Notes under the pieces: generated by a model
Told to the model about the DNA's origin: nothing
Seen by the model: only the letters and a program-made list of their open reading frames with translations
Database searches by the model: none
Part shown: one piece after another, positions 1-64,000 of the stretch
How positions within the stretch are numbered: position 1 is the stretch's first letter
Layout: each line of letters begins with the position of its first letter
Position numbers and translations under genes: made by a program
Origin: a virus
Length of the DNA: 64,000 nucleotides
Strand: one strand, 5' to 3'
IMG/VR virus record: IMGVR_UViG_3300025617_000006

Positions 1-3000
1 AAGTTTAAGCGATCGTTTGTTAGTATTTCTTCAGAACTAGGTATTGACGGAAGTCCAAGATATGTTGTAGATAAAATTATCGAAGAATGGCAACGTGATA
101 AGTCTAAACAGAGTGCGTTTTATTGGACTGATATGATCGGCTCTGGTGCTAATAAAACTAGAGAGTTTACAATTGTTGATACAGGAAACAAGTTTTATAG
201 TTTAACATCGCCGTTTAATTTAAGTGACATTTCTGCAAAAGCAGTTTATATCTACTTAAATGATAGTCAGTTATTACACAATAAAGACTATGTGTTTACG
301 GCTGAAGGATTTATACGTCTAGATGATGAGTTAGAATTAGCAGTTAACGACGCTATCACAATTTACGAGTATGAATCAACTGATGCATCGTTTATTCCAC
401 CAACACCGAGTAAGTTGGGAATGTGGCCTTTATACCGTCCTACAAAATATGTAGATTCTTCATATAGAAATCCTATGGAAGTTATTCAAGGACATGACGG
501 TAGTATTATCCGAGCATACGGTGATTACCGTGATGACCTTATTTTAGAACTTGAAAACAGAATTTACAACAATGTTAAAATACAGTACGATAGTAATATT
601 TTAGACGTAGACAGTTTTGTTGGTCATGCATCACGTGATACAGGATTTACTCCAGATGTGATCGATGACGTAGTTATTACTGATTTCATTGAGTGGCTTG
701 CAGTAGCAGGCGATCCAGATTATACTGACAATAGTTTTTATGATAGAACAGATTCGTTTACTTGGAACTATTCTAAGATGACAGATCCGTACAATAACCC
801 GCTACAAGGATTTTGGCGTGCTATTTACAATAACTATTTAAGTACTGATACTCCGCACACTACACCGTGGAAAATTTTAGGATTTGTCGAAAAGCCAGAT
901 TGGTGGCAAGAAGTATATGGTCCAGCACCATACACTAAAGAAAACTTAATTTTGTGGGACGATTTAGAAAACGGGCGTGTCAGAGAACCAAACAAACCTA
1001 TTAGATATCGTTCAAACTATATTCGTAAAGAATTAACAAAGTATATTCCGGTTGACGCTCAAGGTAATTTAGTAAGTCCATATGAAAGCGGATATGCTAG
1101 AGGACTAATTGCTCCTAGTACAAATGAACAGTTTATATTTGGAGATCAAGCGCCGGTTGAATCGGCGTGGCGTAAAAGTTCCGAATATCCTTTTGCTTTA
1201 CTTACTGCGTGGTTGATTAACCAACCAACAAAGGTAATGTCTACAGGATTTGATAGAGCAAGACTTGTGCGTAATACTGCTGGACAAATTGTTTATAGCG
1301 CAACCGACAAACGATTAACCCCTAAAGATGTTGTATTTCCTAACACTTCGGAGAATGCAGAACGAGTTACGACTGCTGGACTTATTAACTATATGTTCAA
1401 TTATATCAATGCAGATGTAACAAAACTAAATGAAGAATACAGTGAGCAAGTTTTAAACATTAATGTACAACTTGGATTTAAAATGGGAGGATTTAGTACT
1501 CCTGACAAATTTAAATTGTTACTTGATTCAAGAACCCCAAGCAATGAAGGCAATGTATTCATTCCTGAAGAAAATTATAAAATATTCTTTAATGTGAGTA
1601 CACCAGTTGACACGGTATCATACAGTGGAGTTATTATTGAGAAAAGTGAAAGCGGTTGGATTGTTAAAGGATATGACAGAAGCAGACCATATTTTGTGTA
1701 CAATAAACCTCTTGAACGTGCAAGTGACCCTGTTGTAAATATTGGTGGAGTAAGTGAAAACTTCTTAGAGTTTGTAAACGGATCACAGTATCGAGTTGGA
1801 CAAATTATTCGAAACGGAGACTTGTTTTATAGAGTAAAGGTAACACACACTGCGGTAGGATTCCAAACTGAAAACTTTACTAAGTTAGCACAACTACCAA
1901 TTGATGGCGGCGTTGAAGGAACTATTAGACGATCGTTTGAACAAGGCACATCTAAACTAAGATACGGTACATTACTGCGTTCAAATCAAGACGTGATTGA
2001 TTTCTTATTAGGTTACGGAACTTACTTAGAATCGCAAGGCTTTGATTTTAATAACTTTAATAAAGAAATTGAGTCTATTGAAAACTGGGAATTGAGTGCG
2101 AGGGAGTTCTTGTTCTGGACTACTCAAAATTGGAGTCCGGGAACATTGCTTACACTATCTCCTAGTGCCAGTGCATTAATGTTTGCTAGAGATAATGCAG
2201 TTGTAGATAACATTTTTGATAACTTTTATGATTATACATTATTAAAAGCAGACGGCGCAAAACTAAAAGAAGAATTTGCAAACACAATTAGATCAAATCA
2301 AAACGAATTTGGATTGCGTTTAAAAAATACTCAAGATGGAATTTACTTCTTAAAAATTCCTCTAGTGCAAAAAGAACATGTAGTATTGATTGACAACAAG
2401 ACAGTATTCAACGATGTAATTTATAATCCGGCACCGGGTTATCGTCAGGCTCGAATTAAAGGTATTGGATATCGCACAACAAATTGGAACGGCGGATTTG
2501 ATATTCCTGGGTTTACATATGATAATGTTAAGGTTACTAATTGGGAACCAAACACTGATTATGCAATTAGTGATGTTGTACAATACAAAACGTTTTTCTA
2601 CAGTGCAAAAAGTAAAGTTGTAGGAACAACAGAGTTTAATGACTCTGACTGGTACCGACTACCTGAAAGACCTAAGGCTGAACTTACACCAAACTTTGAT
2701 TACAAAGCAAATCAGTTTTCAGACTTTTATGATTTAGATAGTGACAACTTTGATACTGAACAGCAACGTTTGGCTCAGCACTTAATTGGTTATCAAAAGC
2801 GTAACTACTTAGAAAATATTATTACTGATAGCGTGTCTCAGTATAAATTCTATCAAGGATTTATTCAAGATAAAGGCACACGAAATAGTTTAACTAAACT
2901 TTTTGATGCACTTTCAAATACAGAAAATTCAAGTTTAGAGTTTTTTGAAGAGTGGGCATTTAAAGTTGGTCAGTATGGAGCCAGCGGTGGCTTTGACGAA

Positions 3001-6000
3001 GTTGAATATCTTTTAGACGAATCGAAAATACGACTCCAGCCTCAGCCATTCCAGTTAGTACGAAACATTAATCCTTTGTCAACAGACTTAGTTTATAGAT
3101 ATGCATTAAATGATGTATATTCAAAACCAAGCGATTACAACCATGCTCCGTTCCCTACTAAAGATTTAACAGAAACTTATATTAGAACAGCAGGGTATGT
3201 TGCAGAAGAAGATATTGATTACAAGTTTACTAACTATGACGACTTGTTAGATTTTGATGTTAATTTAGTATCAGTAGGGCAGTATATTTGGGTTGCAAAG
3301 AGAGATCAATCATGGGATGTTCTTAGACAAACCGAAACTATCTTAAAAGTTAAAAGTATTTTAAACAGTAGCACAGGCGAAGTAGAAATTACATTTAATA
3401 AAGTTCCAGAGTTTAATAAAGATGATATTATTGGAGTATTAGGCACAACTCCTGAAACTAACAAATTTTATAAAGTAAATAGAATCAGTCTTAACATTGC
3501 TTATGTAACAGCAAGCGGCGAAGTCCCTGATGTACCAGATACAAACGGGTTCCTTGTTAAATTAGAATCAGTAAGAGTTGCAACACTAAGTGATGTTAAT
3601 CCTAAAATTACTAGAGACAATTACACAGCCGGCGAAAAGATTTGGGTAGACAGTGACGAAACTAATAACTGGACTGTTCTTGAAAACAACAACACTTATA
3701 CTTTAGGAAAGAAAAGTTACAATGCAACACTCGAAGGCGCTGGCACAATTGTCAACGGAGAGCGTGTATACGACATTAGAAATTTTGGCTCGAGTCTTTC
3801 AGCAAACGACTTAAACACTGTATTAGTTGTTGGTGCACCATCTCCTACGTCCGAAAAGCGTGGTAGAATTGATATACACTTTAGAGCGGCTGAAAACTTA
3901 AATCTTATTCAAGGCCAGGTTATTGATTGCCCTGATGGATTGTTTGATGGTGATAATAGTTTTGGAGAATCAACAGCACTTAGTTCAGATGGCAGATTCC
4001 TGTTTGTTGGTGCACCGTATGCATCTAATGTTAAAACAAATTACAGGGGTATATTTGACCCAGCAAACACATACCAAGAAAATGAAATTGTACAATACAC
4101 AAATCAATTTTGGAAAGCAAAAACAGTTGTATTCCCGAGTGATGATAGTTTAGCCTATCCTAGTTTTTCATCGCATATTCAAGAACTTATTAAAACATAT
4201 GAAAACACCGTTTATGATAACTTATGGTTAGTTCTACGAGGTAACTTTACATTCCAAGAAGAATCAACCGACCACGTATTAATTAAAGCCCAGTCAGTGC
4301 AATATGCAGGTACTGAAGCCGGCGACAAACTGCAACTGTTATGGAATACTAAAAACACTAGATATCCATCGGGTGTAAATCCGTTTAATGACACTCCTGA
4401 ATTAAGTAGCGATTTCTTTAATGGCGAGCATGTAATTCAAGAAAAGATTGACGATATCTTATTAGTAGATAATACACAAGCAATTCCAGATGTAGGGGAA
4501 GTTATTAATAGTGATATTGCGTTAGGCGTGGTTGCATATACATATACAACAGGCGATAACCGAACGTTGATTTATGTTAAAGATGCTAATGGTAACTTTG
4601 CAGACGAAGGAACACTAGAGTTAGGCGATATTACAATCGGGTTGTACGAACGTGCAGTTCAACAACCGAGCGACGACTTTGAAGGTTGGTGGAAAATTGG
4701 TGTTGGTTCAACTTTTAATTCAACAGCAACAATAGAAACAAAGCCATATCTAGTTGTACAGGATATTATTAAACAGTCGGTATCAAGAACTGTAAACTAT
4801 TTTGAAAACATTCTTAATATTGTAGATGACACTTCACCAGGAGTTCCGTCATATATTGAAACATTGACAGCAAACGGTGATTCAGGATTTGAAATATCTG
4901 ACAAGTGGGTATTTAGACTTCCGATTACACTTGAATCTGACGTTAGTATTGGCGACACATTTAACTTTTGGTTTAATGAATACCGAACACCTGAAGGTAT
5001 ATTACAGTCACCGACAGTGATTGCTCCTGAATTAACACATGAGTATCTTAACACAACATTACACACTGTTCAAGACAAATGGAATGGTTGGATTAATGTT
5101 AACTTAACAAACTTTGATAACAGTGGTTCTCCTACAATAGGCGATGCTGATTATAATCCTAACTACGGTAATCCTTATATACCGGTAGTTGGTGATATTA
5201 TACAAGACAATGATACTGGCGCTACAGCAGAAGTAACATATGTTGAAAAATTATTTAATGATTTACGACTTTGGATTAAAAATGTAAACATAACTGAAGG
5301 TCCTTGGAAATTAGGATCTGAATTTAGAAATATTTCAAGTATAAGCATTGTTGAAGGATCACAAGGCGAGGGTGTTATCAGACTTGTCGGAACTACTAAA
5401 AGTGTTTTCCTTGACGGTGAGACAATTGGGTCAATTATCGTTGTAGATCGCGGTGAAAACTTAACACCAGGAAGCACTAGAACACTACAGAATTTTGAAT
5501 ATTGGGTTTACAAAACCCAAGTATTGCAGGGAATTGCGCGAGATGCAAACCCACCAAGTTCAGTAAATAACGACTGGCAAAGAATTTATAATATTCCAGT
5601 TGAAAATAGTGGAACACAAAGTGGATATAATCGCCAAGGTGCCTATGCAGTATATGAAAGAAATACAAGTAACTTCTACGAACTAGTTAATTTTTATACT
5701 ATGCCTGACAGTAATAACTTTAGGCACCTGGGAGCGTCGATTGATTTAATCAAACGCCCAGATGGCGGGTATTCTGCATATATTTCAAGTAAGGGTAATG
5801 GTACATTTGAACAACCAGGAAGAATTAACATTATTAATTACTCCGAAGATAACGGTTGGGTACTTGGCGCCGATACTGATTATAGAGGAGAGTTTGTTGA
5901 AACAGTTGCATATTACGAAGGCGAGTTTGTTAAGTATGCTGGTCAAATATATTCAGCGGCAACAAACATTTTACCAGGATCGTTTAATAGTAATGACTGG

Positions 6001-9000
6001 ACAGCAATTAATACCGGAGTTGATTTAAACGGGTTTATTCCTAACAATACAGGATTTATGGTTGGAACTGACAGTTCTTTAGAAGTTTCAAATCTTATTG
6101 AGTTTGGATCACAATACGATGTTAGTAAGAACGGTCATGTGTTAGCATCGATTGTTAAATACGGCGACCAACTTGATAGTGCATTACGTATTCCAAAACT
6201 TGCAATTTACAGACTTGTAAATGGTCAGTTTATGTGGGATCAAATTATTGAAGGCGAACTAGCCGGAATAAATTACGGCTCGAGTGTTGCAGTTTCAGAT
6301 GATGGAAAGTTTATTGCAGTAGGCGCAAACAATTATAGTGAAGATTATACAAATTCAGGTGCTGTATACATTTACGAAGCAGTACACGGATCATTTGTAC
6401 TAGTCCAGACAGTTACTGGACCTCAAGGGCTTTCCAACGAGAAGTTTGGATCAAATATTAAATTTAACAATGATAGACTTGTTGTAACTTCAACTGGCGG
6501 TGATTTGTCAAGCACAACCGAGTTTGATAATAACGAAACTGTTTTTGATAACGGTACAACTTTGTTTGCTACTACACTTACTGATACAGGAGAGATATTT
6601 GTATTTGAAAGAGCAGGAAACAGATTTATCTATGCTGATAAAATTACAAATGCAGATGAAAATGTAAAGTATTTTGGAGACGTTGTTGAATTAGTTGGCA
6701 ACCATGTGTATGCAGGACTTCCAACGTACCTTAATCCTCCTGAAAATAATTCACCAGGATCTGTATTTGACTTTAGAACACCGACCAATACCAATTTATG
6801 GACACGCAAGCGCCAAGCAAGACCTGTCGTTGACATTGATAAGATCAAAGGCGTTAGCATTTATAATAAAGATACAAATGTTGTTGACGAGTATATTGAT
6901 TATATTGATCCTTTACAAGGAAAAATTGCTGGTCCAGCAACGTCTGAAATAACATTTAAGACTACTTACGATCCTGCAAGTTATAATGTAGCAGATGATG
7001 GTATCGACGTTGTTAAAGATGTAACAATTTTTAACACTACAGATTTAGTTGGTAAACTTTGGTGGGATGTTGATGCAGTAAGATTTATTAATCCTTATAG
7101 TAACACTGGAAATATTTTTAATGTTACTAATCAATTCAATACTATATTCCCAGGAACTGAAGTTGAAGTTTACGAATGGGTTGAGACTACATTATTACCT
7201 AGCGATTGGGACGATCAAGCAGATACTGAAGAAGGTTTAACTCGCGGTATCAGTGGACTTTCAAAATACGGTGATACAGTTTATTCAACTAGACGAGTTT
7301 ATGATGAAGAAGCACAAAAGTTTACAAACTTTAATTACTTCTGGGTAAGAAATAAAGCAACAGTACCAGACCTACCTGGTAGAACTATTAGTGGTGCCGA
7401 TGTACAAGAATTAATTAGAGATCCAGCAGGACAGGGGTACAAGTTTGTTAACTTCCTAAATGATAATGAGTGGTCTTTACATAATATCCAAACTAGTGTA
7501 ACTGGTAAAGATAGTGTTATTAAGTTTGCATATTGGAATATTAACGACACAGAGAAAAATATCCACAATCAATATAAAGTAATAACTGATGGATTATCGA
7601 CAAGTAGACCTAAATCAGATTTAGAAGAAAAATGGTATGATAGTTTAATTGGTTTTGATCGTCAAGGCAGAGAAGTTCCAGACCGGGCATTAAGCACTAA
7701 AGATACATACGGAATACTTAATAGTCCAAGACAGACAATTTTTGTTAATAGAACTGAAGCACTTAAACAAGCAATTGAACGTGCTAACAAAGTATTAAAG
7801 AAATATGTGTTAATTGATGATTTTGATTTATCAGATTTAGAATCAAATGATCCATCTCCGACATTAGCATCTAGGACATACGATCAAATAATTGACAGCG
7901 AGTTAGAGTTAAGATTTGTATCGACTAGCAGAATACGTCAAGCAACACTAAATGCAACAATTATCGACGGTAAAGTTATCAGAGTTGATATTTTAGATGG
8001 AGGTCGAGGATATAAAACAGTACCTACAGTAACCATTGACTCCGAAAACGGCAGTAACGCTGTCATAAAATTAGAAATTAATAATTTAGGATCAGTTGTT
8101 TCTGCTACTGTGTTTAATGAAGGCGAAAATTATCAGTCAACTGACAGAATTGTAGTACGCAAATATGCTGTACTAGTCAATACAGACACTTCCTATGCAA
8201 ACCGTTGGTCAATATACGAATATGTCGGCGGCGAGTATCCGTGGAATAGGATTATTAGTCAAAGTTATGATGTAAGAGATTACTGGTCATATTGCAATTG
8301 GTATGCTGAAGGATATAACGAATTAACAAAAGCCGATTTTGTAATTGAGGAAACATACGAGTTGTCATCACTTGATGATAAATTCGGAAACATAGTAAAA
8401 ATTAACAATGTCGGATCCGGCGGCTGGTTATTGCTTAGAAAAATCGGCGAAGATCCAAACGTAGATTATACAGTTAACTATGAAACTATTGGTAGAGAGA
8501 ACTCTACAGTTGAACTTTCAAAAGCGTTATATGATTATAGTGACCAGTTAGTTGGTTTTGACTCGTTTGGTTATGACGACAGTGCATTTGATTTAATTCC
8601 AGTACAAGAGTTACGCATTATATTACAATCATTGCGTGATAAAATATTTGTTGATAATTTAGCAATACATTACAATGAATTATTCTTTGCGCAAATGAGA
8701 TATGTCCTAGTTGAGCAACCGTTTGTTGACTGGATGTTTAAAACATCATTTGTTAAAGCCAAACACAATGTTGGAAAACTTAGAAAAGACATTACGTTTA
8801 ATAATGATTACTTAGAAAGTTATGAAGACTATGTACGTGAAGTAAAACCTTATAAAACTAAAATTAGAGAATACCTGTCAACATATGAAGGTAGCGAAGA
8901 TACTCAAACGTCAGTAACTGATTTTGATTTACCGCCATTCTATAGTACTGCAAAGGGAAAAATTATTCCAGTAGATACTAAGGTGATTGATAATACAATT

Positions 9001-12000
9001 GATGTAAATGGCATTACTAGTTACCCGCAAAAACATTGGTTAGATAATGCTAGTTTTGAAGTTACTGGAGTTACACTTTCTAATCAAGGATTAGGATATG
9101 CAAATCCGCCAACAGTTGAATTTACCGGCGGCGGCGGATCAGGCGCTAAAGCGGAAGCATATGTTGGTACTAACGGAAAAATAACAAATATTGAAGTTAC
9201 AAATCCTGGATCAGGTTATCTTTCTGCACCAACGGTTGTAATCAACGGTGCTGTAACAGACGGCGGCACATTGGCTAAAGCAAATGCAGTAATTGGCAAT
9301 TCAAATTTACGATCAATGCACTTCAATGTTAAGTTTGACAGAGTAACAGGTGCGTTCTTTATTACCACATTAGACGAAGAAGAAACATTTACAGGTTCGG
9401 GAGGCAGATACGAGTTTAAACTAAAATGGCCTGCAAACTTACGAACTGATAAAGTTTCGATCACAGTCAACGGTAATGAAATATTACCAGGAAATTACAC
9501 TATTGCAAATGTCGACGACAGCAACGGAAAAACTCATAGTAGAAAAATTGCAAAAGTTATATTTAATAACCCACCAGCCAATAATAGTAATATTGTTATT
9601 TCTTATTATAAAGATATTTCATTATTAACAGCGGCTGATAGAATTAATTTATTTTATAATCCAGAAACTGGTCAACTAGCAAACGATTTAGGACAATTAA
9701 TGGACGGTGTTGATTACGGCGGCGTACAAGTTAAGAGTTTTACATTCGGCGGAGGATCAGGCTGGGACGCAGATCCTTGGTTTACATCGGCATATGATTC
9801 ATATGACAATACATATGAGGATGAAGTATTTAGATTAGGTGATGACAGCACCAAAGTATACGACTTTGCTAAACCATTAGAGCAAGATGTTGAATATAAT
9901 GTATATAAAAATGGTGTAAGAATTGATGATCCTAATTTTGGTACTCCGTCACAAACTAATAGCAATGCTCTTATTGCAAGTATAACTGGTGCCGGACAAA
10001 CAGGCTTTATTTTATACGATGACGGTGCATCAGTTGAGTCGACGGTTATCGTATTTGACGAAGAAATTGTACCATCAACAACCGGCGATGTGTTTGTTAT
10101 TCGTAAAAATACATCAGATGGATCGTTTATACCAGACCCGAGAGCATATGATACACTTATATCTGGCGGAGACATTGCGTATGCGAGTGCATCGGGTGTA
10201 AATCCAGAAGATATTATTATCGACGGTGATGGATTTGTTACACCTACAACTTCAAAAGGACCTGAAGAGTTAGTTCCGGGACAAGTTCTTGATACACTTG
10301 ATATTCGAGTATTTGACAGAGTTGGCGAAGGCGCTAGTATTATTGAAAGTGTGTCATATGTTGGCAACGGTACAACTACCAAATATGTATTTAATGGACT
10401 ACCGCAAGGCAAAGATGCTATATTTGTGAAAGTTAATAATAATATTGTTGAGACATATACTGTAAATTATAAAACAAAAGAAATTACTTTTACAGCGGCT
10501 CCGGCAGACGGCGCTCAAATTAACATTGTTACAATGAGCGGTAATGGTGAACAAATATTAGATATTGATACATTTACAGGTGACGGGTCAACTATACAGT
10601 TTGTAACAAGAGTTGACTGGAAAGAAGAATTAAACAGCCTAATTACAGTTAACGGTGAAAAGGTAGACTATATTTTGGAAACTACTGATAGTTCATATGA
10701 TACTGCAAACAAAGTAGCAATTACATTTGGTACACCTCCAGCAGACGATGCAGTAATTAACTACGGTATCTATGCTAGTGAAGCCCAAACATTTAGTGAG
10801 ATTAAAACAGATACATTTAGAGCCGACGGTAATACAGCAACATACGAGTTAAGCACAACTCCGTTTAGTAGTTTACCTGCAAGTCACAACTTAATTGTGC
10901 GTGTTGGTGACACTATTCTTAATGCAGGTTATAACGAATCATTTACTATTGACGATAGAGTAGAGTATCAATTGCGTAATTGGCAACAGCCAGGCGGTAC
11001 ATTGGGTGCTAACGACATTCTTGTGCTGTTAGACGGTGTACCATTAACATATACAACTGACTTTATATTCCGTCCTGCAAACTCAAGTGTAGAACTTTTT
11101 GAAAATGTAAAAATTCCTGGAGCAACATTAGATGTATTTGTAACTACTGACGGTGAGTACACTGTTGATGGGGACCAAGTAACACTTAACGATGTACCAG
11201 AAGGTGACACACTAGTAAACGTAACACACTTTAGTAAACATGATATTCAGCAAATTGATCGTAAAAATTATGATATTATTAGACGCACTACATTATCGTT
11301 TGAAAGTGCAGGTGATATTGAGTATAACCATTTACTTGCAGGATTGATTAAACTTGAAAGAGAAACTATTGATGCTGAATATGTATGGGTAGTACTAAAC
11401 GGTAGAATTCAAACACCTAGTGTTGATTACAAAGTTACTAATGATAGACTGTTTATTAGAATGGCAACTCCATTAGACGAAAATGATGTTATTGAAATTA
11501 TGCAATTTGCAGAAGACGGTCCGTCAGTTGCTAAATTTGGATTTAGACAATTTAAAGACATGCTTAACAGAACTGTGTACAAGCGTTTGGGTGATGTGAA
11601 TAAATATAGACTACAGCAGGATCTTAAAACTTTTGATAAAGAAATTATTGTAGAAAACGGCGAAACTATGTTTGTTCCGGATAAAGCAAATAATATTCCT
11701 GGTGTTGTGTTTATTAACGGCGAACGTATTGAGTATATGGTTAAAGACGGAAATAGTTTACAACAGTTACGTCGAGGTACTTTGGGTACTGGTGTAAAAG
11801 ATATACATAATATTGGTGACGAACTGTTTGACCAAGGCTTCCAACAAACAGTTCCATATCAAGATAAGACACTTGTAAATACATACGAAGCAGATGGTGT
11901 TACAGCACAATTTGAGTTAGATTGGACGCCAGCAAGTGTTGACGAATTTGAAGTATTTGTAGCCGGCAAGCGCCAGCGCAAAAATGCTATGTATATGTTT

Positions 12001-12228
12001 GATCAAACAGTGGACCAAGATTCACCTGAAGGCGATGTACTAATGCAGGCAGATTTTAGCATTAATAACAACACTTTAACACTATTAAATGTACCAGCAG
12101 ACGGTGTTAGAGTAACAATAATAAGACGGGTTGGCAAGGTATGGAATGACCCAGGAAAAACACTTGGTAAGACAAAAAATTCAATTGCACAGTTCTTAAG
12201 GGCTGAACAGGTTGACTTACCTAAATAA
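1..12228 (+). CDS. Giant virion structural protein (baseplate/tail-associated), 5' end outside the window
   Basis: Frame is open from base 1 (KFKRSFVS...WTD-MIGSG), so the protein is >4,075 aa. Contains FG-GAP-like repeats (FGESTALSSDGRFLFVGAP, YGSSVAVSDDGKFIAVGA), CBM5/12-like modules (WEPNTDYAISDVVQY, FDPANTYQENEIVQY), GxGYxxxPTV repeats and C-terminal (G/A)(D/N)Gxxxx(F/Y) beta repeats. Lies upstream of tail-fibre genes. Confidence 0.8.
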   Translation, partial: KFKRSFVSISSELGIDGSPRYVVDKIIEEWQRDKSKQSAFYWTDMIGSGANKTREFTIVDTGNKFYSLTSPFNLSDISAKAVYIYLNDSQLLHNKDYVFTAEGFIRLDDELELAVNDAITIYEYESTDASFIPPTPSKLGMWPLYRPTKYVDSSYRNPMEVIQGHDGSIIRAYGDYRDDLILELENRIYNNVKIQYDSNILDVDSFVGHASRDTGFTPDVIDDVVITDFIEWLAVAGDPDYTDNSFYDRTDSFTWNYSKMTDPYNNPLQGFWRAIYNNYLSTDTPHTTPWKILGFVEKPDWWQEVYGPAPYTKENLILWDDLENGRVREPNKPIRYRSNYIRKELTKYIPVDAQGNLVSPYESGYARGLIAPSTNEQFIFGDQAPVESAWRKSSEYPFALLTAWLINQPTKVMSTGFDRARLVRNTAGQIVYSATDKRLTPKDVVFPNTSENAERVTTAGLINYMFNYINADVTKLNEEYSEQVLNINVQLGFKMGGFSTPDKFKLLLDSRTPSNEGNVFIPEENYKIFFNVSTPVDTVSYSGVIIEKSESGWIVKGYDRSRPYFVYNKPLERASDPVVNIGGVSENFLEFVNGSQYRVGQIIRNGDLFYRVKVTHTAVGFQTENFTKLAQLPIDGGVEGTIRRSFEQGTSKLRYGTLLRSNQDVIDFLLGYGTYLESQGFDFNNFNKEIESIENWELSAREFLFWTTQNWSPGTLLTLSPSASALMFARDNAVVDNIFDNFYDYTLLKADGAKLKEEFANTIRSNQNEFGLRLKNTQDGIYFLKIPLVQKEHVVLIDNKTVFNDVIYNPAPGYRQARIKGIGYRTTNWNGGFDIPGFTYDNVKVTNWEPNTDYAISDVVQYKTFFYSAKSKVVGTTEFNDSDWYRLPERPKAELTPNFDYKANQFSDFYDLDSDNFDTEQQRLAQHLIGYQKRNYLENIITDSVSQYKFYQGFIQDKGTRNSLTKLFDALSNTENSSLEFFEEWAFKVGQYGASGGFDEVEYLLDESKIRLQPQPFQLVRNINPLSTDLVYRYALNDVYSKPSDYNHAPFPTKDLTETYIRTAGYVAEEDIDYKFTNYDDLLDFDVNLVSVGQYIWVAKRDQSWDVLRQTETILKVKSILNSSTGEVEITFNKVPEFNKDDIIGVLGTTPETNKFYKVNRISLNIAYVTASGEVPDVPDTNGFLVKLESVRVATLSDVNPKITRDNYTAGEKIWVDSDETNNWTVLENNNTYTLGKKSYNATLEGAGTIVNGERVYDIRNFGSSLSANDLNTVLVVGAPSPTSEKRGRIDIHFRAAENLNLIQGQVIDCPDGLFDGDNSFGESTALSSDGRFLFVGAPYASNVKTNYRGIFDPANTYQENEIVQYTNQFWKAKTVVFPSDDSLAYPSFSSHIQELIKTYENTVYDNLWLVLRGNFTFQEESTDHVLIKAQSVQYAGTEAGDKLQLLWNTKNTRYPSGVNPFNDTPELSSDFFNGEHVIQEKIDDILLVDNTQAIPDVGEVINSDIALGVVAYTYTTGDNRTLIYVKDANGNFADEGTLELGDITIGLYERAVQQPSDDFEGWWKIGVGSTFNSTATIETKPYLVVQDIIKQSVSRTVNYFENILNIVDDTSPGVPSYIETLTANGDSGFEISDKWVFRLPITLESDVSIGDTFNFWFNEYRTPEGILQSPTVIAPELTHEYLNTTLHTVQDKWNGWINVNLTNFDNSGSPTIGDADYNPNYGNPYIPVVGDIIQDNDTGATAEVTYVEKLFNDLRLWIKNVNITEGPWKLGSEFRNISSISIVEGSQGEGVIRLVGTTKSVFLDGETIGSIIVVDRGENLTPGSTRTLQNFEYWVYKTQVLQGIARDANPPSSVNNDWQRIYNIPVENSGTQSGYNRQGAYAVYERNTSNFYELVNFYTMPDSNNFRHLGASIDLIKRPDGGYSAYISSKGNGTFEQPGRINIINYSEDNGWVLGADTDYRGEFVETVAYYEGEFVKYAGQIYSAATNILPGSFNSNDWTAINTGVDLNGFIPNNTGFMVGTDSSLEVSNLIEFGSQYDVSKNGHVLASIVKYGDQLDSALRIPKLAIYRLVNGQFMWDQIIEGELAGINYGSSVAVSDDGKFIAVGANNYSEDYTNSGAVYIYEAVHGSFVLVQTVTGPQGLSNEKFGSNIKFNNDRLVVTSTGGDLSSTTEFDNNETVFDNGTTLFATTLTDTGEIFVFERAGNRFIYADKITNADENVKYFGDVVELVGNHVYAGLPTYLNPPENNSPGSVFDFRTPTNTNLWTRKRQARPVVDIDKIKGVSIYNKDTNVVDEYIDYIDPLQGKIAGPATSEITFKTTYDPASYNVADDGIDVVKDVTIFNTTDLVGKLWWDVDAVRFINPYSNTGNIFNVTNQFNTIFPGTEVEVYEWVETTLLPSDWDDQADTEEGLTRGISGLSKYGDTVYSTRRVYDEEAQKFTNFNYFWVRNKATVPDLPGRTISGADVQELIRDPAGQGYKFVNFLNDNEWSLHNIQTSVTGKDSVIKFAYWNINDTEKNIHNQYKVITDGLSTSRPKSDLEEKWYDSLIGFDRQGREVPDRALSTKDTYGILNSPRQTIFVNRTEALKQAIERANKVLKKYVLIDDFDLSDLESNDPSPTLASRTYDQIIDSELELRFVSTSRIRQATLNATIIDGKVIRVDILDGGRGYKTVPTVTIDSENGSNAVIKLEINNLGSVVSATVFNEGENYQSTDRIVVRKYAVLVNTDTSYANRWSIYEYVGGEYPWNRIISQSYDVRDYWSYCNWYAEGYNELTKADFVIEETYELSSLDDKFGNIVKINNVGSGGWLLLRKIGEDPNVDYTVNYETIGRENSTVELSKALYDYSDQLVGFDSFGYDDSAFDLIPVQELRIILQSLRDKIFVDNLAIHYNELFFAQMRYVLVEQPFVDWMFKTSFVKAKHNVGKLRKDITFNNDYLESYEDYVREVKPYKTKIREYLSTYEGSEDTQTSVTDFDLPPFYSTAKGKIIPVDTKVIDNTIDVNGITSYPQKHWLDNASFEVTGVTLSNQGLGYANPPTVEFTGGGGSGAKAEAYVGTNGKITNIEVTNPGSGYLSAPTVVINGAVTDGGTLAKANAVIGNSNLRSMHFNVKFDRVTGAFFITTLDEEETFTGSGGRYEFKLKWPANLRTDKVSITVNGNEILPGNYTIANVDDSNGKTHSRKIAKVIFNNPPANNSNIVISYYKDISLLTAADRINLFYNPETGQLANDLGQLMDGVDYGGVQVKSFTFGGGSGWDADPWFTSAYDSYDNTYEDEVFRLGDDSTKVYDFAKPLEQDVEYNVYKNGVRIDDPNFGTPSQTNSNALIASITGAGQTGFILYDDGASVESTVIVFDEEIVPSTTGDVFVIRKNTSDGSFIPDPRAYDTLISGGDIAYASASGVNPEDIIIDGDGFVTPTTSKGPEELVPGQVLDTLDIRVFDRVGEGASIIESVSYVGNGTTTKYVFNGLPQGKDAIFVKVNNNIVETYTVNYKTKEITFTAAPADGAQINIVTMSGNGEQILDIDTFTGDGSTIQFVTRVDWKEELNSLITVNGEKVDYILETTDSSYDTANKVAITFGTPPADDAVINYGIYASEAQTFSEIKTDTFRADGNTATYELSTTPFSSLPASHNLIVRVGDTILNAGYNESFTIDDRVEYQLRNWQQPGGTLGANDILVLLDGVPLTYTTDFIFRPANSSVELFENVKIPGATLDVFVTTDGEYTVDGDQVTLNDVPEGDTLVNVTHFSKHDIQQIDRKNYDIIRRTTLSFESAGDIEYNHLLAGLIKLERETIDAEYVWVVLNGRIQTPSVDYKVTNDRLFIRMATPLDENDVIEIMQFAEDGPSVAKFGFRQFKDMLNRTVYKRLGDVNKYRLQQDLKTFDKEIIVENGETMFVPDKANNIPGVVFINGERIEYMVKDGNSLQQLRRGTLGTGVKDIHNIGDELFDQGFQQTVPYQDKTLVNTYEADGVTAQFELDWTPASVDEFEVFVAGKRQRKNAMYMFDQTVDQDSPEGDVLMQADFSINNNTLTLLNVPADGVRVTIIRRVGKVWNDPGKTLGKTKNSIAQFLRAEQVDLPK

Positions 12229-12231
12229 ATA
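12222..12231 (+). promoter_or_regulatory. Late-type promoter motif (overlapping TAAATA x2)
   Basis: TAAATAAATA spans the stop of the giant gene, followed by AGGA SD and ATG 12249; resembles the T4 late TATAAATA. Confidence 0.55.
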
Positions 12232-12248
12232 CAATGTAGGAAACACAA

Positions 12249-12863
12249 ATGACAGATAATTTATTAGACAAAAGCGGAGTGTTAGTACAGGGCCATATTA
12301 AGATTTTTAACCCTGAAACTAACGAAATTTTAATTGATAAGCGTAATGCAATTCACTATGAAAATATGAGTATTGCACTTGCTGAGTCCCTAGCGAATGC
12401 TGGGCAAGGATTTGTATATGAAATGGCGTTTGGAAACGGCGGTACTAGTGTTGATCCTACAGGCATTATTACTTACTTAACTCCGAACAGCACAGGCACA
12501 AATGCAAGTTTGTACAACCAAACATATAAAAAAGTTGTTGATGATAGATCAGCAAATAACGTAGATCCATCTAGAAATAAAATTGAAACTAGACACGTAA
12601 CTGGCACAAGTTACACTGACATTGTTGTAAATTGCTTATTAGATTATGGTGAACCAAATGGCCAAGAAGCAAATGATACAGCAACTAATACTGAAAGTTC
12701 GTTTGTTTTTGACGAATTAGGATTAGTAAGTTACAGTCCAACCGGCGATGGTAGATTACTAACACATGTTATTTTCCATCCTGTACAAAAGTCATTAAAC
12801 AGATTAATACAAATTGATTATACGGTTAGGGTGCAATCATTAACTGGTTTTAACGAGGGGTAG
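12249..12863 (+). CDS. Virion structural protein (baseplate/tail-fibre attachment-like)
   Basis: 204 aa, beta-rich, MAFGNGG and FDELGL...LLTHVIFHPVQKS motifs typical of phage baseplate-linked proteins; structural context. Confidence 0.6.
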   Translation: MTDNLLDKSGVLVQGHIKIFNPETNEILIDKRNAIHYENMSIALAESLANAGQGFVYEMAFGNGGTSVDPTGIITYLTPNSTGTNASLYNQTYKKVVDDRSANNVDPSRNKIETRHVTGTSYTDIVVNCLLDYGEPNGQEANDTATNTESSFVFDELGLVSYSPTGDGRLLTHVIFHPVQKSLNRLIQIDYTVRVQSLTGFNEG

Positions 12864-12867
12864 TTAA

Positions 12868-14937
12868 ATGGCATATACAATTAATTACACAGATATTACA
12901 AACAAAGGCAGTATTGTTATTGAAGACAATACAGTTGATACATCAACTTCGTTAAACTTCCCAGGTAGGTTTACTACAGATTACGGAACACTAGTTGGAC
13001 AAAACTTTTTACAACTATTAGAAAATTTTGCAAATAGTAATGCGCCAAGCAGACCAGTCGAAGGTCAACTATGGTATGATACAAATGTTGGTATCAACTT
13101 GCTTAAAGTGTACGATGGTACTAACTGGATTGAAGCAGGCGGATTAAAACGTGGAGAGTCGGCACCTGATGTTGCTAACTCAGTTGCAGGCGACCTCTGG
13201 GCTGATACTAACAATCAACAACTATATTTGTTTACTGGTTCTGGTTGGATCTTAGTAGGTCCTGAGTTTAGTGACGGATTAGCCGCTGGCGTTAGACCAA
13301 CTACGTTAACCGGAACAGACAATGTAAACTATACTGTACTTAAAGTAGAAATTAGCGGAAAAATTCTAGCAGTTTATGCTACTAGTTCATTTACTCCTAA
13401 AGCAACACTACAAGGCTTTGCTTCAATTAGACCTGGATTTAATTTAAGTTCAATTGATGTAACAGGCAACGGCGTAGGAAAATACTTCGGTATTGCTGAA
13501 AAAGCAGAATCGTTAATCGTTGCTGGCGAAGCAACTCCAGTAAGTGCTGAAAACTTTTTAAGAGGCGATAAAGAGTCAATTTCAAATGTAGGATTAATTT
13601 TAAGAAATAACTCCGGAATCTCAATTGGTAGTGATGCTGTTGTTCAAGTAGGTATTGAAGGACAGAATGCAATTATTTCAAATAACACATCAGGTGCAAA
13701 CATTGATCTTCGTGTTAACAATGCAGGATCATTAAGGCCTGTACTTAGAATTGACTCAACCGAAAAAGTCGGTATTAACAACTTATCACCTGCAGAAGCA
13801 TTAGATGTAACAGGTAATGCAATTATTTCAAACAACTTTATTGTAAATGGCATTGCAGAATCAGTCAATATTGCAACAGGATCGATTACTACCAAAGGCG
13901 GTATTGGCGTTGCTAAGAGTGCAAGGATCGGTAACGAATTAGAAGTAGGAAGTACTGCAACATTCGGCGGCGATATTGTTCCAGATACATCAAACAGCAG
14001 AAGCATTGGCTCGGCAAACTTTAAATTTGCTGAAATTAATGCAAACACAATTAGAGGTAATTTAATTGGTAACGTTACTGGTACAGTAACAGGCCGGTCG
14101 GGTAGTTCAGATAAACTTGCTTCGAGAACAACATTTCAAATTACAGGTGATGTAACAGCACCAAACATTATTTTTGATGGTCAGTATACTGCCCCTGGCG
14201 AAACTACACTTGTAAAGACTTTAGATATTAGTGTTAACAGTACATTTATTACTAACAAAGTAAGCGTTCCGAATTCAAGATTTGACGACGAATTATTAAT
14301 AAACAGACTGAATGACGAAAACGGAAGCGGAACAGGTCTTAAAAAGATTTCAAGAAGTAACTTGTTTAGCGCATTGCCTGTCAACCCAATTGGAATGATT
14401 GTTCCATATGCTGGTGACGGAGACAATGTAGATAATTTAAATGGTTGGTTGTTATGCGACGGAGCAGAAGTATTTGTTACGGATTGGCCAGAGTTATATC
14501 AGATCATTGGAACAAAATACAAAGCAAATCCAACATTAGGTAAATTTGCACTACCTGATTTACGTGGTAGATTCCCACTAGGACAAGACAACATGGGATC
14601 ACAGCAAGGCGGAGCAAATAGAGTAACTGATGAAAATGCTGATACACTAGGCGGAAGTTCTGGATTTGAAAAGAAATTAATTGAAGTTGAAAATCTACCA
14701 GAACACGAACACGATCTTCGAGGACCAAGTGGAACACAATACTATGTAAATAGAGATGTTCAAGGCGATCCGGCGGATGCAGATGCTACAGTAGCAGATG
14801 CTCCAACAGGAACAAATGCAGGTCAAAAGTTTCCGTTCTCAGGTGGTGTTGTGAGTAATACAGCAGTAGGGCAAGAGTTTGATATTATGAACCCGTATTT
14901 GGCTGTCAACTATCTAATTTATGCGGGGGCAAAATAA
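12868..14937 (+). CDS. Tail fibre protein with tail-collar domain
   Basis: C-terminal collar motif PIGMIVPYAG...GWLLCDG...FALPDLRGRFPLG and terminal MNPYLAVNYLI; N-terminal domain shared with the next two genes. Confidence 0.85.
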   Translation: MAYTINYTDITNKGSIVIEDNTVDTSTSLNFPGRFTTDYGTLVGQNFLQLLENFANSNAPSRPVEGQLWYDTNVGINLLKVYDGTNWIEAGGLKRGESAPDVANSVAGDLWADTNNQQLYLFTGSGWILVGPEFSDGLAAGVRPTTLTGTDNVNYTVLKVEISGKILAVYATSSFTPKATLQGFASIRPGFNLSSIDVTGNGVGKYFGIAEKAESLIVAGEATPVSAENFLRGDKESISNVGLILRNNSGISIGSDAVVQVGIEGQNAIISNNTSGANIDLRVNNAGSLRPVLRIDSTEKVGINNLSPAEALDVTGNAIISNNFIVNGIAESVNIATGSITTKGGIGVAKSARIGNELEVGSTATFGGDIVPDTSNSRSIGSANFKFAEINANTIRGNLIGNVTGTVTGRSGSSDKLASRTTFQITGDVTAPNIIFDGQYTAPGETTLVKTLDISVNSTFITNKVSVPNSRFDDELLINRLNDENGSGTGLKKISRSNLFSALPVNPIGMIVPYAGDGDNVDNLNGWLLCDGAEVFVTDWPELYQIIGTKYKANPTLGKFALPDLRGRFPLGQDNMGSQQGGANRVTDENADTLGGSSGFEKKLIEVENLPEHEHDLRGPSGTQYYVNRDVQGDPADADATVADAPTGTNAGQKFPFSGGVVSNTAVGQEFDIMNPYLAVNYLIYAGAK

Positions 14938-17036
14938 TGGCGTATCAGATTAACAAAACTAACGGTGATTTACTAGTAGAACTAGTAGACGGGCAACTTA
15001 ATGTTCAAACAACAGACATTTCGTTAATTGGTCGTAACTACTCAGGTTTTGGCGAATCTATTAACGAAAACTTTGTTAAAATGTTGGAAAACTTTACCAA
15101 CACACAGGCACCTGCAAATCCGTTAACAGGACAACTTTGGTATGACAGTGGTGAGTCTAGATTAAAACTTTATGACGGCGCACAATTTAAAAGTGCAGGC
15201 GGTCCAATTGTTAGTCCTACTCAACCGCAGATGGTTGCAGGCGATTTATGGATTGATAATAGAGATAACAAGTTATACTTCTTTGACGGAACTGATTTAG
15301 TTTTAGTTGGACCAGAATATTCAACTTCTGAAGGAACAAGTGGATTTACAACAGAAACTGTTTTAGATAATACACAAAATAATAGAACACTTGTTAATTT
15401 AAATATTGGCGGCCAAAAGCAAGCAATACTTTCTAACATTAGATTTACACCCGATGTAAGTAATCCGATTAACGGTATTACTGGTGCTGTTGAAAAAGGT
15501 ATTAATGTTCTAGATGAAACGTTTAAATTTCACGGCACTGCAACGTCGGCAGATACTATTATTAATGCTCAGGGCATTAAAAAGAACGCATCGCAGTTCT
15601 TACCAACAGATGCTAATGGTGTAACTAACGGAACTATTACTACTATTAATAATGGCGGTATTACAGTAGGACCAGAAGATAACATTAGTATTAAAATTGA
15701 AAATAGTGCATCTGTAATTGGTAATGCTGTTAGAGACCGAAACTTAGATATTCAAGTTAGAAAAACAACAGGTACTGTAAGTGCTATTAAAGTTGACACG
15801 GCAAATTCTTATATAGGTATTTTCCGACCAACGCCAACTGCAACACTTGACGTTAACGGTGATGTTAAAATTGCAGGTAACTTAACAGTTAGTGGAGACA
15901 CATTAGCAACTGATGTTCAAAACTTAAGAATACTAGATAAGAATATCGAACTTGCTATTAGTTCTGATAGTACGCTATTGCCCGATGCTGATGTTAATGA
16001 TGCAGGAATTATTATTAAATCGTCACCTAACGATAAAGAATTTTTATGGAAGCAGGCTACAAATGCATTTACTACTAATGTGTTTTATGACTCAGTACAA
16101 GGATATAAAGTAAACGGTAATACGGTACTTTCAGGAAGCACATTAAATTATATTACAAGTGCTCCACAGTTGCAAACAGTTGGAACACTCACTGAATTTG
16201 CTGTTGATAATGTTAGCATTGACGGAAACTTAATCACTACAACAATTGATCCGTTACAGTTATCGAGTTATACCGATGCTATTGAAATTTTAGATAGCAA
16301 ACGTATTTCAGGATTAGGAACACCAACAGGCAATAGCGATGCGGCAACTAAATTGTATGTTGATAATGCGATTGATAATGAAGGTGTTGCACTATCAATT
16401 GATATTACAGGATTAGGATATATTCCGGCACAAGGCGGCGGCTCGACATTTGCAGCCAGTCTTTTAACTTTACTTGAAGAAATTGTTCCAGCAAATTCTA
16501 AAACGAACGGTGTACAAGCAAAAATACACGCAACTGATCAAACGTCTGCATCGGCTACATTTACTGCTAGTGACTTTAACAATGCAGTTGAAGAAAGTAC
16601 AGTAAGCGTTGACCACACAATTACAGCAAGTTCAAATCTTATTACTGGAATTGTAAAAGGATCGTCGACTAGAATTACAACGAACGGTGTACACAAATAC
16701 ACTGAAGGCAAGCAGATTGACATTACAGGTGCAACAGTAAACAGCGGAACAGCAATGCCGACATTGACTGGAACATTTACAGTTGAAGAAATTCATAGCA
16801 CAACAGAAGCAACAATATCAGCAGATACTAGTACAGAAGCAGGAACTTATGATGCTAGTTCTGCAACAGCAACAAGAGTGGCTGAAGTAGGAAATGAAAA
16901 CGAGAGTGTAGTAAAAGATATTACATTCTCAGATGTAACAGGTACAGTAAGTCTAACAGTTAATAGATATGTTATTACTTGTACCGTAAATGGCGGGGCT
17001 TGGACTTATACTAGCGGAGCAAGTTCTGCGGTATAA
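14937..17036 (+). CDS. Tail fibre protein (paralog)
   Basis: Shared N-terminus MAYxIN...ENF...GQLWYDS; DAATKLYVD fibre motif; T/S/G/N-rich; TAATG coupling to the previous gene. Confidence 0.8.
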   Translation: MAYQINKTNGDLLVELVDGQLNVQTTDISLIGRNYSGFGESINENFVKMLENFTNTQAPANPLTGQLWYDSGESRLKLYDGAQFKSAGGPIVSPTQPQMVAGDLWIDNRDNKLYFFDGTDLVLVGPEYSTSEGTSGFTTETVLDNTQNNRTLVNLNIGGQKQAILSNIRFTPDVSNPINGITGAVEKGINVLDETFKFHGTATSADTIINAQGIKKNASQFLPTDANGVTNGTITTINNGGITVGPEDNISIKIENSASVIGNAVRDRNLDIQVRKTTGTVSAIKVDTANSYIGIFRPTPTATLDVNGDVKIAGNLTVSGDTLATDVQNLRILDKNIELAISSDSTLLPDADVNDAGIIIKSSPNDKEFLWKQATNAFTTNVFYDSVQGYKVNGNTVLSGSTLNYITSAPQLQTVGTLTEFAVDNVSIDGNLITTTIDPLQLSSYTDAIEILDSKRISGLGTPTGNSDAATKLYVDNAIDNEGVALSIDITGLGYIPAQGGGSTFAASLLTLLEEIVPANSKTNGVQAKIHATDQTSASATFTASDFNNAVEESTVSVDHTITASSNLITGIVKGSSTRITTNGVHKYTEGKQIDITGATVNSGTAMPTLTGTFTVEEIHSTTEATISADTSTEAGTYDASSATATRVAEVGNENESVVKDITFSDVTGTVSLTVNRYVITCTVNGGAWTYTSGASSAV

Positions 17037-17039
17037 CGA

Positions 17040-17051
17040 TAAATATAAGTA
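17040..17051 (+). promoter_or_regulatory. Late-type promoter motifs TAAATA/TAAGTA
   Basis: Intergenic TAAATATAAGTA, then AAGGGG SD and ATG 17070. Confidence 0.55.
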
Positions 17052-17069
17052 ATAAAGGGGTTATTAACT

Positions 17070-18548
17070 ATGGCATATATTATTAATAAAACTGATGGTT
17101 CACAGATTTCAGTAGTTGAAGACGGTACAGTCGATCAAACTACTAGTCTTAAACTTGTTGGTAAGAACTATGCTGGTTATGGTGAAATTCAAAACGAAAA
17201 CTTTGTACACTTACTAGAAAACTTTAGTAGTGCAAATTCACCATCCAGAGCAATTCAAGGTCAAATTTGGTTTGACAGCGGAACAAGCAAACTAAAGTTT
17301 TATGACGGTACAAAATTTAGAACCACTGGCGGTGCAGAAGTAAGTACTACTCAACCATCAGGGTTAACAGAAGGCGACTTTTGGTGGGATAATGCAAACA
17401 ACCAGTTGTATGCAAACACCGGAACAGGGTTTATTTTAATTGGACCACAGTCGCAAGGTGATACGCTTACATCTTGGCTTACTGAAACTGTTAGAGATAT
17501 TTCGCAAACACAGCGTACAGTTATTAAAGGTACAGTTAACGATGAAGTAGTTAGTGTACTAAGTGCATCAGATTTTACAATTGATTCCAGTGACCCCGAC
17601 AATGCCATCACAGGTTTTGATGTTATCCATAGAGGTATTACCCTTAAAAATACAACAAACGCACAACAAGGTGTTACATCTACTCCACATAGATTCTGGG
17701 GTACAGCAACTAACTCCGATAAACTTGGTGGAAGATCAGCAAGTGAATACGTTGTTAGTGTAGCGGGTCAAGAAAGTTCGTTTGCAGAAATTGTAAGACT
17801 TTCAGATTCAGGAATTACAGTTGGCGCTTCAAATGATTTGCGTATTGCAATTGAAAATGATAACCAAGGTGTTATTTCAAATGAAGTAGGTACAGTAATT
17901 AGATTTAAAGTTGACAACGATCAAGCACAGTCAACTGAACCAGTACAAATTAAAGCAGAAGGTTTATTACCGGGCGCAACTAATACATATAATATTGGTA
18001 ACGCAAATAATAAATGGGCTTCAATGTATGCTACTACGTTCAACGGTACAGCAACTACAGCAAACGCAATGGTAGTTGGACAAAATAATAGAACAGCAAG
18101 CACGTCAGCAACATCAGATACTGTTGCAGTTAGAGACGGAAGCGGCAACTTGTCAGCAAACCTTTTCCAAGGTACTGCAACAGAAGCACGTTATGCTGAC
18201 TTAGCAGAAAAATATACTACAGACGACGATTATGCAACAGGTACAGTAATGGCTGTTAGCGCCGATGACGATGCAGAAACTACTTACTGCGACATTGACG
18301 GAATGCCAATTGGTGTTATCTCAGCAAAGCCTGCACTTTTGATGAATGCAGAAGCAGACGGCCAAGCAATTGCACTTAAAGGTCGAGTTCCTTTAAGAGT
18401 AGTAGGACCAGTTAACAAAGGTGATAAACTTTATGTCGGAGCAGATGGTACAGCACAAAAAGCAAATGAAGGCGAACTTGTAGGTGTAGCACTTGAATCA
18501 AACGATAGACATGAAGAAAAATTAGTTGAAGTAGTGTTAAAGGTATAA
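17070..18548 (+). CDS. Tail fibre protein (paralog) with C-terminal YADLAE chaperone/peptidase-like domain
   Basis: Shared N-terminus; C-terminal ARYADLAEKY...GVIS..PA..MN...IALKGRVP motif typical of fibre C-terminal domains. Confidence 0.8.
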   Translation: MAYIINKTDGSQISVVEDGTVDQTTSLKLVGKNYAGYGEIQNENFVHLLENFSSANSPSRAIQGQIWFDSGTSKLKFYDGTKFRTTGGAEVSTTQPSGLTEGDFWWDNANNQLYANTGTGFILIGPQSQGDTLTSWLTETVRDISQTQRTVIKGTVNDEVVSVLSASDFTIDSSDPDNAITGFDVIHRGITLKNTTNAQQGVTSTPHRFWGTATNSDKLGGRSASEYVVSVAGQESSFAEIVRLSDSGITVGASNDLRIAIENDNQGVISNEVGTVIRFKVDNDQAQSTEPVQIKAEGLLPGATNTYNIGNANNKWASMYATTFNGTATTANAMVVGQNNRTASTSATSDTVAVRDGSGNLSANLFQGTATEARYADLAEKYTTDDDYATGTVMAVSADDDAETTYCDIDGMPIGVISAKPALLMNAEADGQAIALKGRVPLRVVGPVNKGDKLYVGADGTAQKANEGELVGVALESNDRHEEKLVEVVLKV

Positions 18549-18558
18549 AGGAAGTCAA

Positions 18559-19452
18559 ATGTCAGTAATTACAGCGGCGCGATACAATAACCTACAAGCC
18601 AAGGTTGCAAATATTTTAGGTAACGGAAGCGGAACTTCGGGATACGGACAAACATTAGAAAGTGCCCAAGTATCTGCAGATACATTAATTGATTCACAAC
18701 ATATGGCAGACTTGTATACAGACATGGTCGCCGCAAGAGTTCACCAAGTAGGTAGTGTTCCACAATCAGTATCAACTGTTTCCGCAGGTAATATTATCGA
18801 GGAAGATAGCGACGATACTGGTACTGGTCGCGGCATTCTTCAGTACGAAGACCTTGCTGACACAATTGAAACCGACAAAGACTTAATTTATATTGCTAAC
18901 ACATCACAAAGTACAATTACTACAAGTAAGGTTGCAAGTACTAGGACTGCGTCATGGGGCGGCACAGTTGACCATGTAGCAACAGTAACTTTTGCTTCAG
19001 CAGATGCACGTAGACACTTTTTTAATGCAGGCGGCGAAATTAGATTCACTGCTGACTTAGATCCGGGCGGGTCAACTGGTAAGAACAATGATTGGAACAA
19101 CTTACTATCACAGATGGGTGTAGTTAAGTTTAAGTCTTCCACCACCACATCAGACGGAAGTTCACCAGGAACATCATTTAATATTGGTAATTTTGACTTA
19201 ACTTCTTCAAATCAAATGATTTTTAGAAAAGACGGAAGCGGAACATATTCTGAAAACGATTATAACATTAATGCAAGAGAACTTAACACTACTTCAATTG
19301 AATTCACTATTCAGTTTAGAGATGACGACAATAACCCATGGGATCCAAACGTAGAAGGCACACTTGAAAGTGTTCTTGGCGAAAGATTGCCAACAGGGTC
19401 GTATGTTGCATTAACATCGCCTATCTTTGCAACCACAAATAACTTAGCCTAA
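18559..19452 (+). CDS. Virion structural protein
   Basis: 297 aa, S/T/G/D-rich, RHFFNAGGEIR motif, AAGGA SD, directly after the fibre genes. Confidence 0.6.
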   Translation: MSVITAARYNNLQAKVANILGNGSGTSGYGQTLESAQVSADTLIDSQHMADLYTDMVAARVHQVGSVPQSVSTVSAGNIIEEDSDDTGTGRGILQYEDLADTIETDKDLIYIANTSQSTITTSKVASTRTASWGGTVDHVATVTFASADARRHFFNAGGEIRFTADLDPGGSTGKNNDWNNLLSQMGVVKFKSSTTTSDGSSPGTSFNIGNFDLTSSNQMIFRKDGSGTYSENDYNINARELNTTSIEFTIQFRDDDNNPWDPNVEGTLESVLGERLPTGSYVALTSPIFATTNNLA

Positions 19453-19465
19453 TACTCCTTCATAG

Positions 19466-19471
19466 TAAATA
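19466..19471 (+). promoter_or_regulatory. Late-type promoter TAAATA, 5 nt before ATG (leaderless candidate)
   Basis: TAAATA-CTACT-ATG(19477), no SD. Confidence 0.55.
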
Positions 19472-19476
19472 CTACT

Positions 19477-19821
19477 ATGGACGAGAAACTATCTAAAGCC
19501 CTAGAGTTTGGAAACTATTCTGCAACTCTCGATAATCAAAAGCGTATGCTACACGAAAAATTTGTAACTGATACGCTTTACTTTGTATCAGGCGGACAAT
19601 TTACTATCAATAAAGAACTTATTAACTATTGCCAGACATTAGTTAGTAATGACCAATCCACTGTAATTCTATTAGACGATAACGGTATTCCTATTGAGAT
19701 ATCTGATGTACAAGAGTTTCAAACAGAAATTCTCGATAAGCATTTTACAGCACTAAATGAATTGTATACTGAATACAAAAAATTAGAGAAAAGCAGGTCA
19801 GTTGACGGTTTAGTTGAATGA
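19477..19821 (+). CDS. Hypothetical protein (first gene of the glycosyltransferase operon)
   Basis: 114-aa ORF, ATGA-coupled to the next gene. Confidence 0.7.
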   Translation: MDEKLSKALEFGNYSATLDNQKRMLHEKFVTDTLYFVSGGQFTINKELINYCQTLVSNDQSTVILLDDNGIPIEISDVQEFQTEILDKHFTALNELYTEYKKLEKSRSVDGLVE

Positions 19822-20654
19822 CAAACGGTGTACTATTATTTGCATATAACAACGAACAAATAGATTATGTTGCGCAAGCATGTTATCTATCAAATCGTAT
19901 TTTGCAGTATATGGGATTACCAACTACATTAGTTACTGATGATGTAGCAAGGGTTAGAGAACACTATAACGGTGATGAAATTTTTGATAATATTATTGAA
20001 GTTTCGTCTGAACTTCATAACAAGAAACGATATAATGACGGTGCGTTGTCTGAAAAGGTTTTAGATTTTAAAAACTTCAATAGAGACAATGCATATGCAG
20101 TGTCTCCTTACGACAACACTCTTGTATTAGACACTGATTATATTATATCTAACGATATGTTATTAAATTGTTTCAATAGTAAACACGATTTAATGATGTA
20201 TACGAGTAGTAATGATATTTCAGGCTGGAGAGATACTAGTGAATTTAGTTTAATAAGCGAAACAAGTATTAAGTTTTATTGGGCAACATGTGTATTTTTT
20301 AAGAAGACCGAATCAAATAAAATTTTCTTTAATCTAATTACACACATTAAAGAAAATTATGAACATTATCGAAATCTTTATCAGATAACAACCAAAGTTT
20401 TTAGAAATGATTTTGCATTTAGTATTGCAGTTCATATTATGTCAGGGTATACTGATAATTTTGTTGCAGAATTACCAGGTAATATGATTTACAGTACATC
20501 AAAGGATATATTAGAAAATATTAAAGATAATGAATTAACATTTCTTGTTGAAAAAGAAAATAGAGTAGGAGAATATACTTTATTAAAATCAACAGGCTTA
20601 AATGTACATGTTATGAATAAGTTTAGTTTAGGAAGGAAAATAGCCAATGCCTAA
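19818..20654 (+). CDS. GT-A fold glycosyltransferase-like protein (GT8-like)
   Basis: SPYDNTLVLDTD (DxD) motif; paralog of the next gene. Confidence 0.65.
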   Translation: MTNGVLLFAYNNEQIDYVAQACYLSNRILQYMGLPTTLVTDDVARVREHYNGDEIFDNIIEVSSELHNKKRYNDGALSEKVLDFKNFNRDNAYAVSPYDNTLVLDTDYIISNDMLLNCFNSKHDLMMYTSSNDISGWRDTSEFSLISETSIKFYWATCVFFKKTESNKIFFNLITHIKENYEHYRNLYQITTKVFRNDFAFSIAVHIMSGYTDNFVAELPGNMIYSTSKDILENIKDNELTFLVEKENRVGEYTLLKSTGLNVHVMNKFSLGRKIANA

Positions 20655-21468
20655 CTTTACATTTCTTGCACAAAATAATGAAGACAATTATGTACGTCAG
20701 GCAGAGTTATTAGCCAAGAGTATACGGTTAACAAACCCTAATAGTAAGATTTGTTTAATCACTAATGACAACGTAGAACATAAAGAGTTATTTGATGACA
20801 TTGTACCTATACCATGGGAAGATAAAGCAGACGAACATAAATGGAAAGTGCAAAACAGATGGAAAATTTATCACGCATGTCCATATGAAAACACATTTGT
20901 ATTAGATACTGATATGTTAGTAATGCATGATTTAACATACTGGTGGAAATTAATGCAAAATTATGAAGTGTTTTATACAACTAATGTTACAGATTATAAA
21001 CAATGTAAACCCGATGTAACATATTATAGAAAAATGTTTATTGAAAATAAATTACCTAATACATATGTAGCATTACATTATTTTAAGAAGTCAGATTTTG
21101 CAAAAGAATTTTATACTTGCTTGGAAGAAGTAATGAAACATTGGGAATACTATTATAAAAAATATGCTCCCAAGCGTATGCAAAAATTTTTAAGTGTTGA
21201 TGTTTGTACAGCAATTGTTATGCGTGTATTAGATGTAGAACACAAAGTAACTAATGCAGTAGCACCGTTTCCTAATTTTGTGCATATGAAACCGTATGCA
21301 CAAACATGGAAAACGCAAACAGAAAAATGGCAAGACAGGATTACTTGCTTTGTAGACGATAACAACCAACTAAAGGTAGGCGGCTATTTACAAAAAACAG
21401 TATTTCATTATACTGAAAAGGATTTTACAGATAAATTTTACAATAGATTTTTTAAGGAAGAACAATGA
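20647..21468 (+). CDS. GT-A fold glycosyltransferase-like protein (GT8-like)
   Basis: CPYENTFVLDTDML (DxD), late FVHMK His motif. Confidence 0.65.
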   Translation: MPNFTFLAQNNEDNYVRQAELLAKSIRLTNPNSKICLITNDNVEHKELFDDIVPIPWEDKADEHKWKVQNRWKIYHACPYENTFVLDTDMLVMHDLTYWWKLMQNYEVFYTTNVTDYKQCKPDVTYYRKMFIENKLPNTYVALHYFKKSDFAKEFYTCLEEVMKHWEYYYKKYAPKRMQKFLSVDVCTAIVMRVLDVEHKVTNAVAPFPNFVHMKPYAQTWKTQTEKWQDRITCFVDDNNQLKVGGYLQKTVFHYTEKDFTDKFYNRFFKEEQ

Positions 21469-22037
21469 AGTATTGGACAGAAGTTCCATTAGAGGCCGAC
21501 GCAACGTATGTAGACTTTGATTTGGATACAGGGATTGTTAAAACTATAGGATCTCAAAAAACTTCAGAACATAGTATTCAAGTTGAGTACAATAGTGTAA
21601 AAGATTTGGTTGATGGTAAGGTGTATTTTAAACATTACCGTGTGCAATTTAATCCGACAACAACAATGTATGAACTTGTTAACAAACACGACGAATTATC
21701 GTTTCAGTATAATGTTAACCACAGTTTATATTGTGTACCTAAAACAAGTAAAGCAGACATAATGCTAGTTAAAGATTATAAAAGCCAAAAGTGGAAAATA
21801 AGATACGGCAATGTATTTTCAAAAACGCTAGAAGAAAACAGTGTTACACTACAGACGATCAAACATTTTAGTATAGCAAAGAAAAACGATCCTTATATAT
21901 TATATCGTACACTGAGTTTCAATTTAGCATCTCTAGACTTATGTATAGACTTTAATCACACTGATGCTATAACACTTGAATACGATGTATATACAAGTAA
22001 ACTTTTTAATAGTTATGGAGTAGTAGTAAATGATTAA
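21465..22037 (+). CDS. Hypothetical protein
   Basis: 190-aa ORF overlapping both neighbours, AAGGA SD. Confidence 0.65.
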   Translation: MKYWTEVPLEADATYVDFDLDTGIVKTIGSQKTSEHSIQVEYNSVKDLVDGKVYFKHYRVQFNPTTTMYELVNKHDELSFQYNVNHSLYCVPKTSKADIMLVKDYKSQKWKIRYGNVFSKTLEENSVTLQTIKHFSIAKKNDPYILYRTLSFNLASLDLCIDFNHTDAITLEYDVYTSKLFNSYGVVVND

Positions 22038-22911
22038 AGTCCAAGATGTTGATATAATCTTTTTAAGTTATGACGAACCTAATGCTGAAGAAAACTGGGC
22101 AGACTTAAAACGTAAAGTTCCGTGGGCCAAACGTGTACACGGTGTTGAAGGATCAGATGCGGCACATAAAGCATGTGCTGATTTGTCAGATACAAAACAT
22201 TTTGTTACAGTTGACGGCGATACTATTATTGATCCTAAATTTATTGAAGTTGTTGTAGATACCGATGCTCTTGGAATTACAGACGATCATCAAATAAGTT
22301 GGTGTGGAAAAATTGATGTCAACGGATTAATGTATGGTAATGGCAGTTTAAAAATGTGGACTAAAGATTTTGTTAAAGATATGCGTACACACGAAAACAC
22401 TGATGGCAATGACGAAACAAGTATTGAATTTTGCTATTTCGACAATTACTATCAACTTAACGAAAACTATTCAACAAGTATTATAAGTGCAACTCCGCAA
22501 CAAGCATGGCGTGCTGGGTTCCGTGAAGGTGTTAAAATGTCGTTAGACAGGGGCGCACCAGTAGACGATTTAAATTCTCTATGGTGGCAAAACAAGCACA
22601 GACTTTACATTTGGCAAATGGTAGGATGTGATATTCCAAATGGCATTTGGGCAGTGTATGGTGCAAGGCTTGGTACTTACATGAATATGCTTAGTGATTG
22701 GGATCATACACAAACACGAGATTTTACATATCTAAATAGTTTATGGGAAGAACATAAAGATGTAAAAGTATCTGAAGAATGTAAGGAATTGGGTAAATTA
22801 TTAATTAATGAATTAGACTTACCAATTGCAGTTGTTCCGTTTGATAAATTACAAAGTGAATTTTTTAAGGAAGTATATATTAATAGCGATAGAGTAATTA
22901 GACGTAAATGA
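22030..22911 (+). CDS. GT-A fold glycosyltransferase-like protein
   Basis: IIFLSYDE start, FVTVDGD (DxD), AWRAGFREGVK; paralog of 29389..30081. Confidence 0.6.
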   Translation: MIKVQDVDIIFLSYDEPNAEENWADLKRKVPWAKRVHGVEGSDAAHKACADLSDTKHFVTVDGDTIIDPKFIEVVVDTDALGITDDHQISWCGKIDVNGLMYGNGSLKMWTKDFVKDMRTHENTDGNDETSIEFCYFDNYYQLNENYSTSIISATPQQAWRAGFREGVKMSLDRGAPVDDLNSLWWQNKHRLYIWQMVGCDIPNGIWAVYGARLGTYMNMLSDWDHTQTRDFTYLNSLWEEHKDVKVSEECKELGKLLINELDLPIAVVPFDKLQSEFFKEVYINSDRVIRRK

Positions 22912-24272
22912 GCGAAGTAGATCGAATAAAAGAAATCATGCCGGAGATTGATGCTATTAGTCCAACATTCTGTCTGGCTAAATGGCATCATGTTACTATC
23001 TATTTGCAAACAGGAGAAACACACAGTTGTTATCATCCTGCACCGCATAAAATTCCACTTGAAGGATTGAGTAGTAATCCGAGCCAACTACATAATACTC
23101 CGCAGAAGAAGCAAGAGCGTAAGCAAATGCTAGCCGGTGAAAAGCCAAATGGCTGTCAGTATTGTTGGAATATTGAATGCATGGGCAAAGACTATGTAAG
23201 TGATAGACATATTAAAACAGCAAGTATTCATACACCTGAGCGCATAGAGGAAATTAAAAGTAATCCTTGGGACTATAATATTAATCCGGAATATATCGAA
23301 GTAAATTTTAGTAATGAATGCAACTTTAAATGTGGATATTGTCATCCGAAGTTTAGTAGTAGGTATTTTAACGAAATTAAAAAACATGGTCCGTATAGTA
23401 ATAGTACAGCCCATCGAAACGATATTGATTATTTTGAATTGTTTGAAGAAGATAGTAACCCATATGTCGAAGCATGGTGGAACTGGTGGCCTGACGTAAG
23501 TAAAACTCTTAATATTTTACGAGTTACCGGCGGCGAACCATTAATGCACAAAAGTACATGGAGGTTATTTGAAGAACTTAAACAAAATCCTAAACCCCAT
23601 CTTAATATTGAACTGAATAGTAACATGGGTGTAAAACCAGCACTAGTAGAAAAATTAACTCAAAAAGTTAAAGAGTTACGCGAAGCGAACTGCATTGCTA
23701 GTTTTAAATTATATACTAGCATCGATACTTGGGGAGAACGTGCTGAGTACACTCGCACAGGTTTGGATATTAAGTTATGGGAAAGTAATTTAGATTATTA
23801 TCTTTCTAATACCCCGTGGCCTGTAACATTTATGGTTACATATAACTTATTTGCGGTTACTAGTTTTAAAATGTTATTAGAAAAGATTCTCGAATGGCGC
23901 AAAAAATATAATAACGACAACCAGTCTAAGTGGCAACGTATCCGATTTGATACACCTTACTTAACTGAGCCGATTCAATTTGATATGAACATTCTACCTA
24001 AGGACTTTGCAGTGCATTTAGAAAGCCAATTAGAATATATTAAATCCAACCTTGACAATGCTGACCGTAATAAGTTTAGTGATTTAGAATATGAGCGTTT
24101 GCGCAGGGTTGTTGATTATTTTAAAAATACAGAGTATGATGTAAAAAAATTAACAAACGGACGTAAAAACTTTTATACTTGGTTTAGCGAATATGACAAG
24201 CGCAGGAACACTAGCCTTGTAAAAACATTTCCTGAATTAGAACAGTTTTATAAAACTTGCTCATTATTATAA
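22908..24272 (+). CDS. Radical SAM protein with N-terminal Twitch/SPASM-like Cys cluster
   Basis: CNFKCGYC, TGGEP, N-terminal C...SCYH...CQYC. Confidence 0.9.
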   Translation: MSEVDRIKEIMPEIDAISPTFCLAKWHHVTIYLQTGETHSCYHPAPHKIPLEGLSSNPSQLHNTPQKKQERKQMLAGEKPNGCQYCWNIECMGKDYVSDRHIKTASIHTPERIEEIKSNPWDYNINPEYIEVNFSNECNFKCGYCHPKFSSRYFNEIKKHGPYSNSTAHRNDIDYFELFEEDSNPYVEAWWNWWPDVSKTLNILRVTGGEPLMHKSTWRLFEELKQNPKPHLNIELNSNMGVKPALVEKLTQKVKELREANCIASFKLYTSIDTWGERAEYTRTGLDIKLWESNLDYYLSNTPWPVTFMVTYNLFAVTSFKMLLEKILEWRKKYNNDNQSKWQRIRFDTPYLTEPIQFDMNILPKDFAVHLESQLEYIKSNLDNADRNKFSDLEYERLRRVVDYFKNTEYDVKKLTNGRKNFYTWFSEYDKRRNTSLVKTFPELEQFYKTCSLL

Positions 24273-25273
24273 ATTTTTAAAGCAAGTTTTTGATTATGCA
24301 ATAATACATCGTTCATATCATTAAGAATAATTTTAAGTTCTTCAATGCTATTAGATTTAATATCATCTAATAGATTATAGATTTTTTGTAGTCTGTTGTT
24401 ATGATCTATTTCAATATCATAACTTTCATCAAACCATTTTTCAAATGTTTTAAAACCTAACTTTCGTATGTACTCGAGTGTACTCGGAGGCGCAACACAT
24501 ATAAACGGTCTTTTGTGTATCATTGCATTAACAGTCTTTTCGCTAAAATTTCCTGTTGGTTGATAAAAGCGAGTTTCGTTTGCTATTACACAAAAACTAT
24601 CCTGATAAAACTTTGACAAACTACTAGGTCCTTTTAGTTTTGCATCAGGCCATTTTTTATAAGTTGAATTGGTTGCTTCTAAATCTAAATCAATTGTTAA
24701 TGGCGGGTCGCTAAATGCCCAACTGTAGTAACCGGGTATATCTTTAATATAATTAATTAATGATTCTCTATGTAAACTATAACGCCAGTTTGGGCAGATA
24801 AAATATTTACTAATATTATTATTAATCATCCTAGCACCACCGTTGAATTGATTTCTTAGAAAAATATCAAAACATTTTAATTCAAACGGATACTCTAAAT
24901 AGGTTTTAACATTATAATCGCAAGTGTATACAGTGATATTACAATTTAAGTTTTGTGCAAATTTTGCAATAGAATCTAATTCTTCTGCACGTAAAAATTC
25001 GCCGCCTTTGAATTCGCTAAAGAAGTCTCTGTTATGCGGTTTTCCGTCTTCGTATAATGTTAATGGTTCGTACAGATAGATATCTAATGTTTTTAATTTT
25101 TTAGTAAGTTTGTGGGTTATCGGAAACTTACTAAAATCTATTTTATTTGTACCTGTATAAATCATATAAGGATTAGTTGGTTTCCACTGTTTAAAAAGAT
25201 CTTTAAACATATTACTAGACTTTGGTTTGATTTTACAAGGCATATTCCCCCAAAAAAGATCTTGGGTAAACAT
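24248..25273 (-). CDS. Putative glycosyltransferase-like protein (GT10-like C-terminal motif)
   Basis: FCVIANET...FSEKTVNAMIHKRPF...LGFKTF...DESYD resembles the E-x(n)-(T/S)EK nucleotide-sugar motif of fucosyltransferase-like proteins. Confidence 0.45.
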   Translation of the reverse strand: MFTQDLFWGNMPCKIKPKSSNMFKDLFKQWKPTNPYMIYTGTNKIDFSKFPITHKLTKKLKTLDIYLYEPLTLYEDGKPHNRDFFSEFKGGEFLRAEELDSIAKFAQNLNCNITVYTCDYNVKTYLEYPFELKCFDIFLRNQFNGGARMINNNISKYFICPNWRYSLHRESLINYIKDIPGYYSWAFSDPPLTIDLDLEATNSTYKKWPDAKLKGPSSLSKFYQDSFCVIANETRFYQPTGNFSEKTVNAMIHKRPFICVAPPSTLEYIRKLGFKTFEKWFDESYDIEIDHNNRLQKIYNLLDDIKSNSIEELKIILNDMNDVLLHNQKLALKIYNNEQVL

Positions 25274-25767
25274 TAGAACAATGTGCCTGTTATTTGCAGT
25301 GTATATCTAGGATCAATACCAATGTTACTTGCGGCATGCGGTACGTCAGGATGCCATAATACATACTCTCCTGCTACATAATCTGTAACAGCACGACCAC
25401 CAACTTCGAAGTAGTGTCCTGGCTTCCAGTCTTCTAAAAAAACAATTGCTCGTCTAACATCTTTACGTTGTTGTTTAAACACTCGGCAGTATGTATTAAA
25501 GTGATCAACATGGGTTGGCATAATATCAAGAGTATCCATTCGATAGATTACAAATCCTGTATTATGTAAATTGATCATTTCTGCAACTTTGCTAACCCAG
25601 TCTGGCATTACGTTTCGACTGTCGTACATTTTACCTGTAGTAGTTTCGTGCGTATACCCTTGCTCTCGCCAAGTGTCTGCTTCTTTACCTGTAATAGGTT
25701 GTCTTGTATAATCAAAGTTTTTAAAATCGTCGTTCCATATTTTAGGAACAGTACCTTTATACCACAT
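25273..25767 (-). CDS. 2OG-Fe(II) oxygenase (AspH-like)
   Basis: HVD...PHAASN...PRYTLQ (HxD-H-R). Start placed at ATG 25767; 25779 is possible. Confidence 0.75.
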   Translation of the reverse strand: MWYKGTVPKIWNDDFKNFDYTRQPITGKEADTWREQGYTHETTTGKMYDSRNVMPDWVSKVAEMINLHNTGFVIYRMDTLDIMPTHVDHFNTYCRVFKQQRKDVRRAIVFLEDWKPGHYFEVGGRAVTDYVAGEYVLWHPDVPHAASNIGIDPRYTLQITGTLF

Positions 25768-26725
25768 CACGTTCAACATCCAAAGTTACACAATGAAACC
25801 CGCCACCAAGTGTACGTTGATGTCTCATTGGAAGCATAGCACAATCGATACCTTGTGCTTCTAATGCTTTTCTTAAAGGCACTTGGTTTTCTTCAAGTGC
25901 TACTAACTTACTATTTACACTAAACAAGTTCATATTAATCCAAGTACTTGCATTGCACCATTTAGGATAATGACCGATGTCAACAGGTTCAGGGCACCAT
26001 ATAATATCCCAACTGCGGAATGGTTCTGGTAAATCGTCTTTTGATTTTATTCTACTTGGATTAGCAAGTAATAATCCTTCACGCAAAAAAGCAACAGTGC
26101 TATCAATGTGCATGTAACTATATACATCTTCTAGTAGATGCACTTTTGCTGTGTTACCTAATGCTTCTTGCAACAATACCGAACCTAATTTGTTTCCGCT
26201 ATTACTGACAAGATATAGCACATCATCATTTGCTCTAATAATATTAGCCGCATCAAATGCTGGTTCAAATTCAGTTAGTGCAAGTATATCTTTATTTCCT
26301 ACGCAGTTGGTATTATATAAACCGCTTTCGTGGTAGCAAGGAACTTGAATAGGATTATTCAAATGCTTTTCAAATGCTTTCCATTCACCTTTTCTTGCAC
26401 GAATGGGCATTGGTGTTGCAAGTGTTAACTCACCGTGAATAAACACACTATCTCGCGGACAATAATTATAATAAGCACAATCTGTTTTATCGGGACGAAC
26501 TACGTCAACACCTTGACCTTTTAAAAAGTTTGTAAACGTTTCTAAATCTTCATTTGCTTCGTCGACTACTTGTTGCGGATACAGGCCTTTAATAATTTCA
26601 GTTTCGTCATGTTTGTCTGCAAAGTTTACACATCGCAAACTAATATCTATATCATTAGGAATTTTTGCATTGTCTGCGACTCCTACAATTACCTTGCGGA
26701 GTTGTCCCCATTCGTTTGTATTCAT
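25757..26725 (-). CDS. Amidinotransferase (glycine / scyllo-inosamine-phosphate StrB1 family)
   Basis: NEWGQLRKVIVG, CPRD, FDAAN, MHIDST, LGGGFHCVTLD; Asp-His-Cys triad intact. Confidence 0.9.
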   Translation of the reverse strand: MNTNEWGQLRKVIVGVADNAKIPNDIDISLRCVNFADKHDETEIIKGLYPQQVVDEANEDLETFTNFLKGQGVDVVRPDKTDCAYYNYCPRDSVFIHGELTLATPMPIRARKGEWKAFEKHLNNPIQVPCYHESGLYNTNCVGNKDILALTEFEPAFDAANIIRANDDVLYLVSNSGNKLGSVLLQEALGNTAKVHLLEDVYSYMHIDSTVAFLREGLLLANPSRIKSKDDLPEPFRSWDIIWCPEPVDIGHYPKWCNASTWINMNLFSVNSKLVALEENQVPLRKALEAQGIDCAMLPMRHQRTLGGGFHCVTLDVERDVV

Positions 26726-27306
26726 TTAAACACTTCCATATCTGGCAAGTACGGATAATCTTGGCTAGTCCATAGTTTACCTTGTTTTATTGTTTTTAAT
26801 TTTTCAATACCTAGTTGTGCAGTTTCAGGTGTCATGTAATAATGATAACCTATATGTTTTATGTTTTGTTCTGCCCAGGGCTTATCATCGGTTCTTCCAT
26901 CGTAAGACATACATTTAAGAATATCATAATCTTCTTTAGTGGAACATAAAATTGCTCCACCCCTGCCCAAGTTTAGCATTTTCTTAAATTGAAAACTTAA
27001 ACACATGTATTGTCCGGGCAAGTAACTATTTCTTTTAAAGTTAACAGCGCCGTCGATGATACGTGTGCCTTCTAAAAAATAATATTCACTCCAATTAGTG
27101 TCAACAAAGTTCCAGTTTAGACCAACCTTTGTTAATGTAAACGGAACACTAATATATGTTCGCGCTGGGATCTTAATGTATACTTGCGGACGCAAGTATC
27201 TTAAGCATAACTCAATAGCATGAGTACAACTATCTGTTGCTACAGCATATGGCGCATCATAATAGTCAGCAATTTGTTCTTCAAACTTTCGTACTGTTTC
27301 AAACAT
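26722..27306 (-). CDS. Short DegT/DnrJ/EryC1/StrS-family PLP sugar aminotransferase
   Basis: FEEQIA...YAVATDSCTHA, IIDGA, SFQFKKML.LGRGGAI (PLP Lys), GYHYYM; only 194 aa. Confidence 0.8.
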   Translation of the reverse strand: MFETVRKFEEQIADYYDAPYAVATDSCTHAIELCLRYLRPQVYIKIPARTYISVPFTLTKVGLNWNFVDTNWSEYYFLEGTRIIDGAVNFKRNSYLPGQYMCLSFQFKKMLNLGRGGAILCSTKEDYDILKCMSYDGRTDDKPWAEQNIKHIGYHYYMTPETAQLGIEKLKTIKQGKLWTSQDYPYLPDMEVFK

Positions 27307-27311
27307 AAAAG

Positions 27312-27336
27312 TATTTATATACGCAGATAATAAGTA
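27312..27336. promoter_or_regulatory. Back-to-back divergent late-type promoters
   Basis: Minus strand: exact TATAAATA (27312-27319), 5 nt before ATG 27306. Plus strand: TAAGTA (27331-27336), 5 nt before ATG 27342. Confidence 0.65.
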
Positions 27337-27341
27337 ATAGT

Positions 27342-28559
27342 ATGAGTGAGACTAGGAATATACATATGAGTACTATTGGATTTATTGGAGTTGGCAAACT
27401 TGGAGTGCCATGTGCTGAAGAAATTGTTAAAAAAGGACATGTAGTAAACGGATACGATACTGATAAAATTTCGTCAACATTAATTAACCAACAGCAAACA
27501 ATTAAAGATACAGTACTTGGTGCAGATATTGTATTTGTTGCAGTACCAACACCGCACCACCCAGATTATGATGGCAAACAGCCAACAAGTCATTTAGAAC
27601 CTAAAGACTTTGATTATAGTATTGTTATTGATGTACTTAAAGAAGCAAACAAGCATATGAACAAAGACCAGTTGCTTGTTCTTATTAGCACAGTGTTGCC
27701 GGGAACAACACGCAGAGAATTTGTTCCATTAATTACTAACACACGGTTTGTTTATAATCCGTATCTAATTGCAATGGGTACTGTTGGATGGGATATGATT
27801 AATCCAGAAATGGTAATGATTGGCACTGACGATGGAAGCGAAACTGGCGATGCAAAACAGTTGCGAGATTTTTATGATAGTATTATGGAAAATGATCCGC
27901 GTTATGTTATAGGAACATACGACGAGTGTGAGTGTATCAAAGTCTTTTATAATACATTTATATCTACTAAATTAAGCCTTGTTAATATGATGCAAGATGT
28001 TGCAGAGCGTCAGGGAAATATTAATGTTGATGTAGTAACAGATGCACTTGCACATTCAACACAACGTATTATGAGTCCAATGTATATGACAGCAGGCATG
28101 GGCGACGGCGGCAGTTGCCACCCAAGAGATAATATTGCATTACGTTACATGGCACAACAATTAAATTTAGAATATGATATTTTTGATAGTATTATGACAG
28201 CAAGAGAAGTCCAAGCAAAAAATCTTGCAAAGTATGTTGTTGATATGAAAAACAAATATGGCGGAAGCATCATCTTAAATGGTATTTCATATAAGCCAGG
28301 TGTCCCATACATTGATGGCAGTTATGCACTATTAGTTGACCACTACTTAAAAGACATGGGCGAAAGTGCAATTTATATTGATCCTCTTGCAAGCGAAATG
28401 CCAAGTTCTCAAACTAATATAGGTGGAATTGTGTTACTGTGCCACCCTGAACATTATTTAGATTATAGTACTGATAGTGTAATTATCGATCCGTGGAGGC
28501 GTACTCCAAAAAGTTCCGAGTATATGATTATTCATTATGGGAATACAAGACAACAATGA
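27342..28559 (+). CDS. ugd: UDP-glucose/GDP-mannose family 6-dehydrogenase
   Basis: GFIGVGKLG, FVAVPTP, STVLPGTT, IKVFYN, GDGGSCHPRD (catalytic Cys). Alternative start at 27366 with AGGA SD. Confidence 0.9.
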   Translation: MSETRNIHMSTIGFIGVGKLGVPCAEEIVKKGHVVNGYDTDKISSTLINQQQTIKDTVLGADIVFVAVPTPHHPDYDGKQPTSHLEPKDFDYSIVIDVLKEANKHMNKDQLLVLISTVLPGTTRREFVPLITNTRFVYNPYLIAMGTVGWDMINPEMVMIGTDDGSETGDAKQLRDFYDSIMENDPRYVIGTYDECECIKVFYNTFISTKLSLVNMMQDVAERQGNINVDVVTDALAHSTQRIMSPMYMTAGMGDGGSCHPRDNIALRYMAQQLNLEYDIFDSIMTAREVQAKNLAKYVVDMKNKYGGSIILNGISYKPGVPYIDGSYALLVDHYLKDMGESAIYIDPLASEMPSSQTNIGGIVLLCHPEHYLDYSTDSVIIDPWRRTPKSSEYMIIHYGNTRQQ

Positions 28560-29401
28560 GATACTTAAAACACGAACCTTTACTATATTTTGCTGAAACT
28601 GCCGGTAACACACTTGCATGGTATTGCTCTGACGACAAAAAAAATTATAAAAAAATGGATAGTCCAAAATGGCAATATCATAATAGTGCTGGGAACTTAT
28701 TATACAAGTTTAATCGTTTAGGATATCGTACAGTTGAATTAGACAATTTGCCTAAAGATTACATCCTAGTATTTGGGTGTAGTTATACTGAAGGTGTTGG
28801 TCTGTATGATAATGAAATTTGGTGTCACAGGTTAGGAAATGAGTTAGGAATTCCTATTGTAAATTTAGCAAAGGCAGGCACAGGCCCAGACATTCTTAAT
28901 TTTAATACCCAACTGTTTATTAAAAATAACTTTGCAAAACCCCGTGCGGTAATTAATCAGTGGCCACAAGTTAATCGCAAGACGTTTGGTTATATGCACA
29001 AAGAAGGATTAAGATTAGAAGATAGAAATGTACACTGTATTGAAGCGTTAGATGATGATGACCCGACGAGGAGGTACGAACTACTAGACTCCAAATGGTA
29101 CTTTAAACGTTGGGCAATGGAAGAAGGTCAGCAAGAATATGAAGGTGCAGTTCATATTAACAGTGTTACTAATATATGGAATGCATATAACATTCCTGTA
29201 TTAAATTGGACTTTTGACTCAGATTATAAAACACGATTTAACACTAATCTTTATAAATCAGTTACATTAGCACACAATGAAATTTACGGTACTGATAAAA
29301 AGATTTTGATTGATAGAGCAAGAGATAACGCACATGACGGGCCTGATATTCATAATCAAGTTGTAGAACAACTAAGAGACGATATAACATGTATGATATA
29401 G
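28556..29401 (+). CDS. SGNH/GDSL-like hydrolase or acyltransferase
   Basis: VFGCSYTEG block I, NLAKAG block II, RDNAHDG (DxxH). ATGA-coupled to ugd, so start at 28556. Confidence 0.55.
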   Translation: MRYLKHEPLLYFAETAGNTLAWYCSDDKKNYKKMDSPKWQYHNSAGNLLYKFNRLGYRTVELDNLPKDYILVFGCSYTEGVGLYDNEIWCHRLGNELGIPIVNLAKAGTGPDILNFNTQLFIKNNFAKPRAVINQWPQVNRKTFGYMHKEGLRLEDRNVHCIEALDDDDPTRRYELLDSKWYFKRWAMEEGQQEYEGAVHINSVTNIWNAYNIPVLNWTFDSDYKTRFNTNLYKSVTLAHNEIYGTDKKILIDRARDNAHDGPDIHNQVVEQLRDDITCMI

Positions 29402-30081
29402 TTTTTATTAGTTACGGCGAAACTAATGCTGATAACAACTGGGAAATGTTAAAAAACCAATTTCCGATGGCTAAGCGTATTAAAGATGTAGAAGGTATAC
29501 ATCAAGCACATATTGCAGGAGCAAAAAAGTGCTTTACTAAGATGTTTTGGGTTGTAGACGGCGATGCAGAACTTTCAACAGGATTCCAATTTGATCACGA
29601 AGTATCAGAATGGGATTTAGAAACAGTACATGTATGGAGAAGTTTAAATCCAGTAAACGATTTAGAATACGGATACGGCGGTGTTAAATTACTTCCGAGA
29701 AAACTTACCCTTGATATGGACATTTCAAAACCTGATATGACTACAAGTATTAGTGATAAATTTAAGGCAATGCCTGAAATATCAAACATTACTGCATTTA
29801 ATACAGATGAGTTTAGTGCATGGAGAAGCGCATTTAGAGAATGTGTTAAATTAGCAAGTAGAACAATCAACGGACAAGTTCTTGCCGAAACTGAATCAAG
29901 ACTTGAAACATGGTGTACAGTTGCTAATGAAGGTGTTGCGTTTGGCAATTATGTTTTACATGGCGCACAAGTAGGAAAGCATTTTGGAACTGTGCATAAA
30001 GACAATCCTGAAATGTTAAAATTAATTAATAACTTTAGTTGGTTGGAAGAACAATTTAATGACTACGCCGATTCCGTTTAA
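29389..30081 (+). CDS. GT-A fold glycosyltransferase-like protein
   Basis: IVFISYGE, FWVVDGD, GYGGVKL, AWRSAFRECVKL; paralog of 22030. Confidence 0.6.
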   Translation: MYDIVFISYGETNADNNWEMLKNQFPMAKRIKDVEGIHQAHIAGAKKCFTKMFWVVDGDAELSTGFQFDHEVSEWDLETVHVWRSLNPVNDLEYGYGGVKLLPRKLTLDMDISKPDMTTSISDKFKAMPEISNITAFNTDEFSAWRSAFRECVKLASRTINGQVLAETESRLETWCTVANEGVAFGNYVLHGAQVGKHFGTVHKDNPEMLKLINNFSWLEEQFNDYADSV

Positions 30082-31036
30082 GGATATTGTAAAATTTGGA
30101 CAAAAAACAATGTTAGACACTGAGTTGTTTAATGTTAGTTGGATTCTGGGAAGATTTTGTAATTACAAATGTAGTTACTGTTGGCCGTATGCTAATACTG
30201 ATAAACCGGATCATCAAGAATTTAAAGTATATACACAAACTATTGACGAAATAAAGCGTCAAGCGAGAGAAAACGGATTTAATAATTTTCACTTTAGTTT
30301 TAGTGGCGGCGAACCAACTGCTTATAAATACTTTGGTGATCTTATAGAATACTATAGTAGCGACACAACACCCGAGTATCAAAGTATTCATATGACTACC
30401 AACTTGTCACCAGGGAGCAAATGGTGGAACAAATGGCTAGAAGTAACTAACACCCTTCAGCGTAGAAGTATAACAGCAAGTTATCACGCTGAATTTGCTA
30501 ATGAACAGGAGTTTGGAGATAAATGTCTCCAATTAATAAAAAATAATGTCTATGTTACAATCAATCAAGTTATGGTTCCAGAAATGTTCGAAGAACTTTA
30601 TGAACGCTTGGAACGATTTGCCGCCAGAGGTATTAACGTCACTCTCAAGCCCCAGTCCGATCCAACCGCCTCCCACGTGGTACATGGATACACTGAAGAC
30701 CAGATCACAAGGATGCAAACCGGATTCCCGCAAACAGTTAAGCAAGAGCAAGTCTACCAAGTCGGTCTCCAAGATGCTCAAGGAGTAGAGTACGAGTTAG
30801 ACCAAGCAGAACGGTTTAACGCATTTGGATTTAACAAGTTCGAAGGATGGACTTGTAATGCAGGCTATCAAAGTTGCATTATACGCGGCAATGAAGTAAA
30901 GCGGGCATACAGTTGTATGGAAGAACCGTTAGGCACGCTGTATGACGGTTTTACGCTGTTTAAGACACCATCTAAGTGCGTAACTGCTACATGTGTAAGT
31001 AGTGCAGATAGTAAGATTCCAAAGGCGAAACTATGA
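30059..31036 (+). CDS. Radical SAM protein with C-terminal Cys cluster
   Basis: CNYKCSYC, FSGGEPT, C-terminal CNAG...C...CVTATCVS. Confidence 0.9.
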   Translation: MTTPIPFKDIVKFGQKTMLDTELFNVSWILGRFCNYKCSYCWPYANTDKPDHQEFKVYTQTIDEIKRQARENGFNNFHFSFSGGEPTAYKYFGDLIEYYSSDTTPEYQSIHMTTNLSPGSKWWNKWLEVTNTLQRRSITASYHAEFANEQEFGDKCLQLIKNNVYVTINQVMVPEMFEELYERLERFAARGINVTLKPQSDPTASHVVHGYTEDQITRMQTGFPQTVKQEQVYQVGLQDAQGVEYELDQAERFNAFGFNKFEGWTCNAGYQSCIIRGNEVKRAYSCMEEPLGTLYDGFTLFKTPSKCVTATCVSSADSKIPKAKL

Positions 31037-31644
31037 AAGTTAATATAGAAGACGTTCTGTTTTGGATGGATGCAATACGCAACAGCGATGACCGTTATCG
31101 CACACTTGAAAGTTTTTGGAAAGGCCAAGTACACAGTAAAGAATGGCTAGTTGAAACATTAAATGATTTTGATGATTGTACTGATAAGCATGTAGTTGTA
31201 CATGGCGGCTGGAACGGTGTATTATCAAGTTTATTGTTTAATAGTAATCTAAATATACAACGTATCACAAGTATTGACATTGACCCTGCATGTGAAGAAA
31301 TTGCATACACTATCAATAAGCGTTATGAAATGCAAGGCAGATTCAAAGCAATCACTGAGGATATGTGTACATATACATATCATGAACTAGTTGATATTGT
31401 TATTAATACAAGTTGCGAACATATAACTCAATCTCAATATAATAAATGGTTGACAAATCAACCCAAAGATGCTTTAATAGTATTGCAGAGTAATAATTAT
31501 TTTGATCTAGATGAACATATTAGATGCGCCAGTAATCTAGACGAGTTTGAAAAACAGTCAAATATTGATGTATTATGGAGTGGCGAATATAATCATCCTA
31601 AGTACAAAAGATTTATGTTGATTGGATATAAACAAGATGTATGA
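31033..31644 (+). CDS. Class I SAM-dependent methyltransferase-like protein
   Basis: VVVHGGWNG motif I, ITSIDID motif II, IVINTSCEH. Confidence 0.7.
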   Translation: MKVNIEDVLFWMDAIRNSDDRYRTLESFWKGQVHSKEWLVETLNDFDDCTDKHVVVHGGWNGVLSSLLFNSNLNIQRITSIDIDPACEEIAYTINKRYEMQGRFKAITEDMCTYTYHELVDIVINTSCEHITQSQYNKWLTNQPKDALIVLQSNNYFDLDEHIRCASNLDEFEKQSNIDVLWSGEYNHPKYKRFMLIGYKQDV

Positions 31645-32635
31645 GTATAGCAACATAACTTCAATTCATTTAGAGGTTACTAGTAAATGTCAAGCACGGT
31701 GTCCTATGTGTCCAAGAAGATTACAGGGCGGCCCGTTACTTGAAGGATTGGATTTAGAAGAAATTGACCTCGAAACTTTTGTTAATTGGTTCCCAAGAGA
31801 CTTTGTACGCCAATTAAAGTTTCTTAGTATGTGTGGTAATTTAGGAGATCCAATTGTTGCAAAAGACACATTAGAAATTTTTAGATACTTGCGTGAAAGC
31901 AATTCTGAAATGACTTTACAAATGCATACTAATGGAAGTGGCAGAACTAAAGAATGGTGGCGCGGACTTGCAGAATTAAAAGTAAAAGTTGTATTTGGTC
32001 TTGACGGACTTAAAGATACTCATGCACTATACCGAATAAACACTAACTGGGAAAAGATTATTAACAATGCATCACACTTTATCCATGCTGGAGGAGATGC
32101 TCGTTGGGATATGTTAGTATTTGAACATAATGAACACCAAGTTGATACTTGTGAACAAATGAGTAAGGAATTAGGATTTACTGGATTCAGTATTAAACAT
32201 ACAACAAGATTTAAAGATGGTAAGTTTGATGTACTTGATGACGACTATAATATTACACATACTTTAATGCCATCAAGTAAAAGTCTTAAAATGATACAGC
32301 CGGTAAAGGAAGCGGCACAAGAACTACTGCCTAAAATTAATTGTAAAGCAATACAAGATAGTCAAATGTACATTAGTGCAAATGGAAATGTTAGTCCTTG
32401 TTGCTGGTTAGATTTAGAGTGGTTACCACAGCATTCAACACAGCGAATTGATTATATGATAAAAGTTGGAAAGTTTCCTAATCTGCATAGGAATACTATG
32501 CAAGAAATATTTGAAAGTAACTTTTTTAATACTATTAGTAGTTGCTGGACTAGTACTGGACTTAAAGAGTGTTCAAAACAATGTGGAAGTTTTGATAAAC
32601 TAAATGCACAGTTTGAGAGACACCAGCATGAGTAA
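31637..32635 (+). CDS. Radical SAM/SPASM-like protein
   Basis: CQARCPMC, CGNLGDP, C-terminal C...GNVSPCC...CSKQC. ATG at 31637. Confidence 0.9.
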   Translation: MYEYSNITSIHLEVTSKCQARCPMCPRRLQGGPLLEGLDLEEIDLETFVNWFPRDFVRQLKFLSMCGNLGDPIVAKDTLEIFRYLRESNSEMTLQMHTNGSGRTKEWWRGLAELKVKVVFGLDGLKDTHALYRINTNWEKIINNASHFIHAGGDARWDMLVFEHNEHQVDTCEQMSKELGFTGFSIKHTTRFKDGKFDVLDDDYNITHTLMPSSKSLKMIQPVKEAAQELLPKINCKAIQDSQMYISANGNVSPCCWLDLEWLPQHSTQRIDYMIKVGKFPNLHRNTMQEIFESNFFNTISSCWTSTGLKECSKQCGSFDKLNAQFERHQHE

Positions 32636-33932
32636 AACATTTTGTCCTCTACCATGGATACATTTAGCAACTCGTCCTAATGGAGATGTCAGAGTATGCT
32701 GTACTGCTAATGCAAGCGGCGCAGGCATGGATGACGATAAAGAAGTAGGACTAGTTAAGCAAGACGGCATTAATATGAATGTGCGCGACCATACTATTGA
32801 AGAAGTATTTAATAGTCATCAGATGCGTACTACAAGATTGCAAATGCTTAATGGCGAAATTCCTGCTAGTTGTCGAAAGTGTTTTGAAGAAGAATCTAAA
32901 GGGATCAAGAGTAAGCGTAATTGGGAAACAGAGGTTTGGAAAGAACGCATCGACATTGACAACATAGTGTCGCAAACACAGGCTGACGGAAGTCTACCAG
33001 CGAATATTCCTTACTTTGATTTACGATTAGGAAATATATGTAATTTGAAATGTGTTATGTGTAGTCCGCATGATAGTTCTAGTTGGATTAAAGATTGGAA
33101 ACTGCAATACCCCCAATATACAAACCCCCAACTAAAGCAAGATCAAAATTGGAACCCTAACTTTGATTATACTTGGTATAAGAAAGGTACATTTATTGAA
33201 AGTATGAAGAGTCAAGCAAAGTATATAAAAGAATTGTATTTTGCAGGCGGCGAGCCATTAATGATTCCCGAACACTATTCAATCTTACAATTTATGGTTG
33301 ACGAAGGTTTTGCTAAAGAGTGTATTATTAGATATAATTCAAACGGTACAATAATTGACCAACGCACTTTAGATTTGTGGAGTAAGTTTAAACAGGTTAA
33401 ATTTAATTTTAGTTTAGATGCTATTGATGAACGTAACGACTACATAAGGTATCCAAGTAAGTTTAATGAAATTGAAACAAACTTACAAATGTTGGATGAT
33501 ACACCGGACAATATTATAGTTAATATTGCGTGTGCAGTACAGGCACTAAATGTTCACCACATTGTTGATCTAGCAGAATGGAAAATTGCAAAGAATTTTA
33601 AAAAGATTAATCAAGCCCCATATGGCGCAGGCATGATAGGGTTACATTTAGTTTACCTACCAAGTCATATGAATGTTAGAGTGTTACCCAAAGAAATTAA
33701 GCAGGAAGTATCAGCAAAGATAACTAACTTTGCAACACATTTTTTACGTGATTTTGAATTTAATACAAATCCTTATGGTAAAGAAAGGTGGTTAGGTCTT
33801 GTTAATTATATGAACGCTGAAGATTGGAGTCATAAACTTCCGGCATTACAACAATACCTACAAATAAACGATAAAACAAGGGAACAGAACTTTGTTAACG
33901 TGTTTCCAGAACTGGAGGCATTATGGAAGTAG
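32628..33932 (+). CDS. Radical SAM protein with N-terminal Twitch-like domain
   Basis: FCPLPW...RVCC...CRKC, CNLKCVMC, FAGGEP. ATG at 32628. Confidence 0.9.
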   Translation: MSKTFCPLPWIHLATRPNGDVRVCCTANASGAGMDDDKEVGLVKQDGINMNVRDHTIEEVFNSHQMRTTRLQMLNGEIPASCRKCFEEESKGIKSKRNWETEVWKERIDIDNIVSQTQADGSLPANIPYFDLRLGNICNLKCVMCSPHDSSSWIKDWKLQYPQYTNPQLKQDQNWNPNFDYTWYKKGTFIESMKSQAKYIKELYFAGGEPLMIPEHYSILQFMVDEGFAKECIIRYNSNGTIIDQRTLDLWSKFKQVKFNFSLDAIDERNDYIRYPSKFNEIETNLQMLDDTPDNIIVNIACAVQALNVHHIVDLAEWKIAKNFKKINQAPYGAGMIGLHLVYLPSHMNVRVLPKEIKQEVSAKITNFATHFLRDFEFNTNPYGKERWLGLVNYMNAEDWSHKLPALQQYLQINDKTREQNFVNVFPELEALWK

Positions 33933-34504
33933 GATTTAAAGTAATTTGTAATAGTATTGATCCTAGCGAAATGGGTGATCAAAAAGTCTTCGGAACAGAA
34001 GAAACAAATTCTCATTTAATATTAAGATCATCTGCAAATGAGCAGTTGTTATATCTTGATGGTGCTACAGGAGGTAATGAGCCTATCTTCATCGGACTTT
34101 CTAAATCACGTGGAGATCAAACTAATAAGTTACCAGTAGAGCCAGGCGATACACTAGGAGGTCTACAGGTATACGGTAGAACAAAATCAGGAAACAGTTT
34201 AGGTTATTGTCACGATGAATCCCCACTAACAGGAGCAATACAGTTTTTTGTTAGCGATGATTATGATAAAAGCGGAGCAGTATCATCAGAACTAATTATT
34301 GCACTCTCAGACAATCAAGATATGAGTGTTAAATTAAAAGTTGACAGCAAAGGAAATTTAATTACACAAGGTAGTATAACAAGCGGCCAATTAACTATAA
34401 CAGACAACACAATTGAAAATGTCGGTGCTGTAGAAAAATATGTTGAAGTATATCATAATGGTAAAAGATATGCTATGCCCTTATATCGGATAGACAATGA
34501 GTAA
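33923..34504 (+). CDS. Small fibre-like protein related to the C-terminal domain of the 50271..51551 fibre
   Basis: SKSRGD...GDTLGGL...TGAIQF...DSKGNL matches SSRHGD...GDFVGGI...TGIIAF...DARGYL; ends YHNGKRYAMPLY. GGAGG SD. Confidence 0.5.
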   Translation: MEVGFKVICNSIDPSEMGDQKVFGTEETNSHLILRSSANEQLLYLDGATGGNEPIFIGLSKSRGDQTNKLPVEPGDTLGGLQVYGRTKSGNSLGYCHDESPLTGAIQFFVSDDYDKSGAVSSELIIALSDNQDMSVKLKVDSKGNLITQGSITSGQLTITDNTIENVGAVEKYVEVYHNGKRYAMPLYRIDNE

Positions 34505-35177
34505 GTTTACCTGGAAATACAAAGACTATAAAAATGATAGTCTTAATAGCATTGCAAGGAATATAACAGAATTCCATACTGCTATCTTGTCTGATGTTGA
34601 CTACTCTACAACAAAAGGAACACCAATAGGTACTATTTTTTTAGATGACGAATATACTGTTGAAGATACGAGTGTACTAAACAGCCTACTAAACTACAAT
34701 ATATATTTTAAAAAGAATACAGAAGATAGAATAGTAACAGATATCAAACCTGATTGTGCGGTTGTATTAGCAAGTGGAGAAAAAGCCAATCAAATAGATG
34801 CTGAACACAAATACATTATAGATATAAGTCCTAGAGCATTAGAAAAAACCAAAGACTTTTTAGATTTACCTACAAGTAATTATTACCAAGTTGACCTATT
34901 TGATACAGAACAAGTATCTAAATTTTTAAAGGGTTGCAAGGGCGAAACGGGTATATTTTGTGTAAGCAATGTATTTTTATACCTACCTAATTGTATAATG
35001 TTTGATTCTAAAGCAAGATTAAAAAAACAGAACGAACTAATGAAACTGTTATCACAAGATAAAATTAACTGGTATGTAGATATTGTAACTGTAAACGGAA
35101 CGTATATACAAGCACCAGCAAAACAATTAGTAGATATTTCATTGGACGAAAAGTTTAAGGTGTTGCCGTGGATATAG
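34497..35177 (+). CDS. Hypothetical protein, Rossmann/methyltransferase-like; related to C-terminal half of 42945..44411
   Basis: NTE...VVLASG...IIDIS..AL...VDLF...SNVF pattern. Confidence 0.45.
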   Translation: MSKFTWKYKDYKNDSLNSIARNITEFHTAILSDVDYSTTKGTPIGTIFLDDEYTVEDTSVLNSLLNYNIYFKKNTEDRIVTDIKPDCAVVLASGEKANQIDAEHKYIIDISPRALEKTKDFLDLPTSNYYQVDLFDTEQVSKFLKGCKGETGIFCVSNVFLYLPNCIMFDSKARLKKQNELMKLLSQDKINWYVDIVTVNGTYIQAPAKQLVDISLDEKFKVLPWI

Positions 35178-35812
35178 TAGAACAATTTAACTGGATAAGA
35201 CATAACAGCGGACTTGCTACACTTCGACTGGACATTTCGAAACCAAGTAGTGCTATGCGAGAAGAACTACTACAAAGTCTACACCTTGCAGTTCCTCATA
35301 GAGAGGACGAAGGCAACGGTTGGCGTAGTTTAACACTACACGGACACAGTTCTACAATGACTGACAGTGACGAAGCATATTCAGAACAAGGATTTGTACT
35401 CGGAGAAAAGTCGTGGACTGATGTGGCAAAGTTTTTTCCATTAACGAAAAAATGGATTACGGAAAATGTGCCATTCGAAAAGTATGGTAGAATTAGAGTT
35501 ATGATAGTTGATCCGGGTGGGTATGTCAGCCAACATAAAGACTACCCAAACGGACAATTACTAGCAGGTATTAATGTTGCTATAACACATCCACAAGGTG
35601 TTATTTTTGATATTGAAAATTATGGCAATGTAGAATGGCAAGAAGGCGAATCAAGATTAATTGATCTTGGAAGTCTTCATCAAGTTACAAACAATAGCAA
35701 TGAGCCAAGGATACATATAATTATACACAGCGAACCAATCGATGACTGGGGTAACGAAGTTATGCAATTAGTTTGCGATAGTTACAAGAAGGAATACAAT
35801 GAATCAAAATGA
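35168..35812 (+). CDS. AspH-like 2OG-Fe(II) oxygenase
   Basis: WRSLTLHG, PGGYVSQHKD, LHQVTN, PRIHII. GTG start. Confidence 0.8.
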   Translation: MDIVEQFNWIRHNSGLATLRLDISKPSSAMREELLQSLHLAVPHREDEGNGWRSLTLHGHSSTMTDSDEAYSEQGFVLGEKSWTDVAKFFPLTKKWITENVPFEKYGRIRVMIVDPGGYVSQHKDYPNGQLLAGINVAITHPQGVIFDIENYGNVEWQEGESRLIDLGSLHQVTNNSNEPRIHIIIHSEPIDDWGNEVMQLVCDSYKKEYNESK

Positions 35813-36455
35813 AATTGAACGAGCATTGCGCTGGCAGAGTTTAGTTAATCTCGGCAATCAAGTAAAACTAAAATGGAAGATTGATCATTATGCTGTTGAG
35901 CAACAGTTAGAACAGTTTAACGATAACTGGTGCCCGTATAATGCTAAAAAGGATACACACAATAATCGATGGGGTCTTCCGGTAACTAGCCACACAGGCG
36001 ATGTTATGGACAACTATCATTTGAATAGTTTTGGCCATATGCAAAAGTATCATGATGTTGAAATGAAAGAAGAAAATTTTAACACTCCGACAGATGTATA
36101 TCATAAGATTCCTGAACTTAAAAAAATAGTCGATGTGTTTGCACCAGACATTGGTAGGGTGCATTTACTACGAGTAGACCAAGGCGGATTCTTCCCTCCA
36201 CACAGAGACTTTCACGGAACTAGTCCAGAGTACTTTAGATTGTTAACTGTATTTGGACGCTGTAGCCCTGAAAATTATGTACAACTTATTGACGGCAAGC
36301 CATTATACCCTGAAGCAGGATATGTATATTTTACTAACTTTCAATTAGATCATAGTGTGTTTAGTTTTAGTGATAACTTGTATAGTTTAGTAATAACTGT
36401 AAAACTTAATGAGCGTACACAGAATCTTATTTTGCAAAACACGATGGCAGAATGA
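35799..36455 (+). CDS. AspH-like 2OG-Fe(II) oxygenase
   Basis: GGFFPPHRD...DHSV; the usual terminal 2OG-binding Arg is not evident. Confidence 0.65.
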   Translation: MNQNEIERALRWQSLVNLGNQVKLKWKIDHYAVEQQLEQFNDNWCPYNAKKDTHNNRWGLPVTSHTGDVMDNYHLNSFGHMQKYHDVEMKEENFNTPTDVYHKIPELKKIVDVFAPDIGRVHLLRVDQGGFFPPHRDFHGTSPEYFRLLTVFGRCSPENYVQLIDGKPLYPEAGYVYFTNFQLDHSVFSFSDNLYSLVITVKLNERTQNLILQNTMAE

Positions 36456-37357
36456 ACCTAACGTATCAAGATAATACAAAAGAAAATTGGTTCCTTGTTA
36501 GTTGGACATTGTCTAACAAGTGTAACTATCGCTGTTCTTATTGCCCGGACCATTTACATAATGGTTCGACAGGTCAGCCTAGATGGGAAACAGTAAAAAG
36601 ATTTGTTGAGAACTTTAAACAGCCTAACAAAGACATCTGCTATAGACTTAGTGGCGGCGAGCCTACACACTGGAAACACTTTTTAGATCTTGCTAAACTA
36701 GTAAAAGAAAAAGGACATACGTTTACATTTTTAACTAATGGTAGTAAAAGTGTAGACTACTATAAAACTATATCGCAATACACTGACGGCTATATTATTT
36801 CATATCATCCTGAATACGCAAATATTAATCACATCAAGGAAGTTATACAAGCAAGTAATTGTCCTGTATTCATTAACCTAATGTTAACTCCGGATAACTT
36901 TAATGAAATGTATGATGTTGCAAAACAAATATACAACAGTGCAGATAATGTTAGTGTATGGCCTAAGATTATTTTAGATAAATCAAATATTGATGCTATA
37001 ACAAATACACCTGCAAGTTACACACAAGAGCAATTAGACACAATAACAAATTGGAAATTTTTTAGAAAACTACCCGATGTAAATTTACACAGGGGTGAAT
37101 TAATGTTAGATAACACTCCAGTAACTGCAAATGATTTAATTGCAACAAACCGAAACATGTTTTATGGTTGGAAATGTTGGGCAGGATTGCATATGATTAA
37201 TATTGACATGTGGGGCAATATATACAGAGCCGATTGTAAAGAAGGCGGAGCATTAGGCAATATTGAACGTTATAAGTTACCTACAGAAACAATCCAATGT
37301 GGCAAAAAGGTGTGTGCTTGTCTAAGCGATATCTATTTAAGAAAAGAGACTACGTAA
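36452..37357 (+). CDS. Radical SAM protein
   Basis: CNYRCSYC, LSGGEPT, C-terminal CWAG...C...CGKKVCAC; paralog of 30059. Confidence 0.9.
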   Translation: MNLTYQDNTKENWFLVSWTLSNKCNYRCSYCPDHLHNGSTGQPRWETVKRFVENFKQPNKDICYRLSGGEPTHWKHFLDLAKLVKEKGHTFTFLTNGSKSVDYYKTISQYTDGYIISYHPEYANINHIKEVIQASNCPVFINLMLTPDNFNEMYDVAKQIYNSADNVSVWPKIILDKSNIDAITNTPASYTQEQLDTITNWKFFRKLPDVNLHRGELMLDNTPVTANDLIATNRNMFYGWKCWAGLHMINIDMWGNIYRADCKEGGALGNIERYKLPTETIQCGKKVCACLSDIYLRKETT

Positions 37358-38422
37358 TTCAGGACAAACACTTAGTACATCTGTTCCACGTAGTTGATCA
37401 ACTTTCTTTGTAAAATCTATAAAATTTTCTAAATCAGTTGGACTATCGACAGAGTTGTAACCAGTCTCGGTTAATATATCATGCGGCAATATACTTGGAT
37501 TTAAGTATGCCGGAGTAGTTACTACATTATTAAGATATAATTCATAATTAGGTTTCTTAACACTGTCGTACCATTGTTTAATTTCTTTTAGATGGCACAC
37601 ATTGTATGTCATTACAGTTCCAGCAAATATAACCCGGTCCATTTTATTAAAGTGTTCAAGATTTTCAACTAGTTGTTCAAATGGAAAGTTATTCCCGCCT
37701 CTAATATATTCGTATAGTTTACCAGTGCCCTCAATACTAATATGCCATTTGGTTTCTTTGAACTGATGTGCTAGACTATCAAACTCTAAATCGACAACAG
37801 TACCGTTAGTACTAATATCTAATGTAATGTTTTTTGCAAGATCTAAATCAATTAGTTTTTGCATAATTTGTTTATTAGCAGGCTCCATATAAGGCTCGCC
37901 GCCTTTGATGTTAACATACTGTAAATTTTTAAAGTATTCAGGATATTCAAAAAGTTTATCTACAATATTCGAATCTAAGTTTCTAAAACCAAAGTCGGGT
38001 TCAAGTATTGGACGCTGAACTCCGAGGGATGCTAGTTTAAGATCTTCTTTAATCCAAGCAGTACTATTCACACCACTACACATACGACACTTTAAATTAC
38101 AAACATTGCTCATGTTAAATTCTAAAAAGTATATATCGTTTTGGCCTATGCTTTCGGGTTTTACTATTGGATGTAAAACTTGCTCAAAAAACTTCCTACG
38201 ACTATGTCCGTTAACTGATTCTTTTTTAGTACATTGTAAACAGTTACTTGGAAATTGTCCTGCTCTAATTGTCTGTTGAGTATGTATTAATCCGGAATTT
38301 CGTAAAATAGTCGGAAGATCGTCTTTGAGTAAATTACCATGACGTCCTGTATAAACACAGTCAGGTACAACATCTCCGTTAAATCTAATACTAAGAGCGT
38401 TCCAAGGAGCATAACACTGCAT
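37337..38422 (-). CDS. Radical SAM protein with N-terminal Twitch/SPASM-like domain
   Basis: CYAPW...PDC...CLQC, CNLKCRMC, KGGEP. Confidence 0.9.
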   Translation of the reverse strand: MQCYAPWNALSIRFNGDVVPDCVYTGRHGNLLKDDLPTILRNSGLIHTQQTIRAGQFPSNCLQCTKKESVNGHSRRKFFEQVLHPIVKPESIGQNDIYFLEFNMSNVCNLKCRMCSGVNSTAWIKEDLKLASLGVQRPILEPDFGFRNLDSNIVDKLFEYPEYFKNLQYVNIKGGEPYMEPANKQIMQKLIDLDLAKNITLDISTNGTVVDLEFDSLAHQFKETKWHISIEGTGKLYEYIRGGNNFPFEQLVENLEHFNKMDRVIFAGTVMTYNVCHLKEIKQWYDSVKKPNYELYLNNVVTTPAYLNPSILPHDILTETGYNSVDSPTDLENFIDFTKKVDQLRGTDVLSVCPELRSLFS

Positions 38423-39527
38423 AACTCAAATCCTCCTTAACAATATAAATCACCTCTTCACTGGTGATAACATTATGTCCGATGACATGTATTTGATCTT
38501 GATATACAATAGGTCTTCCAAACATTATGTTTTTTAAATACAAGCCTTGAACTACTTCGCCTAACTTATTAATTTTAAGAATAGGACAACTAGGTGTTCC
38601 GCTTGGAAAGAAGTATGCATTGCCTTTGTATTCAATGCCACATCTAAATCTATATTTGCCACCAAAGTCTATGTTGATATCAAACTGTGTAGTTTCTTTT
38701 GTAACTGTATCAAATACTAGCCCCCAGTTACTATCATTAGCATGTTCATCACCGTAAGGTACGGCAACAATTTTATCACCTAGTAATACACCGCAGTTGT
38801 ATTTTTTAGCAAAGTCTACTCCGTCGATAGTATGATACGTAGCAGTATTTGTTTCTGTATCAAACTCTACAATAGTGTTAAGGCCTTTAGTTTCCCCAAA
38901 TGGTAAACTGTATAATGTATTACCTTTAACAATAATGTCCGTGTACTTTCTAGTAATATTAGGATCAACGTCTAATTCATAACTTTGATATTGTTCGCCG
39001 TCAAAACTTAAAAGCGTATTGTACCCAGGTTCATCGCCTCTAGGCATACTCCAATACCGTCCGTTGCAATACACAGTTCCCATGTGTAGTTTCTTACCTT
39101 CAGTAGGCAGTTTATGCGCTTCTACGCTGTCACTAATATATAAACCATAGTTTGTATCTTCGTACCCCAACGGAAAACTAAATGCAGTTTCACCGTTTGA
39201 TGCAACACTATAAAATTGTCCTTTGCCTTTAAATGGCAATTTATGATTAGTTGCTGTAGTATTTTTAAGTTCGACAACAGTATTAAAGTCATCGTAAATA
39301 CCGTATGGAATAAACCAAGCACTACCATTCAATACAGCAACAGCATTTGTTTTACTAGTTGCTGGGGTTAACTCTAAGTCAATAAACTTTCCTCCGATCC
39401 AAACACTGCTATAATCTTTACAACGTTCTGTTGCAAACGGCGGAGACAGTAACTGGTCATTATACTCTGTTAGTAGTAGATGTTTTATACTTGCTTCTTT
39501 ATAAAAATCTTCAAATGCTTTATACAT
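38391..39527 (-). CDS. Beta-propeller repeat protein
   Basis: ~45-50-aa repeats with a hydrophobic-P(Y/L/R/F/S)G...(F/L)D signature. Confidence 0.6.
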   Translation of the reverse strand: MYKAFEDFYKEASIKHLLLTEYNDQLLSPPFATERCKDYSSVWIGGKFIDLELTPATSKTNAVAVLNGSAWFIPYGIYDDFNTVVELKNTTATNHKLPFKGKGQFYSVASNGETAFSFPLGYEDTNYGLYISDSVEAHKLPTEGKKLHMGTVYCNGRYWSMPRGDEPGYNTLLSFDGEQYQSYELDVDPNITRKYTDIIVKGNTLYSLPFGETKGLNTIVEFDTETNTATYHTIDGVDFAKKYNCGVLLGDKIVAVPYGDEHANDSNWGLVFDTVTKETTQFDINIDFGGKYRFRCGIEYKGNAYFFPSGTPSCPILKINKLGEVVQGLYLKNIMFGRPIVYQDQIHVIGHNVITSEEVIYIVKEDLSYAVLCSLERS

Positions 39528-40743
39528 CTTTAAGATCCGTAGTGTGTATTACTTTTTCTGTTTTTGTATCAAACACAATTACAGTTTGAAACGTGTCACT
39601 TTCTCCATACGGAAAAGCAAAAATAACATCATTAACTATTACGCAATTGTTGTATTTTTCTATTGTAGTTGAATCTTTAAAATATTCACTTATGTCTATA
39701 GTATAGTGCGAATCGTCTGTAGTGTCAACTACTAATATTTCTGCAAGGTCGCCTTGGCTTTTCCAAGTCTCTTCTGGCTCGCAAACACATCCGCCTCTTG
39801 GAATGTAATATATTTTACCTTGACTATTTTCAACACCAGTAAAATATTTTTTACTTTCTTTAGCAATGCCTAAATCTTTAGTGTACCATTTGTCAGTATC
39901 ACTGTTAATAATAAGCATTTCGCTCCAGTCTTCGTCATGCCCAGCAGGTGGAAAGAAAATTTTACCATTGCGAGCAACAGTATGTGAGTAATATTTTCTA
40001 CTTGTTGTAGTAATTCCTGTTTTATGATTACGCCAAAACTGTCCGTCAAATGTAAGTAGAATGTCAAACTTTGGATTTTCACTGTATGGCGGAGCATATA
40101 ACTTATTACCAACTTTAGCCATAGTGGTGTATTTTTTATTAGTTAGATATTGTGTATTAAATTCGTTCCAGTGTGTTCTCATATCTATAAGTTCGTACAT
40201 CATGCTGGTGCAATCATAGTGTATACGATACGGAAAATATTCTTCCCAAGATTCTCCTCGGGGTACGCCGTAGATTACTCCATCAACTATTTGAGTGGTA
40301 TGCCACTTCTTACAGTCGTCAATTGGCAAATTAATTGGATGTAGTGTTACTTTATCCCAAACTAGATCTAATTTTAACACTTGGTTGAAAGGCTCATGTT
40401 CACCATAAGGAAGGGCAACAATATAATTACCGTGTATGTGTCCTTGTATATATTTTCCTTTGCCTTTACATTCTAATTCAATGTAAGTGACGTTGTCAGT
40501 GTCAGTATCAACAACTAACACTTTACTTTCGTTATAAGGCAGGAAATATATTTTATTCCGGTATACTACACCGTGTTGCCATTTTTCTGTAGAATCATCA
40601 ACATCTAAATATATTTTACTAATTTCAAATGTAGTAGGATCCATTTTAAGCATATAGTCAATAGGTTTCGTTAAGCCGTACGGGGGAATATAAATCATTC
40701 CGTTGTTTCCAACAGTGGCGTAACTAAATGCTTGTGGGGTCAA
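39520..40743 (-). CDS. Beta-propeller repeat protein (paralog)
   Basis: About 8 repeats (IYIPPYG, IYFLPYN, IVALPYG, IYGVPRG, LYAPPYS, IFFPPAG, IYYIPRG, IFAFPYG). TTG start at 40743 after GGAG. Confidence 0.65.
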   Translation of the reverse strand: MTPQAFSYATVGNNGMIYIPPYGLTKPIDYMLKMDPTTFEISKIYLDVDDSTEKWQHGVVYRNKIYFLPYNESKVLVVDTDTDNVTYIELECKGKGKYIQGHIHGNYIVALPYGEHEPFNQVLKLDLVWDKVTLHPINLPIDDCKKWHTTQIVDGVIYGVPRGESWEEYFPYRIHYDCTSMMYELIDMRTHWNEFNTQYLTNKKYTTMAKVGNKLYAPPYSENPKFDILLTFDGQFWRNHKTGITTTSRKYYSHTVARNGKIFFPPAGHDEDWSEMLIINSDTDKWYTKDLGIAKESKKYFTGVENSQGKIYYIPRGGCVCEPEETWKSQGDLAEILVVDTTDDSHYTIDISEYFKDSTTIEKYNNCVIVNDVIFAFPYGESDTFQTVIVFDTKTEKVIHTTDLKDV

Positions 40744-41179
40744 ACTTATCTCCAAATGCTGATTTTAAATCGTTATGTAATTTTTTTCGAATAGCGTCTT
40801 TAGGCCAAAGATTTAAATTATCCCAATCACACATCTTCATAGTATCTCCGTCAACGAGTATATTACTTAGTACCCAGTCTCCGTGTGCGTATGGTGCAGT
40901 TTGTTTAATATTTTCTAAACAAAACTTGTGTACTTGTTTAACAAATTCAGGAGTATGTTTGCACTCACTTGCTGGCACACCTGGAATAACATTAAACATA
41001 ATCCAAATGCTATCATCATCCCAACCGTGGGCTTTTACATATCCAGGAACATATTGATCAAGCAGACTAACATGATCAGTTAGCCATTTTATATCTTTAA
41101 CATACCAAACTTTTTTATAAAAGTCAGTACCTTTAAAAACTGCTCTTTTCTTTTGTTTATTTTCTCTAATTAAGTCCAT
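40724..41179 (-). CDS. Minimal protein-kinase-like (APH/RIO-type) phosphotransferase
   Basis: YKK (beta3 Lys), HGDWVLSNIL catalytic loop, CDWD (DFG equivalent); 151 aa. Confidence 0.75.
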   Translation of the reverse strand: MDLIRENKQKKRAVFKGTDFYKKVWYVKDIKWLTDHVSLLDQYVPGYVKAHGWDDDSIWIMFNVIPGVPASECKHTPEFVKQVHKFCLENIKQTAPYAHGDWVLSNILVDGDTMKMCDWDNLNLWPKDAIRKKLHNDLKSAFGDKFDPTSI

Positions 41180-42206
41180 ATGCTTTTGCTACCGGTTTTA
41201 AATAATCATTAATTTTTATATCACGCCAATTGTCTAATAGTGTGATTTGTTTTTTAAATACTTCGATTTGTTTAGGATCCCCGCCTTCTAAAATGTCTTT
41301 ATTCAATCCTTGGAACTGACTCTTTAATGAATCGGGTGCATTTTTTACACTTAGCCAATGCGGAAAATATAAAATGTTTTCAAATATTCTCCATCCTTGC
41401 TTATCTGCGTATTCTTTAATATCGTTGTAGAACCATGCATTAAGAATACTAATAGTTGGAGTTAGATTTACATAACAAAAATCCGCATAACGTTTTGCAT
41501 TTTCTTCTGCTTCTTTCCACTTAGTACCATAACGAATATATTCAATTTTTTCATCTACTGCGTCAAGACTAAATGACATGACAACTGTATCAAATTCTCT
41601 TAATAATTTTTCTAATTTGGGATTCCATAGTGTACAGTTTGTATTAAAGCGTAGTGCAGTTGATCGATCAAGTCTATCTAAAAACTTATCTAAGTTTTTA
41701 ACCATCATAGGTTCGCCACCTGTAAGATATACTTCTTGGATCGGAAGATCTAATAATTTGTCAAAGTGTTCTTCAGTAGCCCAATTGACATTATTAACAG
41801 GGATAGGTTGCCATGCTGGCTCAACTCCGAATTTAACCATTGCACTTGCTTCTTCAGCAATAGTGCTACTTGAGTGAGGATGACAACTAATACATGCCAA
41901 ATTACAACTATTACCAAATCGCAAATCTAGATGACTAATGCCTGGACCATACGTCCTAGGCTTTTGACGCTGACTTTCAAGTCCTGCTTCTTCTAACGTT
42001 TTACATTTTTTACAAGCATCAGGCCATTCGTCGTTGGCTAGTTGTTGTTTTGTCTTTTTATGAAATTCGCTATTATGCCATTCTTCTGGCGTATGAGTAG
42101 CAATATTTTCTTTATTGTTATCCTCGAGACTAAGACAGCATAGACGATACTGTCCGTTAGAGCGGATACAAACCTGATTCTCTAAATACTTACAAGTCAT
42201 TGGCAT
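41166..42206 (-). CDS. Radical SAM protein with N-terminal Twitch-like domain
   Basis: CKY...LCC...CKKC, CNLACISC, TGGEP. ATG 42206 lies 5 nt after TAAATA. Confidence 0.9.
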   Translation of the reverse strand: MPMTCKYLENQVCIRSNGQYRLCCLSLEDNNKENIATHTPEEWHNSEFHKKTKQQLANDEWPDACKKCKTLEEAGLESQRQKPRTYGPGISHLDLRFGNSCNLACISCHPHSSSTIAEEASAMVKFGVEPAWQPIPVNNVNWATEEHFDKLLDLPIQEVYLTGGEPMMVKNLDKFLDRLDRSTALRFNTNCTLWNPKLEKLLREFDTVVMSFSLDAVDEKIEYIRYGTKWKEAEENAKRYADFCYVNLTPTISILNAWFYNDIKEYADKQGWRIFENILYFPHWLSVKNAPDSLKSQFQGLNKDILEGGDPKQIEVFKKQITLLDNWRDIKINDYLKPVAKAYGLN

Positions 42207-42211
42207 AAGTA

Positions 42212-42217
42212 TATTTA
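42212..42217 (-). promoter_or_regulatory. Late-type promoter TAAATA, 5 nt before ATG
   Basis: TAAATA-TACTT-ATG on the minus strand, no SD. Confidence 0.55.
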
Positions 42218-42238
42218 ACAAAGAAATAAGGTGCTATA

Positions 42239-42943
42239 ATGAACTCTGACTTGTTAACCAATTATTGGAACACCCATGATAAGGAATACAAATTTTTGTA
42301 TCCAGAAGAATTTGATCCTAAATGGATTGTAATGGAAAGTGGATGGCCCTTCTTTAGGTTAAGTGCTTTAGACAACCAGCCATGGAAAGAAATGCATGCC
42401 GAAGCCGAAGCACTTGTGGATAAGTTCTATCCACATAGAGAAACTACTTACGGTAACGGTTGGAAGAGTTTAACACTACATGGATTAAATGAAGATACTC
42501 AGAGCCTAAACACATACGGAGAACGTTCTAAAACTATCAAAGAACTTGATTGGACCTGGGTAGCAGATCAATGTCCTGTAACTAAAAAGTTTTTAACAGA
42601 CGTGTGGCCTGCAGAATATCTTAATCGTGTACGATTTATGTTATTAGAACCCGGCGGCTATATACTTCCGCATCAGGATAGACCCGATGAAGAAAAACGT
42701 TTGAGTGTTTGTAATATAAGTTTAAACAATCCTGAAGGTTGCGAATTTGTTATGAAAGACCAAGGCCGTGTTCCGTTCGACGATTCGGGTAGTGCGTTTT
42801 TAATGGACATTAGTAATGTGCATAGTGTATGGAATAGAAGTGACAAGCCACGTATACACATGATTATACATTATGAATTAGGTAGACGTATTAGAGATTT
42901 TTTCTATGTCCTTCGCCAAAGTTATTATACAAATCGAGGATAA
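42239..42943 (+). CDS. AspH-like 2OG-Fe(II) oxygenase
   Basis: WKSLTLHG, EPGGYILPHQD, VHSVWN, PRIHMI; close paralog of 35168. Confidence 0.85.
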   Translation: MNSDLLTNYWNTHDKEYKFLYPEEFDPKWIVMESGWPFFRLSALDNQPWKEMHAEAEALVDKFYPHRETTYGNGWKSLTLHGLNEDTQSLNTYGERSKTIKELDWTWVADQCPVTKKFLTDVWPAEYLNRVRFMLLEPGGYILPHQDRPDEEKRLSVCNISLNNPEGCEFVMKDQGRVPFDDSGSAFLMDISNVHSVWNRSDKPRIHMIIHYELGRRIRDFFYVLRQSYYTNRG

Positions 42944-42944
42944 C

Positions 42945-44411
42945 ATGAAAGACTGGAACAGCATATCCGTAGACCGGTATTATGAATCTTTAAAAGTTGA
43001 TACTAGTGTAGGCATTGGCATTTTAGATATTAGCCGAGACATCAACAGCGACTTAGTTAGTAAACGTTCGTTTGATATGACATATTTTTATATCAACCGA
43101 ATGGTTAAAATGAAACTAGTTAGTTACATTGGACGCAGTACAACAGTTAAAGAACTTTTACAAAATGCAATAGATTCTGGTAAACAGTATTGCATGATCG
43201 CATGTCAGGGATTGTTGTTATACAGAGGTCCTAGTCTAGTAATGAAAAGTTTAAAATATGCAGAAACTAACAAAGATTTTTTTGTAGTTGGACATATTAT
43301 GGATAAGAAGAATCAACATTACATTACTAAAGGTGCATATCCTGGATTACATAGACAATATCTTTTTGTAAATTTAAAAACATGGACCGATCTTGGGAAA
43401 CCTGAGTTTGACGAAATGGGAGTCTTTTGGGACCGAAAGCCGCAACTTCAAAACTATACTATGAGCGAGGATACTGTCCATAGCAATTATACTCCTGCCT
43501 ATATTGATAGTGCCGACGGAACAAAAACATATGATACTACTAGTGACGGTTCTAATTGGATCGATGTTGCATTACGTAATAACATACGTATTGATAATTT
43601 AGACAACGATATGCGAGCATGTAAGGTATTCCTATATCCATATAGTGATACTAAAACGCTAGAAAAAGTTTGGTATGATAAGCAAAGCCCTTTAGTTGAT
43701 ACCTTATCTAATCAAGCACAGCGCAGTTGGATACGTAAGTTAGGATACCAAGAAGAAATTGAAAAGAATCGTGTGTATGCCTTTAACACTGAGACGTTAA
43801 GTAGTGAAGGAGTTCGCACCGGAAGCAATCAAGTTGATCATCTGTTTAGTGCGGCCGCAGGATTTAAACCACTTGCAATATTAAATGCAAATGGTTTTCA
43901 TGAAGGCACAACAGTACATTACTTTGATTGGTGTGAAGCAAGTTTAAATTATAAAAGACACTTGTTAGAAACATGGGACGGTTACGATTTAGATAAGTGG
44001 TTATTAGAACATGATTTAAAATATAATTTTAGTTCAACTTATCGAGGAAACTACAAACAGTTCTGGGACCAAGAAGTATCAGAACATGGCGGCCGCGAAG
44101 CATTTAAAAAGTTATGGGATCGATATAAAATACTACAACACGAGTTTTATGTTATCGACATTGTTAATGAAAGTGAAAAATTATTTGCTGAAATAAATGA
44201 GTACACTGGCACCAAAGTATTATGGACTACTAATATTTGGTCAAGTGAGATGCTTAATTGGAACGTGGATCCAGAAGCATTAGAACAATTATTTTTAAAA
44301 TTTGAAGAACAAGTACCAGACGATTTAGTATTATACGGTCACGACTATGTTGCATTAGATTTAAATGAGCGCATACGTAAAGGTACTAAACTAACACATT
44401 TGAGATACTAA
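42945..44411 (+). CDS. Two-domain hypothetical protein (possible GT-like N-terminus, Rossmann-like C-terminus)
   Basis: 488 aa from ATG 42945 (GAGG SD); C-terminal half resembles 34497..35177. Confidence 0.55.
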   Translation: MKDWNSISVDRYYESLKVDTSVGIGILDISRDINSDLVSKRSFDMTYFYINRMVKMKLVSYIGRSTTVKELLQNAIDSGKQYCMIACQGLLLYRGPSLVMKSLKYAETNKDFFVVGHIMDKKNQHYITKGAYPGLHRQYLFVNLKTWTDLGKPEFDEMGVFWDRKPQLQNYTMSEDTVHSNYTPAYIDSADGTKTYDTTSDGSNWIDVALRNNIRIDNLDNDMRACKVFLYPYSDTKTLEKVWYDKQSPLVDTLSNQAQRSWIRKLGYQEEIEKNRVYAFNTETLSSEGVRTGSNQVDHLFSAAAGFKPLAILNANGFHEGTTVHYFDWCEASLNYKRHLLETWDGYDLDKWLLEHDLKYNFSSTYRGNYKQFWDQEVSEHGGREAFKKLWDRYKILQHEFYVIDIVNESEKLFAEINEYTGTKVLWTTNIWSSEMLNWNVDPEALEQLFLKFEEQVPDDLVLYGHDYVALDLNERIRKGTKLTHLRY

Positions 44412-45058
44412 TGAAGCGATATATTGAAAAGCATGAACAAGTTGATTTAGGCTGGACAATAAAGCCTTGGTTTCCTGTTGACATTGGTAAATTACAAAAT
44501 TGGTATGCTACGCTTGAAAAAAATTACAATGATTGGAAATTTATTGTAGGTGAACAACAGCATGTATGGAAATTTCCTATTAGTGATCCTGAAGCAAAGA
44601 CAGGACACCGATTAATGGACGATACTGCATATTATACACTGTGCTGGAATAGCGATGACCCTGGACCTAAACCATTTGAGCAAGGATGTGCTAAAGACGA
44701 ATATAAAGATAATGATGATGACAATTTAAATCCTCGTAAATGTTTTGACGGGTATGCATTAGGCATCGTACAGAGACTTCCTGTTCGCAGTAAAAAGTGG
44801 TTAGTAACAATACATACTCCGGGCACAAAATTAATTACACATCAAGATTCACCTGATAAAATACGTGTTCATATTCCTATACACACTAATGCAGATAGTA
44901 ATTGGGTTATTGATGGCAAAGAATATCATATGGAACCAGGTTGGGCATATCTTGTTAACACAACAGTTCCACATAGTGTAGAGAATAAAGGCACTACAAA
45001 TAGAATTCACTTATACGGAAAAGTTTGGACAGACGATGTTAAAAGCCTACAGTTATAG
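44411..45058 (+). CDS. AspH-like 2OG-Fe(II) oxygenase
   Basis: THQD..RVHIPI..N, VPHSVEN, NRIHL. Confidence 0.85.
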   Translation: MKRYIEKHEQVDLGWTIKPWFPVDIGKLQNWYATLEKNYNDWKFIVGEQQHVWKFPISDPEAKTGHRLMDDTAYYTLCWNSDDPGPKPFEQGCAKDEYKDNDDDNLNPRKCFDGYALGIVQRLPVRSKKWLVTIHTPGTKLITHQDSPDKIRVHIPIHTNADSNWVIDGKEYHMEPGWAYLVNTTVPHSVENKGTTNRIHLYGKVWTDDVKSLQL

Positions 45059-45467
45059 CAAGAAAGACTTTGTATCTAAAATGCAAAAAGAAAACATTAC
45101 AGATACAACAGTTGAAGATACTAACGACTATTATATCTGTATTGATTCAACAGGCGGTCCTAACTCAGATCCATACTTTGAACAATTCCATCCTAATGTA
45201 TTGAACTTACATTTTGATGATGTCTCAGAAGATAAGGAAAACTGGGGCGAAGATATTAAAGCCTATTACAAAGCAGTTGCTCCAACACTTACACAGATTA
45301 CACATATAAAGCGTTTTGTAGATAGTGCAGTTGGTACAGTTCATATACATTGTGTAAAGGGCGAGTCTCGTAGTAAAGCAGTTGCAGATTATGTAAATAA
45401 TACTCGAATAGCACATGACAGTAAATATGCTTACGAGTTAATTAGGAATACATTAGATGAACTTTGA
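45036..45467 (+). CDS. Cys-based (PTP/dual-specificity-like) phosphatase
   Basis: IHCVKGESRS (HCX5R) P-loop, upstream FDD acid loop. Confidence 0.8.
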   Translation: MLKAYSYSKKDFVSKMQKENITDTTVEDTNDYYICIDSTGGPNSDPYFEQFHPNVLNLHFDDVSEDKENWGEDIKAYYKAVAPTLTQITHIKRFVDSAVGTVHIHCVKGESRSKAVADYVNNTRIAHDSKYAYELIRNTLDEL

Positions 45468-46014
45468 TATAAAAGAAATAGATATTAAATTTGACTATAG
45501 TGAATATAGAAATTATTACAATAATATTTGTGAAAATTATTCTCATCTTATGTTTACTAATAAACTAATAAAAGACACAGTAGAGTCTGACAAGCACAAT
45601 GTTTCTAAAGTTTACGGATTTGGACTGCAAAGCAATTTACAAGATTTAACAGTTCCGTGTCCCCCGTGGAATGTACACAAAGACGGCAGTGACGAATATA
45701 GAGATACTGAATTAGTATTTGGACCAATACTTAAACTAAAAGAATTATTTCCTAATTCAAGGCAGTATAGTATAAGTGGGCATCCGCCGGGTACGATGAT
45801 TCAACAGCATACTGATACTGACAAATATCTTAAAATACATTTGCCTATTTTAACTAATCCAGATGCTTGTTTTGTGTTCGGTGATAAAAAGTATTGTTTA
45901 AAAGTTGGAAAAGCATACTTAATAAATACTACTAGACTTCACGGAACAATCAATTCCGGAAATACCGATAGAGTACATTTATTTTTCAAAGTACCTGCAG
46001 AGGACTATCTATGA
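45457..46014 (+). CDS. AspH-like 2OG-Fe(II) oxygenase
   Basis: QHTD..KIHLPI.TN, LHGTIN, DRVHL. Confidence 0.85.
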   Translation: MNFDIKEIDIKFDYSEYRNYYNNICENYSHLMFTNKLIKDTVESDKHNVSKVYGFGLQSNLQDLTVPCPPWNVHKDGSDEYRDTELVFGPILKLKELFPNSRQYSISGHPPGTMIQQHTDTDKYLKIHLPILTNPDACFVFGDKKYCLKVGKAYLINTTRLHGTINSGNTDRVHLFFKVPAEDYL

Positions 46015-46730
46015 GATTGCTAAGACCCGAACACATTAAAGATGTTAGTATTCTATTTGATAACCTTGATTGGGATATAGTCGAACTAGACTTTACAATT
46101 GATGCATCTGCATTAAATGATTATTATAACAAATTAAAAACTGACTTGTATGGATTTAATTTTAGTTTTGATTCTAAAGAATATCTACGTCCAGACATCT
46201 ACGAAACATATAAAACACAAGGCAGTGTTGGGAATTACTTAGGTAATATCCAAGGATGGAGTATAAGTTGGCCAGTTAATCGAGATATTCCATGTCCATC
46301 AAAGTCACAAGCAAATCTTAATATGTATCCTGAATTGAAAGATTTATCAGAACAAGACTTCTATAAATCCTTGCCACAAGATCATTATAAGTTTGGAATA
46401 CTAAATTCGCTAATTGATAGACTAAGTTTATCGGCACTACGACAGATGTTAATGGCATTGCATCCAAGTGGGTTAGTAGTTAATACTCATACTGATGGCG
46501 AAGTTAAAAAATTGCACATTCCATTTTATACAAACACCGATGCAGTTTTTACTTTTGGTGAAAACAGAGAGCGTACATATCATATGGAATTGGGCAAAGC
46601 CTATATAATTAACACACTAGTTCCACATGGAACTGAAAACACCGGATCATCTGAACGTGTCCACTTGTTGTCTAGAGTAGACAATGAGTTTATGCAGTCA
46701 CTTCTTGATCTTAAATGCCATATTTCATGA
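46011..46730 (+). CDS. AspH-like 2OG-Fe(II) oxygenase
   Basis: THTD..KLHIPF.TN, VPHGTEN, ERVHL. Confidence 0.85.
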   Translation: MRLLRPEHIKDVSILFDNLDWDIVELDFTIDASALNDYYNKLKTDLYGFNFSFDSKEYLRPDIYETYKTQGSVGNYLGNIQGWSISWPVNRDIPCPSKSQANLNMYPELKDLSEQDFYKSLPQDHYKFGILNSLIDRLSLSALRQMLMALHPSGLVVNTHTDGEVKKLHIPFYTNTDAVFTFGENRERTYHMELGKAYIINTLVPHGTENTGSSERVHLLSRVDNEFMQSLLDLKCHIS

Positions 46731-46736
46731 TAAATA
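46731..46736 (+). promoter_or_regulatory. Late-type promoter TAAATA
   Basis: GATAAATA, then AGGAG SD and ATG 46756. Confidence 0.55.
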
Positions 46737-46755
46737 TAAGCAACAGGAGACAACA

Positions 46756-48000
46756 ATGAGCAACACTTATTTTACACAAGTTTTGGATGAACCGTTCCAC
46801 TTAGGAAACGGTGAGTTCTTATCAGTAATTACTAACGGAAAAGCACGCCATGAAGGCGAAGAAACAAGAGATTTTAACAAAGACGCAGGCGCAAGAGCAG
46901 GATTACTTAGAGTAAATGCTGACAGTGCTACGTTTGTAGACTTTTATGATAAAAGCGATAACGGTGATAGATACCGAGGTGTTGCAGTTGTAGGTAATAC
47001 AGCATATGTAATGCGTACACAAAAAGACAAAGTAGACAGTGTTATTAGAGTAGCGGCTGTAAACTTAGATACTAACGAAGTTACAATGATTGAAGAAAAG
47101 GGTGTAACAGTACACGGCTCAGAAACTCCTAAAACATTCTGTGGACACTTTAACTTTGGTCGCCCAATTACAGTTGGTACTAAAATTGTTTATCCACCAA
47201 TTATGAGTGGAATGATTATTGTGTTTGATACTGTTGCTAATACATTTACTGTACACGAAACAGAAGAAAAGTTTGCTTCTATTCATAGTGTGTATGTAGA
47301 AGATTTAAATGAAGTTGTATTTTTTCCATATGGTAAAACAACTAACAAGTTGTTAACTTTAGACATGGGAACAAATACAATTACTGCACATGAGGCTCCA
47401 ACTAACGGTGCTTTTTATCATGTCAATACAAACGGAACTAAAGCAGTTGGCGCTCCATTAATTATGGACGGTACTACAGAATTTAACTTCTGGGTATATG
47501 ACGGCGATACAGTTCAGTCAGTTGCTTATGATTCATCTAGCACAGATGACATGGGCGGACAAATGGGTTTCAAATACGGAACCATGAACGATAACACATT
47601 GTTAACACACACTTGTTGGGACGGATGTAAAGAGTTTGTAACCTTAAACCTAGATACACTTGCTATTGACCATTTTGCAACTAACGAATCATTAGGTAGT
47701 AAGCCTGTTGTTAACAACGGCGACATTTACTTGTTTCCATCAATCCAAAACCCAAGCATGGTAAATCCAACAACTAAAGTTTTTAAAGTTGAAGGAACTG
47801 CAATCAACGAAGTTATGGACTTGGGTACTGCAAATATTACTTCAGGATCGATTAACGATACTGATAGTGTTACAATGTTAGCACCTTACAAGTTTGATTT
47901 AGATAGCGATAATTTAAAAGGTTCACTTGCTATTGTTAATCTAAACGACAAAAATTCTAAATTAGTTCCAGTAGATTTATTACTAGAACCTAATGACTAA
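46756..48000 (+). CDS. Beta-propeller-like protein, possibly virion-associated
   Basis: Repeats IVYPP, VVFFPYG, AVGAP, IYLFPS with FDT/LD turns; T/N/D/G-rich; has its own late motif and SD. Confidence 0.5.
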   Translation: MSNTYFTQVLDEPFHLGNGEFLSVITNGKARHEGEETRDFNKDAGARAGLLRVNADSATFVDFYDKSDNGDRYRGVAVVGNTAYVMRTQKDKVDSVIRVAAVNLDTNEVTMIEEKGVTVHGSETPKTFCGHFNFGRPITVGTKIVYPPIMSGMIIVFDTVANTFTVHETEEKFASIHSVYVEDLNEVVFFPYGKTTNKLLTLDMGTNTITAHEAPTNGAFYHVNTNGTKAVGAPLIMDGTTEFNFWVYDGDTVQSVAYDSSSTDDMGGQMGFKYGTMNDNTLLTHTCWDGCKEFVTLNLDTLAIDHFATNESLGSKPVVNNGDIYLFPSIQNPSMVNPTTKVFKVEGTAINEVMDLGTANITSGSINDTDSVTMLAPYKFDLDSDNLKGSLAIVNLNDKNSKLVPVDLLLEPND

Positions 48001-49117
48001 CATCACAATAGTAGGCGGCGGAACAGCCGGTTGGATGACTGCCGCCTATCTCTCTGTAAAAACAGACTGGCAAATCACACTTATTCAAAGCCAAGATATT
48101 CCCATCATCGGTGTAGGTGAAAGTACACTTCCGAGTCTTTATGATTTTGTACAAGAGTGCGGACTTACAGAACAAGATTTATTTGAACACACAACAGCAG
48201 TTAGAAAATATACTATTAGACATCTAGACTGGAATAAAAATGGAGATTGGTATCATCATTTTTGTTTTAATGAGACTCAACACAATGAGCAATTGGACTG
48301 GATGAAAAATTACGAAAGACCAAATGAAAAATGGCGACACGCATATCACATAGATGCATTTAAGTTTGGTGCAATGTTGCGTGATAAGGTTGCTATACCA
48401 AATGGCGTTGTAGTAGAACAAAAAACAATAGACAGTATAGATGAAATAGAATCTGATCTAATTATAGACTGCACAGGATTTAACAAATTAACTAACCCTA
48501 CCAACTGGGTAGATAGTGCTTTGCCTAACAATAGTGCAGTAGTATGTCCAAGTAATCAAGTTATTAATAAACCTTATACACAAACAACAGCACTTAGTTC
48601 GGGGTGGATGTGGACTATAGCATTACAAACAAGAACAAGTAACGCATATGTGTTTAGTGACAAACACATCACATATGAACAAGCAAAAGAAGAATTTATA
48701 AAAAGGTGTCCGTATGAGTTAGACTTAGACAAACTTAGATACTTGTCTTGGCAAGGAGGATACACTACTACTCCATTCAGAGGAAACGTTTTAAATATAG
48801 GATTGAGTGCAGGATTCTTTGAACCATTAGAATCTCAGGCTATATGGGCAACACAATATCAAATAGAAATGCTTGTAAGACTAGGGTTGAATAAGCAGGC
48901 TGTTTATAATAAGCAATGGGTAACAATGATGAAACATATTGAAAGGTACCTGTTAGCACATTACACTGCAAGTTCTCGTAGAGATAATGACTACTGGAAA
49001 CAGTTTGATAATATTCTAATGGTAACTCCTGGCAATGAGAAGTTTAAGATTTTTGATGAGTACAGTTATCGTTGCCTAGCGAACGGTTACGCTCTTCCAT
49101 ATAGGTCAGCACATTAA
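47993..49117 (+). CDS. Tryptophan-halogenase family flavin-dependent enzyme (short)
   Basis: GGGTAGW, IGVGESTLP, AVRKYTI (position of the catalytic Lys), IDCTGF, WMWTI, GFFEPLES. Confidence 0.85.
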   Translation: MTNITIVGGGTAGWMTAAYLSVKTDWQITLIQSQDIPIIGVGESTLPSLYDFVQECGLTEQDLFEHTTAVRKYTIRHLDWNKNGDWYHHFCFNETQHNEQLDWMKNYERPNEKWRHAYHIDAFKFGAMLRDKVAIPNGVVVEQKTIDSIDEIESDLIIDCTGFNKLTNPTNWVDSALPNNSAVVCPSNQVINKPYTQTTALSSGWMWTIALQTRTSNAYVFSDKHITYEQAKEEFIKRCPYELDLDKLRYLSWQGGYTTTPFRGNVLNIGLSAGFFEPLESQAIWATQYQIEMLVRLGLNKQAVYNKQWVTMMKHIERYLLAHYTASSRRDNDYWKQFDNILMVTPGNEKFKIFDEYSYRCLANGYALPYRSAH

Positions 49118-49607
49118 TACGCCATAAGTTTTGTGGAACATTGTACAGTTCCATTTGTCTATCAAGTTCCCATATACCACGTTTTGCTAATAACGGCATC
49201 ATGGTATTATTCATACGTTGACTTTTGCCGCCATCATCATTTATGTTTGTGCTTATGTATAAGTCTGCATTTAGATTCTTTTCTATCGCCCAACTAATTT
49301 GTAAATCTAATAGATAACTTAATTGTATTCCTGTCTTAAAGATATCTCTACCAGTACCTAAGGTGTATCCTGAAAGTTGCGCACCTCTAAACAAACATCT
49401 ATAAGCGTGTTCAGATACTTCTGGTAAAGGATGTATTCCAGCAATGCTAATAATTTTATCATCTTCTATAGCAATAGTCCAAGCACCTACATCTAAACAC
49501 CACTGCCATTTCATTTTGTCAAGTGAAGTATTGTTACTAAAATTTTGAGAGTTACAAAATTGTTCTACTAATGATTGATCATCTGTTGTAGCAAATCTAA
49601 AATTCAT
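49044..49607 (-). CDS. Putative GNAT-like acyltransferase
   Basis: MNFRFATTDD start and WTIAIEDDKIISIAGIH strand pattern; directly follows the adenylation gene. Confidence 0.4.
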   Translation of the reverse strand: MNFRFATTDDQSLVEQFCNSQNFSNNTSLDKMKWQWCLDVGAWTIAIEDDKIISIAGIHPLPEVSEHAYRCLFRGAQLSGYTLGTGRDIFKTGIQLSYLLDLQISWAIEKNLNADLYISTNINDDGGKSQRMNNTMMPLLAKRGIWELDRQMELYNVPQNLWRINVLTYMEERNRSLGNDNCTHQKS

Positions 49608-50238
49608 TTTTCCACGTAGATCCGGTTGCTGTTTTTAAGCGATGTGAAAACGTCATAGTGTCAACATCAAATATATCTCCAGTAGGATGCCCGTCTATAA
49701 TACATTCGCCTTCTTTACTAAATGATACATTGTCGTTAATCTTAGTAAAGTTTGGTGTGTTGTAACCAATCATAACAGGCGGAGGCACTTCAGTCATACC
49801 GTACCAGTTTGCTACTGTTTGTACTCCACGCTCTTTAAATGCATCAATAAATGATTGCTCAATTTTATTAGATCCAGTAACCATATAACGCACACTACTC
49901 ATGTCCAATTTATCAAACCCTTTTGTTTTTTGTAGTAATTCTAAATGGCGTGGAATTAACGCTATATACGTCGGTTTAACGCTATTAAACAGTGTAGGGT
50001 AGGTAAGTGCATTAAAGACGCTACAAACGTGCTGTGCGCCGCTTAAATACGCCGGAAAAGCGGTTATAGTGAAGTGTGCTATAGTATTTGCTGGAAATAC
50101 GTCTAATACAATGTCTTGCTTAGTTAAACCAATTTCTGCAACAGAACGACTAGCGCACTGTTGCAGATATTCCCAAGTGTGGGTAACTTTTTTTGGTTCA
50201 TCAGTTGAACCTGATGTGAATAGCGTAAGGGTGCTCAT
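49597..50238 (-). CDS. Minimal AMP-binding (ANL adenylation) enzyme
   Basis: FTSGSTDEPK (A3), YGMTE (A5), TGD (A7); only 213 aa. Confidence 0.8.
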   Translation of the reverse strand: MSTLTLFTSGSTDEPKKVTHTWEYLQQCASRSVAEIGLTKQDIVLDVFPANTIAHFTITAFPAYLSGAQHVCSVFNALTYPTLFNSVKPTYIALIPRHLELLQKTKGFDKLDMSSVRYMVTGSNKIEQSFIDAFKERGVQTVANWYGMTEVPPPVMIGYNTPNFTKINDNVSFSKEGECIIDGHPTGDIFDVDTMTFSHRLKTATGSTWKNEF

Positions 50239-50243
50239 ACACT

Positions 50244-50249
50244 TACTTA
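50244..50249 (-). promoter_or_regulatory. Late-type promoter TAAGTA, 5 nt before ATG
   Basis: TAAGTA-AGTGT-ATG(50238), no SD. Confidence 0.5.
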
Positions 50250-50270
50250 TTTAAAAATTATTTAGGAAGA

Positions 50271-51551
50271 TTAATAAAAGGCAATCCAACCAGTACCGTC
50301 GTAGTATACAGGGTAACTATTACCAGTTCCTTTAGATACCGGATCCCAGTTAGTTCCGTCAGCAATAGCAATCATACCTTCTAGTGCTGATGTAGGTTCA
50401 GTTGCTAATGGTGATAACTTCATAAACCCGTTTACATCTAAAGTTGCGTCAGCAACATAGTTAGTATTGTTATTAATTGAAAGATAACCACGTGCATCAT
50501 ATGACATTGCATTTAATGATGGACCTGTTCCTGTTCCTACGTTGTTAATAAACTGAATTTTACCTTTAGCAGTATCGTCAGCAACAGTTTCGTTAGGATC
50601 AATTTGAAAAGCAATAATGCCTGTTGGTACATACTCTTCAGTACCTGGATCATATGCTCGACCACTAATGCCACCTACAAAATCGCCTGCTGTTGCCGCT
50701 ACTGGAGTTTCCATATCGCCGTGGCGTGACGAAAACTGCAACTTAGGCATACTACCGACATTTGTGCCAGCAAGGTTAATTATATCAATTGGTGGAGCCG
50801 CATCAACATTATAAATTTCAAATGTTGGACTATTGACATCATCAAGTGCACCAAACTCAAGTGTGTTACTATTAGTTAATAAAATTTGATTGCCAGCAAT
50901 TTCAACAGTACCGTTGTCTAATTTAACAGTACCATTAACAGCATCTACAAGTTGTGTACTGTCGTCAGCAAAAATTGAGCCTTGAATGTCTGCACTAAGT
51001 TGTGCAATCTGTAGAGTATTAAGATCAATATCCTGTGGCTTCCATTGTGCCGCATCATTATCCCATGTTAATACTTGTCCTGGACCAGGATCGTCTACAC
51101 CTGATGTACTTACGTCACCTAACCCATCAATGCTCTTACCTGCTAATTGTACATCTAAGTCGAATGATAAAAATGCTTCGTCTTGGGGAGTATAAGCACC
51201 TTCACCACCGTTAGCAGTATCGTCCCATTTTAATACTTTGTTATTAATAACACCAGTGTTATCAACATCTGTTAAATCATCAATTGATTGCGTTACTTCA
51301 ATTGTCTGAGGTTCCCACTGATCAGCAGTAGTATTCCAAACTAGTGATTGCCCGTTTGCTTTTCCTGCTGTGTTTACTTTTTCTAAATCGTCTAATCCTA
51401 ATGCTGGATTAATTAATGTTCCAGTAGATGACGATCCATCACCGATATACAGTTTGCCTGTATCTGTAGTATAAATCGGTTCGCCTAAGGCAGAAGAGCC
51501 TGTTAAAGCATCTAACTCCGCCTGGGTACCTCTTCTAATTTTAAGTGCCAT
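50271..51551 (-). CDS. Tail fibre/structural protein with Mtd_N-like N-terminus
   Basis: MALKIRRGT...GEPIYTTDTGKLYIGDG; repeats L(D/G)DV...GQ(S/V)LxW; TAAATA motif upstream at 51585-51590. Confidence 0.8.
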   Translation of the reverse strand: MALKIRRGTQAELDALTGSSALGEPIYTTDTGKLYIGDGSSSTGTLINPALGLDDLEKVNTAGKANGQSLVWNTTADQWEPQTIEVTQSIDDLTDVDNTGVINNKVLKWDDTANGGEGAYTPQDEAFLSFDLDVQLAGKSIDGLGDVSTSGVDDPGPGQVLTWDNDAAQWKPQDIDLNTLQIAQLSADIQGSIFADDSTQLVDAVNGTVKLDNGTVEIAGNQILLTNSNTLEFGALDDVNSPTFEIYNVDAAPPIDIINLAGTNVGSMPKLQFSSRHGDMETPVAATAGDFVGGISGRAYDPGTEEYVPTGIIAFQIDPNETVADDTAKGKIQFINNVGTGTGPSLNAMSYDARGYLSINNNTNYVADATLDVNGFMKLSPLATEPTSALEGMIAIADGTNWDPVSKGTGNSYPVYYDGTGWIAFY

Positions 51552-51619
51552 TCTTGCTAACTCCCAATATCAATTTGCTATATGTATTTATGCGATTTGG
51601 CATCTTTACTCAATAACGA

Positions 51620-51937
51620 TTATTTACGTATTTTAGCATTTTTAAGTGCTTTTCCTACGCTTTTTTCGACATCGGTTTTGATCTTTGCACTGTCAATAGC
51701 AAAGTTTACGCCTGTAATGACATCTCCATATTCGTCAAATAGGTCACGTATTTCCGTGTCAAACGCTTTTTGAGACGCATTACTTTTTGTCTCAATGATC
51801 CACTGTTTACCATTGTTAAAATTTACTTCGATATGCTCTAAGTATTCAAGAGGTATAGTATCTACTTCAATACCTCTAAATACTTCTGGCCAGTGTTTAA
51901 TAACGTCCTCAGGAAGTTTAATTCTCCTGATCCCCAT
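51620..51937 (-). CDS. Hypothetical protein
   Basis: 105-aa ORF in the minus-strand gene train. Confidence 0.65.
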   Translation of the reverse strand: MGIRRIKLPEDVIKHWPEVFRGIEVDTIPLEYLEHIEVNFNNGKQWIIETKSNASQKAFDTEIRDLFDEYGDVITGVNFAIDSAKIKTDVEKSVGKALKNAKIRK

Positions 51938-51943
51938 TCTTGA

Positions 51944-52537
51944 TCAAGCCTTGGCTTTTTTCTTTGTAGGGACTAATGCCTCTGCATCACGACGTAGTTG
52001 TGCCGCTTCCTTACTTAGACGATCGGCTTGCGAACGATACTGTGCCGCTAAGTCTTCGTCTGATAAAACACCTTCGGTTTGAGTTGCTACTGGCTCGCTT
52101 GATGGAGTAGTAGTATCAGTTGCTGTTGGGGTTTGCGCTTCAGGTTCTGAATTATCTTTAATTGCAAGATCTTCGATAGCAACGCCTTTTTGTTCAGCAA
52201 TAATCTTATTAAGTTCTGCAAGATTGATAGCAGTATTTGTATCAGGAGTCATTTCAACTTCTGTTGTTTTTACTTTAACAAGTTTACCTTGCGAGTGAAA
52301 CTTTGCTAACATAACAGCACCGTCACTTAAACGTGTACGTGCCATTGCTTCAGCAAGTTCGTTTGCCGATTGTCCTGACGGTGACTCTACTAGTTGCATT
52401 AAAATATCATGATCCGAATCTGTTAAATTTTCAGTTGATACAATTAATGCACTTTCGGCATCGCCTGGCAATGTTCTGTATGCTACAGCAACTTTTCTTT
52501 TGTTTGTTGTTAGTCGTCCAATATGTTTAATCGCCAT
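51944..52537 (-). CDS. Hypothetical protein with C-terminal coiled coil
   Basis: ATG 52537 with GGAG SD; Thr/Pro linker followed by a helical tail. Confidence 0.7.
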   Translation of the reverse strand: MAIKHIGRLTTNKRKVAVAYRTLPGDAESALIVSTENLTDSDHDILMQLVESPSGQSANELAEAMARTRLSDGAVMLAKFHSQGKLVKVKTTEVEMTPDTNTAINLAELNKIIAEQKGVAIEDLAIKDNSEPEAQTPTATDTTTPSSEPVATQTEGVLSDEDLAAQYRSQADRLSKEAAQLRRDAEALVPTKKKAKA

Positions 52538-52541
52538 GTTA

Positions 52542-52838
52542 TTACTCCGTTGGTTCGCCTGATAACGCAGATGCCGCATCAGCACCGCTTACCGGAGAAT
52601 TAGTTGTTGGGGTTGCGTCTGATTGTTTAGCCGCTTCCTCTTGTTGCTTTTGGATAGTAGACAAAAACGTGTCTAATTTATTATACGTTTGTCCTACTGC
52701 CGCAAGTTCGTTTGCTTTAAATGCACCGCGTTGTGTAGCAACATCGATAACTGTACGCAATACGTTTAAGTCTTGCACTGTTAAATCAACACCGCCAGCA
52801 TTGGCTGTTTGATCTGCAGGTTTATTTGTTTCTGACAT
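52542..52838 (-). CDS. Hypothetical protein
   Basis: ATG 52838 with AAGGA SD; IDVATQRGAFKANE core; TAAGTA motif at 52877-52882. Confidence 0.7.
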   Translation of the reverse strand: MSETNKPADQTANAGGVDLTVQDLNVLRTVIDVATQRGAFKANELAAVGQTYNKLDTFLSTIQKQQEEAAKQSDATPTTNSPVSGADAASALSGEPTE

Positions 52839-52879
52839 ATGTCCTTCTCCTTTGTTTAGTAATGTACATACATTATTAC

Positions 52880-53155
52880 TTATTTGTATTTTAATAGTGG
52901 GCATGCCAAAGCGAAATAAGATAGTTCTTTCGGATCTTCAAATCCGATTCTAATCTTCGTTGCTGACGCAGTACCCTGTTCTACAGCAAGTCCTCGCCCG
53001 ATATAAAAGCGACTTTTGCAATTAGTGGTAATCCAATTTTCCAAAGCCTTTTCTAGATTATAGTTTGGGTGAATATCTAAGTACTCCATGTGGGGACCTA
53101 GATAGTCTAATTTTCTAATCTTAAAAAAGTTAAGCGGATTCGGTTTCAACTTCAT
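52880..53155 (-). CDS. Hypothetical protein
   Basis: 91 aa, IGFEDPKELSYF; overlaps the end of the VWA gene. Confidence 0.6.
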   Translation of the reverse strand: MKLKPNPLNFFKIRKLDYLGPHMEYLDIHPNYNLEKALENWITTNCKSRFYIGRGLAVEQGTASATKIRIGFEDPKELSYFALACPLLKYK

Positions 53156-54410
53156 AGTGTGTAGTTACTCCAAATGGTGCTTGCGTATCTTTGTTATGGT
53201 GACTGTGAATAACGAAGATTGTATCACAGTAGTCAGCATCACCCCATGTATCCCAAGTATATCCGTCTGTAAACATAATGAACTTCTTCGGAACAATATC
53301 ATGTTCCTTCATGTAATTCCAGTTTGACATAAAGTCAGTGCCACCGCCACCTTTAACTTCATACGTACTAATATCAGCATTAGATGCATCAAAGTCTTGT
53401 TCGTTATATACCTTAGTATCAAAACACCAAACCTTAATATTAAATTCTTGATATTGATCCATAATTCCTTGTACTTCGCTAAGGAATACGTTTGCTTGTT
53501 CGTCGCCAATCGAACCTGACATATCAATTGCAATGCAAATATCAATAGTATCTTGAAAGTTTAGTCCTGGTAGAATAGCACCAGTATGCCACCCTTTACG
53601 TGATGGACGAGCAAATGTATAGTCATTGCGTATGGTAGATTGAATCTGTTGCTGAAGTAGTTCTTTCCAGTTCATTTTAGGTTCAGTAAGTTCTTGAATC
53701 AATCGTTCAATTTCTTTAGGCATATTGCCTGCACCTGAACTCTGTGCAGAACTGATCATAGACTCTTTAATTTCGTCACGTATCTTTCTAAGTTCGTCTT
53801 TACTGTATGAAGGTTTAGAACCTTTGCCGTCTTTAGTATCAGCACCAGACTTTCCTGCTCCGTTATTACTTCCTTGATTGTCACTGTCCCAGTCAATGTG
53901 ATCGTCAAGTAATTGACCTAACTGGTTAAGTTCATCTTCGTCGTACTTTTCTTTTAGTTCATCATAGATTTCTTCTGAACTCATTGGGTCATACTTAAAG
54001 TCGTAGTAGAGTGGAAGGTTGGGTTTTTCACCAATGCGGTCACGGATAAGAATATTGTTTACTTTATAGTCTGCCGCAATGTTATATAATTGTGCATCTC
54101 TCTTTTCTCTACGACCCATATGATCATATACGCAGTGTAAAATTTCGTGTGCAATAACAAACTCAATGTGCTTGTTTGTTAGAGTTGAAAAAAAGCCAAC
54201 ATTATAATATAAATGACGTCCGTCTGTAGCGGCAGTAGGACACCAGTCACTTGCGTCTTGAATTTTAAGACGTGTAGCCATATTACCAAAAAATGGATGA
54301 CGTAAAAGCAAACCTACTCGTGCAACAATGATTCTATCTAACACTTCTGCACGAAGTTCGTCAGTAATTTCAACTTCAACTGCTTCTGCTTTTTCTAGTA
54401 CATTTGCCAT
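53130..54410 (-). CDS. Metallopeptidase-like (HExxH) + VWA domain protein (DUF2201-like), MoxR partner
   Basis: AATDG, AHEILH, IDMSGS MIDAS, GGGTDF, FTDGY. ATG 54410 with GGAG SD. Confidence 0.85.
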   Translation of the reverse strand: MANVLEKAEAVEVEITDELRAEVLDRIIVARVGLLLRHPFFGNMATRLKIQDASDWCPTAATDGRHLYYNVGFFSTLTNKHIEFVIAHEILHCVYDHMGRREKRDAQLYNIAADYKVNNILIRDRIGEKPNLPLYYDFKYDPMSSEEIYDELKEKYDEDELNQLGQLLDDHIDWDSDNQGSNNGAGKSGADTKDGKGSKPSYSKDELRKIRDEIKESMISSAQSSGAGNMPKEIERLIQELTEPKMNWKELLQQQIQSTIRNDYTFARPSRKGWHTGAILPGLNFQDTIDICIAIDMSGSIGDEQANVFLSEVQGIMDQYQEFNIKVWCFDTKVYNEQDFDASNADISTYEVKGGGGTDFMSNWNYMKEHDIVPKKFIMFTDGYTWDTWGDADYCDTIFVIHSHHNKDTQAPFGVTTHYEVETESA

Positions 54411-54439
54411 GTTTATCTCCAGTGCCATATTATGTATAC

Positions 54440-54468
54440 ATTATAGTATATATAAAACTATTTGTCAA
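54440..54468 (-). promoter_or_regulatory. Sigma70 consensus (early) promoter
   Basis: TTGACA-17 nt-TATAAT, exact consensus. Confidence 0.85.
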
Positions 54469-54475
54469 CCATTTT

Positions 54476-54524
54476 AAATAAAATTGGAGGAGGACTTACC
54501 AGCATAAGCCATCGCCTCCCCCAA
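54476..54524 (-). terminator. Intrinsic terminator-like hairpin
   Basis: TTGGGGGAGG/CCTCCTCCAA 10-bp stem, 5-nt bulge, GCTTA/TAAGT stem, then a T-rich tract; follows the AAA gene. Confidence 0.65.
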
Positions 54525-54530
54525 AGTGTT

Positions 54531-55616
54531 TTAAGAAGCCTGTGCGGCAGTTACATACTTGCCGAACTTATCATGGAACTCATCGAAACATTCGACTTCA
54601 TCAGGATCGATTGGAAGTTGGTATTGCGTAAGAGCAAGTTTAATACCCATTACAACCAATTCAGTATCGAAATTGTCCATTGCAAAACGCAAAAAGTTAT
54701 TAACCATATCGTCAAACTTTTTATCGTTTTTATCACTGGCTTCTTTTAGTTCATAGCAAAGTGATACAGTCAAGGAATACATGGCACTGATTTCTTTTGT
54801 CTGTAACTCTTTTACTTTCCCTGCCAAAATCTCTGAAGGATTAGGCAAGTCAGCCGCCATCTTACGATGCGCCATGAACTTAACAGCAAGGCCTTCGCCT
54901 ACTGCCCCACTTACTAGATCAGTAGTGGTATTTTCGTCATCATCGTCCTCAAGTAATTCGGACACAAACGACCACGAACGCGGTGTAGCAAATGAACGGC
55001 TTGCGGCTTTAGGATCAAAGTCATACAAGTCGCGCTTGCTATATGTTAGGTAACCTACAACATCTTCGTGGATGTCGTTGTTTACTGCCCACTGGAACCA
55101 GTCTTCAAAGTCGACTTTAAGTTCTAAGTGTACAAAACGATTTGCCAACGGCGCTGGCATACGATATGTAACACCCTTGTCAGCATCACGGTTACCGGCG
55201 GCTACAATTAGTACATTGTCGGGCAATTCATATTGGCCAACCTTACGGTTAAGTATCAATTGATATGCCGCGGCCTGTACAGCAGGCGCCGCTGAATTCA
55301 TTTCGTCTAAGAACAATACAATGTTATCGTATTGTGTTGCCATTTCAGCAGTTGGCAGTTCTGCAGGTGGCGCCCAAAGCATACAGTTGTCGTTTGCACT
55401 GTAATACGGGATACCTTTAATGTCTGTTGGATCCCATAGTGACAAACGAATGTCGATTACTTTAGCGTTCATTGATGCACCAATTTGGTGAATAATGTCG
55501 GATTTACCAATACCCGGTGCGCCCCACAAAAATAGTGGACGCTTCTTTTTAAATGCCCGTGTAATACTTTTCTTTGCATTATTGGGCGATACTGTGCGTG
55601 TTGCGATATTTTCCAT
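54531..55616 (-). CDS. MoxR-like AAA+ ATPase
   Basis: GAPGIGKS Walker A, LFLDE Walker B, AAGN sensor I, LANRF Arg finger, TPRSW. Confidence 0.9.
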   Translation of the reverse strand: MENIATRTVSPNNAKKSITRAFKKKRPLFLWGAPGIGKSDIIHQIGASMNAKVIDIRLSLWDPTDIKGIPYYSANDNCMLWAPPAELPTAEMATQYDNIVLFLDEMNSAAPAVQAAAYQLILNRKVGQYELPDNVLIVAAGNRDADKGVTYRMPAPLANRFVHLELKVDFEDWFQWAVNNDIHEDVVGYLTYSKRDLYDFDPKAASRSFATPRSWSFVSELLEDDDDENTTTDLVSGAVGEGLAVKFMAHRKMAADLPNPSEILAGKVKELQTKEISAMYSLTVSLCYELKEASDKNDKKFDDMVNNFLRFAMDNFDTELVVMGIKLALTQYQLPIDPDEVECFDEFHDKFGKYVTAAQAS

Positions 55617-55665
55617 AATGTATTCCTCTTGTTTCAGTCAGTGCCTAATTTCTAACTATACATAT

Positions 55666-55693
55666 AGTATACACTCAACAGGATAAAAGTCAA
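55666..55693 (-). promoter_or_regulatory. Sigma70-like promoter
   Basis: TTGACT-16 nt-TATACT, upstream of a GAGG SD and the AAA gene. Confidence 0.65.
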
Positions 55694-55719
55694 CCATTAT
55701 TTTTGGTTTTTTTAATTTT

Positions 55720-56112
55720 TTAGGATAATTCGTCGTCGGCTCGTTTTAACGCTTTGGTTAAGCCGTACTTTTTGGCATCGCCACTAAAAAGATGCAGTTC
55801 GAGTGCTTTCTTTTCGTCGAATACTGTGATATTTTTATTTGTAAGATAATATGGACATGTAATAAATTGATCTAGCCATATAATAGTATTAGTTGTAAGA
55901 TCAAAATCAGCCGGAAACGGGACTTCGTAATCTGTTAGATCTAATTTTTCTTTTAGAAATAGGTAACCCTTATCAGTGAGACGCAGGCCACCTTTTTCTT
56001 TTATTCTTGTATTTTGCCACCAAACTGGCATATACTGTTTAAGTGTAGTTTGATTTACACTTATGTTTGCTTGCTTTAAGAAAACCTTAGTATATGTTTC
56101 TTTCCAGTTCAC
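55720..56112 (-). CDS. Hypothetical protein
   Basis: 130 aa, GGLRLTDKG motif. Confidence 0.7.
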   Translation of the reverse strand: MNWKETYTKVFLKQANISVNQTTLKQYMPVWWQNTRIKEKGGLRLTDKGYLFLKEKLDLTDYEVPFPADFDLTTNTIIWLDQFITCPYYLTNKNITVFDEKKALELHLFSGDAKKYGLTKALKRADDELS

Positions 56113-56117
56113 TTTAG

Positions 56118-56588
56118 TTATTTGTCTTCCATTAGTTTTACTGCGGCGTCATAGTCTTCTTGTGAAACAACACCTTCACGTAATAATTTTTCTCTGTTAG
56201 CCATATGTTTCATAGCAATTTCTTCTTTTGAACCTCCGAAGTATGCTACTGCATGTCCTTCTTCAATAAGAATGTCTGTTACTTTACGGTCACCTACTTT
56301 GAAGTCTCCTAGGATACGTCCGAACTTGCCTTTCATATCTTCGCCTTTACGATCTTCTGTGGTAATAAGTTTTCCGCCATTGGCCATAAGTTCTTTGAGC
56401 CTTGCTTTAGCGGCTTCGCCAAAGAGGTCCTCCACTTTGTCTCTAGTTCTGCTCTCTGGTGTGTCAATCCCCATAATGCGAACTCTTTCATCTGTTAGTG
56501 TTACTCCAAACCCTAGATCGATATCTACATCTACTGTGTCCCCATCAACTACTTTGATGACGACTACGTCATATTCATTATTTTGCAT
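56118..56588 (-). CDS. Thermonuclease (SNase-like)
   Basis: VVDGDT, RIMGIDTPE, KFGRILG. Confidence 0.9.
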   Translation of the reverse strand: MQNNEYDVVVIKVVDGDTVDVDIDLGFGVTLTDERVRIMGIDTPESRTRDKVEDLFGEAAKARLKELMANGGKLITTEDRKGEDMKGKFGRILGDFKVGDRKVTDILIEEGHAVAYFGGSKEEIAMKHMANREKLLREGVVSQEDYDAAVKLMEDK

Positions 56589-56630
56589 TTTGCCCTCTCC
56601 TTAAATGCTTATTGTATTTTTTGCCCTATA

Positions 56631-56918
56631 CTACTCTTGTACTAGTTCACCTGTTGTCAACTTCACAACTGTAAACTCGTCAGAGTTAAATAATTCGTTT
56701 AATTTTTTCGCCAAGTTGTGTGCGTGTCCAGGATTGGAAAACGAAACCTTTTTATACTTAGGTCCAGGAAAACTTGTCAGTGAATTCTGCGTCTTAAGAT
56801 TAAACGGTTCGTCTTGATAAAACACTGCCCAAATGGCATCCGCTTTCAGAATCTGATCGCTTTTATATGTTTTTTTATCGATGTGTTCTAACAACACTGT
56901 TGGCTTAGGCCTACTCAT
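56631..56918 (-). CDS. Hypothetical protein
   Basis: 95 aa, KYKKVSFSNPGHA; AAGGA SD; TAAATA at 56949-56954. Confidence 0.7.
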   Translation of the reverse strand: MSRPKPTVLLEHIDKKTYKSDQILKADAIWAVFYQDEPFNLKTQNSLTSFPGPKYKKVSFSNPGHAHNLAKKLNELFNSDEFTVVKLTTGELVQE

Positions 56919-56956
56919 ATACGTAATCCTTTAAATTAACTACGTATATATTTATC

Positions 56957-57148
56957 CTAATTCTCAGTAATTGTTATATTAAACGCTGTAGTTATTCGCG
57001 GTACTTCGGTTTTTTGTACAGGAATACTATGGTTTAGATAGGGTGCAAAGAATATCATATCGCCTTCTAAGGCGTCTGCATTAGCAACTTCATGTTGCTT
57101 AACTTTTACTTTGTAGATATCAGAGGTGAAAAGAGTCTGTTTAATCAT
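56957..57148 (-). pseudogene. Internally deleted 2OG-Fe(II) oxygenase (TIGR02466-like) remnant
   Basis: N-terminal LFTSDIY is joined directly to C-terminal EGDMIFFAPYLNHSI...RITTAFN; the HxD/HxH region is missing; 63 aa. Confidence 0.55.
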
Positions 57149-57399
57149 TCTCCTTTAAACCCGCCTCCGTCCATCTCAACATTAATGGTTTGATTTTCTT
57201 CTCTATGTAGATTTTCGGCAACTAGTTTTTCTAAATCACCGTGCAGTCTAGTAGTTAGTTGACCAATAGTAAGTGCAAGAACTTCGGCCTGTTGCATACT
57301 TAGTTTTACATCTTTAGCATTTGATTGCTTGGCAGTTTTAACTTGTTGTAAAAACTGCTCTAGCGGAATAGTATTAATCGGATCTTTTTGCATCTGCAT
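57145..57399 (-). CDS. Hypothetical protein
   Basis: 84 aa, ends INVEMDGGGF; overlaps both neighbours. Confidence 0.65.
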   Translation of the reverse strand: MQMQKDPINTIPLEQFLQQVKTAKQSNAKDVKLSMQQAEVLALTIGQLTTRLHGDLEKLVAENLHREENQTINVEMDGGGFKGE

Positions 57400-57862
57400 T
57401 TGCCTTGCTTAGTTCTTGTCGCATAGTTAGTTCTGATTTAAACGGACCCTTTGATACATATTGTTCAATAGTCATTAGTTTAGGACAAAAACTACGCACC
57501 CATCCTTTATCAAACTGAATGATATAATATCCTGCACAGTAAAGACTTTTAGATTTTTTACTCTTCGTAAACAGAGGAAGTTTACGTTTTACATCATACA
57601 TACTATTATGTGGTATACACGAAGTAGGAAAATTGTGTACTTCTTTGTCACCAGTTGGAGCAGTCTCTTTATCTTTAATACCCCATTCAATATCTACATC
57701 TTTTACAAGTTGTTTTTCGTTTTCATAAAATTTAGTATGTGATTGACAGCAATACATGTATGACTTATCGTCTTGTTTGGAAAGGGTACCGATGCGTTCA
57801 CCATCTTCCTCTACAATCCAAAACTTATCTGCTACGATTGGGTTTGCTTTTAAATTTGTCAT
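57374..57862 (-). CDS. Hypothetical protein
   Basis: 162 aa, GGAGG SD, LPLFTKSKKSKSLYCAGYY. Confidence 0.7.
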   Translation of the reverse strand: MTNLKANPIVADKFWIVEEDGERIGTLSKQDDKSYMYCCQSHTKFYENEKQLVKDVDIEWGIKDKETAPTGDKEVHNFPTSCIPHNSMYDVKRKLPLFTKSKKSKSLYCAGYYIIQFDKGWVRSFCPKLMTIEQYVSKGPFKSELTMRQELSKANADAKRSD

Positions 57863-57863
57863 T

Positions 57864-58421
57864 CTATATACCTCCTAAATATTCTTTTAAGTTCTTATCA
57901 TTTATTACAATTACATTAGCATCTTTGTTAGCGGCAATAGATGCATATAATCTAGTTCTTCCATCAACAACATATTTTATGTTGTTCAACTCTACAATTA
58001 GTAGTGGTCTACAATTTCCTTGCTCAACCGCTTCAATTATAGGATCTAATGGAAATTCTCTTTCACGATAATCACGCTTGTCACGTTTTAACATCTCTGT
58101 TAAAAAAACTTCCTTATAACCTTCTTGACCTCTTATTTTACTTATTGCCTTAAGTGTATATGGATCTTCTGGCATATTATCTAAGTTATTTAACTTTAAA
58201 ATATCATCAACTGACAGTTTTTGGACAGGCAATTCCTCCAAAAACTTTCCTATTTTTGCTACTGCATACTCTTGTACTACTTGATTTTGTGGTATACCTG
58301 GACGACTTCTATTGCCCAAATTAATAGGAAGTTCATTGATCATCGATTGTATTTCAGGTACAGGACATCCTATAAACTCGTAAGCGTCTAAAAAATTTTC
58401 ATCCATTAGTGCTTGATTCAT
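57864..58421 (-). CDS. ParB/sulfiredoxin-like domain protein
   Basis: PLLIV...YVVDGRTRL matches the ParB-N DGxxR motif. Confidence 0.5.
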   Translation of the reverse strand: MNQALMDENFLDAYEFIGCPVPEIQSMINELPINLGNRSRPGIPQNQVVQEYAVAKIGKFLEELPVQKLSVDDILKLNNLDNMPEDPYTLKAISKIRGQEGYKEVFLTEMLKRDKRDYREREFPLDPIIEAVEQGNCRPLLIVELNNIKYVVDGRTRLYASIAANKDANVIVINDKNLKEYLGGI

Positions 58422-59401
58422 GATGGATACCTTGCATTTAATGGTTCGCTAAATGCTTGCACTTGATCAACAATGCGCTGTAGATCGTGCTTTGCACAGA
58501 ACTTCATTAATTTAATACCCACTTGGCTTACTTCTTTGGGCTTCATAGCCTCTGCAATAGTTTCAGCCATTTGTACTTTTACATCTTCAGGCTGTGCAGT
58601 CAAATCACATAATACAACATTACGGTTGTAATCATCCATCACACGATGTTCGTCACCGTTATGATCAACCCAGCGTTGTAGCATAAGGTTATTCCAGTTG
58701 TAGCCTTTTGTACCTTTGTCTTCAAATGCTTCAGTTAGACCAACCTTGTTCTTAGTACCTTTTACACGAACACCGGGATAAGCACTAAACACATTATCAC
58801 TAGTGTCACCACGCATACACTTTTCAAATAGTAACCATTCAGGATTAGGAGCAGGCTTTTCTGCTTTAGTTTTCTTATCAATTACACGATTGCCCTTCTT
58901 ATCAAAGTAACCTTCGTGTGTAATTGTAATGTCTTGAATGCCATTGTACTGTGTACAGTTAGGTGCGATAAGTTGTGCAAAGTCACCGTCGGTACTAATA
59001 ATAACATGATTGTCATTAGGGTGTGATTGTACCCAGCCTGCAATCAAATCATCTGCTTCTAGATTAGGATGTTGTAATACAGAACAGTTAGTCTTTGTAC
59101 TTACAAAGTCTTTAAACTCGTCAAAGCACTCCCAAAAGACTTCTTCTTCTTCTTGCTGTTGTGCTGTAAGTGCCGCACGAGCATCGCTTCGATTGCGCTT
59201 GTAAGGCTCGTAATAGTCTTTACGCCAACTACGTCCTTCTAAACAAAATACAACATGACTGCCATCAAAGTCTTTCCAAGCCTTCTTAATTCCAGCAAGG
59301 GTAATATGAAAAGCCATACCGACCTTATCTGTAAGATTACCACGGATTACATGTCGGGCTCTGAAAAATGTGTTAGCAGTGTCTACAAGAATGTACGTCA
59401 T
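58418..59401 (-). CDS. rnh: T4-like RNase H / 5'-3' flap exonuclease
   Basis: ILVDT, SWRKD..YKRNR, EADDLIA, ISTDGDF.QL, GDTSDNV. Confidence 0.9.
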   Translation of the reverse strand: MTYILVDTANTFFRARHVIRGNLTDKVGMAFHITLAGIKKAWKDFDGSHVVFCLEGRSWRKDYYEPYKRNRSDARAALTAQQQEEEEVFWECFDEFKDFVSTKTNCSVLQHPNLEADDLIAGWVQSHPNDNHVIISTDGDFAQLIAPNCTQYNGIQDITITHEGYFDKKGNRVIDKKTKAEKPAPNPEWLLFEKCMRGDTSDNVFSAYPGVRVKGTKNKVGLTEAFEDKGTKGYNWNNLMLQRWVDHNGDEHRVMDDYNRNVVLCDLTAQPEDVKVQMAETIAEAMKPKEVSQVGIKLMKFCAKHDLQRIVDQVQAFSEPLNARYPS

Positions 59402-59439
59402 TGACTAATGTCCTCATTTATTTTAAACTTCATAGTATT

Positions 59440-59468
59440 ATTATACTACTTTTGTTCAGAGTTGTCAA
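59440..59468 (-). promoter_or_regulatory. Sigma70 consensus promoter for rnh
   Basis: TTGACA-17 nt-TATAAT exact; the -35 box lies in the last codons of the upstream gene. Confidence 0.85.
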
Positions 59469-60156
59469 CCTGTTGTTTTGATCGTTCTTGAATATCTTCC
59501 AGGATTTCTTTATTAATAAATGGAATTGCATGGAAAAAATCAGCATCAAACGTACCTGTAAGCCTAAGATCAAATGCAATACTAACACGAACATCGTCTC
59601 TTGTATGCGGCTCAACATAGTGCGGAGTACAACTAGGGAACAGCACACATCCGCCTTTTTTGTTAGGTAACTCAATTTTTGATTCTGGATCAAACGATGA
59701 GTGATATACTGTACGAGTATGATAATCATCAAGGTGCATATTACCGCTGAGATATGCATCAGGTTGTGCCCCGTGTGCGTGTGATTCCATTCCTTCATCT
59801 TTGCGTAAGATATTAGCCCAACATACAATTTGCAAGTCTTTTAATTCTAATTGTTGCTTTTGTACATACTCAAGGTATGAGTATTGTAAGAATTTTAGTA
59901 ATTCTTTAAATGCAGGGTGATCCTGTTCTAGTAGGTTATATCGTCCGAAGCGTGTCGTAATGTGGTTTTCGTTTAATCCTGTACCGCCAGTATTTGCAAA
60001 TTCAAAATCTAAAATGGTTTTTTCGTTATTAGCAATCCACTCGCGAAGATTATCAACATCTGTTAAGTCAGTCCAATTTGTTAACCAAAGAGGAATATTC
60101 CAACTAGGTGCAAACTCTGTTTGCGGGTGATAACTTTTAATTCTAATTAATGACAC
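59446..60156 (-). CDS. 2OG-Fe(II) oxygenase (TIGR02466-like)
   Basis: WANIL...SHAH...LSGN, LFPSCTPHYV, RVSIAFD. GTG start. Confidence 0.8.
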   Translation of the reverse strand: MSLIRIKSYHPQTEFAPSWNIPLWLTNWTDLTDVDNLREWIANNEKTILDFEFANTGGTGLNENHITTRFGRYNLLEQDHPAFKELLKFLQYSYLEYVQKQQLELKDLQIVCWANILRKDEGMESHAHGAQPDAYLSGNMHLDDYHTRTVYHSSFDPESKIELPNKKGGCVLFPSCTPHYVEPHTRDDVRVSIAFDLRLTGTFDADFFHAIPFINKEILEDIQERSKQQVDNSEQK

Positions 60157-60524
60157 TATTTTACCTCCGATTTACCGTCACCGATATTTTTTGTATTAAT
60201 AAAGCCTGCGCCTCGATCTGTATTGTGACCTTCATCTTCTAATACATTACGAGCAAGATCCTTAAACCACTGATCAACAATTTCTTCGTTACTCTCGCCT
60301 TTATATCCAGCATCTAATAGTTGCTCAATAAATTCGTTATTCCAGTCGAGTTCAAAGAATCCGTTTCGAATGTTGTCTTTATTAACTTGGGTATCAAGCA
60401 CACCAACCCACGGCATTTTCTTTTTCGTTGCTTGCTCTTTTTCTTCTAGCATTAAGTCTCGATGACTTAACGGCGAAGAAGTCTTTTCTTTTTTCTTAAA
60501 CATATTTTTTAGTTTATCCATCAT
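60156..60524 (-). CDS. Hypothetical protein
   Basis: 122 aa, PWVGVL...GFFELDWN...GY.GE..EEIVDQWF. Confidence 0.75.
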   Translation of the reverse strand: MMDKLKNMFKKKEKTSSPLSHRDLMLEEKEQATKKKMPWVGVLDTQVNKDNIRNGFFELDWNNEFIEQLLDAGYKGESNEEIVDQWFKDLARNVLEDEGHNTDRGAGFINTKNIGDGKSEVK

Positions 60525-60572
60525 AATCCCGCCTCTCTTGCTCGTTGTTCTACGCTTTGAGTTTGTTCGTTT

Positions 60573-61466
60573 TTAGGTTCCCCAGGCATTGCCGAAGAGC
60601 GAGATGTGTAGTCTTGGCGTAAACCGCCATCCCTTTTCCATACACGCTTCAGCAACGTCTTTAACGTTGAGGGAGTATTCTTCACTGCGTCCGCCCAACG
60701 GCATAAGATATACCGGACATTGTACCCCGGCATTTCTGTAAGCGTCCACAGCCTTTTCAACTTCTGCAAAATCATCTTGAGTAGCGACAACAAACTTAAG
60801 ATACATGTCACTGCCGTTGACAGTGCTATAATCCCAAGCCACATCAGGCTTAATAGCAGTTTCCCAAGGTTCTCCGCTAACGCTAAGTTTTGGGGAACAA
60901 CTCCAAGTGATGTTAAGGAGGTCATTACTGTTGAGATATCGCTTAAAATCTTCATGTAAAGTTTGTGTAGTATTTGTTTCAATTGTAACATTTTTTAGAT
61001 CCTGCATACGTGGATGTTCGAACAGTTCGACGTAAAGTCGTTGCCACGCTAACAACGGCTCACCACCTGTTAAAATTAAGTGTACGTCTTGTCCATTATC
61101 TTGTACCCACTTACCATTTGGAGTAAGTGACAGCAAATGTTCAACTACATCTTCAACATCTGCTTGTTTGTTAAAATGCTTGAACTCTGGATAGATACTT
61201 GCATATGTATCACAGCCTGTATGAATAATAGGCAAGTCCTCAAACTTTTCAGTTGTTTCGTGTACACCTGCATCAATCAATGCTTTTACTTCCGCATTGT
61301 ATCTTTGTCCTTCTGCATGTAATTCTGTGCGATTCTTTTTAGTATCAACACCAAAGTTCATACAGCGAAAGTTACAACCAAATGTACGCAGGAACACACT
61401 GGGCACTCCTACAAACTTACCTTCACCTTGTACACTATAAAATGCTTCTGAATAACGTAGTTTCAT
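60573..61466 (-). CDS. queE: 7-carboxy-7-deazaguanine synthase (radical SAM)
   Basis: EAFYSVQGEG, VFLRTFGCNFRC...(insertion)...CDT, TGGEP, IETN, SPK, RLH; next to folE. Confidence 0.9.
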   Translation of the reverse strand: MKLRYSEAFYSVQGEGKFVGVPSVFLRTFGCNFRCMNFGVDTKKNRTELHAEGQRYNAEVKALIDAGVHETTEKFEDLPIIHTGCDTYASIYPEFKHFNKQADVEDVVEHLLSLTPNGKWVQDNGQDVHLILTGGEPLLAWQRLYVELFEHPRMQDLKNVTIETNTTQTLHEDFKRYLNSNDLLNITWSCSPKLSVSGEPWETAIKPDVAWDYSTVNGSDMYLKFVVATQDDFAEVEKAVDAYRNAGVQCPVYLMPLGGRSEEYSLNVKDVAEACMEKGWRFTPRLHISLFGNAWGT

Positions 61467-61573
61467 AGTGGCAATCTTCCTGTATACAATTCAATACCTA
61501 AACTGATCATTCCCATAACAAATACTGCTACAATGAATACTTGTGCTATGCGCACTGCAATATAATCACCCAT
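61463..61573 (-). CDS. 36-aa single-pass membrane peptide (absent from the ORF track)
   Basis: MGDYIAVRIAQVFIVAVFVMGMISLGIELYTGRLPL; TAATG overlap with the folE stop and ATGA overlap with the queE start. Confidence 0.7.
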   Translation of the reverse strand: MGDYIAVRIAQVFIVAVFVMGMISLGIELYTGRLPL

Positions 61574-62262
61574 TAGCAACTAAACTCCTGTTGTAATTTA
61601 ATGTTATCAAAGAACTCTTTCTTTGTACCTGCGTCATCTTTAAATGCACCACGTAACACAGTTGTTTGTGTAAGACTACTAGTTGCCATAATGCCACGAT
61701 TCTCGCAACAACCGTGTGTTGCTTGAATGTACACACCTAAGTGTTCTGCACCAGTTGCACCTGCAATCTCACGTGCAATATCATTTGCAAGTTCTTCTTG
61801 CAGTGTACCACGTCGAGCGCACCATTGTGCAATACGTGTGTACTTGCTTAGACCAATTAGTTTGTCTGCGGCAATAATACCAATATATGCAACACCGCTT
61901 ACTGGCTGGTGATGATGCGAACACATGCTCTTTAGTTCACTTCGTACAACAAGCATACCTTCATAGCGATCATCTGAATCATTTGGAAATGCTGTTGCTG
62001 TGGGCATAGGATCATAACGGCCGCTCATAATCTCGTTGAAATACATTTTAGCAAGACGTCTTGCTGTGCCTTTCGAGTTAGGATCGTTGTGCCGGTCAAT
62101 TACTAGTGCGTCTAGTACTTCTTCAAATGCTTCTGTCGCGCCTTCGATAAGTTCTTCCTTATCGCCGTTCTGCAGGACTTGTGAAATATTATCACCAGCC
62201 CAATAGCGCAAGCCTGCGTCTTCTAACTTGCTTTTAATTTGTAATGCTTTACTCATTTTCAT
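61573..62262 (-). CDS. folE: GTP cyclohydrolase I
   Basis: TARRLAKMY, SMCSHH, IGLSKYTR, LQE, HGCCENRG. ATG 62262 or 62256 after GGAG. Confidence 0.95.
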   Translation of the reverse strand: MKMSKALQIKSKLEDAGLRYWAGDNISQVLQNGDKEELIEGATEAFEEVLDALVIDRHNDPNSKGTARRLAKMYFNEIMSGRYDPMPTATAFPNDSDDRYEGMLVVRSELKSMCSHHHQPVSGVAYIGIIAADKLIGLSKYTRIAQWCARRGTLQEELANDIAREIAGATGAEHLGVYIQATHGCCENRGIMATSSLTQTTVLRGAFKDDAGTKKEFFDNIKLQQEFSC

Positions 62263-62310
62263 TTTATCTCCGATGTTAAGGCAGTGGATTGCCTGTAATA
62301 TACTTTTATA

Positions 62311-62339
62311 AGTATACACTATTATTTAGGTGTTGTCAA
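62311..62339 (-). promoter_or_regulatory. Sigma70-like promoter with an embedded late-type TAAATA
   Basis: TTGACA-17 nt-TATACT; the spacer contains TAAATA (62323-62328). Confidence 0.7.
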
Positions 62340-62542
62340 CCTTTAGTAAAGTATTTCTTCACCATTTCAAGCATATCATCATACTCAGCAATTTGTTTTA
62401 CTTCAACTTCAATTGCTTCGATGATATCTGAATGCTCACCAATACCTGCAGGGTTATGCAAGTATACTTCTACATTTGCTTTATGCTTATCAATATGTCC
62501 TTTTGCATGTGATACAAATGCTTCTAATAATTGGTCTCTCAT
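62336..62542 (-). CDS. Small hypothetical protein
   Basis: 68 aa, NPAGIGEHSDIIEAIE motif, recalled from T4-like marine phage small proteins. Confidence 0.7.
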   Translation of the reverse strand: MRDQLLEAFVSHAKGHIDKHKANVEVYLHNPAGIGEHSDIIEAIEVEVKQIAEYDDMLEMVKKYFTKG

Positions 62543-63351
62543 TGTTTAATCCTTCCTATGTTAGGTACAAACTCATTTGCTATAAGTTTGTGTGCAGTAG
62601 TGTCAAAGTGTTCGTCGTCGACTTTAATTACTGCATTGTTGTTCTTTAGAAATTGTTCTGCGCTTTCAGTTGCTATAGATGCATGTGAACAGTCTCCAAT
62701 GATATTTAGATCTTTTGGTAGCCATGTGTCTTCATTTATGGCAAAGATCTTAAGTTTTGCATTTTTCTCCTTACAAAGAGTATTCCAAATATACACTTCT
62801 TTAAAAAACTGCCGTTGGTTAATAACCGTCATTAGTTCGTAGTTTGCTTTTAGTCGTTGATATCCGTCTGTTTGTAAGTTTGGTTCGTGTAGATCAAATG
62901 GATTAAACGTCATATCTAAATTGGCAGGTATAGCATAGTCGCCTGCAACGGTTATTTGTCCGCCGTCAAAACATTTAAGTTGATCGTTCCACATGCTAAT
63001 ATTGTAACAATCGATGCATCCTTTTGTTTCTTCCAACATCATATGTGTTTCAAGTGGAATAATATTTTCGTAAAAGTTTGGAGTACTATAACCAAATCTA
63101 TAACGATTCCAGTAAGTTTGTTGTATAATAACTTCGTCAATATCGTTATACGTTTTAAATAAAAACGCAAGGCGCTCACTGTAATCATACCAACCTCTAC
63201 CAGGACAAGCAAATATAACACCGTCCTTGTTTTGATTGTTAATATAAATTTCTGCCCAGTTGTTATCATGCCAGCGGTCTCTTAAACCATCAGGAGCAGG
63301 GAATTGATATCCTGCACTATGACTACAACCTATAACTGCTGTTCTCAACAA
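62539..63351 (-). CDS. SGNH-like hydrolase/acyltransferase
   Basis: VIGCSHSAG block I and C-terminal DDEH (DxxH). Confidence 0.5.
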   Translation of the reverse strand: MLRTAVIGCSHSAGYQFPAPDGLRDRWHDNNWAEIYINNQNKDGVIFACPGRGWYDYSERLAFLFKTYNDIDEVIIQQTYWNRYRFGYSTPNFYENIIPLETHMMLEETKGCIDCYNISMWNDQLKCFDGGQITVAGDYAIPANLDMTFNPFDLHEPNLQTDGYQRLKANYELMTVINQRQFFKEVYIWNTLCKEKNAKLKIFAINEDTWLPKDLNIIGDCSHASIATESAEQFLKNNNAVIKVDDEHFDTTAHKLIANEFVPNIGRIKQ

Positions 63352-63770
63352 CCAACTCCGTCATCAATATCAAACTCCATTTGATTTGAATCTTTTAATG
63401 TGTATTTTTGTTTAGATGGAATGACGCCTCTAACGCCTCCTTTTGGATCTTCCATGTCTCCGTCACGTCGGAAGATTAGATGTACATGTGGGTACATGCA
63501 AGTTTGACCTGCACTGGTTCCCATATTCAAACCAATGTTATATCCAGTAATATCATTATCTGCAAGTATGTTTTGATTGCCCATTGCTTGTGCAAAATTA
63601 AAACACTTTAAGATATTTTCTTCTGTGTTTTCTCTTGGAACAACAAGAGTATGTCCGGGTGTTACTGGATAAATGTCGTTGTATACGATAAAGTCTCGTG
63701 TACTAATTTCAACATTGTTCCACGGAGCCCTGCCATCTGCTTGTGCTTGTTCTAATGTATCAGTCTTCAT
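63345..63770 (-). CDS. HIT family nucleotide hydrolase
   Basis: YPVTPGHTLVVP, AGQTCMYPHVHLI. ATG 63770. Confidence 0.9.
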   Translation of the reverse strand: MKTDTLEQAQADGRAPWNNVEISTRDFIVYNDIYPVTPGHTLVVPRENTEENILKCFNFAQAMGNQNILADNDITGYNIGLNMGTSAGQTCMYPHVHLIFRRDGDMEDPKGGVRGVIPSKQKYTLKDSNQMEFDIDDGVGC

Positions 63771-63994
63771 TATACCTTCCAATCACTTTTATTTTCAATA
63801 GCAAAACGACATCCTTCAATGTAGTCTTTATCTTCTTCTTGCAGTACACTCCAAAACTTTGATACTGTTTGAATGTGTTCTTCAACAACTTCCGGACGTC
63901 TAAGATGATAGTTTTCTTCCATCCAACCCTGTAGAATGTCCATACGTTGTTTAATCTTTACTTCAATAGGATTATTGAGATTATAATCAGTCAT
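63770..63994 (-). CDS. Hypothetical protein
   Basis: 74-aa ORF, TAATG-coupled to the HIT gene. Confidence 0.65.
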   Translation of the reverse strand: MTDYNLNNPIEVKIKQRMDILQGWMEENYHLRRPEVVEEHIQTVSKFWSVLQEEDKDYIEGCRFAIENKSDWKV

Positions 63995-64000
63995 TTAATT

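Follow-up and report, generated by a model that had tools for sequence, protein, structure and literature searches.

A hypervariable island of soluble, putative tailoring enzymes between convergent tail-fibre genes of an uncultured marine giant phage

Introduction

The glycosylation of mycobacteriophage virions (Freeman 2023, as cited in PMC12619734) provides a precedent for phage-encoded decoration of the virus particle, and a second precedent is found in the proposals that tail-collar proteins are hydroxylated and then further modified (PMC2938197). In pelagimyophages, a fibre-containing hypervariable island with cassettes of GT8, Ugd and radical SAM (rSAM) genes has been described, and was read as a system for host-envelope alteration (PMC7029224). 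Here we analysed a window of 64,000 nt, the whole stretch under study (IMG/VR record IMGVR_UViG_3300025617_000006), which comes from an abundant uncultured marine giant phage. The lineage is one of widespread aquatic jumbo myophages, with Agrobacterium phage Atu_ph07 and Sinorhizobium phage Phosso as distant relatives. A first-pass annotation had proposed that the window holds a ~30-kb island of modifying enzymes; the island stands in outline, with its layout, fibre flanks and most of the enzyme families, but several of the enzyme calls are motif-level or weak.

Results

Layout and flanking genes

The island consists of 37 abutting ORFs at 19477-50238 (~30 kb; the first-pass count was about 35), arranged in six strand blocks (ORF by ORF, ++++++----++++++++++++-----++++++++--), and all its junctions are overlaps or gaps of at most 35 nt. 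Intergenic DNA across the entire 64-kb window amounts to 1495 nt. Three independent assemblies carry the identical island, indicating that it is real. A motif check found intact catalytic motifs throughout the island enzymes, and a membrane-like segment was found in none of the 37 proteins, indicating that they are soluble. The description of the genes as nearly all modifying enzymes was too strong, because about one third of the ORFs fit no enzyme family; among these are three propeller-like proteins and the products of 19477, 21465, 33923 and 34497 (genes are named by their lower coordinate). Fibre genes on both flanks, as first proposed, are confirmed by profile matches and paralogy: the left border is formed by three paralogous fibre genes and the right border by an Mtd_N fibre gene.

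133-12228, +, giant structural protein (>4031 aa), left context; tblastn to 4.4-4.5-kaa structural proteins of Atu_ph07 and Phosso
12249-12863, +, small baseplate-type protein, lineage marker; phrog_11259, E 3e-75
12868-14937, 14937-17036 and 17070-18548, +, three paralogous tail-fibre genes; blastp paralogy, PHROG tail fibre / tail collar matches
18559-19452, +, 297-aa protein, acidic and rich in Ser/Thr, in one transcription unit with the fibres
50271-51551, -, right-flank fibre protein with Mtd_N domain; PF18454, E 3e-11

The three left fibre paralogues share an N-terminal domain of ~300 aa by blastp. The baseplate-type marker is 54-57% identical to its Phosso and Atu_ph07 counterparts, and more than 600 IMG/VR stretches carry a homologue. 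Family searches with 18559 gave no match; all five island-bearing long contigs contain a member of its family, as do 59 of 80 baseplate-centred loci, and 12 of 12 island-less loci lack one. It thus tracks the presence of the island, and may be a candidate acceptor or adaptor.

Promoter signals

The motif TAA[AG]TA is enriched about 5-fold in intergenic DNA, where 12 of its 107 matches lie within the 1495 bases, and it stands at the head of five of the six units and of several fibre genes, in good agreement with the earlier view that most units start at this motif. The reported lack of a consensus sigma70 promoter was likewise confirmed: a well-placed site was not found within the island, and two nearby genes of early type, 54468 and 59468, are preceded by perfect 12/12 sites. 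Judging from these motifs, the promoter layout would fit late expression of the island.

Sugar enzymes and transferase folds

19818-20654 and 20647-21468, +, two paralogous GT8-like (glycogenin-like) GT-A proteins; profile and paralogy
22030-22911, +, GT-A-fold protein, paralogue of 29389; blastp E 4e-20
24248-27306, -, four-gene unit made up of the next four entries
24248-25273, -, 341-aa protein, GT10-like motif only
25273-25779, -, small cupin 2OG oxygenase; HxD...H
25757-26725, -, StrB1-like amidinotransferase; E 5e-62, full length, GGGFHC motif
26722-27306, -, short DegT aminotransferase, 194 aa; E 4e-18
27342-28559, +, NDP-sugar 6-dehydrogenase, Ugd family; Pfam UDPG_MGDP_dh domains
28493-29401, +, 302-aa protein, SGNH-like motifs only
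29389-30081, +, core GT-A-fold (GT2-like) protein; AF2 model, Foldseek

The family profile of 19818 and 20647 matches glycogenin GT8 (E 1.3e-4) across the DxD motif, and DxD is invariant in the family alignment of 22030. For the AF2 model of 29389 (pLDDT 90.6) the best Foldseek matches all have the GT-A / nucleotide-diphospho-sugar-transferase fold, with Z 11.3 to B4GALNT1 and 10.6 to ThuS and a tie with IspD and MobA. We describe 29389 as a predicted GT-A-fold protein, a fold that ties with nucleotidyltransferases in Z; the GT-A assignments in general are putative and draw on fold and a weak profile match. A Photorhabdus homologue of 29389 lies between a GT1 gene and two GT2 genes. From the earlier list of four GT-A proteins and one GT10-like protein, two GT8-like and two GT-A-fold proteins were thus retained, with a further GT-A-like domain in 42906 (below), but GT10 is a motif-level call, searches with 24248 giving no family match. 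The SGNH-like motifs of 28493 were read from the sequence, and Pfam and further profile searches gave no family match. The Ugd protein scores E 3e-47 against TIGR03026, under the cut-off of that model, and the short (194-aa) form of DegT is conserved. Three genes of the minus unit are shared with cyanophage S-SCSM2R, with identities of 54% for DegT, 66% for the amidinotransferase and 27% for the cupin oxygenase.

Radical SAM enzymes

22908-24272, +, N-terminal-twitch rSAM (NF033640); 312.8 bits, CNFKCGYC
30059-31036, +, short rSAM, core, weakly STM4011/viperin-like
31622-32635, +, rSAM with C-terminal SPASM, core
32604-33932, +, N-terminal-twitch rSAM (NF033640), core; 416 bits
36452-37357, +, short rSAM, paralogue of 30059
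37337-38422, -, NF033640 rSAM, last gene of minus unit 37337-42221
41166-42221, -, NF033640 rSAM, first gene of the same unit

All seven rSAM enzymes that had been claimed are intact, are matched by Pfam and carry CX3CX2C, and four exceed the cut-off of NCBIfam NF033640 (N-terminal twitch; 170 bits). The homologue of 30059 in a Bdellovibrionia cassette is 49-53% identical, and 32604, for which 4869 homologues were counted, is 46-50% identical to its Bdellovibrionia version. An NF033640 rSAM of Methylomagnum is located inside a glycosyltransferase cluster with an ABC transporter.

Oxygenases, halogenase and adenylation enzyme

35168-35812 and 35799-36455, +, two AspH-like 2OG oxygenases; PF05118, paralogy
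42239-42943, +, AspH-like hydroxylase overlapping 42906; PF05118, E 1e-14
42906-44411, +, 501-aa protein with N-terminal GT-A-like domain; AF2 pLDDT 82.7
44411-46730, +, region with three AspH-like oxygenases (44411, 45457, 46011); PF05118
47993-49117, +, truncated Trp-halogenase-family enzyme, flavin-dependent; PF04820, E 1e-73
49597-50238, -, mini adenylation enzyme, 213 aa; AMP-binding E 1e-21, profile positions 168-331 only

Pfam AspH (PF05118) matched five genes, 35168, 42239, 44411, 45457 and 46011, and 35799 was added by paralogy; HxD...H is present in these six and in the small cupin 25273, which makes up the seven oxygenases as a small cupin form. The GT-A-like domain of 42906 gave Z 8.5-9.3 to Manic Fringe, COLGALT1, the LH3 GT domain and PBCV-1 A64R, its best Z scores being to protein-glycosylating enzymes; 42906 shows no conserved DXD. 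Genes 42239 and 42906 are adjacent in 20 of 20 relatives. The halogenase aligns with PyrH (E 8e-46) at the Lys, GWMWTI and FEPLES, with ~90 C-terminal residues missing. The earlier calls of Ugd, DegT, amidinotransferase, halogenase and adenylation enzyme were each confirmed, with the reduced forms listed above.

Weakly assigned genes

19477-19821, +, 114-aa protein, first gene after a TAAATA motif
21465-22037, +, 190-aa protein
31033-31644, +, 203-aa conserved core protein, putative methyltransferase
33923-35177, +, two ORFs of 193 aa and 226 aa (33923, 34497)
38391-39527 and 39520-40755, -, two propeller-like repeat proteins; weak Kelch/LRR/Reg_prop leads
40724-41179, -, small kinase-like protein; weak, E 0.01-0.04
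45036-45467, +, small Cys-phosphatase-like protein; DSPc E 0.006 and HCX5R motif
46684-48000, +, propeller-like repeat protein; weak paralogy to 38391
49044-50238, -, unit in which a 187-aa protein, putatively GNAT-like, lies downstream of the adenylation enzyme

The methyltransferase, SGNH, GNAT, kinase and phosphatase calls are motif-level or weak matches. The core protein 31033 was found in 41 of 42 loci, and a PDB sequence search gave no match; profile searches with 21465 gave none either. No counterpart of 33923 or 34497 was found in any relative examined, and both are thus unique to this phage. The likeness of 33923 to the fibre protein 50271 was not significant (E 0.32). Gene callers place the start of 46684 at ~46756, giving 414 aa. 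Gene order in the minus unit 37337-42221 (rSAM, kinase-like, two repeat proteins, rSAM) is kept in relatives, and the pair of adenylation enzyme and 187-aa protein recurs beside the right fibre gene in ~10 relatives.

The slot in relatives

The synteny expected by the first-pass annotation was observed: in relatives the island always follows the fibre genes, with varying content and a size that ranges from 0 (12 island-less loci) through ~10 kb in Phosso and Atu_ph07 up to ~50 kb with 15 rSAM genes. In the island-less relatives the 50271-type right fibre gene converges straight onto the left fibre genes, and the existence of these relatives indicates that fibres assemble without the island. 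In five long relatives all PF04055 and PF05118 matches lie 10-61 kb behind the baseplate and fibre genes, with none elsewhere; in two mega-islands 28 of the 109 ORFs encode rSAM enzymes. Modules are reshuffled beside the right-hand fibre gene, and core gene order and translational coupling are kept in ~40 loci. What this phage carries is one version of a dispensable, hypervariable accessory slot between convergent tail-fibre genes; exchangeable soluble-enzyme modules surround a conserved core that comprises two GT-A-fold transferases and several rSAM enzymes. The core cassette (two GT-A and three rSAM genes) was also found in Bdellovibrionia chromosomes with no fibre genes nearby, and S-SCSM2R carries a DegT-oxygenase-amidinotransferase module and a halogenase in a non-structural region away from the fibres; both weaken a strict fibre link.

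Discussion

The most likely product of the island is a decoration of sugar type, which its enzymes would build and edit and which may be destined for the virus particle. As the best explanation we tentatively propose a late, cytoplasmic system of glycan and hydroxyl tailoring, probably for virion proteins. The units would be transcribed late from T4-late-like TAA(A/G)TA promoters. By family chemistry, Ugd, the short DegT, the small oxygenase and the StrB1-like amidinotransferase would yield an oxidised, aminated and amidinated sugar donor, from which the GT8-like and GT-A-fold proteins, whose fold is supported, may place sugars on a cytoplasmic acceptor. By analogy, the AspH-like hydroxylases would make hydroxyl acceptor sites on protein side chains, and GT-A-like 42906, the partner of 42239, would then use these hydroxyls, as in collagen hydroxylysine glycosylation. 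The rSAM enzymes are putative editors of sugar or acceptor, with C-methylation, epimerisation, dehydration and cross-linking among the conceivable reactions. The acceptor would most probably be a virion surface protein made concurrently, the fibres and the co-occurring 18559 family being candidates. The glycan-type chemistry anticipated earlier is supported by the GT8-like and GT-A-fold proteins, Ugd, DegT and amidinotransferase and by bacterial homologues among glycosyltransferases; this and the synteny partly support the first interpretation, but its strict fibre linkage is weakened by the Bdellovibrionia and S-SCSM2R examples. In bacteria the GT-A and rSAM genes are inherited together in a single compact cassette, an argument for a common pathway.

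The same sugar families could instead serve to remodel the host envelope, altering O-chain or capsule and thereby blocking superinfection or re-adsorption of progeny to debris, as was suggested for the pelagimyophage cluster (PMC7029224). The GT8-like, Ugd and DegT families are of a kind typical for LPS and the Methylomagnum rSAM sits among glycosyltransferases and an ABC transporter, but Pfam and the membrane-segment scan found among the 37 ORFs no membrane protein, polyprenyl-phosphate transferase, flippase, polymerase or ligase, so that all envelope steps would need host enzymes; a late-looking promoter layout would leave little time for surface turnover, and no part in O-chain synthesis is obvious for AspH-type hydroxylases, for the halogenase or for the kinase/phosphatase pair. 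We consider this unlikely. Also unlikely is a maturation of proteins only, in the style of RiPP tailoring, by the rSAM and AspH core with kinase, phosphatase and halogenase, the sugar genes being a separate add-on; it might leave cross-links, epimerised or hydroxylated residues or halogenated Trp on fibres or on the island propeller-like proteins. SPASM/twitch rSAMs weakly match many peptide maturases, PF05118 enzymes hydroxylate proteins or peptides, the halogenase has no free-Trp binding module and its weaker NCBIfam matches are the protein-Trp modifiers QhpG and LodB, kinase-like 40724 weakly resembles lanthipeptide kinases, and a conserved operon holds two propeller-like proteins flanked by rSAM genes. 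Against it, no precursor-peptide gene was found in the island, nor is there room for one with so little intergenic DNA in the window; Pfam found no RRE-type domain, the bacterial cassette carries GT-A and rSAM genes co-inherited together, and the Methylomagnum example belongs to a glycan cluster.

A free metabolite acting on host or competitors, such as a guanidino amino-sugar, an aminocyclitol-like compound or a halogenated and hydroxylated amino-acid derivative, is distinctly unlikely: neither a scaffold-forming enzyme (NRPS, PKS, inosose or cyclitol synthase) nor an exporter was found in the island by Pfam and membrane scan, modules are gained and lost independently, unlike a fixed pathway, and lineage-wide strict fibre linkage is unexpected for a metabolite cluster. 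In its favour, StrB1-type amidinotransferase, DegT and the kinase-like and phosphatase-like proteins recall streptidine logic, adenylation enzyme and halogenase are both encoded, the core cassette is autonomous in Bdellovibrionia, Iyer et al. (PMC2938197) proposed secondary-metabolite roles for cyanophage dioxygenase/halogenase arrays, and the S-SCSM2R authors (PMC12801897) named the shared module 'antibiotic synthesis genes'. The highly variable content, the island-less relatives and the presence of the same modules at other positions in unrelated phages could also mean that the slot is a permissive recombination site gathering auxiliary genes of no common function; the strongly non-random families (rSAM, 28 of 109 ORFs in the mega-islands), the core order and coupling kept in ~40 loci and the cassette conserved in bacteria make this very unlikely. 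That the enzymes add sugars or amino-acid-derived groups to the bases of phage DNA is highly improbable. Thymidine hypermodification does employ phage glycosyltransferases, rSAM and PLP enzymes, kinases and acetyltransferases (PMC8989533), and virus glycosyltransferases hypermodify DNA (Pyle 2024, as cited in PMC12619734), but profile searches of the island gave no match to 5-HMUDK, aGPT-Pplase or any base hydroxymethylase family, DNA hypermodification pathways are not known to include AspH-type or halogenase families, and the island is placed in the structural module with a late-type promoter layout.

If the tailoring of virion proteins is true, every phage variant would own a distinct surface chemistry. 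Among published concepts, the closest to this island is the host recognition cluster of pelagimyophages.

Position of the island in a jumbo phage lineage

The left part of the window carries the genes by which the phage lineage can be recognized, and the enzyme island lies between two sets of fibre genes (ORFs are named by their left coordinate):

1-18548: ORF open at its 5' end and longer than 4000 codons, small baseplate-type protein (12249-12863), and three paralogous fibre genes (12868, 14937 and 17070)
19477-50238: enzyme island
50271: Mtd_N fibre gene on the right flank

Among cultured phages, the closest relatives of these genes are in Phosso (Sinorhizobium) and Atu_ph07 (Agrobacterium), with 54-57% identity for the baseplate-type protein, followed by those of Rak2-like and PA5oct-like jumbo phages, and a search for near-identical DNA among cultured phages gave no match for the window. 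The baseplate marker was found on more than 600 IMG/VR stretches, and a single island enzyme gave 4869 homologues, with contigs of up to 379 kb; the lineage is thus very common in aquatic metagenomes. The island itself is present on hundreds of aquatic contigs belonging to this lineage, and accounts for 10-15% of a genome of ~300 kb or more. Assemblies made independently from two ENA samples and one JGI sample gave this phage with the same order of genes, which shows that the island did not arise in assembly. Baseplate, fibre and island genes of the lineage were also detected on many 'MAG' contigs filed under Bifidobacterium, Neomarinimicrobiota, Rickettsiales, Pacearchaeota, Fischerella and others; these are probably phage sequences that were binned with bacteria or archaea.

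The corresponding slot of Phosso and Atu_ph07 is organized in the order giant protein, baseplate protein, fibre, enzyme block, and then the homologues of 51944 and 52542. The enzyme block is 8-11 kb in size and includes 3-4 radical SAM genes, but at E 1e-4 BLAST shows no similarity between its proteins and those of the island, and AspH, halogenase and amidinotransferase annotations are missing there. Within the lineage, a core gene order is kept in ~40 IMG/VR loci at 50-90% identity, with modules added or missing.

Core gene order of the island
29389: GT-A-fold protein
30059: radical SAM enzyme
31033: 203-aa core protein
31622: radical SAM enzyme
32604: radical SAM enzyme
35799: AspH-like oxygenase
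36452: radical SAM enzyme
37337: radical SAM enzyme
between 37337 and 40724: two propeller-like proteins
40724: kinase-like protein
41166 (minus): radical SAM enzyme
42239: AspH-like oxygenase
42906: 501-aa protein overlapping 42239

In the ~40 loci compared, 33923 and 34497 were found only in this phage. An assignment of 33923 as a fibre-tip domain was unsupported (BLASTP E 0.32 to fibre 50271, and no phage match). All the radical SAM (4 to 15 per contig) and AspH matches on five long contigs are located 10-61 kb behind the baseplate gene, and none elsewhere. The two largest islands together contain 109 ORFs, among which Pfam identified 28 radical SAM, 8 SPASM, 5 AspH and 3 other 2OG oxygenases, together with 2 NDP-sugar epimerase/dehydratases, Ugd, an amidinotransferase-type protein and methyltransferases. 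At the other end of the size range, 12 relatives lack the island, and in these the left fibre genes and the 50271-type fibre gene are convergent direct neighbours. The island thus varies from 0 to ~50 kb, and its modules are shuffled: the position next to the 50271-type gene is occupied by the adenylation enzyme, 49044 and the halogenase in ~10 relatives, by a StrB1-like gene in ~5, and by 42906/42239 in others. The family of 18559, an acidic Ser/Thr-rich protein of 297 aa encoded between the left fibres and the island, is present in all the island-bearing long contigs and missing from island-less loci.

Transcription units and promoter motifs

The island consists of 37 ORFs in six strand blocks, in which each junction is overlapping or has a gap of 35 nt at most. 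The sequence TAA[AG]TA is rarer than expected overall, and 12 of its 107 matches fall within the 1495 intergenic bases; it is placed 5-15 nt upstream of the first ATG in five of the six island units, and also before fibre genes. At 19466-19476, 27312-27341 and 50244-50264 the motif ends 5-12 nt short of the ATG with no Shine-Dalgarno sequence between. If the motifs act as -10-like late promoters, each unit would begin with a gene translated from leaderless or nearly leaderless mRNA.

The set of sigma70 sites, scanned as TTGACA-N16-18-TATAAT, is different from that of TAA(A/G)TA. Perfect 12/12 sites at 54468 and 59468 lie 40-67 nt upstream of early-type genes (minus strand; 54468-54428 and 59468-59401), and 11/12 sites were found at 62339 and 63798 (minus strand). 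Perfect or near-perfect TTGACA-N17-TATAAT sites thus stand 16-67 nt upstream of replication/nucleotide-type genes, in contrast to the TAA(A/G)TA of the structural and island units. The first-pass annotation had reported no consensus sigma70 promoter inside the island, in agreement with our scan, which gave only two 11/12 matches there, both intragenic and ~170-200 nt from the next start. Late expression of the island is plausible from this arrangement of motifs.

The G+C content falls to 0.296 at 20001-22000, over the GT8-like genes, against 0.33-0.39 in the rest of the window. Two start sites are uncertain: that of 41166-42221 (minus), with the ATG taken by metagenome gene callers (346 aa) or TTG (351 aa), and that of 46684-48000, where the gene callers begin at ~46756 (414 aa). 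Outside the island, 53130-54428 (minus) is 'HNH endonuclease' in PHROGs, but its precomputed Pfam assignment is DUF2201_N plus DUF2201 (VWA-like); it adjoins a MoxR/CobS-like AAA ATPase, and the pair (within 53130-55616, minus) looks like an ATPase plus VWA-partner module rather than a nuclease.

Radical SAM enzymes

Seven radical SAM enzymes are encoded in the island, all with CX3CX2C, including one with a C-terminal SPASM domain and two short forms. The remaining four passed the curated cut-off (170 bits) of NCBIfam NF033640 (N_Twi_rSAM), with scores of 312.8 (22908), 416.3 (32604), 227.5 (37337) and 226.9 (41166) bits. In these NF033640-type enzymes CX3CX2C is located at residues 106-146 and is preceded by an N-terminal auxiliary Cys cluster, and the Pfam SPASM match is N-terminal in 32604, 37337 and 41166. 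In the island the family is expanded to 4 copies, and relatives carry up to ~15 radical SAM genes.

None of 14 control genomes carried an NF033640 protein above the cut-off. One plasmid-borne gene was found in Methylomagnum, among GT39, GT2 and GT4 genes, an ABC transporter, a methyltransferase and a phytanoyl-CoA dioxygenase; a homologue search found no relatives of this protein. No characterised member of the family was found in the literature, nor anything specific on NF033640, on twitch-domain radical SAM enzymes in phages or on radical SAM enzymes of marine jumbo phages. The 'Moraphage' paper (PMC12619734), considered as a match, deals with another lineage and says nothing of radical SAM. 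A marine T4-like genome with 12 radical SAM genes was noted in 2017 (PMC5332604). One related long IMG/VR contig carries an A-type Fe-S cluster carrier (PF01521) at 20278-20583, in line with the remark that marine phage genomes rich in radical SAM genes carry Fe-S assembly genes; none of this type was found in four other related long contigs, all incomplete.

Glycosyltransferase-fold proteins

For the paired genes 19818 and 20647, a profile of 19 sequences matched glycogenin (GT8) with E 1.3e-4 via DxD (LDTD / LDAD), a match that spans only ~115 residues of the N-terminal nucleotide-binding half; Pfam GT8 (PF01501) gave no match. The structure model of 29389 (pLDDT 90.6) has the GT-A, or nucleotide-diphospho-sugar-transferase, fold, with B4GALNT1 (Z 11.3, rmsd 2.9, 135 residues aligned), ThuS/SunS and WrtF (also Z ~11) as structural neighbours, and D57 and D59 (DxD after strand 4) are invariant in the family of 29389 and its paralogue 22030. 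The nucleotidyltransferases IspD and MobA are tied with the transferases (Z 10-11), and it is the genomic context of a Photorhabdus homologue, among GT1 and GT2 genes, that favours a predicted transferase over a nucleotidyltransferase.

The 501-aa protein 42906, which the first-pass annotation had not reported, has a GT-A-like N-terminal domain by its model, with Z 8.5-9.3 to Manic Fringe, COLGALT1, the LH3 GT domain and PBCV-1 A64R. This assignment is borderline; no conserved DXD was seen in the family. The genes for the AspH-like 42239 and for 42906 overlap in all 20 relatives compared. A fusion of the two, raised by an ESM Atlas lead, was not present among the best 120 of 172 homologues. 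Searches of PDB with 29389 and 42906, by sequence or profile, gave nothing.

Oxygenases and other tailoring enzymes

The AspH-like oxygenases include five identified by PF05118 and one by paralogy, to which a small cupin oxygenase is added; HxD...H is present in all. Besides a Ugd-family dehydrogenase, the island encodes a StrB1-type amidinotransferase, missed by Pfam and NCBIfam and found with PDB sequences (E 5.4e-62 to 1BWD, residues 3-318), in which GGGFHC with the catalytic Cys is conserved. The cyclitol-forming companions of a streptidine-like pathway (inositol dehydrogenase, inosose synthase) were not found among the 37 ORFs.

Several of the enzymes are short. DegT proteins are normally ~360-400 aa. 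The DegT-family protein at 26722-27306 (minus) has 194 aa, and the possibility of a broken gene was rejected since cyanophage S-SCSM2R keeps a form of 195 aa, 54% identical, which indicates a conserved minimal form. The Trp-halogenase aligns with PyrH over GGGTAG (GxGxxG), VRKYTIR (its K, the catalytic Lys, on the K of GYKLGIR), GWMWTIA (Ala for Pro) and FEPLES with the conserved Glu, with a length of 374 aa against ~511 aa; the alignment stops at PyrH residue 418, an internal segment is ~60 aa shorter, and the C-terminal free-Trp binding module is absent. The adenylation enzyme at 49597-50238 (minus; 213 aa) is an AMP-binding core that starts at TSGSTxxPK and covers profile positions 168-331 of 384, without the N-terminal part and the C-terminal subdomain; it recurs in relatives together with its partner of 187 aa.

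Searches of PDB by sequence or profile gave no match for 31033, labelled methyltransferase, or for 24248, a 341-aa protein labelled GT10, and the propeller-like proteins gave weak LRR matches only. No confirmation was obtained for the GT10, methyltransferase, SGNH (28493) and GNAT (49044) labels of the first-pass annotation. The kinase and phosphatase labels of the first-pass annotation were retained as weak matches plus motifs, and its description of the genes as nearly all modifying enzymes was too strong: ~15 ORFs have no match in Pfam, NCBIfam and PHROGs, and about a third are dark.

Relatives outside the lineage

Counterparts of the short DegT (54% identity), the small oxygenase (27%) and the amidinotransferase (inosamine-type; 66%) are present in the T4-like cyanophage S-SCSM2R beside glycosyltransferases and a radical SAM gene, and this phage also carries a PrnA-type halogenase. 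When species-representative genomes were scanned with the 29389 family, many matches were on probable mis-binned phage contigs. A compact cassette of two GT-A proteins (22030-like and 29389-like) and three radical SAM enzymes was found in MAGs of Bdellovibrionia, Pseudobdellovibrionaceae and Bacteriovoracaceae, with identities to the island enzymes of 46-50% (NF033640), 35-40% (SPASM) and 49-53% (short). It was found on a 493.6-kb contig amid ordinary cellular genes (MoxR, DUF58, SppA, PHP, prolyl oligopeptidase). A five-gene Bdellovibrionia copy is located at ~143-150 kb of JAUICP010000004.1 (GCA_030427805.1).

In Photorhabdus (GCA_052950815.1, JBREXM010000008.1), a 29389 homologue is located between GT1 and two GT2 genes. 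The same operon (~1300-16300) also encodes a radical SAM-SPASM protein, a PcrB-like prenyltransferase, a NUDIX protein, an FAD enzyme, a rhomboid protein, a 67-aa ORF, a nucleotidyltransferase, and an ABC exporter with an HlyD-type protein; its product looks like an exported glycosylated one, possibly a glycosylated peptide. The bacterial and cyanophage contexts tie the GT-A-fold proteins and radical SAM enzymes to each other and to glycosyl transfer, and the cellular cassettes indicate that phage fibres are not needed for the core to work.

Possible roles of the island

No membrane-like segment was detected in any of the 37 island proteins, and no polyprenyl-phosphate transferase, flippase, polymerase, exporter or scaffold synthase was found among them, suggesting that the chemistry is cytoplasmic and takes place on something that the cell or the phage already provides. 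Our preferred reading, to which we give somewhat less than an even chance, is that the island is a late, modular glycan-and-hydroxyl tailoring system for virion surface proteins. This reading is favoured by the late-type promoters, the strict lineage-wide linkage to fibres and the way in which the 18559 family follows the presence of the island. It is also favoured by the hydroxylase-GT-A pair, reminiscent of the glycosylation of hydroxylysine in collagen, and by the co-inheritance of glycosyltransferase and radical SAM genes. Among the alternatives most weight goes to remodelling of the host O-chain, the published reading of the pelagimyophage host recognition cluster (HRC; PMC7029224), which we do not favour, as the island has no membrane-step enzyme.

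Protein-only maturation follows in weight. For a RiPP-type system an adjacent precursor-peptide gene was sought, and no free small ORF fits between the island genes with junctions overlapping or of 35 nt at most; the substrate may, though, be encoded by an overlapping or a distant gene. For RRE-type domains, which are divergent, there was no Pfam match among the island ORFs. Production of a free metabolite ranks below it, and agrees with the secondary-metabolite reading of the Syn9 tandem dioxygenases with Trp halogenases (Iyer et al. 2010, PMC2938197) and with the description of the S-SCSM2R cluster by its authors as cell-wall and 'antibiotic' genes (PMC12801897). Still less weight is given to a grab-bag of unrelated auxiliary genes, and the least to DNA hypermodification, against which 5-HMUDK kinase, aGPT-Pplase and base hydroxymethylase were not matched by Pfam or NCBIfam among the island ORFs.

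A more specific form of virion-protein tailoring, which we consider unlikely, is that NF033640-type radical SAM enzymes, GT-A transferases and AspH hydroxylases put a new class of modification on tail-fibre proteins, such as would be given by radical-edited, amidinated sugars on enzymatically hydroxylated side chains. If true, the hypervariable island would be a combinatorial generator of virion surface chemistry, tuning host range or shielding the particle, and this would be the first radical-SAM-dependent virion modification, giving a function to NF033640, common to the phage and predatory Bdellovibrionia. The five-gene cassette common with Bdellovibrionia offers a defined genetic context for testing this function, and the island is a source of compact, soluble and probably oxygen-tolerant variants of radical SAM enzymes, hydroxylases, halogenases and amidinotransferases.

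Comparison with known systems

The island resembles the glycosylation systems of mycobacteriophage capsids and tails, chloroviruses and Mimivirus in having soluble GT-A proteins and sugar-nucleotide enzymes beside structural genes. At the fold level only (Z 8.5-11), the neighbours of 29389 or 42906 include PBCV-1 A64R, Mimivirus R699 and the GT domains of LH3 and COLGALT1, and the pairing of hydroxylase and GT in 42239/42906 resembles LH3. The radical SAM component of the island has no counterpart in these virion-glycosylating viruses. If the product decorates the virion, abundant marine jumbo phages would join mycobacteriophages and giant eukaryotic viruses among those with glycosylated virions, and radical chemistry would be a further addition. 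The arrays of S-SCSM2R (ORF301-310) and of Syn9 type differ in lying among non-structural auxiliary genes, without NF033640 expansion.

The closest published system is the HRC of pelagimyophages and cyanomyophages, a large, non-syntenic and under-recruiting island inside the structural module, with tail-fibre genes, glycosyltransferases (GT8 the commonest), UDP-glucose dehydrogenase and radical SAM cassettes, in phages that have AspH as a core gene (Zaragoza-Solas et al. 2020, PMC7029224). Like the HRC, the island is hypervariable, non-syntenic and inside the structural module, with fibres on both sides and with GT8-like, GT-A-fold, Ugd and DegT proteins. In contrast to the 150-kb T4-like phages of the HRC, the phage here is a jumbo phage with an Atu_ph07/Phosso-type baseplate and giant protein and contigs of up to 379 kb; its island is positioned by a different set of flanking genes, which resemble those of Atu_ph07/Phosso and not of T4-like myophages, where the HRC is between VrlC and the neck gene gp14; and NF033640-type radical SAM and AspH expansions dominate in place of LPS-type transferases. 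For pelagimyophages and cyanomyophages, a hypervariable enzyme island linked to fibres, with GT8, Ugd, radical SAM cassettes and AspH, is already published (PMC7029224), and the window therefore adds detail and not a new category. The window contributes a jumbo lineage, sizes ranging from no island to a mega-island, a firm assignment for StrB1, a GT-A-like protein as partner of AspH, a halogenase in truncated form and a confirmation of the bacterial cassette.
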